A stretch of 64,000 nucleotides of DNA from a virus: IMG/VR virus record IMGVR_UViG_3300025949_000027, positions 3,954-67,953 of that record, one strand, 5' to 3'. The notes under the pieces are model-generated. The model worked only from the letters and a program-made list of their open reading frames with translations. It made no database searches and was not told where the DNA came from. The position numbers were made by a program, and so were the translations under genes. Below, piece by piece: positions 1-64,000 of the stretch (position 1 is the stretch's first letter; each line of letters starts with the position of its first letter).

Positions 1-58
1 AGGGTTTCCGGGCTTCGGGCAGTTCGGCGGGCGGTTCGGCCGTCACTTCATCCGGAGC

Positions 59-1399
59 ATGAACGGCAAGACGGCTCAGATCGTCGGACCAGACGGCAAC
101 GTATCGGAGGTGCCGGCGGACCACATGCCGGCCGGGTCTACCCCGGGGGCCTACCTGAACGAGCCCGCGTTCATGCAGGGACACCGCCAAAGGGCCCTGG
201 CTGCCGCTCAGCCGTTCGTTCAGGCGCTGGCCCAACGGGGGGGCGCCCCGGCCGCTGTAGCGCCAGGCCAGGCAGCGCCAGCGCTGCCGCCTCCTCCCGC
301 GTCCGTCGCGCCGTCTGCGGTAGCCGCCAGCCCGCTTCCCGCCGTTGTGTCGCCCGTCCAGGCGACACCAGCCGCCGCCCCTCCGCCTCCGCCGACCGGT
401 TTGCCGTGGGGGGATCCGCAAATGCTCGACTACATCCGCCAGTACGGCGGACCGGCCGCGGGGCTCAGCCAGGAACAGGCCGACCTTCTGATCGGCAAGG
501 CCCCCGTGGGTCCCAGCGCCGAGACGATCGCCTACAACAAGGCGCAGCAGCAGTTCACGGCGAACAACCAGTTGTACGGCGCGACCGGATACCAGGGCAA
601 CGCGAACCAGGTCGCTTCACAGGTGGCCGGTGGGGCGCAGTCGGCGGGGATTCCGATGGGCGTCCTCGGGACATCGTTCTACAGGGGCGGGGCCGATTTC
701 GGCGGGCAGCAGAACGCCGGGAACAGCCTCAACGGGAACAACGGGGCGGTGAACTGGAACGATCCGTCGGTGGCGAACTATGGGGTGTCTGATGCGGCCT
801 ACATTCCTGCCCTCGCCGCCACGTTGTTGAACGCGAAGACGGCGCTGAATAGCACCCCGACGACCACCGCACAGGTCGGCAAGTTTGTCACGGATGTCGG
901 GACTCAACTCCAAGCGCAGGAACGTCAGCAGGCACAGCAGTCGTACATTCAACAGTTGGCCGGGAGCTCGGCGCCAATGCCAGCCCAGGCGATCGCCCAG
1001 CCTGTCATGTCCGCCGTAACCCCGGCGACCGTGAACCCAGGCGGCCAGGTCGCCGGACCAGCTTCCACGGCAGCCGTCAGCTATGCACCTCAGCGCCAGA
1101 CGATCCAGCCGACTACGCAGACCGCAACCACGGCACCGACCGTAACGCAGAACGCGCAGCAGAGCCAAGGATCGGTAACCGGGGGCGGCTACACGCCTGG
1201 CGTGCCAGCGACGCAGACGAAGCTTGTCGGCGGAACCAACGCCGACGCAGCCGAGCAGCAACGACAGCAGCAGGTGGCCGACTTCAAGGCCCAGGTCGCT
1301 GGCATGTCGAACAACAAGCCGCAGACGTTCACGGGGAACCTCGCCGGGGCAAACAGCGGTGGCAAGTTTACCGCGCCTGTCGTCGGGTCGAAGTTCTAG
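59..1399 (+). CDS. Hypothetical Ala/Gln/Pro-rich protein (possibly virion-associated)
   Basis: 446-aa ORF, GGAG just upstream, co-oriented with neighbours; no recognisable motif. Confidence 0.6.
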   Translation: MNGKTAQIVGPDGNVSEVPADHMPAGSTPGAYLNEPAFMQGHRQRALAAAQPFVQALAQRGGAPAAVAPGQAAPALPPPPASVAPSAVAASPLPAVVSPVQATPAAAPPPPPTGLPWGDPQMLDYIRQYGGPAAGLSQEQADLLIGKAPVGPSAETIAYNKAQQQFTANNQLYGATGYQGNANQVASQVAGGAQSAGIPMGVLGTSFYRGGADFGGQQNAGNSLNGNNGAVNWNDPSVANYGVSDAAYIPALAATLLNAKTALNSTPTTTAQVGKFVTDVGTQLQAQERQQAQQSYIQQLAGSSAPMPAQAIAQPVMSAVTPATVNPGGQVAGPASTAAVSYAPQRQTIQPTTQTATTAPTVTQNAQQSQGSVTGGGYTPGVPATQTKLVGGTNADAAEQQRQQQVADFKAQVAGMSNNKPQTFTGNLAGANSGGKFTAPVVGSKF

Positions 1400-1402
1400 G
1401 CA

Positions 1403-2206
1403 ATGGACCAGCCAAGGCCGCCGTTTGTTGTCAGCATCGGCCGTGACACCGCCCGCCTGCTTATGGCTGACGGCACGACCAAGGACATCCCGGTGTCGGC
1501 CCTGCCGACCGGGCAGAAGCCAGGGGCGCCGCTGGAAGACCTGGCCCCCGCTCCGGTTACATCGCCGCAGCGCGATCCGGCCGACTTCATGGCTGCGCTC
1601 GCCGGGTACGCCCCGCCTGTTCCGATAGCCAAGGGACCATCGCCGCGGGTTACGAGCGACCAAGACCTGGCCCTATTGGATGCGGTCGGACAACGGTACA
1701 AGGCCTTGGCTCCGCACATGGCCAACGCGGCCGTTGTGCAGTCGCCTGATCCAGGGGACGGACGCCAGCTTGAGTTCCACCACCCGGCGTCAAGCGAGAA
1801 CCCGGTCCCCGGGAAGATGACGTTCGAGATGTTCAAGCCGTTCTCGGGGCCTGAGCGGGCGGACGCTGTGGCAGCCGACGCACTCCACTACCTCGGAGGC
1901 CGAACGAACGACGACGCCGGTCCGCCCGTGGACAAGCGATGGCAGGACATGCGCGAGCAGCTATGGAACTCCCGCACGCCCGCTCAGCGCGCCGTCGATC
2001 AAAAGAACTTCGAAGGGGACCACGAAGACGGCCAAACGTTCGACGACTGGGCGTCTCGGAACCGCAAGGACGCCTATGCCAGGGCTGGGATCTGGCCAGA
2101 GCGGAACCCCGACTGGAACCGCGGACCCGACGATCCGATGGGCTGGACTCCGGAGCAGCAACAGCACTTCGCGAAGATGAAGGAGTACCTGACCACCGGG
2201 AAATGA
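1403..2206 (+). CDS. Hypothetical protein
   Basis: 267-aa ORF starting 3 nt after the previous stop; protein-like composition. Confidence 0.65.
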   Translation: MDQPRPPFVVSIGRDTARLLMADGTTKDIPVSALPTGQKPGAPLEDLAPAPVTSPQRDPADFMAALAGYAPPVPIAKGPSPRVTSDQDLALLDAVGQRYKALAPHMANAAVVQSPDPGDGRQLEFHHPASSENPVPGKMTFEMFKPFSGPERADAVAADALHYLGGRTNDDAGPPVDKRWQDMREQLWNSRTPAQRAVDQKNFEGDHEDGQTFDDWASRNRKDAYARAGIWPERNPDWNRGPDDPMGWTPEQQQHFAKMKEYLTTGK

Positions 2207-2267
2207 CTCTCGATGGCTGGGCGACCAACGCCGGGGCCCACGGGTTACCCGGATAAGGAGACCGAGC

Positions 2268-2885
2268 ATGGAAATGAAAGAGCAAGAGTTGACCCCGAAG
2301 GCACTGCCGAGGTTCTTCCGTGAGCGGGAGGAAGCGCTGGCGAGCGTCGAAGCATTCGAGAAGGCGCGAAAGGCAGAGGGTTACGCAGAGGACAGCAAAA
2401 CGGTCCTTGGGCGATCGGTGTTCATGGAGTACGACCGCCTACCGAGCGGGATCGGGCTGGGGTTCGACATCAAGGCTGGCGTCACGGACCACGGCGACGG
2501 GCGTGGATGGGTCGGCAACGAAACATGGGAGGCGTCTCTGAAGGAGCGGTCCTGTGTCTACGTCGGCGACTCTCCCGAGCAGGCGATCGCCGCGATGATG
2601 CAAGGCGTGGCGCAACTCGCCTACGACGGCGCCATGCACCCTAAGAACCCAGAAGCAATTGGCGCTCCGCCGATTCAGCACGTCATCAACATTCTTACAG
2701 ATAGGCTGAAGTGGCAGACCGAGCGACGCGAGGATTCCGTGCGCGAACTGCATCGTTGCTCTGGCCCCGGTGGCCCGTCGCCTGACACGAAGACAACCCT
2801 CGTGCCTACCCTGGACCGAAACAACCAGATCATTGCCGCCCTCGGCACCGCGATCGCCGCCCTCGGGCGTGTGAACGATCTCTGA
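2268..2885 (+). CDS. Hypothetical protein
   Basis: TAAGGAG Shine-Dalgarno upstream; 205 aa. Confidence 0.7.
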   Translation: MEMKEQELTPKALPRFFREREEALASVEAFEKARKAEGYAEDSKTVLGRSVFMEYDRLPSGIGLGFDIKAGVTDHGDGRGWVGNETWEASLKERSCVYVGDSPEQAIAAMMQGVAQLAYDGAMHPKNPEAIGAPPIQHVINILTDRLKWQTERREDSVRELHRCSGPGGPSPDTKTTLVPTLDRNNQIIAALGTAIAALGRVNDL

Positions 2886-2886
2886 C

Positions 2887-3168
2887 ATGTCCGACATGGC
2901 TAAGAAGTTGGTCTACGTCGAGTGGTCGGACTCCTACGGGTGTTCGTCCACTTGGCAGCGCCTAGAAGGCGAGCCACCGGAGGTGATGATCTGTCGGTCC
3001 GTCGGATATCTCGTTCGGCAGACGAAGCACCTGATCGTCATCGTCCCGCATGTGACTCCCGACCGCGACGGCGAGTACCAGATGGGGTGCGGCGACATGA
3101 CGATCCCGATTCGCGCTGTCACCAGGATCGTTACGTTGAAGGTCCCAAGGAAAGGCCACGGCCGGTAG
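2887..3168 (+). CDS. Small conserved phage hypothetical protein
   Basis: LVYVEWSDS...CRSVGYL...MTIP pattern typical of a widespread small phage family. Confidence 0.7.
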   Translation: MSDMAKKLVYVEWSDSYGCSSTWQRLEGEPPEVMICRSVGYLVRQTKHLIVIVPHVTPDRDGEYQMGCGDMTIPIRAVTRIVTLKVPRKGHGR

Positions 3169-3197
3169 TCCGCGTCAGCCTGAATTTCGTTGCGCCA

Positions 3198-3312
3198 TTG
3201 ACCATAAGGAAAACTTATGCTCTCATAAGTACCGAGAGCTAAGCGCAACCCGCCCAAGCGAAACCGAAGGGCACGCTCGAACAGAAGACGTTCGCGTGTC
3301 CGGAGGTTTCAC
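3198..3312 (+). promoter_or_regulatory. Late promoter plus conserved leader element, copy 1 (capsid operon)
   Basis: TTGACC(3198)-17 nt ending TGC-TCTCAT(3221), then GAGC-TAAGCG..GCCCAAGCG..GGGC..GCTCGAAC..GTTCG..GGAGGT before ATG 3313; homologous to 18035 and 26844. Confidence 0.85.
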
Positions 3313-4551
3313 ATGGCAGCTCCCGCCGCAACAATCGCCAGCCTTGGCGCTGGCCTGCGACGCAGGTATTCCGACAAGTTCGTTTCCGCGATCGAGTGGT
3401 CCGCTGGTCCCGCCGCTGCGCAGGTGCGCAAGATCGGTTGGACTGGTTTCCCGACGTGGGCAATGCGGGTGGGCAACAGCCCGGCTCGTTCCGCCACGTT
3501 CGCGACGGCCCAGTCCCTCGCCGGAACGGCGTACACCAACATCGTTCAGCCGGTAATCCCGACGTACATGCAGGACTACGGTCTTGCAACGATCGAGGGT
3601 CGGCTGATGAAGGCCGCCGCCAACAAGGAGGGCGCCCTCTACGACAAGATGGTCGCCCAGATCGACGGGATCATGAAGGGGACGATGCACTCGTTCGCCA
3701 CCAAGATCTACCGGTCTGGCTACGGCGAGTTGTCGACGATCAACGCGGCCACGACCCTGGCGTCGACATCGCTGCAGTTGGCGTTCCCCGAGGACGCGGT
3801 TCTGTTCGAGATCGGCCAGTTCGTGCAGTTCGCGGCCAGCAACACGGCGGCGATGCGCAACTCCGGCGCGACCCTGCAGGTGCTCGGCATCGACTACAGC
3901 ACCGGCATCCTGACCATGTCGGCCAACATCAACACCGTTACCGGTGTTGCCGTCGGCGACGTGATCTACTCGCAGGACGACCGCGGCACGGGCGCTTCCC
4001 CGGCGAAGATCTGCATCAGCGGCTTCGAGGCGCAGTTCAACGACAACACCGCTCTGTTCGGCGTGACCCGCTCGGGTGACGGCCGTCTGCGCGGCTACTC
4101 GTTCAGCGGCCAGGGCCGCACCGAGGAAGACGTCCTGATCGAGGGATTGGCCGAGTCGGACCGCTTCGGCGGGAACATCGACGTGGTCTACATGAACCCG
4201 ACCCGCATGCGGAACCTGGTGAAACTCGCCATGGGCCGCTACCGCCCGACGGTGACCAAGGGTCCGGCGGGGATCGGCTTCAAGGGCATCTCGCTCGTGA
4301 CGGCCACGGGCCGCGAGGTGAACGTGTTCGCGGATCGGTACTGCCCGTATCTGCGCATCTTCGGGATCGAGAGCGAGTCGCTGCAGCTGTTCTGCGCCGA
4401 CAAGCCCAACATCCCGGCGTTCCTGGACGACGACGGCAACACCGTCCTCCGTCTGGCGAGCGCGGACGGCGTCGAGGCTCGCGTGGGCTACTACGCGGAG
4501 TTGGGCTGCAACGCTCCCATCCACAACTTCTGCGCGACGTTCACCAGCTAA
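3313..4551 (+). CDS. Major capsid protein
   Basis: 412 aa, own promoter and strong SD, strongly biased codon use, capsid-like segments (VVYMNP, VFADRYCP, C-terminal YAELGCNAP), followed by decoration/adaptor genes. Confidence 0.8.
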   Translation: MAAPAATIASLGAGLRRRYSDKFVSAIEWSAGPAAAQVRKIGWTGFPTWAMRVGNSPARSATFATAQSLAGTAYTNIVQPVIPTYMQDYGLATIEGRLMKAAANKEGALYDKMVAQIDGIMKGTMHSFATKIYRSGYGELSTINAATTLASTSLQLAFPEDAVLFEIGQFVQFAASNTAAMRNSGATLQVLGIDYSTGILTMSANINTVTGVAVGDVIYSQDDRGTGASPAKICISGFEAQFNDNTALFGVTRSGDGRLRGYSFSGQGRTEEDVLIEGLAESDRFGGNIDVVYMNPTRMRNLVKLAMGRYRPTVTKGPAGIGFKGISLVTATGREVNVFADRYCPYLRIFGIESESLQLFCADKPNIPAFLDDDGNTVLRLASADGVEARVGYYAELGCNAPIHNFCATFTS

Positions 4552-4580
4552 TCGCTGGACGCTGAAAGAGGAGGCACAAC

Positions 4581-5045
4581 ATGCCCACCAACACAGGCGT
4601 TCAGACCCCGCACCCGGCCGCGGGTGTCATGGGTGTACTCGACGAGCTGACGTTCCACTGCCGCTTGGTCACCACGACGAGCGGCACGCTGGATACCACC
4701 CTGAACACCGGGACCTGGGCTCCGGCTGGAATCACGGTCACCAAGACCGCGACGAAGACCGGTCGCTACACGTTCAACATGCCGAGTTCGTTCCAGCGGC
4801 TGCTGAACGTCATCGCGACTCCGGTTGGCCCCGACGACGCCACCTACGGCGCATCGACCACTGGCGGCCCGGCGTACTTCGTTCGTGACGACGATGTCAC
4901 GGCGACGGTGTTCCGGGCTGGGTCGAACCAGGACGGCAGCTTCGAGCTGCAGTTCGTCCGCACGGACACCAATGCGGATGCCGAGTTGCCCGATGGGACG
5001 GCTGTCATGGTCACGATCATCGTGGCGCGAGGCAAGACGTTCTAA
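4581..5045 (+). CDS. Putative capsid decoration/minor head protein
   Basis: Thr-rich beta-type 154 aa directly after the capsid gene, GAGGAGG SD. Confidence 0.55.
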   Translation: MPTNTGVQTPHPAAGVMGVLDELTFHCRLVTTTSGTLDTTLNTGTWAPAGITVTKTATKTGRYTFNMPSSFQRLLNVIATPVGPDDATYGASTTGGPAYFVRDDDVTATVFRAGSNQDGSFELQFVRTDTNADAELPDGTAVMVTIIVARGKTF

Positions 5046-5368
5046 TGGGCGCCCTGCTGATCGAGATCCAGCGCCGGGCCAAGAACGGCAAGGGCGGTCA
5101 GCCTCCGATGGGTGACTACCCCGGCCCGGAGACGAAGGGTGACGAGGAGGACTCGGACCCCGACGCCATCCGGGAGGATGCTGCTCTGAACCTGGCGCGT
5201 GCCCTCGGAATCGACGAGGGAAGCGTGAACGTGCGCGAGCTCGCCGCTGCGCTCTCCGACTTCTGTCAAGCCGACGCCATGGCCGGCCGCTACGGCGGCG
5301 TGGACAAGGAAGAGGCCGACGAAGGCGGGCGCGGCGGACGCGGCGAGGAAATGTCCGAGGGCGAGTAA
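5045..5368 (+). CDS. Small acidic hypothetical protein (head module)
   Basis: TAATG coupling to the previous gene; 107 aa. Confidence 0.7.
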   Translation: MGALLIEIQRRAKNGKGGQPPMGDYPGPETKGDEEDSDPDAIREDAALNLARALGIDEGSVNVRELAAALSDFCQADAMAGRYGGVDKEEADEGGRGGRGEEMSEGE

Positions 5369-5393
5369 TCGCCTTCGGTTTAACCCGAAATCA

Positions 5394-5458
5394 CGAGCGC
5401 CGGCTGGGGCCGCGGAGGAGTTCGTATCCCGCGCCCACCGGCCGGCGCTCGGTCGTTT
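5394..5458 (+). terminator. Long intergenic hairpin (terminator or processing site after the head genes)
   Basis: CGAGCGCCGGC(5394-5404) pairs with GCCGGCGCTCG(5441-5451), with inner pairing; only a short U tract follows. Confidence 0.55.
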
Positions 5459-5475
5459 CCGGAGTTGCGTGACCG

Positions 5476-6372
5476 ATGAGCATCACCCGGGATCAGCTAC
5501 AGGCGCGCGCAGAGGCGATCGCAGACCAACTGCCTTCGACCTCGACCACGTTCGTTACGGCCGCCCAGGCCGCGGACATGGTCAACGACGGCATTCGGGC
5601 GCTGTACGACGACGCAATCGACGTCAACCCTGACTTTCGTGTCACCGAGGGGACGGTTTACAGCATCGTCTCGACGGCCGCGAACTTCATCCCGATCCCG
5701 GCCGACTTCCGGTCTGTCAGGGCGGTCGTTGCCGATCCTGGCACGCAGTACAGCGATCCGCTTCGTCGCGGACAGATGCGCTCCTTCGCCGACGGGTCGC
5801 TCCGTCGTTACTACCGCATTCAGGGAAGCCTGATTTACATCGAGCCGCGCGAGCGGGCGATCGGGAACTACCAGCTTCTCTACAACCCGTTGCCGCCAAC
5901 GCTGGCAAACGGGTCCGACACGCTCGACGTCGAACTGGAGCAGTTCCAGGACGTCATCTTCCTGCACGCCGCAGTGATGATGCTGACCAAGAACGAGTGG
6001 GACATCAGCAGCGTTGGTGCCCAACTCGCGGTCGCGAAGGCTAGGGCGGCTCGCTGGGCCCGCAACGCTCGGACCTCTGACCCGCCAATGGTCGAGGACG
6101 TCAGAAGCCCGCCGCGGTGGCGGTCGAACCTGACCGGAACCTCTTCGTCAACGCCAGCTTCAGGAGGCGACGTGGTCACGGTCGCAGCAACGATCCCGGC
6201 CCTTCAGGCGATCGACGTCTCTCAGTATTCGGGCGGCGCGATCTGCCTTGTCCTGACGACCAATCGAATCTACTACCTCGTTCCCAATACCGGGAACGCT
6301 GACGACAGCCTGACGACGGCCAACTTCGTCGACGCGCTGAACGGAGGGGGCAAGCAATGGCGCGGTCAGTGA
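5476..6372 (+). CDS. Head-tail adaptor protein with C-terminal extra domain
   Basis: N-terminal [10 protein letters not shown]...[11 protein letters not shown] helix pair, [11 protein letters not shown] and YQLLY..PPTL motifs typical of podovirus adaptors; position after capsid. Confidence 0.7.
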
Positions 6373-9350
6373 TGCGGCGCCTGGCGGCGGTCGCCTTCGT
6401 GGTGGCGTGCCTAGTCGCTTCGGCGCGACCGGCGCAGGCGACGACTATCCCGGCGGCGAACCTGTTCTCAAGCAAGACCGTCATTTGTAACGGCATCAGC
6501 TCGGGATCTGTCCAGTTATCGGCAATCGACGTGACCGGGCTCCCTAGTTACGCGACGCAGGCTTGGGTCATTACGTCGCAGGCGTGGTTCGACCTGGTCC
6601 CGAACACTGGTCTACCTCCCGATGGGGCGACGCTCATCAACGCGAACTCCACCGATAGCCGTCAGTGGAAGATCATCTCCACCGGCGGAGGTGGAGGGTC
6701 ACCGTCGGGACCGGCGGGCGGATCGCTGACCGGGACGTACCCGAATCCTGGATTTGCTGCTACCGGGGTAAGCGCCGGGGCCTACGGGGACGGTCAGCAC
6801 GTCGCCACGTACACCGTGGGCGCCGATGGTCGTCTGACGATCGCCGCAAGCTCAACCATTTCCATTCCCTCGACGGCCGTAAGCGACAGCACGTCACTGG
6901 GAAGGTCACTCATGACGGCAGCCAACGTGTCCGCGGCGCAGTCGTCGCTTTCCTTGGTTCCGGGAACCAACGTCCAGGTGTACGACAGCGACCTGGCGGC
7001 AATCGCCGCCCTGACAACGGCTGCCGACAAGTGCATCTACTTCACCGGTTCTGGCGCCGCCGCACTGTATTCCTGCACGGCCGCCGGTCGCACTTGGGCT
7101 GGCCTTGCTGACGCAACCGCAGAGGCTGGAGCACTGAGCCTAGCGTCCATCGGAGGAACCCTCCCGCTATCCAAGATGGCGACCGGCACCGCCGGCAACC
7201 TGATCACGTACGATGCAAGCGGTAACCCGGCATCGGTTGCCACTGGGACGACCGGGCAAGCTCTCCTTAGTAATGGCCCAGGTGCCGCTCCAACATTCCA
7301 GACGCTCGTCGGCGGCGGAAACGCCCTCACGACGAACCCTCTGTCGCAGTTCGCAGCAACTACATCGGCGCAGTTGGCCGGCGTCCTGACGAACGAGACA
7401 GGGTCAAACTTCGTCGTCTACTCGACTAATCCCGTCTTCGACTCCTGGAACGCCTACACAGAGATCGCGGCGCCAACGTCTCCCAGCGCCGGAACCGGGC
7501 GGGCCTGGGCCGATAGCACCGACCATCGCTGGCACGACAAGAACAGTTCAGGCGTCGTCGCTACGACCGTCGTCTCAAGCACCGCCGGTGCCAACCAGGT
7601 AGCGACGGGCGTCAGCGCTGCGGGCGTAGTTCAGTACACAACTGCGACTGCCCTGGCCTTCTCGGCGGCAATGTCCGACATGGGGACCTTCTCGTCATCG
7701 ACGCTCGCCGGCCGGATGACAGATGAGACCGGCACCGGCCTGGCGTGCTTTGCCACCAATCCAACGCTAACCGGCGCAACGATGGCCGGCGCCCTGCACC
7801 TCGGGGACAACCCGGTTGACCTGACGGTACACAGCGATGGGAACAAGACCGGTGCAAGCCCGGCTCTGGCTGACTTCTCGACCACCAGCAACCGCCACAC
7901 GTGGACCCTCACGGGCAACGTCACGGGAACGCCCACGTGGACCATCGGCTCCGCGAAGTCATTCCGCGTGTCCGTATGTCAGGACGGGACTGGCAGCCGC
8001 ACGATGGTCTGGCCATCGACACCGACCCTGACCTGGGTCGGTGGCTCTGCCCCGACGCTGACCACGACTGCCAGCGCCTGTGACCTGATCGCCTTCGACT
8101 ACGACGGAACGACGATCATTGGTCAGGCGGCTTCGGCGGGCGGCGGCGGCGGAATCACCGCTGGCACCGGTGACGTCACGTTCAGCGGTAGCGGCAGCGT
8201 CACCACGACGCTGGCTAACATCCCGAACGACGTACCGCAGGCCGGAGACATCCTGGTCACGAACACCGTCGCCCCGAGCACGCCCGCCGCCGGTAAGACG
8301 CGGGTCTACGTCGACAGCACGAACAAGGTCCTGTCGTCCAAGAACGACGCCGGAACCGTCACCCACGGCGTAGCCACGCAAACGTCCGTATCGAACCAGT
8401 GGGTAAAGACCATCGGCGCCGACGGCAGCGTCACGACCACGCAGGTGACGGTGCCTGACCTGGCATCGTTCGCGAGCTCTGCGCTACTTGCGAAGGTCAC
8501 CGACGCAACGGGAGCCTCGGGCGTGCTGGTGTTCAACGCCAACCCCGGGCTGACTGGCGCCCAGATGAGCGGGCAGCTCACGCTCAACGACAACCCGGAG
8601 ACGACCACCGAGCACGATGACGGTAACAAGACCGGCGCCGCGCCCGCGCTGGCGAACTTCAGTAACACCAGCAACACCCACAAGTGGACGTTGACCGGAA
8701 ACGTCACGGGAACGCCGACGTGGACGATGCCGAGTGCCGCGGCGATGCTCCAGGTCCGCGTCTGCCAGGACGCCACGGGCTCGCGGACGCAGACCTGGCC
8801 GACGTCGCCGACACTGACGTGGGTCAAGGGTTCGGCGCCAACCCTAAGCACGGCCGCTAGCGCCTGCGACCTGATCCGGTTCTGGTACACGGGCACGGCT
8901 CTCGTTGGGTACCCGATCGACGGGACGGCATACCTGCCGCTGGCCGGCGGAACAATGACCGGCGCCGTTGCGATGGGCGCCCAGAACATCACGAACATCA
9001 AGGATGCGTCGTGGGTCCACGCCACGGCCAGCGTTACCGGGGCCTCCCCGACCCTGGCCGACTGGACGACGGGCAACTTCATCACGATCACGCTGACCGG
9101 AAACGTCACGGGGACTCCGACGTTCACGGCGCCCACGCTCGGATCTGGCGGCGTCGCAAGGCTGACCCTTCGTATCAAGCAGGACGGAACCGGTAGCCGC
9201 ACCCTGTCCGCGTGGCCGACCGGCACCAGGTGGCAGAGCGGCACGGCGCCGACCCTGCCCACGGCCGCGAACTCCGTCTACTACGTTACCTTCTGGTACG
9301 ACGGCACGAACTACGACGGAGGCTACGGATCGTCGGGGGCGTGGCAATGA
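6372..9350 (+). CDS. Tail fibre-like protein with signal peptide and three repeated domains
   Basis: TGATG coupling gives [23 protein letters not shown]; fibre motifs [38 protein letters not shown]; Thr/Gly/Ser-rich. Confidence 0.8.
7810..9320 (+). repeat. Three internal copies of a ~95-aa fibre domain
   Basis: [11 protein letters not shown]...QD(G/A)TGSRT..WP...APTL...F(W/D)Y(D/T)GT at about 7810-8115, 8590-8900 and 9040-9320 (bounds approximate). Confidence 0.85.
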
Positions 9351-10294
9351 TCCGGAATCTCCGGAGAGTTGCCGCAGCCGTCCTGCTGGTCTGCGTCTCG
9401 GGCGGCGCTTCATTCGGGGCGACCGCTACCGTCCAGCACCGCATGACGGAGACGACAGGCACCAGCCTGGCCGACTCCGGTCCTGCGACCACGATCCCGC
9501 TCACGCTCACAGTGGGAAGCGGGGCGTTCTCGAGCATCACGGCCGGCAAGGGCTTCACCTTCGCGGCCAACGCCTGCGCGGACAGCGGCTCCCTGGCCAG
9601 TTCGAAGCTCGCCAATACGTCTACGGGGGTTGCATCGGCGACCCAATTGACCCTCGAAGTCGTTCTCGACACCACGAACGCTACGGCGTTCGACCAGATT
9701 TACGGGTTCAGCAACAGTACCTTCGACGAGTCCTGCGCCCTCTACATGGGGTCGACCGGGACGAACCAGATTTGCTTCGAGTGCCCGGCGGGGGCTGCCG
9801 TCTGTTACGACCAGACGCCTGGCTTTCACGTCCTGTACGCGATCTACGACTCGCCGAACGCGACCAGCTCCAGCCGTAACCTGCTCTACATCGACAACGT
9901 CCTTGCGACTGTCAACACCACGCCTACGGCTGCCGTCTATCCGACTCTGAACGCGGCGGCGGACGCGGGGTTCACCAACTGGGCAAACCAGCGCCTGGAC
10001 ATCGGGTGTTACGTCTCGACGGCCGTTGCTCAGGGCTTCGTCGGGCCAATCTACTACGCCGCCACGTACGCTAGGTACGTCTTCACTTCCGGCGACCGCA
10101 GCAGCCACTACACGGCACTGGTTGCCAACAACGACGCCGACCCGAACGGCGGCGCGGTCGCCAGTCCTGACCCGTTCTTCCTGGCCTACTCCATGGGACC
10201 TCTGTGCGGGGCTGGCGGGGGACGCGACGAAGCGGCGGGCGTGTGGTGGCCGTCGAGTGCGCCAGTCGACCACGCAATGTGGTGCGGCCTGTGA
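9347..10294 (+). CDS. LamG/concanavalin-like beta-sandwich protein with signal peptide
   Basis: ATGA overlap start [25 protein letters not shown]; [27 protein letters not shown] motifs of LamG-like domains. Confidence 0.65.
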
Positions 10295-12039
10295 GACTGG
10301 GGTCGGCTGCGTGCGCAGCGTTCTTTGCCTGTGTGCTGACGAGCGTGAGCGCGTTGGCCTACGGTCCGCTGGCCAGCCCGGCATGCGTTACCGGCTCGGC
10401 CACGGGGACGACCTACTACGCCTGTGACTGTCAGTCGGGAGCGCAGTCCGGGTGCGTCGCCGGCAGCAACGTAGCCGCTGGGACCTCGCCAGCAACCGCC
10501 TGGCAGACCTGGGAGAAGCTACGGACGCAAATCGTGGCGGCCCACGACGGTGACCGCTTCCTGGCGTGCCAAGGCGGCAGCTTCACCGTCTCGAACACGT
10601 CCATCGCGAACAGCAGCCTGACCGTCGGCGGCGGTGGCATCGCCATCAGCTCATACCAAGCCACGTGGGGCGGGGCCGGCGTGCGTCCCATCCTGACCGT
10701 ACCGGCGGCACAGGACGGCATCGACATCATCAGCGCGTCGGCGGCCATCGGCCCCTACATGATTGCCGACCTGGAGATCGTTGGTCTTGGCAACTCGTCC
10801 ATCTCCACGCAGGCGTTCGGGGTGTTCCTGTACGGAAACTCGACAGGCGTGACGATGTGCAACCTGTACATTCACAACATGCAGATCGCCTCGAACGTTG
10901 CTCGCAACGTCGAGACGGACCGGCAGACGAACACCACCATCCGCGACTGCACCTTTACGGACAACTGGGGCCAGGGGTTCCTGGGTGGCGGCGAGAACTT
11001 CTCCATCATCCGTTCGTACCTGGCCAGGAACGGCACGCGGACGTCGCTCGACCACAACATCTACCTCGTCGGCGCGAACGGCAGCGACTCGACGCAGCCG
11101 AGCGACACGATGCTGATCCAGGACAACGAGATCACGCAGACGGCATGGACCGCTGGCACCGGCTGCCAGGCGGCGGAGATCGTCGTCCACGGTCTGATGG
11201 CGAACCTGACCATCAAGGGCAACTACATCCACGAGGCCATCGGTACTATCGACCCGGGCTGCTGGGGGATCGCCCCTGCCCCCGGCTACGTCTACACGGA
11301 GAAGATGACGAACGTCATCGTCGACAGCAACCGCATCGAGAACGTCGGTAACGTCAGCATCGCGGCCGGGTCGTGGAACGGCGGGTCCATCCGCAACAAC
11401 GTCATCACCAACGTCCAGTCGCCGTCGGTCAACGACAAGGCGATCAGCATGTCGGAGAACGAGTGCCACTCGACGGGCACCGGATCGTGCTCAGACAGCG
11501 GCGGGCTTCCGGCGGGCGGAACCGACTTCACGCTGACCGGCGTGTCGGTAGTCAACAACTCGATCAATCTCAACACCGGAACCGCTCTCGGCATCCTGAA
11601 CGGCGGCAGCGGGTACTACGCGGTCAACAACGCCGTGTATTTCAGCGGCGGAACGTCTACGTGCTTCAGTTTTCCGCTGTCGACCGCATCCTACACGATG
11701 GTCGACTACAACCTCTGCTTCATCAGCGGAGGCACGGGAAACCACTGGCAATCATCGCAGTCGCTGGCCACGTGGACAGGTGCCACCGGCTTCGACACGC
11801 ACAGCCTGATCGTGACGCCGTCGTTCATCTCGGTCGCGTCTCCTTACAACCTTGCGGTACTAGCGGCATCGCCGCTGGTGAACGCCGGCAACACCGCGAA
11901 CGGGTCGTCGTCTGACATCCTCGGCACCACCCGACCTCAGCAGTCCATCACGGACATCGGGGCTTACGAACTCCTGGGCGCCATCGGCTCTATCGGCCTC
12001 GCGCCGCGGGCCCTGTTCATGTACGGGCCGGGGTTCTAG
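10291..12039 (+). CDS. Right-handed beta-helix (depolymerase/adhesin-like) protein with signal peptide and choice-of-anchor-Q-like C-terminus
   Basis: GTGA overlap start [23 protein letters not shown]; repeating I.NN.I strands; DHNIY motif; SPLVNAG..DILGTTRPQ..DIGAYE. Confidence 0.75.
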   Translation: MRLGSAACAAFFACVLTSVSALAYGPLASPACVTGSATGTTYYACDCQSGAQSGCVAGSNVAAGTSPATAWQTWEKLRTQIVAAHDGDRFLACQGGSFTVSNTSIANSSLTVGGGGIAISSYQATWGGAGVRPILTVPAAQDGIDIISASAAIGPYMIADLEIVGLGNSSISTQAFGVFLYGNSTGVTMCNLYIHNMQIASNVARNVETDRQTNTTIRDCTFTDNWGQGFLGGGENFSIIRSYLARNGTRTSLDHNIYLVGANGSDSTQPSDTMLIQDNEITQTAWTAGTGCQAAEIVVHGLMANLTIKGNYIHEAIGTIDPGCWGIAPAPGYVYTEKMTNVIVDSNRIENVGNVSIAAGSWNGGSIRNNVITNVQSPSVNDKAISMSENECHSTGTGSCSDSGGLPAGGTDFTLTGVSVVNNSINLNTGTALGILNGGSGYYAVNNAVYFSGGTSTCFSFPLSTASYTMVDYNLCFISGGTGNHWQSSQSLATWTGATGFDTHSLIVTPSFISVASPYNLAVLAASPLVNAGNTANGSSSDILGTTRPQQSITDIGAYELLGAIGSIGLAPRALFMYGPGF

Positions 12040-12041
12040 CC

Positions 12042-13199
12042 ATGCCGACCATCGTACGCAGGCCGACTGGTTCCGAGGCTGGCGACCTCTACAACGAGCT
12101 CCTCAAGAATCGCCACCTCAACCCGGAGTTCGCTCCCGAGTTGAAGGCGATCACGTGCGACACGGTGGCTACCCTTCGAACCGTCAAGGGCGACCTGGCT
12201 GGCAACGCTGGCCCTCGATGCGTCGTCCTGAACGCGACCTCGACTCCTGGCGACGGCGGGGCTGGCATCTTCTACTGGCACAACACGATCGCTGGCGCCA
12301 ACGGGGCCAGCATCGACGACAACGGAACGACGTACGTCCAGGTCATCGGAACTGACGGGAACTTCGTCACCCCAGGGGCTTGGGTCAGGATGCAGTTTGC
12401 GCGGACGCCCGACCAGCAGACGTTCTCTGCAAGCGGAACCTGGACAAAGCCAACGGGCGCCGCCTGGGTGCGGGTCGAACTGATCCCGTGGGGCGCGAGC
12501 GGAGCCGGTGGCGCGGCGAACATTGGGGTAGGCGGTCGTGCCGGAGCTGGGTCAGGCGTTGGCTTCTGGGAAGGCCCCGCTTCGCTCCTGGGGGCCACCG
12601 AATCGTTGGCCTTCGGGTCCCAGCCGGCCGGTGGGGCTGGCGGCATCTTCGGCGGCGCCGGTCCCGTCAATGGCACGGACGCCCCGGATGCGACCTTCGG
12701 TCAGTGGCTTCGCGTGAAGGGCGGTACCGCTGCCGGGGTAGGCGGATACGGCAACCTAGGAACGGGGGGTGCCGGCGGGGCCGCCACGGTAGCGGGAAGC
12801 GCTGGCACCGGGCGAGCCGCAGGAGGCGGAGCCGGCGGCGGAACTGGCGGTAACCCCGCTGGCACTGCTGGCGCTGCTGGCGGGGCAGGCGGAGGACAGG
12901 ACCGCGCTACGGCGCTCGCCGGAGGTACCGCCGGGGCCGCTGGCACGGGCTCCGTAAACGCCACGTCCGGCGGCGCGGGGACATCCGCCGCAACCGGAGA
13001 AACAACGGGGGGCGCTGGGGGCGGCGGTGGCGGCGGTGGCGGAACACTTGCCGGGGCTCAGCCCGGGCAGGCCGGCGGAGACGGTGGCGGGTACGGCGGG
13101 GGCGGAGGGGGCGGAGGCGGCGGATCAACAGGCCGAAACGGAGCTGCAGGCGGCAAGGGCGGCCAGTGCTTCGGGAGGGTGACGACATGGTTCCAGTGA
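12042..13199 (+). CDS. Glycine-rich tail fibre/adhesin with tailspike-type N-terminal domain
   Basis: TVATLR..PGDGGAGIFYW..DDNG..GAWVR docking-type domain, then QTFSASGTWTKPTG and polyglycine tracts. Confidence 0.75.
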   Translation: MPTIVRRPTGSEAGDLYNELLKNRHLNPEFAPELKAITCDTVATLRTVKGDLAGNAGPRCVVLNATSTPGDGGAGIFYWHNTIAGANGASIDDNGTTYVQVIGTDGNFVTPGAWVRMQFARTPDQQTFSASGTWTKPTGAAWVRVELIPWGASGAGGAANIGVGGRAGAGSGVGFWEGPASLLGATESLAFGSQPAGGAGGIFGGAGPVNGTDAPDATFGQWLRVKGGTAAGVGGYGNLGTGGAGGAATVAGSAGTGRAAGGGAGGGTGGNPAGTAGAAGGAGGGQDRATALAGGTAGAAGTGSVNATSGGAGTSAATGETTGGAGGGGGGGGGTLAGAQPGQAGGDGGGYGGGGGGGGGGSTGRNGAAGGKGGQCFGRVTTWFQ

Positions 13200-13283
13200 T
13201 GCGCAATAAGGGAGCATGGCTCCTGTGCCAGGCCGCACGTCCAATGAACCTCGTAACGCGCGAATAAGAGATACAATTGACGC

Positions 13284-13949
13284 ATGGGGAAGATCCCGAT
13301 GGGAAAATTCAAGAAGCGTCCGATCGCTCCGGATGGAACCAAGACTTGTTCGATCTGTCTAATCGCGAAGCAAACGTCAGAGTTCAAGGCGAATGCGCTT
13401 GCGAAGACAGGGATCTCTTCGATATGCAAACCATGCGCCCGTGATCGCGCCAAGATCTACATGGATCGAGTGATGGCAAGACCTGGTGCTCGCGAAAAAA
13501 AGCGCTTGGTCGACGCAATTGCGAGAAACAAGAATGGCGCACTTGAGCGAAGGCGGGCGGTGATTGCAGCTAACTGTTCGGCGCGCGCAAAAGCGGAAGC
13601 GGCGCTGTGGCATCGCAACAACCATCTCAAGAAGAAATATGGCATCACGCTGGAAGAGCGAGATCGCATTGTTGCTAGCCAGGGCGGAAGATGCGCGATT
13701 TGCCTAACCGAGAATCCGGGCGGAAAAGGCCGCAGGCTTGGAATTGACCATGACCACAGCGACGGCAGGATCCGTGGTGCCCTGTGCAATAACTGCAACC
13801 GAGGCATCGGTCACCTGAAGGACTCTGTCGCAAGTCTCAGGGCTGCCATAGAATACCTAGAGGCATCCAACCTGGAAGCAGTGTACAAGTCGATCGCAAG
13901 TCGCGCTGATATCGGTCTTACTTACGGATCTGGTGTCACATGCCGCTAA
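13284..13949 (+). CDS. Endonuclease VII-family (HNH-type) homing endonuclease
   Basis: KTCSIC..ICKPC zinc site, LKKKYGIT, QGGRCAIC, IDHDHSDGRIRGALCNNCNRGIG; more AT-rich than its neighbours. Confidence 0.9.
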   Translation: MGKIPMGKFKKRPIAPDGTKTCSICLIAKQTSEFKANALAKTGISSICKPCARDRAKIYMDRVMARPGAREKKRLVDAIARNKNGALERRRAVIAANCSARAKAEAALWHRNNHLKKKYGITLEERDRIVASQGGRCAICLTENPGGKGRRLGIDHDHSDGRIRGALCNNCNRGIGHLKDSVASLRAAIEYLEASNLEAVYKSIASRADIGLTYGSGVTCR

Positions 13950-16942
13950 GTCCAACTCCTATTTCATGGGATCTTACCGGAGGACTTGACACCGACAGTG
14001 GTCCATTAACAGTTGTACCTGGATCGCACCTAACTCTCGACAACGCAATTCAAGAGAGGCGCGGAGAGTGGAGGTCGCGTAACGGAACGACCGTCAGCGA
14101 TCAGGACACTCTCCCGAACGGGATCGCTCCGACGATCGGAAAGATCGGAGACGCCGGCATGTTCGCCCTCAACTCCACTCTCGGCACGTACCAGCCGTCT
14201 CTTACGTCGAACCGCTGGACTAACGGACTCATCCCGTCTGGACTTCAGACCAACTACGACATTTCCCGCGTTCCTGTGGTGGCCAGCGATAACCCGGTGT
14301 TCGGATTCGCGCAGTATGGGAACCTGTACATCATCGCAAACCTTGACAGCGTCGCTCCATCGATCGCCGTTTTCGATTCGCAGGGCAAGACGCACACGAA
14401 GATGTCATTGCCTGCGGGAACGTACATCCGCGCCCGGTGCGCCGCGACGGCCAGCAGGCTGGTCGCGTACGTAGCTGACTCGTCCGGAAACCTGGTCGCT
14501 TACGTGGTGAACGCGTCTACGGGAGCAGTTACCAGCGGAACCATCAAGACCGGCCTGCACACAACCGCACCATTCATGGCAGCGCTCTGGGATGGATCGT
14601 CGGCGACGATTACGGTCGTAGCGCGACTGGCGGCTGGCGACGCTGTCCGTTTCATGGAGCACAATCCAGCGACGGGCGCACTGGCAACAGATGTATCGCT
14701 GGCGGCGATCGTAGGTAACAGCGCGCTTTCGCTGTTTCAGGACTACTCGAACAGCGGTATCCGGTTCGTCGGGGTCTCTGATACTACCGGACCGACCGTA
14801 CGGGTTCTCCGCGTGACGTCAGCTGGGGCGATCTCGACAAACTCGCTCGTCAGTAGCACGGTAGCCGCGACGGCTATCACCGGAGTCGGATGGTCGTCTG
14901 GTGCGAACTGGTCAGCGGTCTACTGCGACGCCAGCGCCTTCAAGTCTCTGCGCATCGCGCGACTGATCGGAGGCATCGTAACGGACGCTGCCGTTATCAA
15001 CGGAGGGTCCCTGAACGTGACCATCTCCCTGGATGGCGAGGCGTGGTCCGCCGACGGAACCTCGTTTCAGTTCTTGCTCGGGTATCACAGCAAGACGGCT
15101 AGTGATCCGCAGGACTCGTGGCAGATGGCATCGGCGACCATGTCCGGTCTGACGAACGTCGTGTGGAGAAACGGACGGATTGCGCCTCTCCAGGCCCAGG
15201 CCTACATGCTAGGGTCGGCGACCACTCAGTCTGCTCTCTTTCAGAGAAGCGGCGCCGGCTCTGACGTGTCGAAGTTTGCACTGCCCGTGCTGGCGTCGTA
15301 CGCGCTGACGGCGGGAACCGCCAAGCGGCAATACTCGCTTGACGTCTTCACGCAGCAGATCCTGGGAAGTGCTGACATCGGTACTGACGTCAACCGCGGG
15401 TTCTCAGTTCAGTACAAGCAAACCGCGTTCATCCCTGGACCTGACGCGTGCTTCCTGGATGAAGGCAAGTTGTCTCCGATCGGCACCCCTGTGCCGCCAC
15501 CGCAGCCGGTTGGTGCAGGCGGAGGCGCCGGGTCACTGACTCTGCTCGGGACGTACAACTACGTTGACGTCTGGGAGGTCCTGGATAGCGACGGTAATGT
15601 GTGGCGAAGCCCGCCTAGTGTTCCGTTCACAATTACCCTGACGGGCGGCCAGCAGTCCGTGAACTTCAGCGACGTGGAGTCGCTCGGCCTAAACGGAACC
15701 TTCGGCGGCAGCGCGCAGCAGCGGTTCCGCTTGAAGCGCTACCGTACTGCCAACCTCGGAACGGTCTATCGGCTAGTGGCAACTGTGGATAGCAGCGCAT
15801 CGGACTCTTTCCAGCCGAACATCACGGACACGGCGTCGGACGCCAGCATCGTCAGTAGCGAGGTTCTGTATACAACTGGTGAGTTGTCGACGGCCATCAC
15901 GCCACGGTTCTCCCATATGGCTACCTTCGGCGACCGCCTATGGGGAGTAAATGCCGACTATCGAACGGAGGTGTGGCCATCGAAGAATCTTCGTTCCGGT
16001 CGGCAGCCTGAGTTTGTCGAAGAAGGTGTAGTCGACATCGACGATAACTACGGTGACATCACTGGGATCGTCGGCCTAGACGGCAACGGCGTAGCCTTCA
16101 AGCGCACGGCGATCTACTTCATCGTCGGCGATGGACTCACGGACGCGGGCAGCGGTCAGTCACACACGTACCAGCAGGTCGCCACTGGCGTAGGGGCGAT
16201 TCCTGGATCTCCGATCGTAGTCTCAGGTGACAAAGTATTCTTCGTGAGCGACCGAGGCATCTACTCCATCGACCGCGGCGGCAACCTCGCGTACATCGGT
16301 TCCGGCGTCGACAAGTGGTTCAACCAGCCACTCATCCAGGCTCCCGAGCGCGTGTACGACGGCCTCTTCGCGCCCAAGCAGAACGAGGTCAGGTTCGTCA
16401 CCACGAACTACATCCTGGTCTACGACCTGAAGTACAACACCTGGACCCGCTGGACCGGGCTTTCCGGGATGCGCCGGTGCCTGCTCATCAATGACAAGAT
16501 GGTCATGTTCAAGACCGACGGGACGGTCTGGCGCGAAGGCGACGAGACGGTCAACACCGACAACGGAACGCCCTACAACGGCATCATCCGAAGCGCGTGG
16601 GTGCGGCCGACGGACTTCGGGCAGATTCGGCTGTACCGTGGCCTAGTCCTCGGAGAGCGAACGTCGGGAGGCGGAAACGTCACTCCCACGATGCAAATCT
16701 ACGAGGACAACTCCGACACGCCCGTCCAGTCGCTCAGTCCGTCGTCGCCCATCTCCGGGGCTACGCTGGTTATCCAGGCAGAGGCGCGGCCTCAATTTCA
16801 GAACTGCTCAACGTTCTCACTCCAGATCACCCTGCCACCGTCCGACATCACGACGCGACTTGCCAAATGGGGGGCAGAGATCGGAGTACGACAGCCGAGA
16901 GCCCAGAAGCGGTCCGTAGCCGGCGGCGGAAGCTGGCAGTAG
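13940..16942 (+). CDS. Tail nozzle/DNA-stabilisation-type structural protein
   Basis: 1000 aa; N-terminal LTGGLDT..LDNA..RNG; propeller-like FGDRLW, FKRTAIY, FFVSDRGIY, VYDLKYNTWTRW segments. Confidence 0.7.
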   Translation: MPLSPTPISWDLTGGLDTDSGPLTVVPGSHLTLDNAIQERRGEWRSRNGTTVSDQDTLPNGIAPTIGKIGDAGMFALNSTLGTYQPSLTSNRWTNGLIPSGLQTNYDISRVPVVASDNPVFGFAQYGNLYIIANLDSVAPSIAVFDSQGKTHTKMSLPAGTYIRARCAATASRLVAYVADSSGNLVAYVVNASTGAVTSGTIKTGLHTTAPFMAALWDGSSATITVVARLAAGDAVRFMEHNPATGALATDVSLAAIVGNSALSLFQDYSNSGIRFVGVSDTTGPTVRVLRVTSAGAISTNSLVSSTVAATAITGVGWSSGANWSAVYCDASAFKSLRIARLIGGIVTDAAVINGGSLNVTISLDGEAWSADGTSFQFLLGYHSKTASDPQDSWQMASATMSGLTNVVWRNGRIAPLQAQAYMLGSATTQSALFQRSGAGSDVSKFALPVLASYALTAGTAKRQYSLDVFTQQILGSADIGTDVNRGFSVQYKQTAFIPGPDACFLDEGKLSPIGTPVPPPQPVGAGGGAGSLTLLGTYNYVDVWEVLDSDGNVWRSPPSVPFTITLTGGQQSVNFSDVESLGLNGTFGGSAQQRFRLKRYRTANLGTVYRLVATVDSSASDSFQPNITDTASDASIVSSEVLYTTGELSTAITPRFSHMATFGDRLWGVNADYRTEVWPSKNLRSGRQPEFVEEGVVDIDDNYGDITGIVGLDGNGVAFKRTAIYFIVGDGLTDAGSGQSHTYQQVATGVGAIPGSPIVVSGDKVFFVSDRGIYSIDRGGNLAYIGSGVDKWFNQPLIQAPERVYDGLFAPKQNEVRFVTTNYILVYDLKYNTWTRWTGLSGMRRCLLINDKMVMFKTDGTVWREGDETVNTDNGTPYNGIIRSAWVRPTDFGQIRLYRGLVLGERTSGGGNVTPTMQIYEDNSDTPVQSLSPSSPISGATLVIQAEARPQFQNCSTFSLQITLPPSDITTRLAKWGAEIGVRQPRAQKRSVAGGGSWQ

Positions 16943-17030
16943 GCAACGCGTCATGACGGTCGATGTCGGCCGGTTGGGCGACCGCTGAATCTGCTTGCGC
17001 CGCGATCGCTCGCAGGTGCACCATTGCTGT

Positions 17031-17501
17031 ATGAAGTTGGCGGCGTTCGGACTGGTGTTCATGGCTGCACTTGCGGCCGGCTGCGGAGACATCAAGCTCG
17101 TCCCCGAGGCGGACAAGATGGTCGACGCCCCGGCCGATGCGAGCCGCGCCGAGGGACTGATCGCGTCGACCTATCAGATCCCGGCTTCGGAGATGTCGTA
17201 TCTCGAGGTCTACTGGTACGGCGGGGCGGCCCTGAACTGCAACGACGGCGGCTTCATCGCCCGCGACGGACATACCTGCGTCGGCGGAGAGCACCTGGAC
17301 GGAGTGATCATCGTGGCCCGCGACGATCGTTCTTCCCTGTCGGGGACCGGATACCTCGCCCATGAGATGCTCCACTTCAAGCTTGGCCTGGACGGCGATC
17401 CTGACGAGACGCATTCCCGGCCCGAGTGGGGAACTACCTGGAACCATCCTCGCGGCTTGCTGGACGTCGCGAACGACGCCCTGGCCGCCGCTGGGATGTG
17501 A
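17031..17501 (+). CDS. Putative lipoprotein with HExxH motif
   Basis: MKLAAFGLVFMAALAAGC lipobox; LAHEMLH. Confidence 0.65.
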   Translation: MKLAAFGLVFMAALAAGCGDIKLVPEADKMVDAPADASRAEGLIASTYQIPASEMSYLEVYWYGGAALNCNDGGFIARDGHTCVGGEHLDGVIIVARDDRSSLSGTGYLAHEMLHFKLGLDGDPDETHSRPEWGTTWNHPRGLLDVANDALAAAGM

Positions 17502-17510
17502 TCGACGCGA

Positions 17511-17951
17511 TCAGCGCTGGCGAACGAAGGTGTCTTTGAACCCGCGAGCCGTGCGGGTCCACATGGTATCGCCGTTTAGCACGTAGACGAGAGAAGCGGT
17601 TTCTGGCTTGCTGTCGAACCGCAGGACGATGTCGTGTCCGGTGGCTGCCGAGTACCTACCTGATCCGGCGATCTTCTCCGTAGGCCGCGAGTGCCTAGCG
17701 TCAACCTGTGCGATGAAGACCGAGAACGTACCGTCGGCCCGCAGGGTAAGGAAGTCGCGTCCCGAGGGGTCGGCCTCTGACGGATCCTCGAGCCAGCGAC
17801 CGACCAGCGGGTCATCATCCACGGTCGCCGATGGCGCCACGGGCGCCAACACAGAGCCGGAGGCGTGGACGTCCCCCTGATTGCTCACCGTCGTCAGCGC
17901 CGCCCCGAACAAGATCATGACCCCCGCCACCCAAGCCGTCGTCTTCAGCAT
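17511..17951 (-). CDS. Exported/membrane-anchored protein, lipocalin-like beta-barrel
   Basis: Hydrophobic N-terminus; DPLVGRW..LTLRADGTF motif; lone reverse-strand gene; start uncertain (17951 or 17969). Confidence 0.6.
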   Translation of the reverse strand: MLKTTAWVAGVMILFGAALTTVSNQGDVHASGSVLAPVAPSATVDDDPLVGRWLEDPSEADPSGRDFLTLRADGTFSVFIAQVDARHSRPTEKIAGSGRYSAATGHDIVLRFDSKPETASLVYVLNGDTMWTRTARGFKDTFVRQR

Positions 17952-18034
17952 GCGTACATGGTGCGACAAGGCGACCCGGATGCCAATCCTGAACGTTCGC
18001 CCAGCGATGTAGCGCCCGCAACAAGGCTTACGGA

Positions 18035-18137
18035 TTGACTTTCAGCGGGTTCCGTGCTCTCATTTTCGTGAGCCAAGCGGAATCGGCCCAAGCGTTGTCC
18101 TGGCCACAGCTCGAACGTTCGTTCGTGCGAGGTCAGC
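18035..18137 (+). promoter_or_regulatory. Late promoter plus conserved leader element, copy 2 (ejection-protein operon)
   Basis: TTGACT(18035)-17 nt ending TGC-TCTCAT(18058); GTGAGCCAAGCG..GGCCCAAGCG..GGCC..GCTCGAAC..GTTCGTGCGAGGT before TTG 18138. Confidence 0.85.
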
Positions 18138-20030
18138 TTGGGCGGATTCTTCGATCCTGAAGCGCGTCAGAAGGCGATTGACGCCGCGACCCAGGCAGCT
18201 AGCTCGGGTGGCGATGCTCAGAAGGCATTCACCGACGCCCTCGGCGGGTCCAGTGGCAGCGTTTCGAATGTCGTTGAGTCGATCCCGGTTGTCGGTCCGG
18301 TAATCCAGAAGACCTTCGATCCGAAGGCGCCGACCGACCTGACGAAGACCGACGCCTACAAGGCGACGCAGGATTTCAATACGCAGTTGGCCCAGCAGCA
18401 GGCGGCGAATGGGCCGTCGGCAACGCCGACCGTGGGCAAAGACCCGGCGGCGAAGACCGCGCTGACGCAGTCCCAGCAGCAGCAGCAGGGCGCACAGGCC
18501 GCCTACGACAAGGCGGTAGCGGACGCACAGGCTGCAGCTCAGTCAGCGAACGGAGGCGGGATCGGCGGGTCTATCGCGTCGTCGGTTTCTGTCATGACCA
18601 ATCCGACGGTCAAGGCTGCGAAGGCCGCCTTAGACGCCGCGACCCAGGCGGCCCAGCAAGCCCAGCAGGCTTACGACGGAAGTACAAACCCGGCGCTGAA
18701 TGTCACGGCCCCGACGGTTGCCAACGCGCCTCTCATCCAGGCCGGGACGGTATCAGCCGGGCAGGTGACGGCCCCGGTCATCACGGGACCGGGTGCGATC
18801 TCAGCCCCGGTCATCGCCGCGCCCACGCCGATCTCAGCCATCTACAACACGGCCCCGACGGCTACCGCTGGGAGCATGACCGCGCCAGGCGACATCGCCG
18901 CCCAGAACATCGACCGGATCAAGCTCGATACCACGAACTCGGATGCCAGCCGCCAGCAATTCTTGCAGGCACTGGCATTGTCACAGGGAGCGGCCGAAGG
19001 GAACGCCCCGAGCGCTGCCGAGGCGTTGCTACAGAGGGGCATCGACGAGAACGTCGGCACTGCCTACGGACTGGCGGCGTCTCTTCAGGGACGTAACCCG
19101 GGGCTCGCCCTGCGCACTGGCGCGATCTCGGCGTCTGACGCCATCGCGAAGTCGGCCGCCGACATGGCGGCGCTTCGGGCAACTGAGATGGCGACTGCTC
19201 GCCAGCAGTACGGCAGCATGGCCGGCCAGCTCAATCAGAACGACATCACGCAGGCGGGCCAGCAGCTCAGCGCCGATGTCAGCGTCGCGGAAGCGAACGC
19301 TTCGAACATGCTGGATGCGGCGAAGTCGAACCAGTCGACGAAGCTTCAGACGTCGATCGCTAACCTGAACGCGCAGACGCAGACGGCGCTGGCGAACCTT
19401 CAGGCGGCCGTGTCGACGAACAACGCGAACCAGGCAGCGGACATGCAAGCCAAGGTCGCGAACCTTACGGCCACGACGCAAGTAGCGACGCAGAACGCGC
19501 TAGACGCCACGAACACGAACATCGCGAACCTGAACGCACAACTCGACGTCCTGAAGAAGAACGCCGATCTCGCGATGAAGGCCGGAGAGGACAACCAGGC
19601 CGCCGACCTGCAGTCGCAGATCGCGAACCTGAACGCATCGCTCAAGGCCGCGGAAGACAACCAGGTGATGCTCCACAACACCCTGGTCGACAACGCGAAC
19701 CTTAAGGCCCAGGCGGACCAGTTCAACGCAGGTACATCCCTCAAGGTCGACCAGCTGAATCAGAGCGCAGATCTACAGCAGCAGGTCATCAACGACGCCC
19801 GCCGCCAGGGGTTCACCGACGACCAGATCAAGCTTCTGCTTGCACAACTCGGCGTGACGACGACGAACGCCCAGACGCAGGCGAACTTCGACTCTAGTCA
19901 GCAGGCGTTCTACGGGAAGCTGATCGCGTCGCTAGGAACGGCGGCTGCTGGCGGAGCTGGTGGAGGTGCCGTGGCCGGTGGCGCCGTGCCAACACAGATC
20001 GGCGCTAACGGATCTCCGATCTTGGAATGA
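18138..20030 (+). CDS. Internal virion/DNA ejection protein with hendecad coiled coil
   Basis: Ala/Gln/Asn-rich; GNAPSAAEALL motif; Asn every 11 residues; Gly/Ala hydrophobic C-terminus; TTG start after GAGGT. Confidence 0.7.
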   Translation: MGGFFDPEARQKAIDAATQAASSGGDAQKAFTDALGGSSGSVSNVVESIPVVGPVIQKTFDPKAPTDLTKTDAYKATQDFNTQLAQQQAANGPSATPTVGKDPAAKTALTQSQQQQQGAQAAYDKAVADAQAAAQSANGGGIGGSIASSVSVMTNPTVKAAKAALDAATQAAQQAQQAYDGSTNPALNVTAPTVANAPLIQAGTVSAGQVTAPVITGPGAISAPVIAAPTPISAIYNTAPTATAGSMTAPGDIAAQNIDRIKLDTTNSDASRQQFLQALALSQGAAEGNAPSAAEALLQRGIDENVGTAYGLAASLQGRNPGLALRTGAISASDAIAKSAADMAALRATEMATARQQYGSMAGQLNQNDITQAGQQLSADVSVAEANASNMLDAAKSNQSTKLQTSIANLNAQTQTALANLQAAVSTNNANQAADMQAKVANLTATTQVATQNALDATNTNIANLNAQLDVLKKNADLAMKAGEDNQAADLQSQIANLNASLKAAEDNQVMLHNTLVDNANLKAQADQFNAGTSLKVDQLNQSADLQQQVINDARRQGFTDDQIKLLLAQLGVTTTNAQTQANFDSSQQAFYGKLIASLGTAAAGGAGGGAVAGGAVPTQIGANGSPILE

Positions 20031-20037
20031 GGATCTG

Positions 20038-21858
20038 ATGGCAACCAACCAAGACGACGATACCGACCTCCTGGAACAGCATGCCGCCGCGCCCGTGCAA
20101 CCAACGGTCGCTGGAGCGCCCATGGTACCCGGCGTGGTCGCGCCTGGGAATCCGATGTTTCCCGAACTTGAGGTCCGCCACAAGGACGGGCCTGACATCA
20201 CCTCGACAACGTCGAAGCCAGCACTGGCTCCCGAGCAGATCGACGCACTGAAGGGTCACAAGGACCTGCTCGAAGGCGCGAAGAAGATCGCCGACGAGAC
20301 CATGGAGCAGAGCCAGGCTACCCACTACCTGGAACAACTCGCACGCGAGAAGGTTGCCGCCGAGACTGCTCGCCAAGAGCAGGCGTACCTAGGCGTTGAC
20401 GACAAGGCGCTAGCGAACATCGACGCCCACGCGGCGCACCTGCGGGACGCCGTGCAGCGGTACGAGTCGATGCCTCTGCCGTCTCTGTTCGGGGATAAGA
20501 CGACCGGCAGGCAAGCGCTGATGGGGCTAGGACTCGCCCTGGGTGCACTCGGAAGCGCGGCGTCTGCACAAGCGAACGCCCGCCTCGGCGGCGGTGGCCA
20601 GGCACCAGATACCGTCGGCGAAATCATCAAGAACGACCTAGACCGCCAGCGGCAGAACATCAAGGAGATGTCAGACCGCGTGGCCATGGCGAAGGCCGGC
20701 GTCGACGACGCTATTCAGGCGCGGAAACTTCTGCTTGCCGACGTGGATGCTCGCGGGGCCACGGCATTCAAGAGAATCGCCGCGATCGCGAAGGCCAACC
20801 TTGGATCCCAGGGGCTTGCCCAGGACGCCATCGACAATCATCAGGCCTACCTGGACGCCCAGAAGAACTACCAGGAGTCAGTCGACCGCACGGTCGCCGG
20901 GCTGACCCAGACGCACACGACATCGGCGCAGCAAGAGGCCGATACGACGACTACGCGCTCTGGGCAGGACAAGGCGCCAAAGGACAGCCTGGCAAGCCTA
21001 CGCCGCGAGCGCATCGCTGCAAATATCGAGGAGTACAATAAGGCAGCCGAAGAACTGAAGAAGCTCGGTCCTGACGTCATCACTCCGGAGGTCCTTGACA
21101 GGGTACAGCGCAACGAGACGGCGCTGCATGCGGCGGATCAGGCGCATGGCATCACTGGCGTCGTTGGCGTCGTCGCAGGACGAGCAGCAGAGTTCGTCCC
21201 CAAGGGGAAATACGACGGTCTGACGGACGACCAGGCGAGAGCGATGCAGGCAATCGACACCATGCTTCAGCATGGGTCAGAGATGCAGCCGTCTACCGGC
21301 GTCGAGGTGTCAGAGCAGTGGAAGGGCACGAATCGGCCGAAGCCTGGCACGTCCCAGGACGTGGTGAACGAACGACTCAAGCACCTGATCCAGGCCGGAC
21401 AGGACTACCGTGCGATCATTGATCCGAACCGCATTGGCTCACGGGCCGACGCTGCTGCCGCAGGCGAGCCGGCTCCGTCGTTTCTGGCCAAGCCTGGCGC
21501 CGTCAGCGGCAACTCCGTCCGCAACCTGACTCCATCGGCGGTCCCGCAGGCAGTGAACCCAGATGACCCTAACGCGGCGAACGCAAGCCGGCCGCTCGAG
21601 GAAGATGCGGGCGCCGAAGAGTTGCCACCGGCAACCAAGGCGACGCCCACTACCAAGACGTTCCAGGGCAAGGCAGGGAATCACGCCCCCGCCACGATGC
21701 AGCCGATGAAGGCGCCGGCAGCTTCCGCGACGCCTGACATTCCCCGGACACTGACGCCGGCAAAGATCAAGTTCATCGAGCAGGCGAAGAAGGAGCATTT
21801 CATGCCGCCGCCGAACGTTTTGAAGGAACTCGGCTTGACCCAGGAGGACTTCGACTAA
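20038..21858 (+). CDS. Putative internal virion/ejection protein
   Basis: Helical, with hydrophobic ALMGLGLALGALGSAA segment; ATG 20038 after GAGG. Confidence 0.6.
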   Translation: MATNQDDDTDLLEQHAAAPVQPTVAGAPMVPGVVAPGNPMFPELEVRHKDGPDITSTTSKPALAPEQIDALKGHKDLLEGAKKIADETMEQSQATHYLEQLAREKVAAETARQEQAYLGVDDKALANIDAHAAHLRDAVQRYESMPLPSLFGDKTTGRQALMGLGLALGALGSAASAQANARLGGGGQAPDTVGEIIKNDLDRQRQNIKEMSDRVAMAKAGVDDAIQARKLLLADVDARGATAFKRIAAIAKANLGSQGLAQDAIDNHQAYLDAQKNYQESVDRTVAGLTQTHTTSAQQEADTTTTRSGQDKAPKDSLASLRRERIAANIEEYNKAAEELKKLGPDVITPEVLDRVQRNETALHAADQAHGITGVVGVVAGRAAEFVPKGKYDGLTDDQARAMQAIDTMLQHGSEMQPSTGVEVSEQWKGTNRPKPGTSQDVVNERLKHLIQAGQDYRAIIDPNRIGSRADAAAAGEPAPSFLAKPGAVSGNSVRNLTPSAVPQAVNPDDPNAANASRPLEEDAGAEELPPATKATPTTKTFQGKAGNHAPATMQPMKAPAASATPDIPRTLTPAKIKFIEQAKKEHFMPPPNVLKELGLTQEDFD

Positions 21859-23741
21859 TGGCCGATCCGATCAGCCCTGAACTGCTGGCGGCCTATCGTG
21901 AGGCGCTGTCCGAGACGAGCCGCGCTCCTATCGCTGCGCCTGACGTGCCAACGTCCGTTCCTGCTGCGCCCGCCGCTGCAGCAGCGGCCCCCGGTGGCGA
22001 CATGGTGTCCAAGTTCCTGGCCGGTGCCTCGCCGCAGACCCACGCCGCGATCCAGGACTTCCACGACGGTCCGAATGGAAACGACCCTGACCAGCGGGTA
22101 CGCGACCTGCTGGCGAAGCAGTACCCGCCTGGCATGTCGGCGAAGGACATCACGGCGAAGCTGGCGGCCGACAAGGCGGCGGTGGGTAAGAGCGTCGGGC
22201 CTGGCGAGACATTCCTGTCCCAGTTCGCCAACAGCGCCGGCCTTGGTTTCGGAGACGAGGCGGGGGCGGCTACGCAGCGAGCCTACGACATGGTGACTGG
22301 AACGCCGTCGTCATACACGGCGATCCGAGACAACATGCGCGCGCGGAGAGAGGCCGGATCGGCACAGCACCGCGGGGCTTCGATCGCTGGCGACCTGGCG
22401 GGCGGGGCGCTACTGGGGGCCATGATCCCCGTGCCGTCGACCCTCGGCCGAGCCACGGCCCTCGGGGCCGGATTCGGGGCTGCATCTGGAGCAGGCAACA
22501 GCGACGCGGACATCGACTCGACGCAGTTCGCTGGTGATGTCGTCAAGGGCGCCGGAATCGGCGGCATGGCCGGGGCCGCCGGCTACAAGCTGACGAAGTA
22601 CATCAACGATGCCCCGGAGCGCCAGACTGACGCGACCATGCGGAAGATCGTTGGCCGAGGAGGGGAGGGCGCCCAGAAGGAGGCCGATGCCGTCCAGGAC
22701 TCGGTCCTCTATGCGCTGAAGGAGCACCCCGAGGTCAAGTCGACCGTGGGCCAGCCCAAGGAAACGATCCGCACCGCCGAGACGGCGATCGCCGGTCGCA
22801 GCGCTGGAAATACCAGCATTTACGACGGGGCGACGGAAGTATCTGCCAAGGCTGCGGAGAAGTCTGCCCAGGCGGAAGCGGCCCGCCTTCAGTCCCTCGC
22901 CGAAGAGGCCGAGCACGAGGCCGAGAAGAAGGCCGGAACCATCCCGGCGATTCAGAAGGCCATCGAACGGCACAGCAAGAACGCCGACAAGTACGTCAAC
23001 CCCGATCTCAACGCCAGGGCGGCTATGAACGCGTCCAAGCGAGAGATTGAACTGGCGGAGACTCAGGCCGCCATCGATGCCGCCAAGGAACAGGCGGCCT
23101 CCCTGCGCGCCCAGGCGCAGGCGGCGATTGAGAACGGTGCTGCCGGCGGTGGCGTGGCCACCGATGCCATCAAGGACGCCATCTCCAAGAGCGGCGTCCC
23201 GGGTCGCGATCATGGCCCAGCGATCGCCAAGTTCGGCAAGGCTCTGGACGAGCTGGCCGGTGGACGTTCGCGGATACCGGCGCGCGAGGTGCGCGACTGG
23301 ATCACCGACTACCTCGGGCCGAACACGATGCCATCCGCCGAGACCACGACCGAGCAGGCCAAGCAAGGCGCCAGGATCGCCGCCCGCGACGTCCTGACAA
23401 AGCACGTCGCGGACACGCTGGGGGAAGACGCGGCCAAGCAGGTCGCCGACAACAACCGTGCCATCACGGGTCTGTCGACGATCCGCGACATCGCCGAGAC
23501 GAACGCGCGCAAGGGACGCTACCGCCCGGAAGACCTACAGGGCCAGGGGTTCAAGGCGTCTACCATCGGCAAGGTAAAGCACGCGATCGGTGACGCAGCT
23601 ACGGCCGTCGCTGGAAGCGCCCCGATCCAGGCCGCGGGCGGGAGTGCGATCGGAAACGGTGTCGCTGGCGCCGTGGCTCAGCCCGCAATCGACCTGGCCA
23701 CTCTTCGGGCGAAGGCGAAGCAGACCATCTTCGGTGACTGA
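21858..23741 (+). CDS. Putative internal virion/ejection protein
   Basis: AGLGFGDE motif and Gly/Ala membrane-like helices typical of podovirus ejectosome proteins; TAATG coupling. Confidence 0.65.
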   Translation: MADPISPELLAAYREALSETSRAPIAAPDVPTSVPAAPAAAAAAPGGDMVSKFLAGASPQTHAAIQDFHDGPNGNDPDQRVRDLLAKQYPPGMSAKDITAKLAADKAAVGKSVGPGETFLSQFANSAGLGFGDEAGAATQRAYDMVTGTPSSYTAIRDNMRARREAGSAQHRGASIAGDLAGGALLGAMIPVPSTLGRATALGAGFGAASGAGNSDADIDSTQFAGDVVKGAGIGGMAGAAGYKLTKYINDAPERQTDATMRKIVGRGGEGAQKEADAVQDSVLYALKEHPEVKSTVGQPKETIRTAETAIAGRSAGNTSIYDGATEVSAKAAEKSAQAEAARLQSLAEEAEHEAEKKAGTIPAIQKAIERHSKNADKYVNPDLNARAAMNASKREIELAETQAAIDAAKEQAASLRAQAQAAIENGAAGGGVATDAIKDAISKSGVPGRDHGPAIAKFGKALDELAGGRSRIPAREVRDWITDYLGPNTMPSAETTTEQAKQGARIAARDVLTKHVADTLGEDAAKQVADNNRAITGLSTIRDIAETNARKGRYRPEDLQGQGFKASTIGKVKHAIGDAATAVAGSAPIQAAGGSAIGNGVAGAVAQPAIDLATLRAKAKQTIFGD

Positions 23742-24328
23742 TGGAAAGGTCATGGCTCAAGATGCCCCCGCGTAAGCCGCCGGACGACCCCGAGACGATC
23801 GATCTCGTGTCGTTCAACGCCAGGGCGAACCTGCTGGAGCAGAAGACCGGAAAGGTGCCTGCGTTCGTTACCTACGTCCGCCAGAACGGTCCCAAGCTCA
23901 CCTTCGACGAGTGGGGCCAGGCTCTCCCCCTGTCCCCCATGGAGCAGTCAGACCTGGACAGGTTGGTTGCCGTGCTGATGGACCCGGTGACCAGGTTCCG
24001 GGACTTGCTGACGTGCGGGCGCCTAAACGACGACGAGGTACAGGCTGTCTCCGCAGTCTATCCGGAGGTGTACGCCGCTGTCGTGAATGCGGCCGTCAAG
24101 GACATGATCGTGGCCCAGCCGCCGTTCGCGCTCTGGGCACAGTCGGTACTTGGAATCCTGTTCCAGAAGCCCGCGACGGAGATGTACGCGAGCACCATCA
24201 ACGCCACCGACGAGATCGGACGGCCAAAGGAGAACCGCGCCAGCCCTGGCCTGGCGTCTCCCCCCGACGCCATCCCAACGCCACAGGACCGCCGAGACAC
24301 CGCAATTCGCCAGCAGGCGAGGAAATAG
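23741..24328 (+). CDS. Hypothetical protein (resembles the C-terminal part of large internal virion proteins)
   Basis: TGATG coupling; V.DP..L..G.L..DEVQAV.AVYPEVY motif. Confidence 0.65.
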   Translation: MERSWLKMPPRKPPDDPETIDLVSFNARANLLEQKTGKVPAFVTYVRQNGPKLTFDEWGQALPLSPMEQSDLDRLVAVLMDPVTRFRDLLTCGRLNDDEVQAVSAVYPEVYAAVVNAAVKDMIVAQPPFALWAQSVLGILFQKPATEMYASTINATDEIGRPKENRASPGLASPPDAIPTPQDRRDTAIRQQARK

Positions 24329-24337
24329 GACAGACCC

Positions 24338-24748
24338 ATGGCATTCCAGCAATCGATCCAATGGAAGAACGCCCTCAACGCCACGCTCGCATCTGGCAAC
24401 ACCGTTGCCCAGGTGATCATCCCATTCCAAGGCCGACACTCGTTCAGCGCCGTGGAGTCCTACAACCAGGATGCCACGCACACGCTTGTTGCGACGCTCG
24501 CGCTCGAGATCTCAAACGACTATGACCGGCGCAACCCGACGCAGGCTACGTGGGATCCGGTAACTGACGCCGCCATCGTGGCGTGGTTGACCACAGACGC
24601 TACGGCGACACCAAAGGGCGGGAAGCCGAATGGATCCGCTGGCACGGGATCCATGGTGATTGATCCGCTGCGCGCTGCGGCTCTGCGCTGGACCGCGACA
24701 TGGGTGTCTGGAACCGGAAGCTACAAGCTCGACGTCGACATGGAGTAA
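24338..24748 (+). CDS. Small beta-sandwich structural protein
   Basis: LALEISND..TWDPV..ALRWTATW pattern; 136 aa. Confidence 0.6.
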   Translation: MAFQQSIQWKNALNATLASGNTVAQVIIPFQGRHSFSAVESYNQDATHTLVATLALEISNDYDRRNPTQATWDPVTDAAIVAWLTTDATATPKGGKPNGSAGTGSMVIDPLRAAALRWTATWVSGTGSYKLDVDME

Positions 24749-24754
24749 CGGAAT

Positions 24755-25759
24755 ATGGCATCTCTGATCAAAGGACTCGGCGCGACCGCCAACGTCAGTT
24801 CGGCATCTGGGACCCTTCCCGTCGCTAACGGAGGTACCGGGAGAACATCCGGGGCCGGGGCCGACGTCCAGACCTTCACTGCCAATGGCACGTGGATAAG
24901 GCCTACCGGAAACTACGGATCTTGTCGCGTCATCGTCACCGGATGCGGTGGCCCTGGCGGCGGCGGTCCCATCGTGGCGACGTCGACCGCGGCGAGCGGA
25001 GGAGGAGGAGGAGGAGGAGGCGGTCAGTCCGATGTGACGTTCCCGTTTTCGCTCATGCCATCGACGGCTGCCGTGGTTGTGCCAACGGCTCCCGCGGGCG
25101 GGGCCGGGGCAACGGTGAGCGGCCCGGGGGCTACCGGCGCTGGAGCAGCTGCGGTGACGTTCGACAACCCGGCGTCGCTGACCTACGTGCAGGCGTACTC
25201 GGGCGGTGCCGGATTCGGCGGCCTGGCGAGCAGCGGGGCCGGCGGCGGTGGCGGAGCCGGGATCGGTGGCAATGGCGGCAACTCATCGGGCGGCGCTGGA
25301 ACCGCAGGATCGTTCGGCGGCGGCGCGGGTGGTGCTGGCGGAGCTGGAGCGAACGCTTCAATCTACGGCGGGGGCGCTGGCGGAGGTGGAACTGGCGGAG
25401 CAGGCGGTGCGGGCAACGCCGGAGGCGTCGGGAACTTCGGGTGTGGCGGCGGCGGCAGCGGTGGTGGCATCACGTCTGCTAACGCGGTAGGAAGCGGCGC
25501 CGCAGGCGGCATGGCGGCGGGCTCACGTGGTACCGCTTCGGCCGGATCGGCCAACAGCGCGACCGCCCTCGGTGATGGAACGATGTCAGGCGGGGGTGGC
25601 GGAGGCGGCGGCGGAAAGACGACTACGTCCGGCGGTGACGGCGCGAATGGCCAGTTTCCAGGAGGCGGCGCGGGCGGCGGGGGCGCTACTCAGACCGGAA
25701 CGCGCGGCGGTAACGGAGGCACGGGCGGCGGCGGTCAGGTGACAGTCATCTGTGATTGA
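24755..25759 (+). CDS. Glycine-rich tail fibre/adhesin
   Basis: SGTLPVANGGTG fibre motif, QTFTANGTWIRPTG, polyglycine tracts; paralogous to 12042-13199. Confidence 0.75.
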   Translation: MASLIKGLGATANVSSASGTLPVANGGTGRTSGAGADVQTFTANGTWIRPTGNYGSCRVIVTGCGGPGGGGPIVATSTAASGGGGGGGGGQSDVTFPFSLMPSTAAVVVPTAPAGGAGATVSGPGATGAGAAAVTFDNPASLTYVQAYSGGAGFGGLASSGAGGGGGAGIGGNGGNSSGGAGTAGSFGGGAGGAGGAGANASIYGGGAGGGGTGGAGGAGNAGGVGNFGCGGGGSGGGITSANAVGSGAAGGMAAGSRGTASAGSANSATALGDGTMSGGGGGGGGGKTTTSGGDGANGQFPGGGAGGGGATQTGTRGGNGGTGGGGQVTVICD

Positions 25760-26614
25760 CTGGCGATAACTGCTTCACCCCAAACACCAAAACTAGGCGT
25801 CTTCGCCGGTAACTCCACGTCTGCTGTCCAGCAGTTCGAGACGTGGCTGGGAAGGAACGTTGACGGTATCCTTGGGTTCACTGGCCAGACCGACTGGGCT
25901 GATTTCGAAGGGTCGATCCCGTTCGCGATCAACATCTGGAAGGGCCTGGACCGACCGGTGTTCTGGACGATACCTCTGATCGTCACGGGTGCCACGCTAG
26001 ACGACGCAGCGGCCGGCCTCTTCGATGGCCACTACCTCGTAGCGGCTACGGCGTTGGCCGCGTTTCGTCCGCAGGACGCGCAAATCTACATCCGCACCGG
26101 CTGGGAACTCAACGGCAACTGGTTCCCATGGGCTGCACAAGGACACGAGGCCGCGTACATCGCAGCCTTCCGCCGGTTCGTGTCGGTCTTCCGATCGGTG
26201 TCAAACCGCTTCGTATTCGAGTGGAACGTCAACTGTGGTGGATCCTGGGACCCCTCGACCGCATACCCGGGGGACGACGTCGTCGACATCATCGGCATGG
26301 ACGTCTACTGGCAGACGGCTTTCGACGGTACTGACCCGATCGTAGCTTGGAAGAACAAGGTCACCGGTAGCTGGGGGCTCGGCTGGCATCAGACCTTCGC
26401 CGCGCAACGAGGCAAGCCTACGGCCTACCCCGAGTGGGGGATCCAATCCGATCTAGCCGCGCCGTACATCGACCTAGCCCGGCAATGGTTCGCGGCCCAC
26501 CACGTGAAGTACCAGACCTACTGGAATTCGGCTTCTAGCTTCAACGGTACGCTGTCCAATGAGCAGTACCCGACGGCGGGAACCATGTACAAGAGCCTGT
26601 TCCGTATGCGGTGA
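25760..26614 (+). CDS. Glycoside hydrolase family 26 domain (no canonical start at the domain N-terminus)
   Basis: IRTGWELNGNWFPW (acid/base Glu), YPGDDVVDIIGMDVY, KPTAYPEWG (nucleophile); frame open from 25760. Confidence 0.85.
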   Translation: MAITASPQTPKLGVFAGNSTSAVQQFETWLGRNVDGILGFTGQTDWADFEGSIPFAINIWKGLDRPVFWTIPLIVTGATLDDAAAGLFDGHYLVAATALAAFRPQDAQIYIRTGWELNGNWFPWAAQGHEAAYIAAFRRFVSVFRSVSNRFVFEWNVNCGGSWDPSTAYPGDDVVDIIGMDVYWQTAFDGTDPIVAWKNKVTGSWGLGWHQTFAAQRGKPTAYPEWGIQSDLAAPYIDLARQWFAAHHVKYQTYWNSASSFNGTLSNEQYPTAGTMYKSLFRMR

Positions 26615-26627
26615 CCGGACCGGTCGC

Positions 26628-26756
26628 CTATTGCATGGCGCCGGGACCTGACGGTCCCCTGCGTTCTAGGTAGTCGGCCATTTCGGATAGGTCATCTTCC
26701 GAGAAGTTCTCGTCGTTCCCCGCGATGGGATGCTGTGTGTCGGTGTCGGTCTGCAT
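26628..26756 (-). CDS. 42-aa acidic peptide (not in ORF track)
   Basis: GGGAGAG SD then MQTDTDTQHPIAGNDENFSEDDLSEMADYLERRGPSGPGAMQ*. Confidence 0.5.
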   Translation of the reverse strand: MQTDTDTQHPIAGNDENFSEDDLSEMADYLERRGPSGPGAMQ

Positions 26757-26843
26757 GGTTGCTCTCCCCTCGGGCGACATGCCCAGTACCATAGTCAGGG
26801 CGGATTAAAGAGCGTTTCCGCCTGGTTTGCGGCCGGTAAGTCG

Positions 26844-26946
26844 TTGACACTATTTCCGGAACATGCTCAAATTCAGGTGAGCCAAGCGGTCCAGGCCCAA
26901 GCGTTCAACATGGCCAAGCTCGAACGTCTGTTCGTGCGAGGTCGTC
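26844..26946 (+). promoter_or_regulatory. Late promoter plus conserved leader element, copy 3 (lysis operon)
   Basis: TTGACA(26844)-17 nt ending TGC-TCAAAT(26867); GTGAGCCAAGCG..GGCCCAAGCG..GGCCAAGCTCGAAC..GTTCGTGCGAGGT before ATG 26947. Confidence 0.85.
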
Positions 26947-27381
26947 ATGTTTTCAGGACGCTCTGTTTCTTCGGTCCGTAGTCTGATCGCTTGCGCCGCG
27001 CTGGTCGCGGTTGTCGTTTGCGGGACTTCCTGTGCCACCACTGGCACCCCCGGCCCGGCCGCCTCCGTTCCCGCCCAGATTGCCGCCGACTGCGGGGCGC
27101 CCGTCCTGCGAGACGAGGCCACGCATCTGGTCGACGACGTCGCGTCTGCCCTGGAGACGTCGACCGACTGGCAGGCCGCGCTGAAGGCCCTCGGGAACAC
27201 GCAATACGACCGCCTGAAGGCCGACACCTGGCCGGCCATCAAGTGCGCCGTGGGCGAAGTCCTGGGGCGGACCGACGCGCAGCTCGCGGCCCGCTCAATG
27301 ATGGACGAGGACGCGGCGAAGCTGACCCAGCGGCGGCACGACCGGGCGGCGCAGTGGCTGTCGGAGCACCCCGCGCCGTGA
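26947..27381 (+). CDS. Putative lipoprotein (possible spanin-like role)
   Basis: Hydrophobic signal ending VVVCGTSC; first gene of the operon that contains the lysis genes. Confidence 0.6.
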   Translation: MFSGRSVSSVRSLIACAALVAVVVCGTSCATTGTPGPAASVPAQIAADCGAPVLRDEATHLVDDVASALETSTDWQAALKALGNTQYDRLKADTWPAIKCAVGEVLGRTDAQLAARSMMDEDAAKLTQRRHDRAAQWLSEHPAP

Positions 27382-27677
27382 GACTGATCGATCTGCGCCC
27401 GAAGTGGGCGATCGACGCCGATATCGTCGTCGGCGGCCAGAGCGTCCACAATGAGCACCGCGAGGGGATGGCGGTCTCGTTCGACTGTCCTCACTGCCGG
27501 ACCACCCGCCTGTGCGTGTTTTTCAAGAACCCGATCGACGGCGGGCTGCCATCGGATGACGGGCTGCTGTGGCAGCGAACCGGCGAGACGTTCGAGACGC
27601 TGTCGCTTTCACCGTCGGTTGACGTGAGCGCGCACGGACACTGGCACGGGTTCATCAGCAACGGCGAGGCCACCTGA
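27378..27677 (+). CDS. DUF6527-like small zinc-binding protein
   Basis: FDCPHC..WQRTG..LSLSPSV..HWHGFISNG; GTGA overlap start. Confidence 0.7.
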   Translation: MRLIDLRPKWAIDADIVVGGQSVHNEHREGMAVSFDCPHCRTTRLCVFFKNPIDGGLPSDDGLLWQRTGETFETLSLSPSVDVSAHGHWHGFISNGEAT

Positions 27678-28363
27678 TGGCCGTCGTCGCCGTCATCAAC
27701 CGGTCGAAACTCGACGACGCCGATGTCGCCTTCTTCGCGGCCGGCGTCGATGCCCAGTTGCGCGAGGATTTCATCCCCGCGTGGCATGGGCTGACCTACA
27801 CGCCGGTCACGTTCTTCTCCTCGACGGCAAACCTCCCCGTGGCGTCGGGCATCGCCCGCCTGCTCATCATCCAGGACACGATCGACCAGGAGGGCGCCGC
27901 CGGGTACCACGACTTCGTTGGCGTCCCCCGGTCGATCATCCTGGCCAACGGCCAGCAGACCTCCGTGACCATGAGCCACGAGGCGTGCGAGATGACGGCG
28001 GACCCCAACGCGGACAAGTGGGTGCCGCTCGGCGACGGCAGGGAGACCGCCCTGGAGGTGTGCGATCCGGTCGAGATCGACACCTACGCGAAGTTGGTGA
28101 CGGTCATGGGCGCCGAACGGTACGTCGTGGTCTCGAACTTTGTTCTGCCGTCGTGGTTCCAGCCGACCGGCCGCGGCCCCTTCGACCAGATGGGAACCGT
28201 CTCCCAGGCGCTGGAGTCGTCCCCCGGTGGCTACCAAATCATCTTGGCGCCCGATGGCTCCGTCTCTGACGTCTGGGGCAGCCAGGAAGCCAAGGCCGCC
28301 CGCCGGGGGACGAAGGTTGCCAACGCTACGAGCCGGTCCTTCCGGCGTGGACTGCGGGCCTGA
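27677..28363 (+). CDS. Putative zincin-like metalloprotein
   Basis: AAGYH..SHEACEMTADP..EVCDPVE..VSNFVLPSWF. Confidence 0.65.
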   Translation: MAVVAVINRSKLDDADVAFFAAGVDAQLREDFIPAWHGLTYTPVTFFSSTANLPVASGIARLLIIQDTIDQEGAAGYHDFVGVPRSIILANGQQTSVTMSHEACEMTADPNADKWVPLGDGRETALEVCDPVEIDTYAKLVTVMGAERYVVVSNFVLPSWFQPTGRGPFDQMGTVSQALESSPGGYQIILAPDGSVSDVWGSQEAKAARRGTKVANATSRSFRRGLRA

Positions 28364-28377
28364 ACAACGAAAGGACT

Positions 28378-28665
28378 GTGATGACACCTCCGTTTCACCT
28401 GACCACCAAGGCGCTGACGATCCTGGCCCTCTGCATGGCAGTCGCCATGTGGTTTTTCAAGGCAGCCAAGGGGCTCCACATGCCGTTCGGGATGACCACC
28501 GACGACGTGCTGACGGGCCTCGGGAATCTCGGGATCTTGCTGGGCATCAACGGCGCTGGCCTGCTTCCAGGGCAAACCCTGCTGAAGAACGCCGACGCCG
28601 TCCGCGAGCAGATCGCCGTGCAGGCCACTCAAATCGCCGACGACAAGGAAGCGGTCAAGCCGTAA
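28378..28665 (+). CDS. Putative holin
   Basis: 95 aa, two hydrophobic segments, charged C-terminus, GTG-ATG adjacent starts. Confidence 0.55.
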   Translation: MMTPPFHLTTKALTILALCMAVAMWFFKAAKGLHMPFGMTTDDVLTGLGNLGILLGINGAGLLPGQTLLKNADAVREQIAVQATQIADDKEAVKP

Positions 28666-28669
28666 CCCC

Positions 28670-29086
28670 ATGCGCCCGTCCGACCGCTCACGGCCGTTCC
28701 GATCGATTCCCGCCGTCGTCGAAGACGATGAGCCGGGAGTCCCGGACCTGCGCGCGAAAAATCCCCTTCGCCGGCCGCTGACGAAGACGGTCAAGGAAGT
28801 CGCGACCCTGATCGGGGCCCTCGTTGCGATCGGCGGGTACGCGCTCGGCGGCGGCCGGTGGCTCCTCAAGCAGGCGGACATCGCGAAGAAGGCCGACATA
28901 GCGGCAGCCAACGCGCCGATCGTCGAATCGATCAAGACGTCCGACAGGCAGCGGGCGAAGGACAAGGCCGAGATCAAGGCAGAGCTCAAGGCCGCACAGG
29001 ACGAGCGCCATGCCCTGGCGACGTCCGTCCAGGACATCAAGCGCGCGCTCCGCAAGATGCGTCCCGCCCAGAAGGATCTCCCGTGA
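28670..29086 (+). CDS. Single-TM coiled-coil protein (lysis-associated?)
   Basis: VATLIGALVAIGGYALGG followed by a coiled coil. Confidence 0.55.
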   Translation: MRPSDRSRPFRSIPAVVEDDEPGVPDLRAKNPLRRPLTKTVKEVATLIGALVAIGGYALGGGRWLLKQADIAKKADIAAANAPIVESIKTSDRQRAKDKAEIKAELKAAQDERHALATSVQDIKRALRKMRPAQKDLP

Positions 29087-29145
29087 CAGTAACCCAACCA
29101 CATAGCCCGTGCCCATCGAGGACCGCCGGGCGGAAACGATGAGGA

Positions 29146-29523
29146 ATGACGGATGAGAAACTGGACAAGCGCGCGAACGGGAGCGGGGGGGGCTGGTCCG
29201 GGGGTGGCGGTTCCCGCCGTTCGTCAGTACGCCGTGGCTACCGGGAGACGGAGCGGGTCCTTGAAGGAATCAGAGACCATTTCTCGGCTTTCTTCGATGC
29301 TCTCTACTTCTCACGCGGGGCTTCTGGCGTTCGTGGAGCGACTGCGCGCCGAGAACTCGCCGCCCGGCTAGACGAGTCGTTCTCGATGCTGCCCCACATC
29401 ACCGGTCTGCTTCGTGTCGAGGCCGTCGACATGGAGCGCGAGGCCCGAGATGAAGCTGAACGCGAGGCGGCCGAGGTGGCCAAGGCAGAGACGAAGGCGA
29501 AGGAAGAGAACGCAGGCAAGTGA
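29146..29523 (+). CDS. Hypothetical protein
   Basis: 125-aa ORF coupled to the next gene. Confidence 0.55.
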   Translation: MTDEKLDKRANGSGGGWSGGGGSRRSSVRRGYRETERVLEGIRDHFSAFFDALYFSRGASGVRGATARRELAARLDESFSMLPHITGLLRVEAVDMEREARDEAEREAAEVAKAETKAKEENAGK

Positions 29524-29840
29524 CAGAGCAAGACGACGCGACGGAGAACGCCGTCGAGATGGAATTCACGGAGGAGAAGACCCCCGCCGTTGGCCGTCGC
29601 TGCGCCGACTGCGGAGACCTGTTCCGTGTCTACGCCGACGATAAGGCGCCCCCTGGTTCCTATGCCGAGGCATGGCAGGTGCCCGTGATCTGCAAGGGGA
29701 CCGCGGACCCATCGCTATGGCGCTGGTGCCAGGTGACCGGCGACCTGACCATGCCGGGGCGGATGCTAGTCCGGTACTTCCCCGACCGACGGAAGGGCGA
29801 CCGACGGACGCCGCCGCCTATCCCGGAGGCCGCCAAGTGA
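29520..29840 (+). CDS. Hypothetical protein with CxxC
   Basis: GTGA overlaps at both ends. Confidence 0.55.
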   Translation: MTEQDDATENAVEMEFTEEKTPAVGRRCADCGDLFRVYADDKAPPGSYAEAWQVPVICKGTADPSLWRWCQVTGDLTMPGRMLVRYFPDRRKGDRRTPPPIPEAAK

Positions 29841-30160
29841 GCGACGCTGAGACGATCCAACAGATCGCCGACGACGCACTGACCGTAGCGGAGCACCTGG
29901 GGTTCGCTTGCCCGCCGCTGATCTTGAGTGCCGCAGTCGCGAAGGTTGCGGTTGACATCGGGTTCGCGATCTTCCTTCGGTTGGCCGCCAAGTCCATCGT
30001 CGCGCAACGGGCGGCGCAGGTGGCAGGAGTGGCCGCGGCCGAGTCTCAAGCCGTCACGTCGGCCATGGCCCGGCTGCGCGCTCCGCTCCCGCGCATCTGC
30101 ACGCCGTGCGCGATGGCGTTGGCTGACCATCTCGCCGCTACCGGGGAGGCCAAGCCATGA
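29837..30160 (+). CDS. Hypothetical protein
   Basis: GTGA overlap start, [15 protein letters not shown]. Confidence 0.55.
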
Positions 30161-30236
30161 GGCCGGTCGACATCATCTTCCTCGTCACGCTCGTCTACCT
30201 GATCGTGCGGGACAGCCACCCGCCCGGCGGTGTCGG

Positions 30237-30932
30237 ATGAGCCGCGGACTCATCGCCTTCAACGCCGCTCGACACGCCAACCGCTCGGACCCCACCATGA
30301 CCACCGAAGAAGCCACCAAGTATGCCCACCTGAACGACGGACGCCGCCGCAAGGTTCCCAACTGCGGGACGTGCGGGGAGAAGGGCCACCGCTCGACGAG
30401 CCGCAAGCATCACCCGGCGGTCCATGTGGTTCCCGACGTCGTCCCGTGCCTGGAGACGGTGCGCAACCAGAAGGCCGACGATGGCGCCGCGTTCCACCGA
30501 CAGAGCCGGACGATCTGGGGCGACCGTCCGCTGTCGAAGAAGGAAAAGCGCGCGGCGGCGCTGGTGGTTGTCGACGATGACGAGAGGCCGAAGACGCGCG
30601 GTGACTGCAAGGATGGGCCGCGGCCATGTGCCTACGTGTCTTGTTCGCATCACCTGTACTTGGACGTGACGGACGACGGCTCGCTGAAGCTGAACCACCC
30701 GCATCTCGAACCGTGGGAGTTGCGCGAGACGTGCGCCCTTGACGTGGCGGACCGGGGCCCGATCACCCTCGAAGAGACCGGCGCCAACTTGGGCCTAACG
30801 CGTGAGCGCGTCCGCCAGATCGAGGAGCGCAGCCTTCGCAAGTTGCGCCACCATACGCCGCGCGAAGCGGCGGAAGACATGCACGACCCCGGATCTTCCG
30901 GGCCGCCGAGTCAAGCAGGAACGATCTGGTGA
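30237..30932 (+). CDS. Cys-rich sigma-70 region-4 HTH DNA-binding protein
   Basis: [51 protein letters not shown]; N-terminal CGTCGEKGH knuckle; start uncertain. Confidence 0.8.
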
Positions 30933-30942
30933 AGGAGACAAC

Positions 30943-31422
30943 GTGAACGAACTAGCAGCGAAAGCAATCGAACTGGCTCTGACTCAGGTCGGAGTGCGCG
31001 AGCATGGGCGGAACCGGGGACCGGAGATCGACGGGTACTGCCGCGACATCGGCCACGACGCGACCAAGGCGGATCCGTGGTGCGCGATCTTCGTGTCCGC
31101 CATGGTCAAGCGGTCCGCCGACGCGCTCGGCGTTCCCGTGCCGATCCACCTGACGGCCGGCGTCTGGACGCTCGACGAGAAGGCCCCCCCGTACATGCGG
31201 ACGCTTCACCCGGTAGCCGGGTCGATCTTCATCGTCGGTGGCCACCGTCACACGGGGTTTGTCACAGCAGTCGACGCGGACGGTACGATCCACACGTGCG
31301 AGGGCAACACGAACCCTGGCGGGTCAGCAGAGGGCGACGGCGTCTACGCGCGCACCCGGCGGCGCTCCGAACTCATGGGGTTCATCGACCTGTCAGCGGA
31401 GGCGGCGCCACTCGCGGCGTGA
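30943..31422 (+). CDS. CHAP-domain endolysin
   Basis: QVGVRE..NRGPEID..PWCAIFV..HTGFV..EGNT..GDGVY; AAGGAG SD before GTG. Confidence 0.85.
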   Translation: MNELAAKAIELALTQVGVREHGRNRGPEIDGYCRDIGHDATKADPWCAIFVSAMVKRSADALGVPVPIHLTAGVWTLDEKAPPYMRTLHPVAGSIFIVGGHRHTGFVTAVDADGTIHTCEGNTNPGGSAEGDGVYARTRRRSELMGFIDLSAEAAPLAA

Positions 31423-31426
31423 CCCA

Positions 31427-32152
31427 ATGCCACCCCGAACGCGAAGACCGTCACGGGCCGCGGTCGACGCGCTCGTAATTAAGGGACTGCCGATCGTCAA
31501 GCAGGTGGCCAGCCAACAGGCCCGACGCTTGCCCAAGTTCATCGACGTGGACGACCTACGATCTGCCGGCGCCATCGGCCTGATCGAAGCCGCCCGGGCC
31601 TTCGACCACAGGCGCAACGACAGTTTCCGCAAGTTCGCCCGCCACCGCATCCGGGGCGCGATGCTCGACGACATTCGGAACAAGGACAGCCTCTCGCGCG
31701 ACATGCGGCGGATCTCGAACCAACTCCGCGACGCAACCCGGGCGTTCATTCACACGCACGGACGCGAGCCAGGAGCGCCGGATCTCGCTGCCGCCACGGG
31801 GATGACCCTGGACGAGTTCCACGCGACCGAGAAGAAGCTATCGGGCTGGTCGGTAGTCGGCCTGGACGACGCTGACGACGACTTCTTCCGTCGGACCCCG
31901 GACGAGAACTCACCCAACCCATTCGACGAGGCCGCCCGGCTTGAACTGTGCGCCGCCCTCGACGCCGCCGCTTCGACCCTCCCCGACCGCACCCGCGCCG
32001 TCCTGGCCATGTACTACCGGGAAGGGTGGACGATGCTCCGAATCGGGGAGTCCATCGGGGTCACCGAGTCGCGGGTTTGCCAGATGCTGCATGAGGCCCA
32101 CGCGTTGATGCGGGTGGAGTTGGAGCGGGCGGGAATCGACGCGGCGGCGTGA
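31427..32152 (+). CDS. FliA/WhiG-family RNA polymerase sigma factor
   Basis: LPIVKQVA..DDLRSAGAIGLIEAA.AFD..FARHRIRGAMLDDIR.KD; region 4 YYREGWTM..IGESIGVTESRVCQM. Confidence 0.9.
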   Translation: MPPRTRRPSRAAVDALVIKGLPIVKQVASQQARRLPKFIDVDDLRSAGAIGLIEAARAFDHRRNDSFRKFARHRIRGAMLDDIRNKDSLSRDMRRISNQLRDATRAFIHTHGREPGAPDLAAATGMTLDEFHATEKKLSGWSVVGLDDADDDFFRRTPDENSPNPFDEAARLELCAALDAAASTLPDRTRAVLAMYYREGWTMLRIGESIGVTESRVCQMLHEAHALMRVELERAGIDAAA

Positions 32153-32165
32153 TAAAATGTGACCC

Positions 32166-32462
32166 ATGTCGACCGGCACAGACTTCTACCGCCAGCGACT
32201 CGCCACGGCGAAATGGTCATGGCGCGAAGACCACGCATGGCATCAAGGTAAGTTCGCCAAGGACCGGTCGTCTGGCCGAGCCGAGAAGCGGGGCGCGCGA
32301 CAGGTGCAACGCCATGAGATCTCCAACGACAACGCCGACGTGAGCGACGTGCTGTCCGGAGATCCATGCCGTAACGGAACCTGTGCATTCTGCCACGACG
32401 GCGGAGACGAGACGGACTTCGAGCGAACGCGGATGGCGGCTGCGCAGCGGGGCGCGATCTAG
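32166..32462 (+). CDS. Hypothetical protein
   Basis: 98-aa ORF in operon. Confidence 0.5.
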   Translation: MSTGTDFYRQRLATAKWSWREDHAWHQGKFAKDRSSGRAEKRGARQVQRHEISNDNADVSDVLSGDPCRNGTCAFCHDGGDETDFERTRMAAAQRGAI

Positions 32463-32679
32463 TGGCTATGGTCAGCAAGACCAGCAGCGGCATGAGCCAC
32501 GCGCGGCACCGGTCGCAGGTGTTCCATGGCTACGGCATGCTTCGCCGCCCGGATCCGCGCTGGCAGGTTGAGCGTCGATATGTACGGATCGGTCCGCTGC
32601 AGATCGAGCCGATGTTCGAATCCATCGCAGAGTGCATGGCATGGCAAAAGCGCACGCGATTCGGACGCAATCGGAGCGC

Positions 32680-33060
32680 ATGAACGTGGCGGACGCGGAA
32701 GATGGCGAGCCGGGGCGCCGGTACAAGTGGCAAGAGCGCCGTAACCGTAAGTATAGGCACAGCAAAGATCGTCCTACGAAGGAATTCAGGGCAATTGTCG
32801 TTGCGAGAGATGGCCATGCCTGCCGGATTTGTCGGAGAAGCTTGTCCACCGATGAGATCACGCTGGATCATGTCGTCGAGAAGAAGAACGGCGGACAACC
32901 AACGGTGGATAACCTCCGGGTGACATGCAAGCCATGTAACAACCGACGGAGCAACCCGAGGGGGCTTCCGTTCAAGGTAAAAGGAATGCTCAAGCGACTT
33001 GAGACTTGGGCGCGGCTAGAAGCGCAGGTCAGGCCGGGCGGTCTATCTCCCATTCGATAG
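32680..33060 (+). CDS. HNH endonuclease
   Basis: RDGHACRIC..TLDHVVEKKNGG..NLRVTCKPCNNRRS. Confidence 0.9.
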   Translation: MNVADAEDGEPGRRYKWQERRNRKYRHSKDRPTKEFRAIVVARDGHACRICRRSLSTDEITLDHVVEKKNGGQPTVDNLRVTCKPCNNRRSNPRGLPFKVKGMLKRLETWARLEAQVRPGGLSPIR

Positions 33061-33105
33061 CGCCGCGCATCAGAAACCAAAAGCGGGAGGCATTCACATT
33101 TCCGG

Positions 33106-33143
33106 TTGACCACGCCGTAAATGAGTAGTAATAAATTACTCAT
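33106..33143 (+). promoter_or_regulatory. TA promoter with operator palindrome
   Basis: TTGACC-17-TAATAA; ATGAGTA-9 nt-TACTCAT inverted repeat (33121-33143) covering the -10 and the start codon. Confidence 0.7.
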
Positions 33144-33396
33144 GGCGACGGTGGAACTCACGGACTCGGCGAAGGCGGACTTCGACTCCCTGCCGGTCGG
33201 CATTCAGGCCCGCGTCGCCAAGGTGTTCATCCGCCTTCGCGCGTGGCCGGTGGTCTCCGGCGCCAAGCCGCTGCGCCACAACCTGTCCGGCTCCTACCGC
33301 ATTCGCACGGGCGACTACCGGGTGGTCTTCCACGTCACCGGGACCGTCGTCACCATCGACCGCATCGACAACAGGAAGGACGTGTACAGTGTCTGA
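33142..33396 (+). CDS. RelE/ParE-family toxin
   Basis: VELTDSAKADFDSLP..KPL..YRIRTGDYRVVF..IDNRKDVY. Confidence 0.9.
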   Translation: MATVELTDSAKADFDSLPVGIQARVAKVFIRLRAWPVVSGAKPLRHNLSGSYRIRTGDYRVVFHVTGTVVTIDRIDNRKDVYSV

Positions 33397-33718
33397 CATG
33401 GCCGCTACTCCGCTCCGACTGCACAACCGGGACTACGTGATCTTGCCCCGGGCCGAGTACGAGAAACTGGCCGGGGTTCAGCCCGGCACGACCGACGCCG
33501 TCGCCTACGCTACGGCAAGCATCGCCCGCGGCATGCGGGCCGCCCGGGAACACGCCGGGCTGTCTCAGGCCGAACTGGCGAAGAAGATCGGGAAGAGTCA
33601 GTCCGCCGTCGCCAAGGCCGAGGCCGGGGACTTCTCCCCGAGCGAGAAGTACGTCAACGCCGTCCTGAAGGCTTGCGGGCTCCCGAAGGACTGGAAGCCG
33701 GGGAAGGAGGGGAAGTGA
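33389..33718 (+). CDS. XRE-family HTH antitoxin (HigA-like)
   Basis: YVILPRAEYEKL; RAAREHAGLSQAELAKKIGKSQSAVAKAEAG; follows the toxin. Confidence 0.85.
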   Translation: MSDMAATPLRLHNRDYVILPRAEYEKLAGVQPGTTDAVAYATASIARGMRAAREHAGLSQAELAKKIGKSQSAVAKAEAGDFSPSEKYVNAVLKACGLPKDWKPGKEGK

Positions 33719-33954
33719 TGCCTATCGATACGGACGCACTATGGGACGCGTTCCGCGACGCTCACCGGCATGACGAGACGTGCGACATCATGGATGACAT
33801 CCCTGTCCTGCTGAAACAGGTAGCCACCGACGCCATGGCAACTGCGTATGAGCAGGCCGCGCAGATGCTATCCGGGGCGTGCGACTGTCCGACCTGCACG
33901 TGCCTCAACGAGATGGCCGAGCGCATCCGCGCTCTGAAGGAGAAGACGCCATGA
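33718..33954 (+). CDS. Hypothetical protein
   Basis: TGATG coupling; ends AERIRALKEKTP, like 49563-49823. Confidence 0.55.
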   Translation: MPIDTDALWDAFRDAHRHDETCDIMDDIPVLLKQVATDAMATAYEQAAQMLSGACDCPTCTCLNEMAERIRALKEKTP

Positions 33955-34412
33955 CCCTGCTTGAACGTGCGCTCGAACTTCTCAAGGAGGACCAGCCAGA
34001 AGAAGACTGCACATTCTGGCGCGCTGGGGGATGCGGCGACGGGACGTGCTGGCGGTGTCGACGCCGCGCCGTGCTTGAAGACGCCACCCGGACCACCCAG
34101 GCCGAGCCGAGCGGGGATGCGAGGGAGGCTGCGAAGCGGTTTCTTGAAGATGAGGCCGGTTCTGGCAAGGCGTCACTGGCAATCAAGCCGCTGTGGCTGC
34201 GCCTTGCCACCGCCTTCGAGGCATACGCCGCCACCCGGGCGCCGGACTCGAATGATGTGATCGAGCGAGCGGCACGATCGATGCGGGAGCGGGCTGCCGC
34301 CGAAGTCGACATCTGGTGCCGAGAGAATTTTGCGACCGCTCCGGGACTGGCGGACGCCATCCGTGCCCTCCCTGCGTCGGAACCTCCGCCCGCCGAATCG
34401 GATAAGCCGTGA
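33951..34412 (+). CDS. Mosaic hypothetical protein
   Basis: ATGA overlap; shares exact DNA blocks with 59127-59915. Confidence 0.6.
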   Translation: MTLLERALELLKEDQPEEDCTFWRAGGCGDGTCWRCRRRAVLEDATRTTQAEPSGDAREAAKRFLEDEAGSGKASLAIKPLWLRLATAFEAYAATRAPDSNDVIERAARSMRERAAAEVDIWCRENFATAPGLADAIRALPASEPPPAESDKP

Positions 34413-34471
34413 CCACGATCGCCACCAGGCGCACGCAACCCGACCTCCCTGTCTGACAGAAGGAGACACTG

Positions 34472-35038
34472 ATGAAGTACGACCGCGAACACGGAAAGTA
34501 CACCCTGGGCACCGGCCGCGAGTTCCGCGCGAAGGGGAATGGGGTGATCGGAATCGGACCGCGCACCTCAGGTGAATGGCTCATCACATCGGGGTATGAC
34601 GAGGGGATGGACGGCGTCGTCCCGTTCCAGGGCTACCCCGGTGAACCTGCCTTCACGGACGACGAGCGCCGCGAGATTGCCGAGGAGATGATCCGCAGGT
34701 GGGCAGAGTGGGGCGACATCGGCTTCGGCGCGGGAATGCCCTTCGGTCCCGGTGGAGCGAGCAAGGATTCTCCCGCTATCGGCCCGGCCGTCGGCGGTAA
34801 CGGCGTCATCGTTGTCCCTGCAGCGGTCGTCGAGTCCATGGGCGCCGGAGGTGCTGGTGGCGGTGGACGCGTTCAATTCCCAGCAACGGACGGCGACGCC
34901 CCTGCGTTCCAGGCGCCGGTGCCAATGGAGGACATCCCCGGTGGATCAGCGACCTGGTCTGCCATCGGCGGTAACGGCAGGGCAGAAGGAGTCTTCGATA
35001 GCGGATGGGGAGGCGGCGGAGACGGAACTAAGCGTTAA
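34472..35038 (+). CDS. Hypothetical protein
   Basis: AAGGAG SD; globular N-terminal half, Gly-rich tail. Confidence 0.65.
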   Translation: MKYDREHGKYTLGTGREFRAKGNGVIGIGPRTSGEWLITSGYDEGMDGVVPFQGYPGEPAFTDDERREIAEEMIRRWAEWGDIGFGAGMPFGPGGASKDSPAIGPAVGGNGVIVVPAAVVESMGAGGAGGGGRVQFPATDGDAPAFQAPVPMEDIPGGSATWSAIGGNGRAEGVFDSGWGGGGDGTKR

Positions 35039-35176
35039 CCGATCGGACGGGTACGCACCAACAACGCCCCGCGTCTGACAGAATTTCCGTCGTCCACCGT
35101 CGATCCTTGACCGTCGCGTCACAATCGACCGACGCTCGGGAAGAATCCTGTCAGACGGTCGTTCCCGTCCGCGTAC

Positions 35177-36274
35177 ATGGCGGACGTGACGATCCGAGGG
35201 GCGGCCGAGGTGCCCGGTTCCGGCCACTACGTCAAGACGCTGGACGGGCTCCGGGCGGTCTCGATCGTGGGGGTCATGATCTCGCACGCCGTGGACCCAT
35301 TCCGGCACCCGCTGCTGGCGAGCCTCGGCCACACGGGGGTGCTGATCTTCTTCGCCATCAGCGGCTACCTGATCACGACTCGGCTGATGGAGGAGCACCG
35401 GAAGACGGGCGGGATCTCACTGCGGGACTTCTACGTGCGACGGGCCTTTCGCATCCTGCCGCCCGCGCTGCTCTACCTGGCCACCGTCTACGTGATGGCC
35501 CGGGCCGGGTTGCTGGCCTGCAGCCTGCCGGACATCAAGAGCGCGGCGTTGCTCTACATCAACTACCTTCGCGTGGGCGATGAGGGATGGCGGGTGGGCC
35601 ACTTCTGGTCGCTGTCGGTCGAGGAACACTTCTACCTTGTCTGGCCGGCGTTGCTGGCCTGGGTCGGGGTCAAGAGAGGGGCAAGGGCTGCCTTGGTCGC
35701 GGCGCTGTTCATCGGAGCCTGGCGCATCGTGGACAACAGGTTCCATCTCGTCGCGGCGCTTCTGCCGGGGCAGGGAACAGACCCGATCCCGTACCGGACG
35801 GACCTCATCGCCGATGCCCTGTTCTGGGGGTGCTGCCTGGCGTTCGTCGTCGGGGCGCGGAAGTGGGAGATCGGCCCCGTGGCCTCGAACGTCATCGCTG
35901 TAGGGGCGCTCGGGATGCTGGTGGCGCTCGTGTTCAGGCACGTCAACCACGTTGCCTTCCTAGTCCACTTCCTGCCCGTCGTCATGCTGGGGGCGATCGT
36001 GGTGGCCCCTGGATCTCCCATCGGAAAGCTTCTAGAACTCGCTCCCTTGCGCATGATCGGCCGCCTCTCCTACAGCCTCTACATCTGGCAGCAGCTGTTC
36101 CTGGGCGGACCGAATCCGAAGCTGCTGCCCTTGCCGTGGTCATTCGGGGCCGTGTTCTGCTTCGCGGTGGTCAGCTATTCGCTGGTCGAGCGGCCCAGTA
36201 TCAAGCTCGGGAGGCGGTTCGCGGGCGCGCCCCACGTCGCCGCCTCGCCGGCCCTGCCGACCGTCGGGGCATGA
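35177..36274 (+). CDS. Acyltransferase-3 (OafA-like) membrane O-acyltransferase
   Basis: LDGLRAVS, GVLIFFAISGYLIT, FYVRRAFRILP, HFWSLSVEEHFY, IGRLSYSLYIWQ, SYSLVERP. Confidence 0.95.
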   Translation: MADVTIRGAAEVPGSGHYVKTLDGLRAVSIVGVMISHAVDPFRHPLLASLGHTGVLIFFAISGYLITTRLMEEHRKTGGISLRDFYVRRAFRILPPALLYLATVYVMARAGLLACSLPDIKSAALLYINYLRVGDEGWRVGHFWSLSVEEHFYLVWPALLAWVGVKRGARAALVAALFIGAWRIVDNRFHLVAALLPGQGTDPIPYRTDLIADALFWGCCLAFVVGARKWEIGPVASNVIAVGALGMLVALVFRHVNHVAFLVHFLPVVMLGAIVVAPGSPIGKLLELAPLRMIGRLSYSLYIWQQLFLGGPNPKLLPLPWSFGAVFCFAVVSYSLVERPSIKLGRRFAGAPHVAASPALPTVGA

Positions 36275-36494
36275 CCATGCCGGCCGACCCCCACCCGCAC
36301 TGCGACCAGTACTGGAACTGCGGATCGATGGACTGCCCGCAACCCCGCCTGCCTGCCCCTCCTCCGCGCGGATGGCGGGGACTGATCCGGCGGTCCGCTG
36401 ACATCGCACGGGGCCTGCTGTCCGCTGGCCACGGCCCGGTCGTCAGGGTGGGGCACCCGAACTGCCCAACGGGTAAGTTTCTCAGGCCGTCGCG

Positions 36495-36761
36495 TTAGTC
36501 GACTGGCTCCTCTGCCTCCCGGCGCAGCTGCTCCAGTCGAGCTCGCGCCGATGGCGCGCCACGCTCCGCGCCCATCTCCAGGCAGCGCGGGCACGTCACG
36601 TACCGCCATTCCCGGGTGACCGGAGTCGAGGCGTCCGAGCTGGCGCACAGCACCCGCGGCGGGTCACCGACGTCCCCGTAGTGGATGGGCAGGTAGGACG
36701 GGCGGCCGGCTTGGGCGGGGTTCACGCCCGCCAGGCTAGCGCGTCGCGTCCGAATCGACAC
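36495..36761 (-). CDS. Small hypothetical protein with H..C..VTCPRC
   Basis: Zinc-ligand pattern shared with 57057-57286. Confidence 0.45.
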   Translation of the reverse strand: MSIRTRRASLAGVNPAQAGRPSYLPIHYGDVGDPPRVLCASSDASTPVTREWRYVTCPRCLEMGAERGAPSARARLEQLRREAEEPVD

Positions 36762-36779
36762 CGGCCACGATTGAATTAG

Positions 36780-36808
36780 TAGACGAAATCAAACGAGGCG
36801 AGTAGATT
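36780..36808 (+). promoter_or_regulatory. Putative sigma70-type early promoter
   Basis: TAGACG-17-TAGATT(GG) in an AT-rich gap; same -10 as 46190. Confidence 0.55.
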
Positions 36809-36852
36809 GGTTTCTGTCAGCACGGAGCTGGCGGACCAAAAAAGGAGACACC

Positions 36853-37032
36853 ATGGAACTCAACGCGTCATACACGGACACCAACGGCAACCAGATCGAC
36901 CTGACGGGCGCGACCGTCGAGGAGATCGCTCAGCAGCTCGGCGAGGACGAGCGGGTCAATCTGACCGTGCGCGACGAACAGGGATCGGTGCGCGGCTGGG
37001 TACACGGGCGCAACGACTGGCGGGCGCAGTAG
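36853..37032 (+). CDS. 59-aa hypothetical protein (not in ORF track)
   Basis: AAAGGAGA SD; MELNASYTDTNGNQIDL...NDWRAQ*. Confidence 0.65.
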   Translation: MELNASYTDTNGNQIDLTGATVEEIAQQLGEDERVNLTVRDEQGSVRGWVHGRNDWRAQ

Positions 37033-37059
37033 GTCGGACAGCGAGAGAGGGAGACGACG

Positions 37060-37410
37060 ATGCTGACCAGCGAGATGGTTCGGGTGGTGATGGCTGGTGG
37101 TCAGATTTCGGACACGGACATCCGTCGCGGGGCCTACGGGATCGAGAACTACTCCCCACGTTTCGGCGAGGGCGGGTATACGCAGGGAAATGCCCGCGAG
37201 TATCAGGCGGCGCACACCGTTCTGCGTGCCCGCCTGCGCCAGTTGGAGTCCGGGGCGGCACTGTCCGATGCCGACGTCGCCCGCGTGATCCGGTCGGACA
37301 ACGCCAGCATGCTGGAGGACGACGCCCAGGATGCCGAGGATCGCGAGGACCTGGCCGGTGCCGCCCGGTTGCGCGCTCGAGCGGCGGCGATTCGCAGCGA
37401 GTCGGTCTGA
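37060..37410 (+). CDS. Hypothetical protein
   Basis: GGGAG SD; 116 aa. Confidence 0.6.
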   Translation: MLTSEMVRVVMAGGQISDTDIRRGAYGIENYSPRFGEGGYTQGNAREYQAAHTVLRARLRQLESGAALSDADVARVIRSDNASMLEDDAQDAEDREDLAGAARLRARAAAIRSESV

Positions 37411-37413
37411 CCC

Positions 37414-37821
37414 ATGGCCTATCTGAAAACGACAATCGGCAACATCGAGTACGGCGCCGAACAGCACCGAGGATCGGCGAGCGGCCTGTTCCATCGTGGA
37501 CGGGACGGTTCCTGGGTCCAGGATCGCGGGACCGGGCAGACGCCAACCTGGACGACCGAGGAGTCATTCCGGCGCTGGCTCCTGCGGCAGCTCCGCGAAA
37601 TGGACGTCGCCATGGGCGAGCGGCCCCGCGGCGGCGCCCGGTCCGGCGCCGGGCGACCTGTCACGGTGGGCAGCGGCTCAGGGAAGCCGATCTCGTTCAA
37701 ACTCCCGCCCGACGTACGTCAGCGGGCGGAAGCTCGCGCGGCGGCAGCCGGGATACCGGTCGGCGCGCTAGCGCGAGACGCGCTGCTGGCGCTGCTCGAC
37801 GGTCGCATCACGCCCGCCTGA
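37414..37821 (+). CDS. Ribbon-helix-helix-type DNA-binding protein
   Basis: RGGARSGAGRP..KPISFKLPPDVRQRAEARA..VGALARDAL. Confidence 0.7.
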   Translation: MAYLKTTIGNIEYGAEQHRGSASGLFHRGRDGSWVQDRGTGQTPTWTTEESFRRWLLRQLREMDVAMGERPRGGARSGAGRPVTVGSGSGKPISFKLPPDVRQRAEARAAAAGIPVGALARDALLALLDGRITPA

Positions 37822-38034
37822 GCCGCCGGCAGTCGCAGGGCCCGGGCGGCTCTTCGTGGACGCTGCAGCTCGGGGCGTGAGGCCCGTCCAGGTCGCACCG
37901 ACGGCACCGGCATGACGACTCGGCTTCCAGGGCACCCAGCGTGGGCTCTGCGGGGTGTTCGTGGCCCGAGTATGGGCGTGGTGCTTCATCGGGCATCGGT
38001 GCAGCCTGGAACAGGGGAAGGCGGCCGGCAAGCC

Positions 38035-38220
38035 TCAGGCGGGCCGGATGCTGGTGGCTGCGTGCTCGTAGAAGTTCAACTTGCCCCACTTCCGTTTCGT
38101 GTGACCCTTGAACCACGCCAGAAACTCCCGATAGCACCGGCCGCACCGGGCCACGTCGAACCGGCGATCGTAGTCGCCAGTCGCCGGGTGGAATGGGCCG
38201 CGGCAGCACGAGCACCTCAT
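38035..38220 (-). CDS. Small Cys-rich protein
   Basis: ATGA overlap; MRCSCC..ARCGRCY. Confidence 0.55.
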   Translation of the reverse strand: MRCSCCRGPFHPATGDYDRRFDVARCGRCYREFLAWFKGHTKRKWGKLNFYEHAATSIRPA

Positions 38221-39326
38221 GGGCCCAGATAAGGATAGCCGATGAACATCTCGACGGCGCCAGAGCACACGCCTTCGAGGTGGTTCCGGTCGGGCTCCCT
38301 GGGCAGGGTGCTCGCGTCGTAGTAGGTCCGCAACTCGGTCTCGGTGGCGGTGGCCCACTCCATCAGCCGATCGAACGTCCACGCGCCGTTCCGAATGGCC
38401 AGCAGTTCGTCGGCGTCGGGACGCTTCACGATTACCTTGCCGTCGCGCAGGATCTCGATCGCCATGCGCATGAGCCTGACCAGGTGCATGCCGTGCTTGG
38501 TGTCGTAGCCGTTCGCGCGCTCCAGTTCAGCGCGTGCAGGGTTTCGCCCGGCCCTCCACTGCTCGTATTGCTTCCAGTTTCGCATCGCCGCCCCGTAACG
38601 GCGCTCCGCGATGATGATCGGGATCAGGTTGGGCGCCAGATTCAGGTCCCGGACCGCCTGCTCGACCATTTCAGGATCGGCTTCCTCGACGCGGTCTTTC
38701 GTGAAGCCTTCGCCGCCTAGCGTGTCTTCGGTCTTCCGGATCCGAGCCTCGATGACGCCGAACTGCTCCTTCTCAAGCGTCGACGACTCGGGCAAACCGA
38801 AGTCCGCCCGCTCGGGCTTGGCCGCCGGCGGGCTCAGCAGCCATCTGCGGTGCGTCTTGATCCGCTTGAGCTGCGACATTGCGTAGCCACTGAAGGTGTG
38901 CATTGCCTTCTTCGACAGGAACGCTTCGCGGAAACGGTGGATCACGTTCGTCCACACGTTCACCGAGACGAACCAATCCGACTCGTCGGTGAACAGAAGC
39001 TCGATGATGTTCGGGTTGCAGTCGGCCGCCAGGGCGAAGAACTTCCGGATATCGTAGATCACCACGTCCGGGTTCTTTGTCTCGGCCTGTTCGAAGCGAC
39101 TCGCGAACCCGTGGAAGTATTGCCGCGGCGGGATGGCGATCCCACGGAAGTCCTGGTCGGACGTGGCGATGTTGGTCCCGTAGGCGTGCGACCCGGAGCG
39201 CGTCAGGAAAATCGTCGACCGCTTCAGCCAGTCGAGGTTCCCGGTGTACCACTCGAAGCTGAGCATGTTCAGCCCGCGCGGGCCGGTTTGCCAGGGAGGG
39301 GGCGGCGCTGGCGCCTGGTCGCTCAT
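38217..39326 (-). CDS. Pol-beta-superfamily nucleotidyltransferase (RlaP/YcgL-like)
   Basis: SGSHAYGTNIATSDQDFRG, CNPNIIELLF, YDTKHGMHLVRLMRM, LLAIRNG. Confidence 0.9.
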   Translation of the reverse strand: MSDQAPAPPPPWQTGPRGLNMLSFEWYTGNLDWLKRSTIFLTRSGSHAYGTNIATSDQDFRGIAIPPRQYFHGFASRFEQAETKNPDVVIYDIRKFFALAADCNPNIIELLFTDESDWFVSVNVWTNVIHRFREAFLSKKAMHTFSGYAMSQLKRIKTHRRWLLSPPAAKPERADFGLPESSTLEKEQFGVIEARIRKTEDTLGGEGFTKDRVEEADPEMVEQAVRDLNLAPNLIPIIIAERRYGAAMRNWKQYEQWRAGRNPARAELERANGYDTKHGMHLVRLMRMAIEILRDGKVIVKRPDADELLAIRNGAWTFDRLMEWATATETELRTYYDASTLPREPDRNHLEGVCSGAVEMFIGYPYLGP

Positions 39327-39369
39327 GGTCGTCTCCCGTTCGCCAGTCTACGCGCGCGCCGCTCGGCGG

Positions 39370-40110
39370 TCACCGCGCCATCTCTCCAGTGTAGACGAAG
39401 CGGTTGATGTACGCTCGGTCAGCCGTGAACGTCGGGATGTTCTCGTCCGTCTCCCATTTTGATCGCGGTGTCCCGTCGACTTCGGTCTCAACCCGCCTGA
39501 CGACGGTTCCGCGCTTCTGTGGAAGCGGGATATCGTTCCAGTTGATCCCGCGCTGGCTGAACAGCATCTCCTGGAGCGCATCGCAGTTGACGCCGTGGAT
39601 CTCCCGGGCGCTGAAGTTCGCCTGTGCGAGAGACTGGATCGAGTTCCTGACCGCGTCCTGCTGGCGCCAGATGAAGTAGTTCACCACTTCATGCAGGGGC
39701 AGTGAGAAGACCCGGGCGTCGAACACCGCCCCCGCCTTGTCCGGGTATGCCGCGGCAATCGAGCGGTTGAACGCCACAGACGCGAACGACGCCCCCACGC
39801 TGACCATCTTCTGAATCTGCGCGTCGAACCAGGCCTCGGTGTTGATCTGGGCATAGTCAAGGATCAACACGCTGATCTCGTCCGACTGGACGTACGCCAG
39901 CGCCGCTCCTTGGATCTCCTCGCAGAGCCGGTGAGCGGTGGCGTCCATCGCCGCGACCAGGTTCGGATCCCATGGCTTGGCCATGCCGCGGGTCAGCGAG
40001 TGAAACGCTTTGCCGTCGACGCGCAGAAGCGCCGGGCAGCGACGCATGAGACGCGCGCGGGTCACCGCCTCGTATTCCTTCATCCGGTCACCGAGGGAGT
40101 CCTTCGTCAC
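39370..40110 (-). CDS. tRNA-His guanylyltransferase Thg1-like protein
   Basis: LGDRMKEYE, RVDGKAFH, YVQSDEIS, FDARVF, YFIWRQQDAVRNSI. Confidence 0.95.
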   Translation of the reverse strand: MTKDSLGDRMKEYEAVTRARLMRRCPALLRVDGKAFHSLTRGMAKPWDPNLVAAMDATAHRLCEEIQGAALAYVQSDEISVLILDYAQINTEAWFDAQIQKMVSVGASFASVAFNRSIAAAYPDKAGAVFDARVFSLPLHEVVNYFIWRQQDAVRNSIQSLAQANFSAREIHGVNCDALQEMLFSQRGINWNDIPLPQKRGTVVRRVETEVDGTPRSKWETDENIPTFTADRAYINRFVYTGEMAR

Positions 40111-40138
40111 GATCGCATCCTCCTGTCAACTGGCCGCC

Positions 40139-40642
40139 TCATGCCACCTTCTTCCGCGCGTCCACCCACGGCGTGTTGAGCAAGGCAATTGTCCGCTCCA
40201 CGTCGGCATCGACGATGCCCGTCTCGAAGTCCGTGTTGACCAGGCGGTCGGTTAAGTGCTCCATGTCGGAGTCATCGTCCAGGATCACGATGGACTCCGG
40301 CGGTTCCTCAAGTGCATCGATCCATGCCTGGATCTCGAGACCGCGATACGTCTGCAGATTCGGCGTCATGCCGACGACGTGGCCGGCAAAGCCGACGTTG
40401 TCGAGGAAGCCAACGATGTCCTTCATGGAGTCGAGGATCCTCCAGGACGACGAGATAACTACCTTCGCGCCCGTCGCCTCGACGATCCGATTCACCCGCG
40501 CCACGGCGTACCAGTCGAGCATGTAGCTGTCATCGCCGATCGAACCGCCATCGCGTTCAATGCTGCGCCGTCTCGCGTGGGCGTCTTCGAGGAACGGAGC
40601 CGAGTTTAGGACGCCATCGAAATCCAGAAACAGGTACTTCAT
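40139..40642 (-). CDS. HAD phosphatase (Swiss-Army-Knife RNA-repair type)
   Basis: LFLDFDGVLN, VVISSSWR, RGLEIQAWI, VILDDDSDM. Confidence 0.9.
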   Translation of the reverse strand: MKYLFLDFDGVLNSAPFLEDAHARRRSIERDGGSIGDDSYMLDWYAVARVNRIVEATGAKVVISSSWRILDSMKDIVGFLDNVGFAGHVVGMTPNLQTYRGLEIQAWIDALEEPPESIVILDDDSDMEHLTDRLVNTDFETGIVDADVERTIALLNTPWVDARKKVA

Positions 40643-41199
40643 GCGACCTCGCGGATCAGAATCTCAACCCGCGGGTTCTTCGGGTCCGCGTCCAGCCGCG
40701 AACCGTCGAAGCGAACGATCTGCTTGTCGTTCGCTACGATGCCCGCCCGCTCAATGGCGTCGCAGACGGCCGCCAGGAAGTTCCCCAGGTCCCCGACCCG
40801 CCGAGTCCGGTAGAACACGGCTGCCATCGACACCTGGCCAGTCAGCGGCGCCCGCCCGCGCCAGGCCGCGCGGAGCTGCAAAACGGCGCTCGTCTCCCAC
40901 GCCTTCGCCTGCTTGCTTTGGACGATGAACGGCTTACCTGTCTTCCGGTTGCGGAAAACCCTCTGGCTGTTCTTCTTGGTGACCGGCGGGCCGAGGACGG
41001 AGCAGGCGAAGCCTGGCCTGCCTACTTCGTCCTCGACCTTTGCCGCGCCTGCCGTGTCTCGCCGAATCGCTCCGAGCGGTGACACACCAAGCCTTGACAT
41101 GCCATGCCTGCCGTTCCATGCCAGTTGCGCGCCTGCACCGGCCACGCCGCGTTCGGGCCTACCCAAGCCATGCCCGTGAATCTGTCGCCCGGTCTTCAT
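40639..41199 (-). CDS. RusA-family Holliday junction resolvase with repeat-encoded N-terminal extension
   Basis: GPPVTKKNS..DLGNFLAAVCDAIERAGIVANDKQIV..PRVEILI; ATG 41199 overlaps the upstream stop. Confidence 0.85.
   Translation of the reverse strand: MKTGRQIHGHGLGRPERGVAGAGAQLAWNGRHGMSRLGVSPLGAIRRDTAGAAKVEDEVGRPGFACSVLGPPVTKKNSQRVFRNRKTGKPFIVQSKQAKAWETSAVLQLRAAWRGRAPLTGQVSMAAVFYRTRRVGDLGNFLAAVCDAIERAGIVANDKQIVRFDGSRLDADPKNPRVEILIREVA
41012..41177. repeat. Degenerate pentanucleotide (CCNNG)n tract
   Basis: ccgtg tctcg ccgaa tcgct ccgag cggtg acaca ccaag ccttg acatg ccatg cctg ccgtt ccatg ccagt... Confidence 0.7.
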
Positions 41200-41320
41200 C
41201 GCCAGTCCTGGTCCTCGTCCATCAGCCGCGTCAGCCGACTCGGCCGCCCCGGGTCCCGATCCACCCGCCGGATCGCCAGCACCAGCAGCGCGACGCAAGC
41301 CAAGTAAGCGAGGGCGGCTG

Positions 41321-41668
41321 TCACGGCTTCGGGTCCTCCGAAGGGCTCGCGGGACGCATCTGTCCGCCAAGCATTTGCGCGAGAACCGGCGGATACGCTT
41401 CTCCGATGGCGTCAAATGCCGCCGCGCACGTGAGGCCGTCTCTCAGTAAGGCGGAGTAAGCGCCGTATGCACGCTCCTCTAGATCGAACCGCGTGGGCGT
41501 TATTCCGCTCGGCCGGCTCAATCTCGATTCCATCACAGCCAGTCGATCCTTGGCGCGCGCGACCCGGCGGGCCATCTCTTCGCGTGATGCGCCGCCCTTC
41601 AGCGACTCCAGGAGCGCGGCGAAGCTGTCCTCGTCGAGTGATTCAGTGGGAAGGATCGGCCGAGCCAT
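41321..41668 (-). CDS. Hypothetical protein
   Basis: Coupled in the reverse operon. Confidence 0.55.
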   Translation of the reverse strand: MARPILPTESLDEDSFAALLESLKGGASREEMARRVARAKDRLAVMESRLSRPSGITPTRFDLEERAYGAYSALLRDGLTCAAAFDAIGEAYPPVLAQMLGGQMRPASPSEDPKP

Positions 41669-41810
41669 TACCGCCCACCGTCCTTGCGGGGTGCCTTGGT
41701 GGCTCGGTCGATGGCCGCCGCGTCACGCTGCTGGTCCACAACCGTGAACCGCTTCTTTACCGTGCCTCGCGTGGTCATCCCGGCTGCCATCAGCCCCTCG
41801 GGAACGAAGC

Positions 41811-42128
41811 TCACCTCCCACCGTCCTTCCCCGCCGCCCCGGGAGCGTCCGCGCCGCTGCGACCCCACTTGCGGGCCAATTCGGCGACGACCCCGCCGAA
41901 CCCACGTTGCGCCAGTTCCGACAGGACTTCGTTCTCTCGCGCCGCGACGGCCGCCTTGATGGCGTCGGCCTGGGCGGCACGCATCGCATCCAGGTCGTCA
42001 GCAAGCGCAGCAATGACGCTCTCGTGATACCCGACCGCCTCGAAGGCGAAGCCTTCCCCGCTGACGATGACGGGCTTTCGGCACTCCGAGATGACCGCGT
42101 CGATGTGCTCCTGCTCGGGTCGAATCAC
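41811..42128 (-). CDS. Hypothetical protein
   Basis: GTGA overlaps; GGAGG SD. Confidence 0.55.
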   Translation of the reverse strand: MIRPEQEHIDAVISECRKPVIVSGEGFAFEAVGYHESVIAALADDLDAMRAAQADAIKAAVAARENEVLSELAQRGFGGVVAELARKWGRSGADAPGAAGKDGGR

Positions 42129-43324
42129 TTGCCCACCTCCCCGCCCGCACCGCTGGCCGTCCCTGTGCTGGTGGGGAGGCGTTCGATGGCGTTGGCGATG
42201 TTCCGTGCCGTTTCGCACCCGTCGATGTGATTGCAGTGGTCGTCGCAGTGCTCATCCCGTGCCACTTTCGCGCACTCGGTTCGCATGGCCAGCACGCGGG
42301 CGTCGGCTTCGCGCTTCCACCACTCGCTGTTCACCTGGCGGTCGGCGATGGCCGCGTCGCGGTCTTTGCGTAGCTGCTCGACCTCGGCGCTGGCGGCGTC
42401 GCGTTCACCTTCGACGAGCCGCTTATAGGACTGGCAGCATTCCTCGCGGTCACGTCGCTTCGCCTCGGCAAGCTCGGCCTCCAGGGCGCGCGCACGTTCG
42501 GCGCACTGATGCAGCGTCAAGGTCGGGCGTTTGCCAATTGTCGTCGACCACCTGTCTATCTGTTCCGACAGCGGCACCTTCGCGGGTTCGGCGGGCTGGG
42601 GGGCGGGCGTGCTATTGTCGCGGCACTCCTTCGAGCAAAAGCCCCGCTTGTCGGGCAGCGCGTTCCACCATACGGCCTGCTGTCGGAACTGCGGCTCCGG
42701 CACGTTCTCGGTTCCGCACCACGCGGGCGCTTCGCACGTTCGCGGCGCCTCCACCTGAACGGGGGCGGGCGAGCTGTCAACGTCCCCGTCGCAGTCGTCC
42801 GGGCACTCGCGGGGGGCGTGCGTGCATGGGCGCATCGTTGAGGCGGGCGGGGCAACGTATGGCGTCCCCGTCCGGATCGACTCGGATCGGGCGTATTCCA
42901 AGGCTTCGTCGACAGGGTTGCACACCGGCACCGTCCCCTCACCGGGCGGGCCGGCTGGTGACAGGACCTTCCTGAGATGCCTCCCGGCCTCCACGCACGA
43001 CGGCGAGCACATCATCACCATCCCGGATTCGACCTTGCGACCGCAGTCCTCCTCGCTCACGGGAGGCGCAACCTCCAGCTCACCGGGCGGGCTCAGGGGT
43101 ACGAGGGCGCCAGCCTGGATGGCGCAGGTTGGACATGCCGACGCGCGCAACGTGGTGCCAGCCCATCGCGTGTACGCAGCCGGTTGCGACGGTGAACATC
43201 CTGAACAGAGAAACGACCTCGCGCGAGCGCCAGCAGTCCACTCATCGCCAAGCCGATAACCCGCAGGCACCGCCCCGTCCGCCTCCTCCGTGCTGGCGGG
43301 CTGCTGGTCCAGCGTGCGGTTCAT
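42125..43324 (-). CDS. Mosaic Cys-rich hypothetical protein
   Basis: Several CxxC/CSxxC modules, coiled coil, ends ARNIANAIERL. Confidence 0.55.
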   Translation of the reverse strand: MNRTLDQQPASTEEADGAVPAGYRLGDEWTAGARARSFLCSGCSPSQPAAYTRWAGTTLRASACPTCAIQAGALVPLSPPGELEVAPPVSEEDCGRKVESGMVMMCSPSCVEAGRHLRKVLSPAGPPGEGTVPVCNPVDEALEYARSESIRTGTPYVAPPASTMRPCTHAPRECPDDCDGDVDSSPAPVQVEAPRTCEAPAWCGTENVPEPQFRQQAVWWNALPDKRGFCSKECRDNSTPAPQPAEPAKVPLSEQIDRWSTTIGKRPTLTLHQCAERARALEAELAEAKRRDREECCQSYKRLVEGERDAASAEVEQLRKDRDAAIADRQVNSEWWKREADARVLAMRTECAKVARDEHCDDHCNHIDGCETARNIANAIERLPTSTGTASGAGGEVGK

Positions 43325-44784
43325 CACCTCCGCATCCCCAGTGCCCGCGCGCGCAGCTTGTCGAACGTCTCCCGCCGCACGAACAGACCGTCGCGCCATA
43401 CGGGTCGCAGTTCCGACAGCGCCTCCTCTTCGGGCGTCGCCTGATTCACGAGCCGTAGGTGCCCGTCGTCGCCCGCGAGCACCGCCAGCCGGCCCTTGGC
43501 CGAGTTCTTCATGCCGTTGTCGGTGATCGGGGTCTTGAAGATGTCCCGGCCCTCGCCGTTCATTTCAACCCACGTGGCCTTCATGGCGAACCCGAAGGTG
43601 TCGCGAGTGACGTACTGGTACGTGAATGATCCGACCCCGAAGACCATGTTCGCCGAGGCGAAGCGCTTGGCGGCCAGGCGGTCGATGATGGCCTGTGCCC
43701 GGGTGGCGGTGATGGAATCGCCGTAGATGCAGCCGACGTGCGAATCGACGATCCGATGCCCCGTCTCAGTCGTGGTGCCTCCGAATGCCTCCCACAGCAG
43801 TTCGATCACGCCCTTCTGGGCAGGCGAGCCCTCGGGGGCATCCGGGTCGCCGCAAACGATCTTGACCGGGTTCCCGCTATCGGGACGGATGACGAGCTTC
43901 CCGTCGCGGGCCATGACCTTGTCCTTCAGGGCCGGCAGGATCTTCGTCAGCACGGCCCACAGGTCCCAGGTGTCGGAAACGACGGAAACGATCCCGGCCG
44001 GGTAGATGCCGAGCAGCCGCTCGAACGTGGCCATCTCGTCCTCCTTGCCGCCCGCGCACATGACGGAGTGCTCAGTGGCGGGGACGGAGCCGGCGATCAT
44101 GTGGTCCGGCGGGACCGGGCCGTAGTAGTCCTCGATCAGGTCGATGGCCGGGATCGTGTCGGTGCCCGTGAAGAACAGCAGGTGCCCCGCGCCCGACAGG
44201 GACGCCGCCTCGGGCCCGGGCATCCCGCGAAAGCTGAAATCGTGGCCCTGCCAGGGGACGAACGCGGCGGGACTGCCCGTCTTCGCAGCCCCAGCGTCCA
44301 GGATCCGCCGCATCTCACGCGCCTGTGTCGCCGACGTGCAGGGCATCCAGAGCACGGCGGACAGCAGCGTTTCGAAGTAGTTCACCAGCCATGCGAAGTC
44401 GGGGTGCGTGTTCTCGACGGTGAGCATGGGAACGCGCAGCGGGACCGACGTGCCCTCAGTGAGCGCTCGGAACTCCAGCGGCAGATAGCCGAGCTGGTGC
44501 AGCGCACGGACGTGATCCACCCCGACATTGTTCGGCCCGAGGTACGAGTCGACCCGGCGAGCGTACGCCTGACAGACCTCGGCCTCCGTCGACGTGAAGA
44601 AGTGGCGAAACTGCCGCGTGAGGTACTCGTCGAGGAAGTACTGCAGCCCGAAGAACACCACCGAGTCGATCCCAGGGATCCGCGACTCGCGCGGCGTCCA
44701 GTTGGAATAGACGCGGCTGGTCCCCCGCGGGTACTGTGCGCGATGGCTCAACTTGTACCCGTCGATCATGAGTGCCGGATTCAT
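43324..44784 (-). CDS. Nicotinamide phosphoribosyltransferase-like protein (probable Namat of NARP1)
   Basis: IDGYKLSHRAQYP, HDFSFRG, SVPATEHSVM, SVVSDTWD, VIRPDSGNP, IYGDSIT, TRDTFGFAMKAT, KNSAKG. Confidence 0.95.
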   Translation of the reverse strand: MNPALMIDGYKLSHRAQYPRGTSRVYSNWTPRESRIPGIDSVVFFGLQYFLDEYLTRQFRHFFTSTEAEVCQAYARRVDSYLGPNNVGVDHVRALHQLGYLPLEFRALTEGTSVPLRVPMLTVENTHPDFAWLVNYFETLLSAVLWMPCTSATQAREMRRILDAGAAKTGSPAAFVPWQGHDFSFRGMPGPEAASLSGAGHLLFFTGTDTIPAIDLIEDYYGPVPPDHMIAGSVPATEHSVMCAGGKEDEMATFERLLGIYPAGIVSVVSDTWDLWAVLTKILPALKDKVMARDGKLVIRPDSGNPVKIVCGDPDAPEGSPAQKGVIELLWEAFGGTTTETGHRIVDSHVGCIYGDSITATRAQAIIDRLAAKRFASANMVFGVGSFTYQYVTRDTFGFAMKATWVEMNGEGRDIFKTPITDNGMKNSAKGRLAVLAGDDGHLRLVNQATPEEEALSELRPVWRDGLFVRRETFDKLRARALGMRR

Positions 44785-45623
44785 CGGATCATCCCCTCTT
44801 TCAGCAAGCGTTCGCAGACCGCGACCTCAATGACGCCCGGCCTATCCGCGGCGACCGAGTCGGTGCAGTACACGTGGTCGAAGTGCGCGAGCAGCTTGTC
44901 CATGCCCAGCGTGAACAGGCCATGAGTCACGTACAGGTCCCGCTTCACGCGTGGGCCGGACTGCGCCGTCTGCGTGGTGATTGCCTCCGACAGCCCCAGG
45001 AACGTCCCGCCGCCGTCGCAGATGTCATCGACCAGCAAGACCCGGGAACCGCCCGGCAAGGCCAGGTGTTCCACACCAAAGCCGCTGATCTTCCCGTCGG
45101 CGACGTTGCGGGTCTTCCACGCGTGGAACAGCGGCAGACCGAGCTTGCGCGCCACGCGGCCAGCGCGCTTCTCTGCACCTCCATCCGGCGCGATGACAGC
45201 TGCGTACTTCCCGGCGGGCGGCTTCACGCACGCGTCGGCGTGGACGACGTGACACCGATCGATGAGAGCCGGCGTCACTTCTGAGTGCGGATCGACGACG
45301 ATCACCCGCGGGAAGTGACGGGCGTTGATCTCCTTGGCGATGGACTTGGCGGTGAAGAGGAAGTCGCCCTCGTCGTTCACGCGGTCCTGTCGGGCGCCGG
45401 GAACGTACGGAAGCAGCAACTCCGGCACAGCCCACCCGCGCTCGGCCATGGCATCGACCCAGAAGAGGGCCGTCATCAGCCGTTCAGTCGTCTTCGTCCT
45501 GACCAGGATCCGCACGGGCCAGTCGCGCGGCTTCTCCATCAGCGGCTCTCCCGAGGGGTACCTCGACAGGTCAACGTCCACGACGGCCCCGCTGGGCGTC
45601 AGGTAACACAGGTCTCCGATCAT
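44781..45623 (-). CDS. Ribose-phosphate pyrophosphokinase-like protein (probable Adps of NARP1)
   Basis: YPSGE, LPYVPGARQDR, DPHSEV, APDGGAEKR, LVDDICDGGGTF, LYVTHGLF; AAAGGGG SD before ATG 45623. Confidence 0.92.
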   Translation of the reverse strand: MIGDLCYLTPSGAVVDVDLSRYPSGEPLMEKPRDWPVRILVRTKTTERLMTALFWVDAMAERGWAVPELLLPYVPGARQDRVNDEGDFLFTAKSIAKEINARHFPRVIVVDPHSEVTPALIDRCHVVHADACVKPPAGKYAAVIAPDGGAEKRAGRVARKLGLPLFHAWKTRNVADGKISGFGVEHLALPGGSRVLLVDDICDGGGTFLGLSEAITTQTAQSGPRVKRDLYVTHGLFTLGMDKLLAHFDHVYCTDSVAADRPGVIEVAVCERLLKEGMIR

Positions 45624-45816
45624 CCTCATTCCCCTTTCGCTTGATCGGTTCAACCGACGCGGCCATCCTCGGGGCGTGTCGAAGCCCGTGACCCCTGAAT
45701 CCCTGCGAGCCGAAGCGGACGCCTTAGACGCGGAGGCAGAGCGTTTACGGAGGGAGGCTCAGAAGCGACGGGCGCTTGCCGGTCAGATCGAACAGCTCGG
45801 TGAAACCGAAACGCCC

Positions 45817-45859
45817 TTGCCACAGTCTGCATCGTATGCGACCATTGAGACGATGGCAA
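45817..45859. promoter_or_regulatory. Overlapping divergent promoter pair
   Basis: + strand TTGCCA(45817)-17-GACCAT(45840); - strand TTGCCA(45859)-17-TACGAT(45836). Confidence 0.65.
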
Positions 45860-46119
45860 CAGCAGCCGCCACGAATCCAAGTCCTTTGACCTTCCGGCGC
45901 GGCGCGCCGCTCGAATCGGACGGCCCCATCGCGACGGTCGCGAAGAAGCTCGGCGTGCCGGCGGCCGAAATCGCGCGCCGCCTCAACGTGAACCCTATCA
46001 CCGCGCGAAACTGGGACAAACGAGGCAAAATCCCGCACCTCGCTATCCGCGAAGCGCTCGCCAAGATCGCCGCCGGCTCCGATCCAGAAGCGAAGCCGAA
46101 GAAGCCCAAGCGCCAGTAG
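45853..46119 (+). CDS. Cro/cI-like HTH regulator (frame open from 45676)
   Basis: KKLGVPAAEIARRLNVNPITARNWDKRGKIP; lies at the divergence point. Confidence 0.7.
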   Translation: MATAAATNPSPLTFRRGAPLESDGPIATVAKKLGVPAAEIARRLNVNPITARNWDKRGKIPHLAIREALAKIAAGSDPEAKPKKPKRQ

Positions 46120-46166
46120 CAGCGCCTGATCGCCGGGCTCTCCCCGAGCGGCGATGACGATTTTGC

Positions 46167-46195
46167 TTGCGACGTTTGCGACGATTGACTAGATT
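46167..46195 (+). promoter_or_regulatory. Early promoter with tandem TTGCGACG repeats
   Basis: TTGCGA-17-TAGATT; TTGCGACG at 46167 and 46176. Confidence 0.6.
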
Positions 46196-46282
46196 GGACG
46201 GGTCAGGCAAGCGCGACGACGAGAGGCAGAGCAAGGCCCGCCGCCGCTGAGTCCGCCTGAAACGACCACGGGAGACACGACC

Positions 46283-46726
46283 ATGACCACCACGAACACG
46301 AACGAGCCCGACCTGGCCTGCCCGAAGTGCGAGGGCCACGGCTTCATCAGCGGCCTGGCCGGCTGCAGCGGCTACGGCGGCCCCGAAGAGGAGTACGTCA
46401 CGGAAGAATGCGACTGCTTCGCCGGCACGCTCCGCTGCGGCGTCTGCGGTCGCGAGGAGGCAGTGGCCGTCGTGGCGGACGGGACGGCCGAGGGGATGCC
46501 GGTGGGGGAGAAGTGCAAGCGGGAGCGGGATGAGCGCGCCGCGGCCTGCATGGCGCTGGAGCCCGGGCAGCGCTGCGCCGACTACTGGAATCACTGCTGC
46601 GATACCTGCGAGGGGCGCCGCGCCATCGAAGAGCGGGCGGCGAAGTTCGGCGAGCTGGATCGGGCATGGCTGGCGGCGGGTGCGGAGATTCGGGCGCAGC
46701 GGGCGTCTGAGAAGGGAGCGGCGTGA
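46283..46726 (+). CDS. Cys-rich hypothetical early protein
   Basis: GGGAG SD; multiple CxxC. Confidence 0.65.
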   Translation: MTTTNTNEPDLACPKCEGHGFISGLAGCSGYGGPEEEYVTEECDCFAGTLRCGVCGREEAVAVVADGTAEGMPVGEKCKRERDERAAACMALEPGQRCADYWNHCCDTCEGRRAIEERAAKFGELDRAWLAAGAEIRAQRASEKGAA

Positions 46727-46928
46727 TGAAGGATCGAACCCATATCCACGAGTTCTTGCGGCGGGCGGACGGTTTCGAAGGTACTGGCAAGCCGGACTAC
46801 TTCTGCCGACTCTGCGGATGGCGCATCCCGGCGGCGCTCATCGGCGCTGCGGTGAACGCTGGTGCCACCGTGGTCGGCGATGCGGAGGAGCCGGGAACGC
46901 ACATCGATGCCGCGCCGGTGGTGACGCC

Positions 46929-47243
46929 GTGACCACCTACCGCAGCGCCGCCGCTTCTGCCGCCAAGCACAATGCCGCCCACCCCGGCGACTACTGCCCG
47001 CATCCCCGGTGCCTCTGGCACACGGCCGGGAACGCCGACCGCTACTGCCCGCGGCACGCCGACCCGGCGAAGCCTGACGACCGCCCGCGGGCCACGTACC
47101 TGCTCCCCGACGGGCGGACGGTTGAGAAGGTCTTCCCCCGCAGTACCACGCCCCCGGAGACGACCACGTACACGTACCTGCTGGGCAAGGGGCGGACGGT
47201 CACGGTGACACGGGTCGATGCGGCCGAAGGAGGTGCAGCGTGA
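46929..47243 (+). CDS. Hypothetical protein, paralogue A1
   Basis: YCP..CLW..YCPRHADP.KPDDRPRA.Y.LPDGRTVEKVFPR, repeated at 48415. Confidence 0.7.
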   Translation: MTTYRSAAASAAKHNAAHPGDYCPHPRCLWHTAGNADRYCPRHADPAKPDDRPRATYLLPDGRTVEKVFPRSTTPPETTTYTYLLGKGRTVTVTRVDAAEGGAA

Positions 47244-47439
47244 AGTGTCCATGTGCAATCTGCGGTCGCGGGACTCCCGAGAACGACCGCCTGCCTTTCG
47301 CAACCGGGGGTGTCCTTCACTTTTCCTGCGCGGCAAAACTCGCCCTGGCTCACTGTCGGGCCGGCAAGTCGAAGGCCCTGGTGCACGGCGGGCGCCGGGG
47401 GAAGTGGGCAGTTCCGGTGGCGGTGGAAGGGCACGCCTG

Positions 47440-47568
47440 ATGCCCATCTCTTCCTCTCCCTGGGTCGCGGGCCTCCTGCGTGACCTAGAGGCCTTGGAAC
47501 TGCGGGCCGAGCGGCGGGCTCTGTCTGTGTCTCGGCTGCTCCGAATCGGAAAGGTGACCTGGAAATGA
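47440..47568 (+). CDS. Small protein, paralogue B1
   Basis: MPISSSPW..LLRDL..GKVTW, repeated at 49432. Confidence 0.55.
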   Translation: MPISSSPWVAGLLRDLEALELRAERRALSVSRLLRIGKVTWK

Positions 47569-48187
47569 CGACGAAGGACGACCAGCGGAAGGACACGGGC
47601 GAAGAGACGCTGACGGTGGCCGCCCGCGGACACGGCCACTGCATCAACACGGGCCACTGCGGGGATGCGGACTGCCCGGTGCCGAAGGTGCGGCGGCGCG
47701 GGCTGGTGGAGCGGGCCGTCCAGGCGCTGCGGGCGGTGCGGACGCGGGGTGCAGCGTGAGCGGCACGGGGAGTCGGCGGCTCTCTGGACGGCGCGGATCC
47801 ATCACTCCCGCCCAGCGCGGTTACCTGGCTTCGCTGGTGAGCGAGGCGACGAGGGAGCTGTGGCTGCTCCGAAACAGAATTGGAGTCGACACGTCGCACC
47901 TCGATCTGACGAGTGCAAGCGCTGCCAGCGCCGCGATCGGGACGCTGGTGGCCGCGAAGGGAAGAGGGTGGGACCGTGGCGAATGACACCAGTAAGGCCC
48001 TCGTCATCGCCTACCTGTGGGACCGCGTCGCGCAGTACGATGAAAGCTCCGGCTATCACGCCTTCGTCGGCGACTTGGTCCGAGGCATCGCGACGGGAGA
48101 GCCCGAGAAGGCACGTCAGCACGGCGAGCTTGATGACCTGCTCGCGAGGGCAAGGCGATACGCGAAGTCGCACGCGGACGGTGCGGC

Positions 48188-48418
48188 GTGACCGCGTTGG
48201 CGAGCGGATACACGGCTCGTTACCTGGCCTACTGTGCTGGCGAGGCGCCCGAGGCCGTGAAGGCGCGGGACGGAAACATGGGGCCGTTCATGACCTGGAT
48301 CGGCCGGAAGTGGCGGGCCTACGAGGCGGCGACCGGGTTTCGCCGTGACCATGGGCTGACGGACGCGGCGCAGGACGCCTTCGATGCTTGGCTGTCTGTC
48401 AACGGAGGCGCAGCGTGA
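48188..48418 (+). CDS. Small conserved-type phage protein
   Basis: YTARYLAYC..FMTWI..FDAWL; GTGA overlaps. Confidence 0.6.
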   Translation: MTALASGYTARYLAYCAGEAPEAVKARDGNMGPFMTWIGRKWRAYEAATGFRRDHGLTDAAQDAFDAWLSVNGGAA

Positions 48419-48726
48419 CCACCCACCGCAGCGTCGCGGCCTCGGTCGCCAAGTCGAAGGCCGCCCACCCGGAGCGTTACTGCCCGGCTGACCATTGCCT
48501 CTGGAACACCGCTTCCGAGGGCGGCGGCTACTGCCCGCGCCACGCCGACCCCACGAAGCCCGACGACCGACCGCGAGCCTCGTACGCGCTCCCCGACGGT
48601 CGGACGGTGGAGAAGGTCTTCCCGCGCGGAACGGTCCCGCCGCAGACGACGACCTACACGTACCTGGCGGGCAAGGGGCGGACGGTCACGGTGACGCGGG
48701 TTGAGGGAAAGGAAGGTGCAGCGTGA
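48415..48726 (+). CDS. Hypothetical protein, paralogue A2
   Basis: Diverged duplicate of 46929-47243. Confidence 0.7.
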   Translation: MTTHRSVAASVAKSKAAHPERYCPADHCLWNTASEGGGYCPRHADPTKPDDRPRASYALPDGRTVEKVFPRGTVPPQTTTYTYLAGKGRTVTVTRVEGKEGAA

Positions 48727-49166
48727 CGAAGGGTGAGCTTTTGGTGGCGGCCGTGCGGGCCAAGGGAAGTGACGCGCGGGACGTGAGAGACGCGGCCCAC
48801 GAAGCGACCCATGCGTTGCGGTGGAAGGTCCGCGCACCGTGGACCCGCGACCGGATTCACGACAAGGCCCCGGCTCCCCGTGATGCGTCCCGGAAGATTC
48901 GCGAAGAGATCATCGCCCGCGCCGTCGAGGCTCTGATCTGTGCTGAACTCGGCGTCGAGTACGACTTGCCCACGTGGGCGATGACGTGCGCGATGGAGCA
49001 GGTGAAGATGGAAGGGATCGCCGTCCCGTCGCTGGACTGGCTGATCGACGCCATTAAAAACCACATGGCCGGTTTGGAGGCGAAGCGCACAGCCGCCGCC
49101 GTTCTGGCGCTCGCCGCTGAGCCGAAGCGCAAGAGGACCCGCGCTGCGGCCGGTGTGACGCCATGA
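48723..49166 (+). CDS. Hypothetical protein with HExxH
   Basis: AAHEATHAL..EEIIARAVE. Confidence 0.6.
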   Translation: MTKGELLVAAVRAKGSDARDVRDAAHEATHALRWKVRAPWTRDRIHDKAPAPRDASRKIREEIIARAVEALICAELGVEYDLPTWAMTCAMEQVKMEGIAVPSLDWLIDAIKNHMAGLEAKRTAAAVLALAAEPKRKRTRAAAGVTP

Positions 49167-49431
49167 CCCGCGCCGTCTCCGTCATCGTCGAGCGATCCCC
49201 GGGTGGCGGTTCCGCCTATCACGTCAGGGTCGACGGCAAGGCCAAGTTTCTGATGCGGACGACCGAGGCAATTGCGCTTGAGTTCGCGGCTCGGAAGTTG
49301 GGCCTACTTGGCGCGGGGCCGGCGGAGCGTGCGCGCGTGGTCGCGCTGCTGTTGTCGGAGCTTCGTCGATTGCGACGAGCAGAGGTGACGGCCGAGATCC
49401 CGGCGAACGACAACGGAAAGGCGGTCGCCTA

Positions 49432-49566
49432 ATGCCCATCTCTTCCTCTCCCTGGATCGTGGACCTCCTGCGTGACCTCGCCGCCATGCAGTCGCGGTCC
49501 GTCTCTGTTTCCTTGGTGCTTCGGTACGGGAAGGTGACCTGGAACGGTCGGAGGTGGGTGCGATGA
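49432..49566 (+). CDS. Small protein, paralogue B2
   Basis: MPISSSPWIVDLLRDL..YGKVTW. Confidence 0.55.
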   Translation: MPISSSPWIVDLLRDLAAMQSRSVSVSLVLRYGKVTWNGRRWVR

Positions 49567-50330
49567 GCGTGGATACGAAGGCGCTGGCGGACGAGATGGC
49601 GCGCGACCTACTTGGCGGCACGGTACCCGACGACGACGGAGCAACCACCGACGTCATCCGGGCCCTCCTCGACCGTCTCGTCGCCGATGCCAAGGCAGAG
49701 ACGATCGACGAGGTGGTCAGAGAGGTAGCGCGCATGCCAGTCGTGATCATCGCTACCGGTGGGTGCTACGTCGGGCACACGACGGTCGTCGAACGCATCC
49801 GCGCCCTCAAGGAGAAGCCCTAATGCCATCCGGCTGCACCGACTCGTGCCGCGCGCCCGTCCAGTGCGTTCGCTGCCACCGTCGGAAGGCCCCTCGTGGT
49901 CGGTCCGTAGCCGCCGAGATGGCGAACGGCATGTGTACCCAGGACTGCCCGGGGTTCCAGGTGCCGCCTATGAGTGGCCACCTGTGGCCGAACGAAAAGT
50001 TGCCCGGTGAGGAAATCGAGAGTGAGGAGGTGTTCTAGTGCCTTTGCGAGAGACGACGCGAATCGATACCACGGCACCGCAATGCGCGTGTCGGTTTGGT
50101 CGGCTGTGTGCCTTCCATTCGAAGTATCCAGGTGACCCGAAGCCGGAGAAGACCCGTAAGCCCGAGCGGTGCTCATGCGAGGAGAGCATGGCCGCCCGCG
50201 AAGAGCTGGTCCAGGCCGCCTCGCACATCGCCGGCCTACTGGCTGAGACAGCCGGGAAGGTGTCGCCCGAACTGGCGCGCGAACGCGACGGGGCTCGGAG
50301 ATGGCTCGAGACGTACCAGGGGAGGTTGCC

Positions 50331-50885
50331 GTGAGAAAGCTTACCGTAGGCCGCAAATACGGTCCGCGCGTGCGTGCCGTGATCGCGCTGGCTAGGCGCT
50401 ACGGGGTCGACACGGTGGTTCATACATCGCGTGACGAGGTGACCGAAGCGCATCCCCAGAAGCATTACTCCGGCGGTCCGTCATGGGGTGACATGTGCTG
50501 GCCCGGAGGCCCAATTGTGATCGGCCGCGTAGCCGACCTGGTCGTTACCGCCAGCGATGACGGCGAGCTTGCAAGCGATCTGATCCACGAACTGGGTCAC
50601 GTTCTGATCGGAGGTGACCCGAATGATCACGACGAGGAGCACGGCCCCGGGCTCGCACTTGACCACGATCACCACGCTCTGATTCACCCCGGCGGTTGGA
50701 ATGAATTCATGTCGAACTTTCAGGTGTCAGCGGCATGTCGATGGGGGAACACGTGTCAGTGGGGTGATCTGACAGCAGACGAGCAACGAGAGCGTATCCG
50801 AGCGTCCCGTCGCGTCGCCATCTTAGCCGGCCTGGTAGCTGACAACGGCGAGTTGAACATCAGGCCGATCGGAGAAGGCCCGTGA
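50331..50885 (+). CDS. Hypothetical protein with HExxH
   Basis: LIHELGHVL; GTGA overlap start. Confidence 0.6.
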   Translation: MRKLTVGRKYGPRVRAVIALARRYGVDTVVHTSRDEVTEAHPQKHYSGGPSWGDMCWPGGPIVIGRVADLVVTASDDGELASDLIHELGHVLIGGDPNDHDEEHGPGLALDHDHHALIHPGGWNEFMSNFQVSAACRWGNTCQWGDLTADEQRERIRASRRVAILAGLVADNGELNIRPIGEGP

Positions 50886-51120
50886 GCGCGAAACCAACGC
50901 CCGCCACCCACGTCCCCTCCGATCCATCGGACACCCGACGCCGCGCCACCCTCACGGTCCGAGTGATGGCGATGGTCGGGAACGAAGAGCCCGACGCGGC
51001 GCTGTCGATTCTGGTGACGGCTTTGAAACTGCTGGGGCAGGAGTTCGGCGTGTCCGAGGAGGACGTCGCCTCGCTGATACCGGACTGCGAGCCGCACTTG
51101 CGGCGGAAGGGGATGGCGTC

Positions 51121-51447
51121 GTGAAGCACGAACTGAGTCGGCCTTTGAAGTGGCTTCGCCGTGCGGTCTTGTCTGCAGTTCCACTGGTCGCGTCGATCGG
51201 CATTGCCGCCTACTTGCCCGAGGCAAAGTCAGGTGCCATCGCCGCCTGTGCTGCAGTTTCCGTAACTGTCGCCATCCTTTCGGGTGCCGCCTTTCTCGTC
51301 TTCGGCGTCGGATCGTTCGTGCTCGCAGAGGACGACGGCTGGGGAACCATCTGCGATGGCTGCGAGAAGCGCGACAAGAAGATCGCGGAACTCGATCAAC
51401 AAGCCGACTCGCTTCGGACCGCCCTGATCGAGGCACATAGGCCATGA
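51121..51447 (+). CDS. Two-TM membrane protein
   Basis: Two hydrophobic segments plus a short coiled coil. Confidence 0.55.
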   Translation: MKHELSRPLKWLRRAVLSAVPLVASIGIAAYLPEAKSGAIAACAAVSVTVAILSGAAFLVFGVGSFVLAEDDGWGTICDGCEKRDKKIAELDQQADSLRTALIEAHRP

Positions 51448-51703
51448 GCGACGAGTCCGACAACCGCCCGCTGTCCACCGACCCGTTCGCGCAGGGACTG
51501 ACACGTGACGTCGTTCGGGAATACCTCCGCGGCCGCCTGCAGGCGGTCAAGGGACATCCCGGGGTCATGGGGCTGGCGCCGTTCGCGCTGGAGAGCCTGA
51601 CCGAAGGGCTCGCGCGCGTCGTCCTGCAGGCGCTCGACGAGTACAGCGCACGTAGCGAGAAACCAACAGATCCGATGCGGCCTGCTGCCAAGGACGGCCA
51701 GTC

Positions 51704-52054
51704 GTGAAGCCGTTCCGGCATGCCAGGAACTCGGCGCGGAGGCACGGAGGAGAACCAGCTGACTACCAGGACATCCACGACTTCATCGACAGCACGAAGA
51801 TCGCGATCCCTGATGTACGGCACCGGGCCTTGCTGCACAACGCCTTCGGCTGCTTCCTGGTAGAGCGCATCTTCGGCGCCACGCGAACCAACAGCGCCGG
51901 TCGCACCTACTCGCCTCGCGACGTCGCCGAAGAGCACGTCTTCGAAGATCTCGGGTTCATCCCGACCCTGGAGCGCTGCCTTGCTGAACTTCCCATGTCT
52001 GCGTGGTTCGGCGGGCCGGTCAAACACAAACGCACGATCGCAATGGAGGACTGA
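51704..52054 (+). CDS. DUF6915-like conserved phage protein
   Basis: MKPFRHARNSARRHGG..Y.DIHDFIDSTK..RHRALLHNAFG..VAEEHVFEDLGFIP. Confidence 0.8.
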   Translation: MKPFRHARNSARRHGGEPADYQDIHDFIDSTKIAIPDVRHRALLHNAFGCFLVERIFGATRTNSAGRTYSPRDVAEEHVFEDLGFIPTLERCLAELPMSAWFGGPVKHKRTIAMED

Positions 52055-52057
52055 CAC

Positions 52058-52486
52058 ATGTTCGAGTCACTGAAGGAGAGCAACGACAAGCTTACCGCCG
52101 CCCGTGAGGCAGCAAAGGCTACATTCAAGGACCTGGTCAAGGTCGGATTCGCGGAGTTCTTCGTCGCCCATCCCGAGATTCAGGCGATCAAGTGGAAGCA
52201 GTACACGCCGTACTTCAACGACGGAGACGCCTGCGTGTTCAGCGTGCATGACTGGTATGCGAAGCCGACCGACGCGGCCCTGGCGCCGAAGGACGACGAG
52301 GACGAAGAGAATGGGTTCATTGACCCATGGAGTATGGGCAATGGTCCGCTCGCGGCTGCCAAGAAGTCGGGCGCCGAACTTTTCAAGTTGCTCGACGACG
52401 AGATGATGAAGGGCGCTTTCGGTGATCACGCCGAGGTAACGGCAACGCGGGATGGGTTTGAGGTCGAGTCGTACGAGCACGACTAG
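52058..52486 (+). CDS. Conserved acidic phage protein
   Basis: WKQYTPYFNDGDACVF..FGDHAEVT..YEHD; GGAGG SD. Confidence 0.75.
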   Translation: MFESLKESNDKLTAAREAAKATFKDLVKVGFAEFFVAHPEIQAIKWKQYTPYFNDGDACVFSVHDWYAKPTDAALAPKDDEDEENGFIDPWSMGNGPLAAAKKSGAELFKLLDDEMMKGAFGDHAEVTATRDGFEVESYEHD

Positions 52487-52717
52487 GCAGCCCGCCCGCC
52501 AACAAGGAGACGACCACGTGACCACCATCGACCGACACATCCTAGCAATCGAGACCGCCGTTCGAGCGAAGGCGCTGACCGACGCCCTGGCGTACCTGGA
52601 CGGCATGACAACGCCTGTTCGCCGTGGACCGGGACGCCCGCCGGGAAAGATGACGCGGGCGCAGTTGCGGAGGTTCCGGGCGCGGCGGGCGGCCAAGGCC
52701 AGGAAGGCGGGGCGACG

Positions 52718-53152
52718 GTGAGTCTCAAGACGTGGAAGGTGGAATTCTATCCAGTGCCCGCAGACCAGGTCAGCAAGGCAGACGCGCTTGACCATTCGAT
52801 TCGTAAGTGGGAGGGCCTGACAAAGATCAACTTGAAGAAGCATGGGCTGATTGTTGACGGGACTGAACTGTCCGAGCATGGAAACGCCGACAGCGAATCG
52901 TTCTTTGTCGACGCAGAATCATGCGCACTGTGCGCAAATTACCAGCATAGAACCGGCGTTGGCGTTGGCTGGTCGTGCGGGGAGTGCCCGTTGTTTCTGC
53001 TTCGCGGTGGCATGTGCTGCGAGTCAGTCGGCCGTGAACTGTCCAGTCCGTTCGACAAGTTCGATGCCCGTAACGACCCGATTCCAATGTTGAACCTGCT
53101 CAAACGAGCGAAGGTCAGAGGTGCGATACGCGGGAAGGCGGCCGGGGGATGA
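52718..53152 (+). CDS. Cys-rich hypothetical protein
   Basis: HSIRKWEGL..CALC..CGECPL. Confidence 0.6.
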   Translation: MSLKTWKVEFYPVPADQVSKADALDHSIRKWEGLTKINLKKHGLIVDGTELSEHGNADSESFFVDAESCALCANYQHRTGVGVGWSCGECPLFLLRGGMCCESVGRELSSPFDKFDARNDPIPMLNLLKRAKVRGAIRGKAAGG

Positions 53153-54243
53153 GAACTATCCGTTGTTCCAGTCTTCCTCGTTTATTCGCTTGTGCTCCGT
53201 CGCTGGACGGTGACTTGCAGATCGACGCACGCAACGAGGCGGCCGACCTGGGAAGCGCCGCGCACGAGGCCATGGAGGCGGTCGTTACGGGCCATGCCGC
53301 TGACCTGGACGCGATCGCACAGCGGTGGACATGCAACCGGGACGAACTGGGTCGCATCGCCTGGTACGGCAAGCAAGCATGGGGCGTGCTGGCGCCGAGT
53401 TTCGTGGACGCGGAGACGGAGGTCGAGGTCGGCAGTACGTTCGACGGCTTCAAGTTGACGGGCCACGTCGACCTTCGGTCGCAGCCTGCCGAACGGGAAG
53501 CCGCGATCCTGGACTGGAAGACGGGCAGGGTGGACGGCGACCACTATCACCAGCTCGCCGGGTATGCGGCCTGCCTCGTGAACATGGGGCGCTATGACAA
53601 GGTCACCGCGTCCGTGGTCTGGCTTCGGGCGCAGGATATCGAGACCTACGTCATCACGGCCGACGTGGTTGACCAGTGGCTTGCCCGTCTGCGCGCCCAG
53701 CTGGCCAAGACGACGTACAGCACGGGACGGCACTGCGAGACGTGCCCGCGCTCGCACTCTTGCCCAGCTGTGGCGGCAAAGGCCCGCGAGGCGGTCGCCT
53801 TGCTCCGCGACCCACCGGCAGACCTGACGGCGCTGTCGTCGGCGGAGGTCGTGAGCCTGTACCGGCAGGCCAGGTTACTCGAGAAGGTCGCCGACGAGGC
53901 GGTCAAGGCCATCCGACTGCACGTCGTCAACTGTGGGCCGCAGGATTCTGGAGATGGGACGGCGCTGCAGATCGTCGAAGAGAACGCCGGCCGCGACATC
54001 GACGTCGCGAAAGCCTGGGACATCATCCAGGCGCGGTTGCCCGAGCCGGAACAAATGGCGTCCGTCCTGAAGGTCAGCGCCAGCGCGCTCGACGATGCCG
54101 TGGCGAAAGCAGCTGGCCAGGGGAAGGGCGCTGCAGCGAAGCGCGAGCTTGCCGCCGAGTTGGAAGCTGCCGGCGCAGTGACCATGCGGAAGGTTTCGAA
54201 GTTGTCCGAAAAACGCTTGCCGAAGGAGATCGAACAATCATGA
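53149..54243 (+). CDS. PD-(D/E)XK exonuclease (RecE/Cas4-like partner of RecT)
   Basis: GSAAHE, LTGHVDL..ILDWKTG..QLAGYA, HCETCP..SCP. Confidence 0.85.
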   Translation: MRTIRCSSLPRLFACAPSLDGDLQIDARNEAADLGSAAHEAMEAVVTGHAADLDAIAQRWTCNRDELGRIAWYGKQAWGVLAPSFVDAETEVEVGSTFDGFKLTGHVDLRSQPAEREAAILDWKTGRVDGDHYHQLAGYAACLVNMGRYDKVTASVVWLRAQDIETYVITADVVDQWLARLRAQLAKTTYSTGRHCETCPRSHSCPAVAAKAREAVALLRDPPADLTALSSAEVVSLYRQARLLEKVADEAVKAIRLHVVNCGPQDSGDGTALQIVEENAGRDIDVAKAWDIIQARLPEPEQMASVLKVSASALDDAVAKAAGQGKGAAAKRELAAELEAAGAVTMRKVSKLSEKRLPKEIEQS

Positions 54244-55511
54244 GCGCGACGAACGCAGCACCGCCAGCGAGCACTGGCCTGGCGAAGACGGACAGCAAGG
54301 CGGTCGGAAAGACACGCCCGATCGACACGTTCCGCGAGTTGCTTGACAAGCTGAAACCGCAACTCCAGATGGCGCTTCCGAAGCACGTCGATGTGGGCCG
54401 GATGATCCGGATCTGCGTGACTACGCTCCAGCGGAATCCTGACTTGCTGGCCTGCACGCAGGAAAGCGTCCTGGGGTGTCTGTTCCAGTGCGCCCAGCTT
54501 GGTCTGGAGCCCGATGGCCTACTCGGGCACGCCTACCTGATCCCGTTCCGCGACAACAAGAACAACCGGACGATCTGCACGCTGATCGTCGGCTACAAGG
54601 GACTTCTCAAACTCGCCAGGCAGTCGAACGAGATCCAGTCCATCTCGGCGCGTGTCGTCTACAGCAAGGACGAGTTCGAATACGAATTCGGCCTGGAGGA
54701 CAAGTTGGTCCACAAGCCGACGCTTGAAGAGGACCCGGGCGAGATGACCTTCGCATACGCGATCTTCCGGTACAAGGGCGGCGGCTATCACTTCGACGTG
54801 ATGAGCAAGGTCGAGATCGAGGCCATCCGGAAGCGGTCGAAGACCGGGAACAACGGCCCGTGGGTCACGGACTACGACGAGATGGCCAAGAAGACGGTGC
54901 TCCGCCGCGCCTCGAAGATGGCGCCGGCTTCGATCGAAGACCTGTCCCGGGCGATCGCACTTGATTCCCGGTCGGAGGCCGGCATCGCTCCTTCCCTGGA
55001 TATCGACATGCCCGCGGCTCCCGTCCCGGGGTCCGAGGATGGAAACCAGGGGCGGCGGATGTCCCTAGGAAAACCCGCAGTGGTCACTGTCCCCGCCGAG
55101 GACGAGCCTGAGCACGACCCGAAGACGGGCGAGGTGAAGGCGGAGGAGAAGCCAGCGGCGCAGTCGATGTCGAAGACGGCACCGACGCCTGCCACCGGCA
55201 TCGTCATGTCCACGTCGAAGCAGCGGAAGGCCCTCGGCGAAGCCATCTTCGGCGCGCGACTCGAAGAGGGAACGGTCTGCAAGTGGTTTGGCGTGGACGA
55301 ACTGATCGCTCTGTCGGGCCCGCAGGTCGAGGATGCGCTGGCGCGGATCAAGATCCTCGAAGAGACGACCGTCGCCGACGTCAAGGCGGCCGTTGCCAAG
55401 GCGAAGCTTGGCGAGGGGGTTGTCGGCGAATGGTTCAACGGCAAGACGGCCGACCAGCTCACGGCCGAGGAACGGGCCGAGGCGATCCGCATGGCCAACG
55501 AGGCGGCATGA
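54240..55511 (+). CDS. recT: RecT-family single-strand annealing protein
   Basis: ALPKHVD..RM, CAQLGLEPDGLLGHAYLIPF, GYKGLLKLA, PWVTDYDEMAKKTVLRR. Confidence 0.92.
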   Translation: MSATNAAPPASTGLAKTDSKAVGKTRPIDTFRELLDKLKPQLQMALPKHVDVGRMIRICVTTLQRNPDLLACTQESVLGCLFQCAQLGLEPDGLLGHAYLIPFRDNKNNRTICTLIVGYKGLLKLARQSNEIQSISARVVYSKDEFEYEFGLEDKLVHKPTLEEDPGEMTFAYAIFRYKGGGYHFDVMSKVEIEAIRKRSKTGNNGPWVTDYDEMAKKTVLRRASKMAPASIEDLSRAIALDSRSEAGIAPSLDIDMPAAPVPGSEDGNQGRRMSLGKPAVVTVPAEDEPEHDPKTGEVKAEEKPAAQSMSKTAPTPATGIVMSTSKQRKALGEAIFGARLEEGTVCKWFGVDELIALSGPQVEDALARIKILEETTVADVKAAVAKAKLGEGVVGEWFNGKTADQLTAEERAEAIRMANEAA

Positions 55512-55822
55512 CCTTCGATCGCGTGTTCCGAAACTCAGCACCGAGCGGTTACAAGGGCCGGCCCTGTCGAATCGTCGCCCGTCCCGCGCTGACCAAGGAC
55601 AAGCAGGGCGAGTTCATCCAGCACGTCGGCGATGAAACCGTCCTCGTCGAGTTCGAGGATGGCGAGCAGTTGCGGTGCATCCGGTCGGCGGCAGTACCGC
55701 TCGACTCGAAACTTGGCCGGCAGGCTATCCGCGTGGCCAAACTCGGCATGACCAGGATGCGGCGGCGGACGGTTATCGCCAGGGCCAAGGCGGACAAGGC
55801 AAGCCCGCGCGCAACAAGTTGA
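55508..55822 (+). CDS. Hypothetical protein
   Basis: ATGA overlap; KGRPCRIVAR..VLVEFEDG. Confidence 0.6.
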   Translation: MTFDRVFRNSAPSGYKGRPCRIVARPALTKDKQGEFIQHVGDETVLVEFEDGEQLRCIRSAAVPLDSKLGRQAIRVAKLGMTRMRRRTVIARAKADKASPRATS

Positions 55823-55827
55823 AGCTT

Positions 55828-56108
55828 TCGCTCCCATGGCGGCCGGCGCGGCACAACCCCCACCCCGCGGTGTCACGCGCCGGTCGCCTGGGGACGAATC
55901 AAGTTCGAACGTGGGATCGACAGCCCACGGGGACCCGGACCGGCGCGAGAGCTGACACCCGGGACCGAACGACTGTCGGGTCACTGCCCGCACGACGATC
56001 GCGGGATGCAGAACGCCCCAGAAGAGGCGCCCCAACGGCGGTAACGGAGAGCAGCACCACCGACGGTTAAAGGCGAAGGCGTGGCAGGCCGGAGAGACGG
56101 CCGTTTTT
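55828..56108 (+). ncRNA. Candidate structured non-coding RNA
   Basis: ~300-nt gap filled with hairpins, ending GGCCG-GAGAGA-CGGCC-GTTTTT. Confidence 0.5.
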
Positions 56109-56120
56109 CAAGGAGCAACC

Positions 56121-56504
56121 ATGAGTTTCGATCTGTCCCTAAAACGACCCGCCTGTGACTACTGCGGACGCGAGCGTGACTCCGTCTGGAGCCGCAGCGG
56201 TATCACGCACAACGTGAATTCTATCGTGGACCTGTGCATCGGCTCTGACGTCGTCGCGCGGGATGCCCGGGCGGGATACGCCGAGCGTTCGTGGGGTCGC
56301 CTGTTCGGGTGGCCCGCATCCGAGGCGCTGCCTATCGTGGTGCGCGCGCTGGACGTGGCAAACGACACAGCGCGTGAAGCGGAGTTCCGCGCCCTTGAAC
56401 CAGAGAACGGATGGGGCTCGCTAGAAGGCGTGCGGGATGCCTTCGCGGACCTGGCGCGGGCGTGCGCGGAGCACCCGAAGGCGATTTTCGAGGCGTGGGG
56501 ATGA
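56121..56504 (+). CDS. Conserved-type phage hypothetical protein
   Basis: AAGGAG SD; ITHNV..FRALEPENGWGS..C.EHPKA. Confidence 0.7.
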   Translation: MSFDLSLKRPACDYCGRERDSVWSRSGITHNVNSIVDLCIGSDVVARDARAGYAERSWGRLFGWPASEALPIVVRALDVANDTAREAEFRALEPENGWGSLEGVRDAFADLARACAEHPKAIFEAWG

Positions 56505-56794
56505 GCGACGAACTGAAGTTCAAGCTCCGCGTTCCCACGTCAGCGGCGGTGGCCTATGGAGCGGTCGGGTTTAGCGTGAAGGCTGACCCGAGCATCCCGC
56601 CCGACCGCTTCGCACTGGAGCACCCCGACGGCCGACGCGACTACTTCACATTCGACGGGAAGCCCGCGGCGCCATATCCGACGGTCCGCGACGCCCTGAT
56701 CGCACACCTAGAAGGCAAGTGGTCGAAGGCGACGAGTTTCGAAGAGGACGCCGACGCCATCCTGGAGCGGTTCGACGTGAGGCTGAAGCCATGA
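56501..56794 (+). CDS. Hypothetical protein
   Basis: ATGA overlaps at both ends. Confidence 0.55.
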   Translation: MSDELKFKLRVPTSAAVAYGAVGFSVKADPSIPPDRFALEHPDGRRDYFTFDGKPAAPYPTVRDALIAHLEGKWSKATSFEEDADAILERFDVRLKP

Positions 56795-57392
56795 ACACCT
56801 TCTACAGGATCTACTGCATCGTCGTCGTCTTGTCTGCGTGCACGTTTGGTGCAATGGCAGGTAGGTGGTTGCGCGTGACGCCGCATGGAGACCCGCTGCC
56901 GATCCTCCGCGCTGCGATCGCGTGCCTCGTGTTCTACCTCGTCGGAATTCTCGTGGCGTTCATTCACCAGGTCATCGACGCACGGAGGAAACCATAAAAG
57001 TCCGCGTCCGCGTCCCCGGCCCCCCGAACTTCATGATCCTGGAAGACGAGCAGCAATGACCCGTCCCGCCTCGCCCATCCGCCACTGCCGCGCCGCCCCC
57101 GCAACCGACGTCGCCATGTGCGGCGCCCGCGGGACCGAGCTCGTCTACGCGAACACGCCACGCGCGATCACGTGTGAGACATGCGCAGCGAAGCGGACGG
57201 AGCCCCGGGGCGTGGCGCGGGCGATACGTGAACGCGAGGCGAGGGCGGCGCACTTCAAGAACATTCGGACGCGATTCGCCACCTGAACCACAGGCCGCGC
57301 CGGTACCTGATCCAGCCGGCGGGCACCTTTCCGGAATACAACAAATCGCCTGGCTGCGGTCGGCTGGGACGAAATCGGCCTGGGAAATTCCG

Positions 57393-57426
57393 GCGCTACG
57401 GCAATACGCCGTAAGCGTTTGTTTTT
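57393..57426 (+). terminator. Intrinsic terminator
   Basis: TACGGC-AATAC-GCCGTA stem extended by CGC/GCG, then TTTGTTTTT. Confidence 0.7.
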
Positions 57427-57763
57427 GGTCAACGAATGACGCTGGCTACCGATGCAACCGACACAGTATTACAAATTCCCACAATGTAATTTGTAGAAAC
57501 GAAACTGTCACAAAGTCGTAATCTCCGGCCGGGACATCGTGGGCACTACACCCTATGACCAGACTCGTAACCTGACGCAATCATTAGAGCGTCATTTTTC
57601 TGGCGCACGCGGCGGATGCACGGACTGCACTCTGCGATTGGCTTGTTCGTAGCGCGATGCAGGGTGCGGTTGACAGCGCGGGCGATGGCCTGGCGGCGCT
57701 CGCGGGCCCGGTGTCCTCTTCGAGGGAACTTGCCGAGCAGGTAAGCGCGCAGGCGGTGCCGCT

Positions 57764-58879
57764 GTGACCGGCGATGGGGGCAAGGTCGCGGGCGAGTTCT
57801 CACCCGGGGATACCTTGGCTGTCGTCCTGCGATCCCAGGCCCAGACAATCGAGAACCAGCAGCAGACCATCCAGCAGCAGCACAAGACGATCGAGCTACT
57901 GTCTGGCGCCACGGGACGGATAGTAGACGTCGACCTTACGTTCGCGGCGCTCTGGGATCGGTACCGACGGACCTTCCCGAAGAATGAGACGTGGCCGCGC
58001 ACGGCGGTGTCCATCATGCTCCGGCCGCTCGAGACCTTCGGGGCGATGCGGATAGTCGACCTGAAGGCTATGCACTGGTCAGATTTTCGCGACCGTGACG
58101 ACGTCCAGAAACTCGCACCCAGCACGCGTAACCAGATTTTGACGCGCATTACCGCGATGATGAACTGGGCGCTCACTGACGGTCGAATCGCTTCGAACCC
58201 GTTCGAGAGAGCCAAGCCGGAGCGGTCCCGGCCGAAGCGGGAGACAGAATTTAGCCTTGAAGACGAAGAGAGGTTCCTCCAGGCAGCCTCGCTGAGGCTG
58301 TCGGTTTTCTTCATGATCGCGATCGACTCGGGCATGAGGCACAAGGAGATTCGCCTCCTTCGCTGGGATCAGATCGACGTGAAGGCGCGGACAGTCCAGG
58401 TTTCGTGGGCCGAGACGAAGGGGAAGCGCAGTGGCACCGCCTACCTGACTCCGCGTTCGATCGCAGCCCTGAAACTCCTCCCGCGTGTCGAAGGATCTCC
58501 GTATGTGTTCGCCCGCAAGCCAGACGGGAATCCATTCTCGTATGCCACCTTCTATCTAGAGTTCCGTCGGATCTCGAAGAAACTCGGCCTGAAAGCAGCA
58601 CCCGGAGACGTCCGTCCGAGGGTACATGACTGTCGTCACTCCCTGGCGTCCCGACTCTCTCGAAGAGGGGCCCCGCTGCCGGCGATCCAGGCGATTCTCC
58701 GCCACGCCCAGCCGACTACCACCTCCCTCTACATCCACACGCGTCCCGAAGACATCGTGGCGGCCCACGCACTACTTGACGACTGCCGCGCATCGCCGCG
58801 TCACGGACCACAGCGAGCAGCGCCGCGAGCGAACGAGCCGGCTTCGAAAAAAGTATCCGCCATCGCAAAAAACAGTTGA
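57764..58879 (+). CDS. Tyrosine recombinase/integrase
   Basis: SGMRHKEI (R), TKG (K), HDCRH (HxxR), LRHA (H), SLYIH (Y): complete catalytic set. Confidence 0.93.
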   Translation: MTGDGGKVAGEFSPGDTLAVVLRSQAQTIENQQQTIQQQHKTIELLSGATGRIVDVDLTFAALWDRYRRTFPKNETWPRTAVSIMLRPLETFGAMRIVDLKAMHWSDFRDRDDVQKLAPSTRNQILTRITAMMNWALTDGRIASNPFERAKPERSRPKRETEFSLEDEERFLQAASLRLSVFFMIAIDSGMRHKEIRLLRWDQIDVKARTVQVSWAETKGKRSGTAYLTPRSIAALKLLPRVEGSPYVFARKPDGNPFSYATFYLEFRRISKKLGLKAAPGDVRPRVHDCRHSLASRLSRRGAPLPAIQAILRHAQPTTTSLYIHTRPEDIVAAHALLDDCRASPRHGPQRAAPRANEPASKKVSAIAKNS

Positions 58880-59022
58880 CGGGTGACGGGAAATCGGGTT
58901 CTCATAGACCCGTCTAGATGCCCAATACATTCGTTCGCGCTTGGAATCGGTCTCGTTCCGCCGTTGGTGGGCATCTAGACAATCTCGTCGGCGTCGAAGC
59001 GGGACCGATTCGAGGCGCGAAC
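58876..59022 (+). promoter_or_regulatory. Promoter plus two-state structured leader RNA
   Basis: TTGACG-18-TCTCAT; 13-bp perfect inverted repeat 58912-24/58968-80 interleaved with a 23-bp stem 58933-55/59000-22. Confidence 0.65.
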
Positions 59023-59126
59023 CTTCCGGAGGCAGAGGTGGCGATGTTTTTACGAACGCTGGGATCAAGTTTCCGCTTCGATAACTTGAACGCGGCCCAC
59101 GAACGGCGCGGGGTTGGGGGTGCGTT

Positions 59127-59915
59127 TTGAGCGCCGCCGACGCGAAGACGGCGCCCGAGAAGTCGCCTGATCCGACCACCCAGGCCGAGCCCACCCGGTT
59201 CCGCGTTGTCGGACGAAGCGGGCCGAGTGTCGCTCGGGTACCTGGCCTGTGGATCCGCCGCGCGCGTGACATGCGCACCGGAGGATCCGTAGACGGCGCC
59301 CCTCGGCAAATTACAGGACCGTTCCTTGGCTGTGGCAGCGAATGGGATGCCGGCGAGTACGACATCCTGGAGCCTGCCCTGGTCCAGGCCGAGCCGAGCG
59401 GGGATGCGAGGCGCTCGATTCGCTTCGCCGTTCACGCGGCCATGCGAATCGGATACGACGCCGGTGAGTCTGCGGCGTGCAACCTTGGTGGCGGCGGAGG
59501 TGGCGGCGGTAGCAAGCACACGAAGACGTGCGACGCGCTTGTCGATGCCTTCGAGGCATACGCCGCCACCCGGGCGCGGGACAGTTCGGAAGCTGCTGAC
59601 AGATTCGACGAGCTGTGCGGCGTTCAGGCACATCAGCGCCGAGCACAAGAGGAAGAAGCCACCCGGGCGCCCGTGCCACCTGCCCCCTCTCAGGATGCGT
59701 TCGGACTCAGGTCGTGTCCGTTCTGCGGCGGGACAGACGTTCGAACGCATACCGTGACAGAGCCGATTCGTCGCGTGGCCTTCAAGTGCCACGGCTGCAA
59801 GGCGATTGGCCCGCGTACTCACCTCGCCGGGGTCGAGGCGCAGCGGCTTTGGAACACGCGCGAAGCCCTGGCGGCGCTCCCCGCCGTGACGGGGGATGCG
59901 AGAGGTGCGGCGTGA
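59127..59915 (+). CDS. Mosaic protein with C-terminal Lar-like zinc ribbon
   Basis: LRSCPFCGG..CHGCKAIGP..AQRLWNTR. Confidence 0.7.
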   Translation: MSAADAKTAPEKSPDPTTQAEPTRFRVVGRSGPSVARVPGLWIRRARDMRTGGSVDGAPRQITGPFLGCGSEWDAGEYDILEPALVQAEPSGDARRSIRFAVHAAMRIGYDAGESAACNLGGGGGGGGSKHTKTCDALVDAFEAYAATRARDSSEAADRFDELCGVQAHQRRAQEEEATRAPVPPAPSQDAFGLRSCPFCGGTDVRTHTVTEPIRRVAFKCHGCKAIGPRTHLAGVEAQRLWNTREALAALPAVTGDARGAA

Positions 59916-60190
59916 GCGCCCCGCGGGTGTCGTCCGAGAACGTTCGGGCCGTCATCGGCTACCTAGAGGAGAAGGCTTCTAGGATCGAGCGTCGCGCAGC
60001 AGCTCGCCGGAAGTTTGTCTATGACGAAATTGACCGGTCGATCGCAGATGGCGACGAGCGCGCATATGACGCCGCGGTCGTTCGCTGGCTGGCTGCGGTC
60101 TGTGAGGTGGGCGGAATCGAGATGGCTGCCCGGCACATGCGCGATGGGGTCGAGAAGCTGAAGTTGGACCTGGCCAGGAGCACCCCATGA
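59912..60190 (+). CDS. Hypothetical protein
   Basis: GTGA/ATGA overlaps. Confidence 0.55.
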   Translation: MSAPRVSSENVRAVIGYLEEKASRIERRAAARRKFVYDEIDRSIADGDERAYDAAVVRWLAAVCEVGGIEMAARHMRDGVEKLKLDLARSTP

Positions 60191-60636
60191 CCGATCTGGA
60201 ATGGGCTCGCCAAGCCCCAAGGCTCCGCAAGGACATCAACGCCCTCGGGCTCCGTGGCGCGGTCGAGCAGTTGATCGGCCGCCTCTTCCCCGATCAAGTC
60301 CGCGTCGTCCCGATGGCAAAGACGGCGTGGGCGATGGTGGACGCCGTGGCCGAGGCTCACAACCTCAACCCGAAGTACGTCCGATCGAAGATGCGATACC
60401 AGACGGTCGTCGCTGCCCGTCACGAAGCCTGGTTCCGTCTCCACGCCTCGGGGTTCAGTGGGCCGGAGATCGCGGCCATGTTCGAGGTGGACGCATCGAC
60501 CGTATGTGACGCGAGGCAATCGTTCCGGAGGAAGTTCCCGGAGCTGGCGGAGGCGATCTTGGCGGCGTCGGCAGCGGTGGTCGAGGTGCCGGGCGAGTCG
60601 GCGGACGAGGCGAACGAGGAAAGGAGCGCGGCGTGA
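60187..60636 (+). CDS. DnaA C-terminal-like HTH DNA-binding protein
   Basis: VAEAHNL....VRSK.R...VVAARHEAWFRL..GFSGPEIAAMFEVDASTV. Confidence 0.75.
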   Translation: MTDLEWARQAPRLRKDINALGLRGAVEQLIGRLFPDQVRVVPMAKTAWAMVDAVAEAHNLNPKYVRSKMRYQTVVAARHEAWFRLHASGFSGPEIAAMFEVDASTVCDARQSFRRKFPELAEAILAASAAVVEVPGESADEANEERSAA

Positions 60637-60887
60637 CGAGAGCCGAGGCGCACGAGAAGGTCGACCGCGCGAAAGCGCAGGTCTTGCGCTGCGAAAGCGA
60701 CCTCGACGATGCGGAACGGATGCTGTCCGATGCGAAACGTCAGCTTGCGCGATTCGATGGCACTCCATCGCCGCTTACTGAACAGGGTTTGCAGCACGTC
60801 CGAGACTGGCTGGACCGGCAAGTGGTACTCGGTATGCCACGCGACCAGCAGGCTGTCGTGCAGCGGCTGATCGAGGACATGCGATGA
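60633..60887 (+). CDS. Small coiled-coil protein
   Basis: Coupled ORF. Confidence 0.55.
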   Translation: MTRAEAHEKVDRAKAQVLRCESDLDDAERMLSDAKRQLARFDGTPSPLTEQGLQHVRDWLDRQVVLGMPRDQQAVVQRLIEDMR

Positions 60888-61035
60888 CCCGCTTCGAACC
60901 AGTGGTCCTCTACCCGCCCCCTCTTGAGCTAAAGGCCCGCTCCCGTCAGCGGAGGGCGAACGTGGCCTGGTGGGCGTTGGCCTGGGTCTGCTTCGCGGTG
61001 GCGGCTGGGATCGCCGTCTCGATGGCGGTGGGGCT

Positions 61036-61392
61036 GTGAAGGTCGTTTACGTTGCTCACGAACTGTCGAGCGACCGAGAGGCGAATCGGGTCAAGGCATC
61101 CGAGTGGGTCGGCTGGCTGGCACAGCACTGCGACATCGCACCCGTCGCTGACTGGATCATCCTTACCGGCCAGTGGCCCGAGACGATGCGGGAGCGCGGC
61201 CTGGCCATTGACTTGCGGCTTATCGAGGAGTGCGACGAGCTGTGGATGGTGGGCGAGCACGTGTCTGAGGGGATGGCCATTGAGGCCCGCCACGCGACGA
61301 GGATCGGGATTCGCGTGCGTGACTTCACCCGCATGGACCGTGCCGACATCCTGGCGTGCGTCGGAGTGCCGCCCGCGGGGGGCGCCAAGTGA
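61036..61392 (+). CDS. DUF4406/nucleoside deoxyribosyltransferase-like fold protein
   Basis: KVVYVAH..CDELWMVGEHVSEGMAIE..A..IGIRV. Confidence 0.7.
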   Translation: MKVVYVAHELSSDREANRVKASEWVGWLAQHCDIAPVADWIILTGQWPETMRERGLAIDLRLIEECDELWMVGEHVSEGMAIEARHATRIGIRVRDFTRMDRADILACVGVPPAGGAK

Positions 61393-61585
61393 ACGACGTC
61401 GGTGCATTTCCGGTCGGCCCGCTCGCCGATGACCTGACGATCGAGCGCGAGCTGCTGGAGGCCCCGAGCGACGAGGTTACGCAGCTGGGCGGGTACAACG
61501 GCCCGTGCATCGACCAGCCGGCGCGGCGGCCGAGCCTCGGGGAACTGCTGGACGCCTGGCAGGACGCGGAATGGGGCGGTGAAGC

Positions 61586-62035
61586 GTGAGCGGCATCCAC
61601 GACGCAGCCGCGACCGCCATGGAAGATCTGACGTGCGCCTCGAAGGTGCCGATCGGAACCGAGCGCGGCGCCGCGTTCTCGGACGCCGTCACGGCGCTGA
61701 ACAGGGCGCTGGAGCTTCTCCGTCGCGATCACGGGGCTCCGCCACGGGCGCTTGCGTCCTTCGTCAGGGCCTGGGCCGTTGCCATGGACCCCGAGCGTGC
61801 CCCCCTGGCGCCATCGGCGAACATCACCGGCGAATCTCTGGAGCAGCGCGCCCGCGAGCTGTCAGCGCAAATCAAAGAGCTTCCGACCCCCGAGGTGTTC
61901 CGCCTGGTCGCGGACTTCATCGACACGCAGCAGTGGGCGTTCGCTCGTCAGACAGCGCCCTACGCCGTTACGCGGCTCAACAGGGAGGCGCCGGCGCAAG
62001 GAACTGAGAAGCCACGCCTGGAGCTTGTCCAGTGA
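61586..62035 (+). CDS. Hypothetical protein
   Basis: GTGA overlaps. Confidence 0.55.
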   Translation: MSGIHDAAATAMEDLTCASKVPIGTERGAAFSDAVTALNRALELLRRDHGAPPRALASFVRAWAVAMDPERAPLAPSANITGESLEQRARELSAQIKELPTPEVFRLVADFIDTQQWAFARQTAPYAVTRLNREAPAQGTEKPRLELVQ

Positions 62036-62192
62036 CTGTTCATGGCCTGATCCTGTGCTTTGTGGCCGGCGGCGTGATCGCCGTGCGCGACTGGGTGCTG
62101 GGGACGCCGAAGCCGCGGGGATGGCGACTTCGTTTGGCTGACACGGCGCTGACGATGCTGATCGTTGCTCTTGCCGTCATCGCGGGGGCGTT

Positions 62193-62603
62193 GTGACGAC
62201 GGTCGGTTTCAAGTTCGCGAAGCCGACGCCTCGGAAGTCCCCGCTGAAGGACGGGCAGCACCGGCGTAGCTACATCCGCGCCCGTCGGCCCCGCCGACTG
62301 GACACCGCCCAGAGCAATCCGGCCTTCCTCCAGTGGCTCCACGGCGAGCCCTGCTGCGCGGCTGATCTCGGCCCGTGCATGGGGCCGATCGAAGCCCACC
62401 ACGCCGGCCCGAAGCCGGGGATCGCTCTGAAGGCGCCCGACGCCACGGCGGTGCCCATCTGCCGAGGCCATCACAAGGCGGTCACGGAGCGCCGCGGGTC
62501 GTTCGCCGGGAAGACGCGCGAGGAGATGCGGGAGCTGCAGGACGACTGGATCGCCGCCGCGTGGGGACGCTGGCTGAGCCATGGATCACGGAGGACGGGA
62601 TGA
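62193..62603 (+). CDS. DUF968-like HNH-related zinc protein
   Basis: FLQWLHGEPCC..IEAHH..KAPD..AVPICRGHH. Confidence 0.75.
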   Translation: MTTVGFKFAKPTPRKSPLKDGQHRRSYIRARRPRRLDTAQSNPAFLQWLHGEPCCAADLGPCMGPIEAHHAGPKPGIALKAPDATAVPICRGHHKAVTERRGSFAGKTREEMRELQDDWIAAAWGRWLSHGSRRTG

Positions 62604-62821
62604 GCGTCGTCGAGATGGGAGAGAACGTGTCGATCGTTTCGATCGTCGTCGCGCTGGTGGTCGGCGTCGTTCTTCTGGTGGTCGTCGGAAGGAGTTGTTA
62701 CATCGCCGACACCAAGAGAGACACCGAGAAGAGCGCCGCGAAGGCAAAGGCCGCCGAGGCGTGCGCGGCTTCGTCGAAGTCGGCCGCCGAGTGCGAGGCC
62801 ATCTTGCGGAGCTTGCCATGA
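62600..62821 (+). CDS. Small single-TM protein
   Basis: Val-rich TM followed by a Cys pair. Confidence 0.55.
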   Translation: MSVVEMGENVSIVSIVVALVVGVVLLVVVGRSCYIADTKRDTEKSAAKAKAAEACAASSKSAAECEAILRSLP

Positions 62822-63084
62822 AGCCGGCATTGCTGTTCGCGCTCACGCTCGTCGTGGTCGTGTTCATCGCCGTCCATGGTTGCTCCGACGGCCCGCGCAC
62901 GGAGCGTGTTCTGAGAGCCGCTGGCTACACGGACATCCACACGGGCGGCTACGAGTTCTCGTGCAGCGATAGCGATTCGCTCTGCACTGGGTTCCGGGCC
63001 AGCGGTCCTGCAGGCAATCCGGTCAAGGGTGCCGTCGGCTGCGGGTACGTCTTCAAGGGCTGCACCATCAGGATCGACGAATGA
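62818..63084 (+). CDS. Small exported Cys-containing phage protein
   Basis: Signal/lipobox-like VHGC; VLRAAGYTDI..CSDSD..CG..KGCTIR. Confidence 0.65.
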   Translation: MKPALLFALTLVVVVFIAVHGCSDGPRTERVLRAAGYTDIHTGGYEFSCSDSDSLCTGFRASGPAGNPVKGAVGCGYVFKGCTIRIDE

Positions 63085-63989
63085 GCCGCGCGAACACTTA
63101 CGACCCGAGGGGCGACGGAGATACGGTCATCAACGTCACCGTGCGACTGCGGAATCGGATTCACGAAGGATCGACCGCGGGGGCCGGTGGACAAGGAGCG
63201 CCTGTCGATGGTGACTCTGCGGTGCCGGTCCCCGCGCCTGGGGTCGATCCCTGGAAGGTCATCGGCCGAAGCGGTCCCGACGTCCCGAACGACGAGAACA
63301 CCTACTCGCGCTATCGCCCGGGCGAAGGGATCGTGGTCCGCGGGCCGCGCGGGAACCGTGAGGCTTGGAACCGAGGCGACTTCGACATCGTCGAGCGCGT
63401 CGAGGCGGAAAGCGCTCCTCTGCGAGCCGCCGCCGCAACAGATAAGGGCGGTTCAACTCCGCCTCGCTCATCGAGGTCTGGTGACACCGCAAAGTCGGGT
63501 TCGACTCCCGAGAACGCCCCCGGCGGGGAGAAGGATGCCGCTGGCCCGGCGGAGAGAGGCGCCGAGCAATCGGACGCCGGGGGCGCAATTTCCCATGGCA
63601 CGACCGACGGTGGACCGGGGGACGTTGCTGCCCCCGTCCGTAGCACGTCGGCTGAGGGAAAGGTCCCCGGGAACGGCATCGCGCAGTCGGCGGCGCCATC
63701 GGCCTCCGGGGCCACCGACCAGGAACCCGCCGGGCGACGCGACCTTGCAGCGTCTCAAGGTACCGAGACGACCGCGAAAGCGGAGACGGTCGTCCGGCGG
63801 GCTGGCGGTCTGCTTCCGTGCCCTTTCTGCGGCGGGACGGTTCGCGTCTCATGCGTCGACTTCGGGGAAGATGGCGCCCAGTTCGAGTGCGACCCCTGCG
63901 GCGCAATGGGCCCCTGGGCCGGCGACGGAGAGGAAGAGGCACGTCGGCTGTGGAACCTGCGCGCGCGCACCGCCGGAGGCACCCCATGA
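63081..63989 (+). CDS. Mosaic protein with C-terminal Lar-like zinc ribbon and a structured-RNA-like middle
   Basis: GRSGP..WNRGDFDI module shared with 59127; LLPCPFCGG..CDPCGAMGP..ARRLWNLR. Confidence 0.6.
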   Translation: MSRANTYDPRGDGDTVINVTVRLRNRIHEGSTAGAGGQGAPVDGDSAVPVPAPGVDPWKVIGRSGPDVPNDENTYSRYRPGEGIVVRGPRGNREAWNRGDFDIVERVEAESAPLRAAAATDKGGSTPPRSSRSGDTAKSGSTPENAPGGEKDAAGPAERGAEQSDAGGAISHGTTDGGPGDVAAPVRSTSAEGKVPGNGIAQSAAPSASGATDQEPAGRRDLAASQGTETTAKAETVVRRAGGLLPCPFCGGTVRVSCVDFGEDGAQFECDPCGAMGPWAGDGEEEARRLWNLRARTAGGTP

Positions 63990-64000
63990 CGACGTCGTGG

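Follow-up and report, generated by a model that had tools for sequence, protein, structure and literature searches.

Three times within the window (the whole 64,000-nt stretch of viral DNA analysed here), a promoter-like sequence is followed by a structured leader and then by a start codon, raising the question of what this repeated module controls, and whether it does so as DNA or as RNA. The sequence-only reading had picked out the three copies, and direct reading of the sequence bore out every position and motif that it reported. The parts of the copies are as follows:

3198..3315, + strand: module copy 1 (capsid gene), with promoter-like boxes and a leader of about 80 nt to the ATG at 3313 (nhmmer E 2.3e-16)
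3198..3226, + strand: putative promoter of copy 1, with a -35-like TTGACC (3198-3203), a 17-nt spacer, TGC (3218-3220) and the second hexamer TCTCAT (3221-3226)
3234..3249, + strand: 5' motif GAGAGC and box 1 (AAGCGCAAC, 3241-3249) of copy 1, from family comparison
3256..3265, + strand: box 2 of copy 1 (AAGCGAAACC), with the 5' arm GAAACC (3260-3265) pairing with GGUUUC (3305-3310)
3269..3301, + strand: inner hairpin of copy 1, GGGCACGC-UC-GAAC / loop / GUUC-GCGUGUCC
3302..3315, + strand: 3' lock arm of copy 1, made up of the SD GGAGG, the spacer GUUUCAC and the capsid-gene ATG (opening cost 17.0 kcal/mol)
18035..18143, + strand: module copy 2, with TTGACT (18035-18040), a 17-nt spacer ending in TGC, TCTCAT (18058-18063) and GAGCCAAGCG (18070-18079)
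18086-18093 with 18136-18143: outer pairing of copy 2 (GCCCAAGC with GCUUGGGC), covering the start codon TTG at 18138
18101-18105 with 18131-18135: further pairing of copy 2 (UGGCC with GGUCA), taking in part of the SD
18112-18125: inner hairpin of copy 2, CGAAC/GUUCG
26844..26951, + strand: module copy 3, with TTGACA (26844-26849), a 17-nt spacer ending in TGC, TCAAAT (26867-26872), GAGCCAAGCG (26879-26888) and GCCCAAGCG (26895-26903)
26907-26912 with 26946-26951: outer pairing of copy 3 (AACAUG with CAUGUU), covering the start codon ATG at 26947
26912-26915 with 26940-26943: further pairing of copy 3 (GGCC with GGUC)
26921-26934: inner hairpin of copy 3, CGAAC/GUUCG

In each copy, GCTCGAAC-loop-GTTCG is followed by the SD and then by the start codon (ATG 3313, TTG 18138, ATG 26947), and AAGCG begins twice (at 3241/3256, 18075/18090 and 26884/26899 in copies 1, 2 and 3). 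A chance origin of the three copies is excluded. GAGCYAAGCG-N7-CCCAAGCG has three exact matches in the window and one further match with three mismatches, which lies in a coding region, against an expectation of 0.27 with up to three mismatches; TTGAC-N15-TGCTCNNAT likewise has three exact matches. Between copies 2 and 3 the conserved blocks are 100% identical and the intervening stretches differ at most positions, a pattern that favours selection over recent copying.

The three copies first counted are all exact, but the total is four: a diverged module (G000:389-541, locus L045; nhmmer E 2.9e-13) sits outside the window, 3.4 kb upstream, ahead of a 652-aa gene. A fifth putative promoter of the same type stands without the leader boxes:

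58876..58905, + strand: TTGACG, 18-nt spacer, TCTCAT

Downstream of it come a long, almost fully paired hairpin (approximately 58933-59022; -64.3 kcal/mol, z -3.39) and then an SD.

The identity of the genes behind the modules is clearest for copy 1, where the label "capsid" is upheld through homologues carrying PF17236 (SU10 family). For the "ejection" and "lysis" operons, family searches with the first genes gave no match; copy 3 is followed, 3.9 kb further downstream, by a CHAP-domain gene. The idea of a dedicated module heading virion and (putative) lysis gene blocks is supported. In one metatranscriptome library we found contigs identical to the capsid gene of the window, a weak sign that may reflect DNA carry-over and that is uninformative about the leader.

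The upstream part of the module (TTGAC, 17-nt spacer, TC..AT) is, judged by sequence, a convincing promoter motif. TTGAC(C/T/A) and the 17-nt spacer agree in all three copies with the -35 element and spacing of sigma-70 promoters, and TG occupies the extended -10 position. The sigma-70 -10 hexamer, on the other hand, requires A at -11 and T at -7, and the hexamers here (TCTCAT, TCTCAT and TCAAAT) carry C at -11, as had been pointed out for all three, and T at -7. In relatives without this sigma gene, the orthologous promoter reads CACCAT, with A at -11. The sigma-28 (FliA/WhiG) consensus, TAAA-N15-GCCGATAA, is not matched: the -35 box is TTGAC rather than TAAA, and the agreement is confined to the GC of GCTC(TC/AA)AT. 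Two proteins encoded in the window are candidate readers, the first of the promoters as a whole and the second of the TTGAC box:

31427..32152, + strand: phage sigma factor of FliA/WhiG type, with regions 2, 3 and 4
30237..30932, + strand: Cys-rich protein with an RpoD-like region 4.2 helix-turn-helix at its C-terminus

Transcription would probably begin 6-8 nt past the TC..AT hexamer, which places the start in or close to GAGC; in copy 1, GAGAGC is the probable transcript start region by virtue of this distance from the second hexamer.

What such a transcript would do is suggested by its predicted fold. For 83 crude gene calls we scored how much energy is needed to open positions -13 to +6, using fixed 75-nt windows for ranking. 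The four leader-bearing genes rank 1, 5, 6 and 11 of the 83. In genome order, from the module outside the window to copy 3, the opening costs of the four leaders are 21.5, 17.0, 25.0 and 14.5 kcal/mol, against a genome median of 9.05 and a 95th percentile of 16.2; copy 2, at 25.0 kcal/mol, has the highest cost of all. By start-site accessibility, copies 1 and 3 fall only within the lowest quarter and are not extreme. The strongest pairing in the leader joins box 2 and its flank to the SD/start region, outranking the pairing named by the sequence-only reading. That reading had also held two folds to be possible through GAGC and GCUC, and here the outcome is divided. With the start region constrained to stay open, GAGC:GCUC or GCCC:GGGC pairings show up in the predicted folds, and the complementarity of the 5' motif and its partner is conserved across the family (0 of 500 shuffles as good); covariation between the two segments was not seen, as 4155 of 20000 permutations scored equally well. 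Similarly, the inner stem said to covary (GGCC/GGCC versus GCCC/GGGC) does form a 4-bp G+C helix, but with a register shift of one base, which makes it weak evidence.

Stronger evidence comes from related phages, in which the leader stands ahead of the capsid gene only. A strict leader signature is present at 24 of 26 related loci with an MCP identity of at least 38%, and at none of 20 loci at or below 33%. By this comparison the capsid copy is a member of a lineage-wide family of capsid-operon leaders, with the same architecture in orthologous and more distant members; the element is accordingly not unique to this phage, which carries an expanded member of an older family. Common to the family are two boxes (consensus approximately RCG(A/C)AAC, 12-22 nt apart), a 5' GAGC/GCGC motif and a central hairpin. 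The AAGCG boxes are an old direct repeat of these leaders, and the 5' arm begins at the second. The genes that this phage has in common with leader-bearing relatives are structural genes, CHAP and integrase genes, and a handful with no assigned function.

In every family member, a 5' arm of CGAAAC type pairs with the SD/GUUUCG/start region, and both sides change together. For 14 leaders, the summed duplex energy with their own partners was -332.7, compared with -246.0 +/- 13.6 on permutation (0 of 20000 permutations as good), meaning that the 5' segment of each leader is a better match to the start region of its own gene than to the start regions of other leaders. A pair table anchored on CGAAAC, built from single-sequence minimum-energy folds of only about 12 distinct leader sequences, shows A-U (4), U-A (3) and C-G (7) at helix position 9, U-A (6), G-C (3) and C-G (1) at position 12, and all of G-U, A-U, U-A and G-C at position 2. 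Pairing of the central hairpin is likewise kept with differing sequence (GGGUUG/CAACCC, GGUUGGA/UCCAACC, GGUGG/CCACC, CGAAC/GUUCG). MAFFT alignment followed by RNAalifold gave five weak pairs from one alignment and none from three others. Taken together, the occlusion scores, the permutations and the pair types reveal a conserved, co-varying helix over the SD and start codon, as in SD-sequestering leaders, with arms that co-vary across both paralogues and orthologues. Translational control at the RNA level, one of the roles originally suggested, is thus well supported, and action of the leader as RNA on translation is the most likely reading. A search of Rfam 15 at the gathering threshold returned no match on the window or on the loci of nine relatives, in line with the expectation that this is no described element; with E up to 5, the four loci holding the four modules gave only a weak, unrelated CcsR1 match elsewhere.

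Our preferred interpretation, to which we assign a probability of roughly 0.6, is a late promoter coupled to a cis-acting 5'-UTR that controls translation, with a closed start site and a trans-acting factor reading the boxes. The leader would form a long irregular hairpin whose 5' arm starts at box 2 or just after it, and whose 3' arm consists of the SD and spacer, extending over the start codon in most copies, so that the start site would be closed by default. The arms would be fitted gene by gene, with the boxes, the GAGC/GCGC motif and the central hairpin in common. A shared trans-acting factor, which we infer, would read the single-stranded boxes beside the 5' arm and open the lock, in the way that Com acts on the mom mRNA of Mu; that it closes the lock instead is the less likely option. 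One signal could then tie the output of virion and lysis proteins together. Copy 3 keeps its boxes although they lie outside its own lock, which indicates a role for them beyond pairing; at the same time, the 12-22 nt range of box spacing and an altered box 2 in the closest orthologues (the L006 group) argue that sequence-specific reading of both boxes is not universal. It is also paradoxical that the gene for the most abundant virion protein should be preceded by a lock of 15-25 kcal/mol, and co-transcriptional folding or ribosome standby could explain a locked capsid start without any factor. We consider it quite improbable that the full system is an undescribed phage-wide translational regulon, in which the leader family serves as operator and, in this phage, has been carried as a cassette into all virion and lysis operons, an RNA-binding factor unlocks a pseudoknot-like lock through the two RCG(A/C)AAC boxes, and the whole is coupled to a split sigma (the FliA-type sigma on TC..AT, the free-standing region-4.2 protein on TTGAC).

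The same paradox would be resolved if the hairpins were instead promoter-proximal RNase III sites for processing or stability, where cleavage trims transcripts to a single 5' end and frees the SD with no phage factor involved. RNase III processing sites of the T7 R-site type comprise a stacked duplex of about two helical turns that contains an internal loop. The predicted leader geometry (approximately 18-25 stacked pairs per leader, interrupted by internal loops) is roughly compatible with this, and the long hairpin directly preceding the SD behind the 58876 promoter is a plausible substrate. However, the helices are short and irregular, and cleavage leaves the conserved single-stranded boxes unexplained, including the unpaired ones in copy 3; we therefore regard this alternative as unlikely, though the best of those considered.

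Very unlikely, in our judgement, is that the boxes act as DNA, the direct repeats and the inverted copy near the SD being repressor or activator operators (a roadblock, or resembling the stoperator sites of mycobacteriophage L5) and the RNA helix a by-product. Four modules do conserve direct repeats near +5 and +20 relative to the promoter, all three copies in the window have a GCTC..GAGC inverted repeat extending across the second hexamer and the start region, and the phage encodes extra DNA-binding proteins. Nevertheless, the inverted arms lie at distances from each other that differ by tens of bases, box spacing ranges over 12-22 nt, and the 3' arm is in every case the SD/start region. The arms differ between copies in one genome and match their own gene, so that no one DNA-binding protein could recognise all of them; the G-U pairs in the helix fit RNA rather than a DNA palindrome; and the 7-mer CCAAGCG on its own is not enriched in the window (13 observed vs 13.4 expected).

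Least probable of all is a transcription-level device acting on RNA polymerase, either a put/nut-type processive antitermination RNA or an attenuator: the position directly after promoters heading long operons, the two-domain shape (5' box region plus hairpins) and a TGCTCT in the promoter region, which we take to resemble boxA, would suit it, but the leader hairpins of copies 1 and 2 are not followed by a U-run (copy 3 offers no more than a UUUU within the start of its coding sequence), none of the + strand sites listed by terminator scans falls at the three leader hairpins, the operons contain terminator-like sites at chance level (10 vs 11.4 expected; 15 vs 11.3), Rfam gave no match, and it is with the SD/start region itself that pairing is conserved. 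The antitermination role once proposed gains no support from these results, and the G+C-rich hairpin plus U-run of an intrinsic-terminator attenuator was not found.

The preferred reading, a translational lock behind a late promoter, has partial counterparts in known systems. In T7, pairs of a promoter and an RNase III site precede gene blocks, transcription is by a single-subunit polymerase, and the sites generally leave the SD unburied; the present leaders are likewise recurrent, mutually similar hairpin elements, placed after a phage promoter and ahead of the leading gene in several operons, but are predicted to bury the SD. Further counterparts are SD-sequestering translational operators and riboswitch platforms such as the T4 gene 32 leader pseudoknot, rpsO and the alpha-operon pseudoknots, with which the leaders share an SD/start region in a conserved, co-varying helix and a possible crossing second pairing (pseudoknot topology); they differ in having no sequence or Rfam relationship to these and no covariation in the second pairing. 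In Mu mom, a hairpin closes the start site of a late mRNA, and the Com site lies just 5' of, and overlaps, the closing arm. Here too the start site is predicted to be closed by a hairpin, with a candidate box next to the closing arm, whereas the two repeated boxes, the four target operons and the family-wide leader set the present system apart from com-mom translational activation (PMC6483171). At the transcriptional level, the portion of PMC8948821 used here describes phiEco32-like phages whose own sigmas (phiEco32 gp36; phage 7-11 gp47) read late promoters, the 7-11 promoter being bipartite with a 16-nt spacer and starts 6-9 bp downstream. The phage studied here resembles them in its SU10-family capsid type (via homologues), its own sigma gene and a few non-canonical promoters before late blocks, but differs in promoter sequence (GTAAtg-16-aCTA and tAATGTAtA there, TTGAC-17-TC..AT here), in sigma type (ECF-like there, FliA/WhiG here) and in its shared structured leader, none being described for their late promoters in that portion of the source.

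SD-sequestering leaders are a known kind of element; the leader family itself is new, and is probably an undescribed switch for late-protein production. Accounts of late-gene control in phages usually concern transcription. In the present case, an uncultured soil phage lineage keeps a co-varying RNA lock on the start site of its capsid operon, and in this phage promoter and lock have been copied to all the late operons with the arms re-fitted to each gene, providing a natural series of matched variants for studying how such a lock is opened. The promoter set, together with the FliA-type sigma and the stand-alone region-4.2 protein, offers a tractable case of a phage redirecting host RNA polymerase; and if the trans-acting factor exists, it would represent a new post-transcriptional master switch of virion production.

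Direct reading of the sequence bears out exactly, in motifs and in layout, the three stretches that the sequence-only reading had picked out as copies of one promoter and leader, and the observation can be extended both by a fourth copy and by a leader family in related phages. In the three window copies, TTGAC(C/T/A) is followed by a 17-nt spacer ending in TGC and then by TCTCAT or TCAAAT; GAGC(C/T)AAGCG stands 6-9 nt after this hexamer, with 7 nt and CCCAAGCG next and then GCTCGAAC, a loop, GTTCG, a Shine-Dalgarno (SD) sequence and the start codon. The fourth, diverged copy lies in the 3.9 kb of the phage record (67,953 bases, 65% G+C) that precede the window, which comprises bases 3954-67953.

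Copies of the module in this phage
Window 3198-3315: copy 1, before the capsid gene (ATG at 3313)
Window 18035-18143: copy 2, before a gene starting with TTG at 18138
Window 26844-26951: copy 3, before a gene starting with ATG at 26947
Record 389-541 (G000, the whole record; L045 is the same locus): fourth copy, with GAGCGAAAC, GGCCCAAGCGGAAC, GCTCGCAC, a central hairpin of its own, an SD and TTG as start codon; the distance from its promoter (TTGACC/17-nt spacer/TCTGTT) to GAGC exceeds that in copies 1-3 by about 25 nt

An nhmmer search recovers the fourth copy at E 2.9e-13, with no additional match anywhere in the record; the 652-aa gene that follows it has a weak head-tail-adaptor PHROG match. 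The pattern of the two AAGCG direct repeats (boxes 1 and 2) has three exact matches in the window, against 0.27 expected even with three mismatches allowed, and the promoter pattern likewise has three exact matches. Copies 2 and 3 agree completely in the named blocks and differ at most positions of the promoter spacer and of the inter-box stretches, the pattern that selection on the blocks, not recent duplication, would be expected to leave. Near-identical DNA is present in rhizosphere and soil metagenome runs; the DNA contigs over copies 1 and 2 from sequencing runs are identical to the window and so add no variation. Pattern searches returned only one match to the exact two-box pattern in IMG/VR (chance-like, inside a coding region), 36 matches to GCCCAAGCG..GCTCGAAC, none with the hairpin and SD context, and 5 viral plus 72 genome matches to GACGAAAC..GGTTTCGTCATG, none belonging to the leader family. 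In many Pseudomonas genomes (L126, L128, L134-L140 and about 30 further loci), an inverted repeat of 60 nt, GACGAAAC...GGTTTCGTC, is conserved and terminates at an ATG; it looks like an unrelated start-site-masking hairpin.

Relatives were gathered with a capsid-protein profile, which picked up 33 loci from viruses and 27 from metagenomes. In those at 65-67% identity, including the complete 52-kb genomes G001 and G002, the capsid gene alone is preceded by a homologous promoter and leader, and the G001 orthologue of the copy-2 gene sits within a longer reading frame, without the leader; the module has therefore multiplied in this phage. Relatives down to 38% identity keep the same layout upstream of the first gene of the capsid operon: a 5' motif of the UAGCGC/GAGCGC type, a direct repeat of about RCG(A/C)AAC whose units stand 12-22 nt apart, a GCGC(UC) motif, a central hairpin that varies in sequence, and finally SD-GUUUCG-AUG. 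Of the 26 loci with capsid identity of at least 38%, 24 have the strict signature CGAAAC..G(G/T)T(T/C)TC..ATG, as against none of the 20 loci at 33% or below, a count that leaves aside L034 (no upstream sequence) and L046-L054, L059, L060, L066 and L067 (either duplicating viral loci or lacking upstream sequence) and that represents only about 12 distinct leader sequences, because many of the counted loci are near-duplicates. The two misses are L063, with one mismatch, and L065, which has diverged. The boxes of copy 1 read AAGCGCAAC and AAGCGAAAC and are the family's old direct repeat. A small hydrophobic ORF lies between leader and capsid gene at L013-L020, L022, L058 and L063; the leader directly adjoins the capsid gene in this phage, as it does in the L006 and L021 groups. 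The genes common to this phage and its leader-bearing relatives are structural genes, CHAP and integrase, plus a few without a known function.

In the predicted folds of every family member, the second repeat and its flank (the 5' arm) form base pairs with the SD and the spacer, and often with the start codon as well, a pairing that we call the lock, and four lines of evidence favour the leader acting as RNA. When partners are permuted, the best fit of each 5' segment is its own start region: duplex energies with own partners sum to -332.7, against -246.0 +/- 13.6 for permuted partners, and none of 20,000 permutations was as good. A CGAAAC-anchored table of pairs, made with our own script from single-sequence folds, has an invariant GAAAC:GUUUC core with flanking positions that change on both sides (position 9: A-U 4, U-A 3, C-G 7; position 12: U-A 6, G-C 3, C-G 1), G-U pairs among them. 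Consensus folding of MAFFT alignments gave five weak pairs on one alignment and none on three others, because the arms are mis-registered in these alignments. Within this one genome the arms differ from copy to copy, each matching its own gene: GAAACC/GGUUUC in copy 1, GCCCAAGC/GCUUGGGC (covering the TTG start) in copy 2, AACAUG/CAUGUU in copy 3, and GGCCC/GGGCC plus GGAACC/GGUUCC in the fourth copy. Opening the start region costs 14.5-25.0 kcal/mol in the four leaders, compared with a genome median of 9.05; when 83 crude gene calls are scored in fixed 75-nt windows, the four genes take ranks 1, 5, 6 and 11. That the arms instead form a DNA palindrome read by a protein is argued against by the variable distance between them, by the G-U pairs in the helix and by the constant overlap of one arm with the SD. 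The element also stands outside the known RNA families, in keeping with the first impression that it was not a described one: Rfam 15 at gathering thresholds has no match in the window or on nine relatives' loci, and at E up to 5 nothing relevant around the four modules.

The sequence-only reading had also proposed two alternative folds, based on a GAGC:GCUC pairing. This pairing generalises, in most members, as complementarity between the 5' motif and a mid motif just 3' of the 5' arm, but without demonstrated covariation: none of 500 shuffles was as good, whereas 4155 of 20,000 permutations with other members' partners were. Should this pairing form at the same time as the lock, the two would cross and make a pseudoknot. 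The inner stem earlier described as covarying (GGCC/GGCC versus GCCC/GGGC) amounts to a 4-bp helix shifted in register and counts for little. In three of the four copies the 5' arm starts with box 2; copy 3 keeps both boxes fully conserved although its predicted fold leaves them unpaired, which suggests a reader shared by all modules. No candidate for this box reader was found.

On the promoter side, the two boxes are invariant and keep a fixed spacing over unrelated spacers, which marks them as a promoter, and two nearby genes encode candidate readers.

Features bearing on promoter recognition, with neighbouring genes
30237-30932: Cys-rich protein, two genes before the sigma gene; C-terminus almost a copy of RpoD region 4.2, region 2 undetected
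30802-31422: CHAP-domain gene, which lies downstream of copy 3 together with a DUF6527 gene
31427-32152: sigma factor with regions 2, 3 and 4; top-scoring models FliA/WhiG (179.5 bits, cut-off 201)
58876: fifth promoter of the same type, without leader (TTGACG, 18-nt spacer, TCTCAT)

The TTGAC box is the sequence read by region 4.2 of the RpoD type; such a region is carried by the protein encoded near the sigma (30237-30932), and region 4.2 of the FliA-type sigma itself is FliA-like. Given the 17-nt spacer, position -11 is C in all three window copies, whereas the orthologous promoter of G001 and G002 reads CACCAT, with A at -11. No sigma homologue was found in G001, G002 and the relatives, where the weak matches to region 4 proved to belong to a LuxR-type protein and to proteins of the HNH type. 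This contrast at -11, alongside a sigma present versus absent, is a single comparison that fits the phage sigma as a candidate promoter reader here. The module promoters do not match the known sigma-28 consensus, and scans with consensus sigma-70 gave matches at chance level. In phiEco32 and 7-11 it is established that phage sigmas have late promoters of their own (PMC8948821). In the three window copies, the second hexamer and the presumed start point lie within an inverted repeat, GCTC(TC)...GAGC (3219-3239, 18056-18073 and 26865-26882), which L006-group orthologues lack. By eye, 46156-46184 resembles a canonical early promoter (TTGCGA, 17-nt spacer, TAGATT) before a + strand operon starting at 46283, its TAGATT contrasting with the TC..AT hexamers of the late modules.

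As for the genes themselves, that at 3313-4551 has no Pfam match of its own, and several of its 48 homologues, at 39-48% identity, match PF17236 (SU10 major capsid protein family), while the homologues P0001-P0005 share 70-97% identity with it; the first genes behind copies 2 and 3 have no family match. The integrase gene at 57764-58879 suggests that this phage is temperate. Other Pfam matches in the window are a ParE toxin (33121-33396), an acyltransferase 3 (35177-36274) and a glycosyl hydrolase 26 (25958-26614). Neither a blastn search with 4.9 kb against the phage collection nor the capsid-protein profile against genome contigs found a match. One metatranscriptome library holds contigs identical to capsid-gene positions 3734-4144 and 4383-4737, possibly through DNA carry-over; they span parts of the capsid gene only, not the leader or start point. 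At 12505-13171, contig depth is 15.8 to 214.9 in all four runs, against about 0-8 elsewhere, with many loose ends at about 13006-13123; the cause is probably a repeat that is of low complexity or shared widely.

The best-supported account is a late promoter joined to a leader whose fold blocks the start site until the lock is opened. As the preferred opening mechanism, a putative factor would bind the single-stranded boxes beside the 5' arm and so open the lock, on the principle of Mu com-mom (PMC6483171). The main rival holds that the leader hairpins are RNase III processing sites. In its favour are the precedent of T7 and the long, nearly fully paired hairpin behind the 58876 promoter (-64.3 kcal/mol, z -3.39), which is followed by an SD and a short ORF from ATG 59044. 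The RNA from that promoter contains CGCUUGG, the box complement, and was considered as a trans-acting antisense RNA; this was rejected, as its duplexes with the four leaders are no stronger than those obtained with random genome windows, 36 to 53 of 60 of which were as good. Purely kinetic opening, or ribosome standby, is possible. Transcription-level control by the leader fits poorly, as no U-run follows the leader hairpins (direct reading of copies 1 and 2) and terminators are not in excess over chance.

The interpretation first offered, a late-gene control module with an antitermination or translational switch, is supported in part. Literature searches on structured leaders at phage-sigma late promoters and on analogues yielded no description of such an element, an absence that is not proof. 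The element forms a new family within a known kind, that of a phage late promoter joined to an SD-sequestering translational leader, and this phage has expanded the module to all its late operons.

Follow-up and report, generated by a model that had tools for sequence, protein, structure and literature searches.

The window analysed here is a 64,000-nt stretch of the genome of an uncultured phage. Within its tail region lie three neighbouring genes, ORF1, ORF2 and ORF3 (together, the trio), each of which starts with an export signal. The features of the locus are as follows.

5476-6372, plus strand: SU10-type adaptor gene, 298 aa, with an extra C-terminal domain at about nt 6121-6369
6357 or 6372-9350, plus strand: ORF1, fibre-like, 997 aa (from ATG 6357) or 992 aa (from ATG 6372)
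7800-8171, 8583-8957 and 8988-9347, plus strand: three repeats of a domain of about 120 aa within ORF1
9347-10294, plus strand: ORF2, candidate LamG/concanavalin-A-like jelly-roll, 315 aa, C-terminus ...WCGL
10291-12039, plus strand: ORF3, predicted Cys-rich right-handed beta-helix, 582 aa, C-terminus ..LFMYGPGF
12042-13199, plus strand: signal-less fibre-like gene, with an N-terminal domain and a Gly-rich C-terminal part
13284-13949, plus strand: endonuclease VII gene (Pfam PF02945, 1.2e-24; phrog_2633), between the fibre gene and the nozzle-like gene
13940-16942, plus strand: nozzle-like virion protein, 1000 aa (phrog_3287 'virion structural protein', 2.1e-11)
17031-17501, plus strand: predicted lipoprotein, MKLAAFGLVFMAALAAGC.., from a home-made signal scan

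An earlier note on this DNA had placed the trio between adaptor and nozzle genes. The adaptor does lie upstream, and its identification is indirect: the gene at 5476-6372 matches phrog_2941 ('virion structural protein', 1.3e-5), and its 75% identical homologue P0173 matches Pfam PF24175 SU10_adaptor (1.9e-10, 42 bits, cut-off 27), with P0187 reaching 27.1 bits. The window adaptor protein itself has no Pfam match even at E<=1, and a profile of 19 adaptor homologues found no PDB chain by sequence. On the other side, two more genes (12042-13199 and 13284-13949) precede the nozzle-like gene. The nozzle-like product is 30-38% identical to its counterparts in related loci, where it is kept downstream of the adaptor and fibre genes. 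Because neither a profile search of PDB sequences nor a Pfam search with six nozzle-like proteins gave a match, the label 'nozzle' is inferred from size and position, next to the PHROG match. In tblastn searches, neither this protein nor the capsid-position protein (3313-4551) had a match among deposited phages. With the label so understood, the position of the trio corresponds to the long-tail-fibre slot of phage SU10, in which long fibres dock on the adaptor and short fibres on the nozzle (PMC9509320; here and below, published accounts are cited for the portions available to us).

The signal-less gene at 12042-13199 corresponds to the gene that related phages keep behind the adaptor. In 12/15 related loci, tblastn placed matches to its N-terminal 100 aa or so immediately downstream of the adaptor, and reading the ORFs revealed a counterpart in two more (L035 and L043). 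A PHROGs search with its product, seven proteins of contig L046 and two of contig L003 gave no matches. The predicted lipoprotein at 17031-17501, together with the Sec and lipoprotein types of signal, suggests a host with two membranes; in L003, a lipoprotein-like ORF (3266-3676) likewise comes after the nozzle-like gene. The window genome has a GC content of 65%, an O-antigen-acetylase-like gene is also present in the window, and no tRNA genes were found.

The earlier claim of Sec-type signal peptides on three consecutive genes stands, since the N-termini are present as quoted and conserved in relatives. All three have a basic n-region (MRR in ORF1, counted from ATG 6372; MIRNLRR in ORF2; MR in ORF3, or MVRPVR from an upstream GTG), a hydrophobic core of 15, 16 or 17 residues, which is less than a membrane span, and a cleavage site with small residues. 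The -3/-1 residues are clear in ORF1 (A-Q-A/T) and ORF3 (A-L-A/Y); the site in ORF2 is ambiguous (G-G-A/S, G-A-S/F or F-G-A/T) and was placed by alignment to homologues that begin M-ATPLL. The ORF1 signal peptide ends at about nt 6440 (..PAQA/TT), that of ORF2 spans about nt 9347-9421 and that of ORF3 nt 10291-10359 (..SALA/YGP), with predicted mature N-termini at T24 (numbered from ATG 6372), T26 and Y24. A lipobox-like V-V-A-C lies within the ORF1 core; its Cys is not conserved in P0022, P0026, P0027, P0061 and P0132, all of which have A-x-A sites, and ORF2 and ORF3 contain no lipobox. Of the Tat consensus S/T-R-R-x-F-L-K, ORF1 and ORF2 have the RR, and the rest of the motif is missing. A crude home-made scan for n-, h- and c-regions across all high-GC3 frames scored ORF1 at 39.7, ORF2 at 34.5 and ORF3 at 35.1. 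Among the remaining ORFs of 94 aa or more, just four reached 33 (the lipoprotein 17031-17501, 17511-17951 on the minus strand, 26947-27381 and 28381-28665), and some short antisense frames were also high.

The alternative of downstream starts was checked as well, and no plausible other start takes the signal peptides away. In ORF1, ATG 6372 shares TGATG with the upstream stop, and the in-frame ATG 6357 has a GGAGG (6343-6347) 9 nt upstream; the signal peptide is retained whichever of them is used, and the next start past the hydrophobic core (a GTG in AIDVTG) would truncate a conserved domain. ORF2 begins at ATG 9347, which overlaps the ORF1 stop as ATGA. ORF3 begins at GTG 10291 in a GTGA overlap with the ORF2 stop, with no clear Shine-Dalgarno sequence, and the in-frame GTGs at 10279 and 10282 would merely put more Arg into the n-region. 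A frameshift fusion of adaptor and ORF1 within the 6303-6372 overlap was considered and discarded, as inspection by eye showed no slippery site and a GGAGG of its own precedes ATG 6357. Around the trio, promoter- or terminator-like sites did not rise above chance, which, like the gene overlaps, fits joint expression with the late tail genes.

The same gene order, with signals on all three genes, recurs in contigs L003 and L046, the latter an 87 kb genome rated complete. In the three syntenic trios, 9/9 genes have signal peptides, conserved in character and not in sequence. The closest relatives of ORF3 (P0007-P0011, 50-70% identity) all have a signal peptide, four of the five with the ALA/YGP site. 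All four signal-less relatives of ORF2 (P0002-P0005) begin M-AT(P/T)L at the aligned cleavage site; as far as this alignment goes, the ORF2 family shows gain or loss of the signal as a switch, at one-residue precision. Taken together, these comparisons support the view that the signal peptides are genuine and conserved. The C-terminal tails are conserved too: the ORF2 proteins of the trios end in WCGL, GCSL or GCAL, and the beta-helix proteins in LFMYGPGF, LFLSGGGF or LFLYGGF, which suggests that the parts may work together. Signal-bearing fibre genes are also found in further viral contigs (3/8 IMG/VR loci sampled). As two further, unrelated phages have the trio with its export signals, it appears that phages export proteins of the tail type from the cytoplasm.

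ORF1 consists of the signal peptide, an N-domain (about nt 6441-6686), a Gly-rich linker with shaft modules, and the three copies of the 120-aa domain. The N-domain directly follows the signal peptide in all eight complete proteins that have it. A phmmer search gave 11451 matches at E<=1e-3. Modules of ORF1 match features annotated as 'putative tail fiber', 'tail fiber protein' or 'minor tail protein' in nine deposited phage records, and the domain was also read in MW202476; judged by sequence similarity, ORF1 is a mosaic of tail-fibre modules. Of the trio described earlier as three fibre or adhesin genes, ORF1 thus fits the description, and ORF2 and ORF3 are better called LamG-like and beta-helical. 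The model of the ORF1 N-domain resembles tailspike 'neck' or trimerisation domains at Z 4.9-6.8, under the tool's caution line of 8 (54-62 residues aligned; rmsd 2.2-3.0 Å in most top rows, 7.1 Å in one). A Foldseek search of the PDB with this model gave nothing below E=1, the best ESM Atlas score (0.84) is a lead only, and the N-domain alignment found no relatives in searches of the viral-contig and genome-contig databases. Phmmer and profile searches with ORF1, ORF2 and ORF3 returned nothing meaningful among PDB sequences.

The spaced Cys pairs (VCQD...ACDL) to which the earlier note had drawn attention are real in the fibre repeats of ORF1, where the two Cys columns covary in further copies: among 38 of these, 20 have both Cys, 18 have neither and none has a single one. 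In signal-bearing parents 19/30 copies have both, versus 1/8 in signal-less parents (Fisher p=0.016; copies not independent). In eight IMG/VR loci obtained with a reference-only query, the pair is present in 3/3 signal-bearing and 0/5 signal-less proteins, and 47 signal-like ORF1 homologues have a median Cys content of 0.83%, versus 0.22% for 102 others (MWU p=2.5e-5). This distribution supports the idea that the Cys pairs behave like disulfides and track the signal peptides.

ORF2 had no Pfam match in hmmscan, and its AlphaFold2 model, built from six sequences, was poor (mean pLDDT 39). In the ESM Atlas, Laminin_G_3 clusters make up 21/30 matches (score 0.96), with a TM of about 0.7 for the Atlas model; from this language-model and Atlas similarity, ORF2 is probably LamG-like. 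ORF3 matches Pfam PF13229 Beta_helix over residues 168-315 (29.9 bits, cut-off 25.9). Its mature end is a Cys-rich cap common to bacterial homologues, and there is no N-terminal virion-anchor module. Four of its five closest relatives carry a C-terminal transmembrane anchor and cytoplasmic tail, a predicted topology of an envelope enzyme rather than of a virion part. Single ORF2 or ORF3 queries found no relatives in the viral-contig database; ORF3 homologues (25-35% identical) occur in 22 bacterial loci, and in two of four loci examined they adjoin genes for exosortase EpsH, glycosyltransferases and sugar-nucleotide enzymes.

The trio is absent from 15/15 loci of related phages, including four in complete genomes, in which the adaptor is followed by the signal-less fibre and the nozzle-like gene. 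The ORF3 family and ORF1 were detected in 0/4 complete related DTR genomes, with the window's own genome as positive control. In L003 the trio lies elsewhere in the gene order, after ejection-like genes, and L046 (G006) has the trio with no detectable SU10 adaptor. In all three contigs it is within the tail-fibre region, and in L046 too it adjoins signal-less fibre-like genes. Given the 15 related loci without it, the trio is a horizontally mobile, dispensable accessory cassette and not core receptor-binding apparatus. This speaks against the trio as the conserved receptor-binding set of the phage; related loci keep a signal-less fibre homologous to 12042-13199.

The C-terminal 80 aa or so of the adaptor are common to only 2/20 homologues (P0171 and P0172, the closest relatives of the window), and the three adaptors share this extra domain at 67-74% identity. 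Since the gained domain is homologous to the N-domain family of ORF1 (hhalign probability 93.9%, E 1.5e-7), it speaks for a connection of ORF1 with the virion. A complex prediction for the adaptor and the ORF1 N-domain (residues 24-113) scored 0.00, 'no answer', and is counted neither way. Equivalence of the N-domains of ORF1 and of 12042-13199 was ruled out (hhalign probability 0.2%).

Several exported phage proteins are encoded next to tail-fibre genes (T5 Llp, Cor, lambda Lom/Bor), and several sit beside receptor-binding genes and mask or alter receptors. Like ORF1-3, the known exported accessory and lysis proteins of phages are phage-encoded and have Sec signals, and they act in the envelope of the infected cell; they are, however, small lipoproteins, outer-membrane proteins and muralytic enzymes, whereas the trio consists of three large virion-type proteins. 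Signal-peptide and SAR endolysins also belong to the exported phage proteins (PMC6116005).

Exported tail-like proteins that work off the virion have been described, namely the MAT (mosaic adhesive trimer) fibres of Bdellovibrio bacteriovorus, which have a signal peptide and a conserved N-domain (PMC10769870), and the Tat-exported WceF of Pantoea stewartii (PMC7949094). MAT fibres and ORF1 have in common a signal peptide, a conserved beta-rich N-domain and variable fibre or tip modules (PMC10769870), a layout seen in 8/8 complete ORF1 N-domain proteins; the likeness is architectural only. MAT fibres are exported and work away from any virion, as ORF1 would in the reading proposed below, but they are encoded by chromosomal genes of a predatory bacterium and deployed on the predator surface, whereas ORF1 lies in a phage tail operon. 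The N-domain measures about 130 aa in MATs (PMC10769870) and about 75 aa in ORF1, and ORF1, unlike MATs, is accompanied by a LamG-like and a beta-helix gene. WceF resembles ORF3 in its tailspike-like right-handed beta-helix, its signal for export and its tie to exopolysaccharide loci; it differs in having a Tat signal and P22-like head and neck domains (PMC7949094), whereas ORF3 has a Sec-type signal and a Cys-rich N-cap, lacks a head domain, is phage-borne and has no sequence match to a PDB chain. The 'neck' of WceF (residues 167-230) aligns to the ORF1 N-domain model at Z 5.3, below the caution line of 8. Long tail fibres of the SU10/T7 type share with ORF1 the fibre architecture and a gene that comes after the adaptor and before a nozzle-like gene; the trio has signal peptides, and the available portion of the SU10 account mentions none for its fibres (PMC9509320).

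From the signals and their conservation, the mobility and dispensability of the cassette and the family relationships, we infer a model which we give about an even chance of being correct. ORF1-ORF3 would be expressed along with the late tail genes, and all three products would be exported by the host Sec system and cut by signal peptidase I. Once in the oxidising periplasm they would acquire disulfides as they fold, ORF1 into a long and probably trimeric adhesin of tail-fibre type, ORF2 into a LamG-type lectin and ORF3 into a beta-helix enzyme that resembles tailspikes and comes from a family that bacteria encode beside exopolysaccharide and exosortase genes. This module would bind or act on envelope polysaccharide of the infected cell and, by clearing or masking this glycan, would keep progeny from being trapped and the cell from being re-adsorbed. 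Lysis would then free it as an extracellular complex, not incorporated during cytoplasmic virion assembly. Such a separately released complex was the second option of the earlier note, and we favour it over the first, the loading of particles at lysis. Against our model, ORF1 with its 990 aa or so looks long for a fibre acting in the periplasm, there is before lysis no evident way through the outer membrane, ORF1 modules occur in genuine tail fibres, with the trio in tail-fibre regions, and the added adaptor domain connects ORF1 with the virion.

A different reading, which we regard as rather unlikely, is that the products are auxiliary receptor-binding proteins of the virion, Sec-exported and disulfide-folded, which dock on completed particles when the compartments mix at lysis, possibly via the extra C-terminal domain of the adaptor; as a copy of the ORF1 N-domain, it would act as the docking handle. 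Host-recognition parts would then mature in the periplasm and virion assembly would span two compartments, to which we give the same low chance; to our knowledge, no such assembly has been described for Caudoviricetes. The long-tail-fibre slot beside an SU10-type adaptor, genes overlapping the adaptor and fibre genes, and a fibre, lectin and tailspike-like content as in branched receptor-binding complexes all speak for it, as do the homology of the ORF1 N-domain to an adaptor domain present in only 2/20 homologues, the resemblance of its model to tailspike neck and trimerisation domains (at Z 4.9-6.8, below the caution line of 8) and the signal-less fibre-like genes that adjoin the L046 trio as well. 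However, related complete phages make virions without the trio, ORF3 has no anchor module and has membrane-anchored close relatives, and the ORF1 N-domain is unrelated to that of the conserved signal-less fibre. We know of no tailed-phage virion protein that is Sec-exported, and the literature searched contained none. The trio could also be a moron, a bacterial-type set of surface adhesin and EPS-modifying proteins comparable to MAT fibres and WceF, which phages merely carry and which serves the lysogen and not the lytic cycle, for example in biofilm formation or surface remodelling. Long contigs of bacterial origin do encode ORF1-like proteins with signals (P0023, of 4066 aa, from a contig of 882 kb), the ORF3 family at large is bacterial, with ties to EPS loci, one signal-bearing relative comes from a record classed as provirus (L051/G007), and the window carries the O-antigen-acetylase-like gene. 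Yet the genes are packed start-to-stop in a late tail operon with no promoter or terminator sites of their own above chance, neither integrase nor repressor was found among the window proteins scanned, and the trio stays in the tail-fibre regions of three unrelated phages; we consider this explanation improbable.

The route of export and the reality of the signals have to be weighed as well. For Tat rather than Sec, the fibres would fold and trimerise in the cytoplasm and be exported folded, as stated for WceF, which has a Tat signal (PMC7949094). An Arg-Arg does precede the core in ORF1 (MRRLAAV), ORF2 (LRRVAAA) and L003-A (SRRLLW), and also in L003-B, L046-B, P0047 and P0061, but the S/T-R-R-x-F-L-K consensus is missing, short n-regions are combined with strongly hydrophobic cores, the n-regions of many family members are Lys-only (MKKLLGVL, MKTITRILF, MKRAVAIV, MKWAVV), and the way in which paired Cys follow the signal favours folding once export has taken place. 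We therefore see only a slim chance for Tat. It is still more improbable, to a degree that we consider remote, that nothing is exported and the hydrophobic N-termini either stay uncleaved, as helices that anchor in the membrane or serve as docking peptides, or result from mis-called starts. Open frames often extend upstream of the true start in a genome of 65% GC, and ORF3 begins with a GTG that lacks a clear Shine-Dalgarno sequence; against this, no later in-frame start spares the conserved domains, with 15-17 residues the cores fall short of a membrane span and lead into A-x-A-type sites, the segments differ in sequence across homologues yet keep their n/h/c character, and the start of the signal-less ORF2 relatives coincides exactly with the end of the signal.

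The general assumption is that the reducing cytoplasm is where tailed phages fold and assemble their tail fibres and tailspikes. The trio is a conserved, mobile three-gene set with export signals and disulfide-type Cys pairs, found within the tail region in at least three unrelated phages, and predictors of receptor-binding proteins and depolymerases that ignore signal peptides will mis-assign such genes. If it is a free module, as we favour, it would represent a new class of phage 'exoproteins', expressed late and active in binding or remodelling glycans of the host surface, and would be relevant to superinfection exclusion, plaque halos, the clearing of biofilms and the discovery of depolymerases. 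If it is loaded onto the virion, the picture of how tailed-phage particles are completed would change. Either way, the trio connects phage receptor-binding modules with exported bacterial look-alikes such as MAT fibres and WceF, and suggests two-way traffic between phage and bacterial forms, with gain or loss of the signal peptide as the switch.

Three overlapping genes on one strand are concerned here, hereafter the trio:

6357/6372-9350 (+), ORF1, fibre-like protein
9347-10294 (+), ORF2, LamG-like protein
10291-12039 (+), ORF3, beta-helix protein

The Sec-type N-termini that an earlier note ascribed to all three are present in the sequence exactly as quoted there. Two candidate starts of ORF1 keep the signal, namely ATG 6372, in overlap with the stop of the gene before it, and ATG 6357, which has GGAGG 9 nt upstream and is, on sequence, the more likely start. 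ORF2 starts at 9347 in an ATGA overlap and ORF3 at 10291 in a GTGA overlap, and only a tiny gap separates the ORF3 stop (12039) from the next gene's start (12042). Every later in-frame start damages conserved parts. In a home-made heuristic scan for n-, h- and c-regions, ORF1 to ORF3 score 34.5-39.7. Elsewhere in the 64 kb, only four ORFs of at least 94 aa score at least 33 (one lipoprotein, one protein resembling a lipoprotein, and two proteins with membrane helices), though high scores are also seen for some short antisense frames. The predicted cleavage sites lie near A23|T in ORF1 (numbered from ATG 6372), A25|T in ORF2 and A23|Y in ORF3. On comparative evidence, the three proteins are very probably exported.

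Comparison with homologues speaks for genuine signals. All five closest relatives of ORF3 (P0007-P0011, 50-70% identity) start with signal peptides of differing sequence, four of them with a predicted cleavage between ALA and YGP, and the remoter, bacterial-type relatives have signal or lipoprotein-type N-termini. ORF2 has four relatives among 5.8 billion proteins, none with a signal peptide; each begins with M-AT(P/T)L, which in the alignment falls on the residue that follows the predicted cleavage site. With ORF1 as query, phmmer returned 11,451 matches at E<=1e-3, and by the home-made heuristic 47/149 best representatives, all related sequences, have signal-like N-termini, 13 of them within the top 20. 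A domain of about 75 residues, the N-domain of ORF1, is common to eight complete proteins and directly follows the signal peptide in each of them; a ninth protein with the domain has its 5' end cut off.

The N-domain profile matched four metagenome loci. In one of them, L003 (20 kb out of a 48.6 kb contig), the trio recurs in identical order, with a signal peptide on all three genes, ending, in gene order, in MGLSRRLLWGLFVGVLLCSPAALA before APP, MRRLRALIALAVLAISPVAHA before ATPLLLYK and ..ALLVAPPALA before YGP. Scanning with a reference-only query for the repeat domain of ORF1 brought up a third trio, L046, in a record of 87,462 bases that CheckV rates 100% complete:

L046 gene 1, signal-bearing fibre P0024
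L046 gene 2, signal-bearing LamG protein, MRRLQKLLLALVMLLASAPAAA before TTPLALYK, profile E 8.6e-28
L046 gene 3, signal-bearing 610 aa protein, weakly related to ORF3, E 1.8e-4

In L004/L005, a signal-bearing fibre is followed by another signal-bearing gene. Across the three trios the C-terminal tails are kept: the ORF2-type proteins end in WCGL, GCSL or GCAL, and the third proteins in LFMYGPGF, LFLSGGGF or LFLYGGF, even in cases where the proteins as a whole hardly align. The tails may be sorting or partner-binding peptides. Their sites are:

Window, 10283-10294 and 12022-12039
L003, 13518-13530 and 15264-15287
L046, 7698-7709 and 9461-9493

The C-terminal part of ORF1 consists of three copies of a domain of about 120 residues. 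The cysteine pairs reported for it previously (VCQD and ACDL) occur in two copies, and the third has neither. Among 38 further copies in 21 proteins, 20 have both cysteines, 18 neither and none a mixture; both are present in 19/30 copies with signal-like parents vs 1/8 in others (Fisher p=0.016, not a clean probability since the copies are related). In the eight IMG/VR loci of the reference-only scan, the pair is found in all three signal-bearing proteins (L046, L051, L052) and in none of the five signal-less ones. In the deposited record MW202476, a 'putative tail fiber' contains the domain but lacks both the Cys pair and a signal peptide. Median cysteine content is 0.83% in signal-like ORF1 homologues vs 0.22% in the rest (p=2.5e-5, related sequences). 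ORF2 contains 2.9% and ORF3 2.6% Cys, with 0.3% in the adaptor and 0-0.2% in the ejection-like proteins. The pattern in the repeat domain reads as a putative disulfide signature, and the predicted pairs, numbered as in P0020, are C541-C575 and C803-C837.

As to the proteins themselves, ORF1 is a fibre of mosaic build with a Gly-rich linker; nine deposited phage records have its modules in annotated tail fibres as well. ORF2 has no Pfam match and its own structure model is poor; it is predicted to be LamG/concanavalin-like from ESM Atlas features (0.96, 21/30 hits in Laminin_G_3 clusters) and Atlas structure (TM about 0.7). Three of its signal-less relatives (P0002-P0004) carry a Pro-rich extension of about 230 residues with W-x-P-D-like repeats. 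ORF3 is a right-handed beta-helix (PF13229) with an invariant N-cap, Y-x-C-D-C...C...G. Among bacteria, 22 relatives with 25-35% identity come from assemblies of Chloroflexota, Myxococcota, Bdellovibrionota, Bacteroidota and Gammaproteobacteria. In two of four bacterial loci examined (L015, L009), exosortase EpsH, glycosyltransferases and sugar-nucleotide enzymes adjoin the homologue. Two genes from it in L015, a Myxococcales assembly, an exosortase is fused to a Rce1-like CAAX protease domain (12839-14506, (-)), a curious find in view of the phage LamG proteins ending in C-x-L. At the C-terminus, four of the five close ORF3 relatives extend into a membrane helix with a conserved tail of about 55 residues, and the ORF3 proteins of the window and L003 end where that helix would begin:

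P0007, P0008, P0010, P0011, membrane-anchored, helix plus conserved cytoplasmic tail ..IDEHTTAALEEM..GIGLPVNEHCE.C..

The topologies of these anchored ORF3 relatives and of the signal-less, Pro-rich-extended ORF2 relatives appear complementary. P0004 and P0010, both listed with 13,779 bases in ENA, may come from the same contig.

The gene upstream of ORF1 encodes an SU10-type adaptor, whose homologue P0173 (75% identity) matches PF24175 at 1.9e-10. In SU10 the genes are ordered adaptor, long tail fibre (docked on the adaptor), short fibre, nozzle and needle (PMC9509320), and the trio therefore sits in the long-fibre slot. An adaptor profile retrieved 15 related IMG/VR loci, in each of which a capsid-position gene and a small gene precede an adaptor of about 218 aa, with the nozzle-like gene and then ejection-like genes after it (the label 'nozzle' in the window phage is positional). 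Between adaptor and nozzle, 12/15 by tblastn and two more by ORF reading have a gene that lacks a signal and matches the N-terminus of 12042-13199, the homologous fibre-like gene that follows the trio. None of the 15 has ORF1, ORF2 or ORF3; four of them are complete, terminally repeated genomes of 37-52 kb in which the ORF3 family and ORF1 are missing, with the window record as positive control. In L003 the trio is placed after the ejection-like genes, and no SU10 adaptor is detectable in the L046 genome. Because it is missing from related loci and genomes, relocated in L003 and free of the adaptor in L046, the trio is accessory and mobile, yet it is repeatedly found among tail and fibre genes.

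The adaptor has about 80 extra C-terminal residues (6121-6369); of 20 homologues, P0171 and P0172 alone (80-83% identical) share them, with 67-74% identity for the domain among the three. This domain is homologous to the N-domain of ORF1 (own HMM, E 1.7e-6 in 21 sequences; hhalign 93.9%, E 1.5e-7), and it could serve for docking or be left over from the insertion of the cassette. An AlphaFold2 model of the N-domain (pLDDT 75-84 over residues 10-80) gave nothing by Foldseek. Its best VIA-align rows are the tailspike 'neck' domains of Fri1 gp49 (204-272, Z 6.8), CBA120 TSP2 and WceF (167-230), and it matches the collagen XV/XVIII trimerisation domain at Z 4.6-4.8, all below the caution line of Z 8. 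These matches are a lead towards a trimerisation or neck domain.

What happens after export can be read in two ways. Gene position, the fibre modules of ORF1 and the adaptor domain matching its N-domain speak for proteins that are loaded onto virions once exported. Full-text searches, over a body of papers with few subscription journals, turned up no account of tailed-phage fibres that bear Sec signals, and the relevant part of a phage review discusses signal peptides for endolysins only (PMC6116005). We consider virion loading rather unlikely. The reading that we favour, at about even confidence, is that the trio would be a free module acting on the envelope. The cassette moves between phages and can be done without, the family of ORF3 is one of enzymes from EPS loci, and ORF3 itself has no virion-anchor module, with close relatives that are membrane-tethered. 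Moreover, known signal-bearing look-alikes act off the virion, as described for the fibre-like MAT fibres (PMC10769870) and the tailspike-like WceF (PMC7949094).

The source record, of which the window spans bases 3954-67953, has 67,953 bases, a CheckV completeness of 47% and about 65% G+C, and the majority of window proteins are without a Pfam or PHROG match. Other genes are:

13284-13949, endonuclease VII, between the fibre gene and the nozzle-like gene
17031-17501 (in L003, 3266-3676), predicted lipoprotein, after the nozzle-like gene in both phages
29928-30932 and 31217-32152, two sigma-70-like genes, regions 2 and 4 detected
35111-36274, Acyl_transf_3 / O-antigen-acetylase-like membrane protein (PF01757 at 2.4e-25; phrog_3333, phrog_6705)
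38217-40125 (-), Thg1-like tRNA-His guanylyltransferase adjoining RlaP nucleotidyltransferase
43324-45758 (-), NAMPT-like gene adjoining a phosphoribosyltransferase (PRTase)

The endonuclease VII gene is missing at the corresponding place in the related loci L031, L035, L038 and L043, and GH26 gave a partial match among the window proteins. The Thg1/RlaP and NAMPT/phosphoribosyltransferase pairs are auxiliary RNA-repair and NAD-salvage genes. The acetylase-like gene is a second pointer to a phage that modifies glycans on the surface of its host.

L052, a record of 179,687 bases with terminal repeats and 44% G+C, has three signal-bearing genes in a run (5011-6273, 7598-10129 and 10116-10877), the first of which encodes a fibre-domain protein with the Cys pair. 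As this is a large low-GC phage genome, runs of signal-bearing genes may be widespread beyond the high-GC trio.
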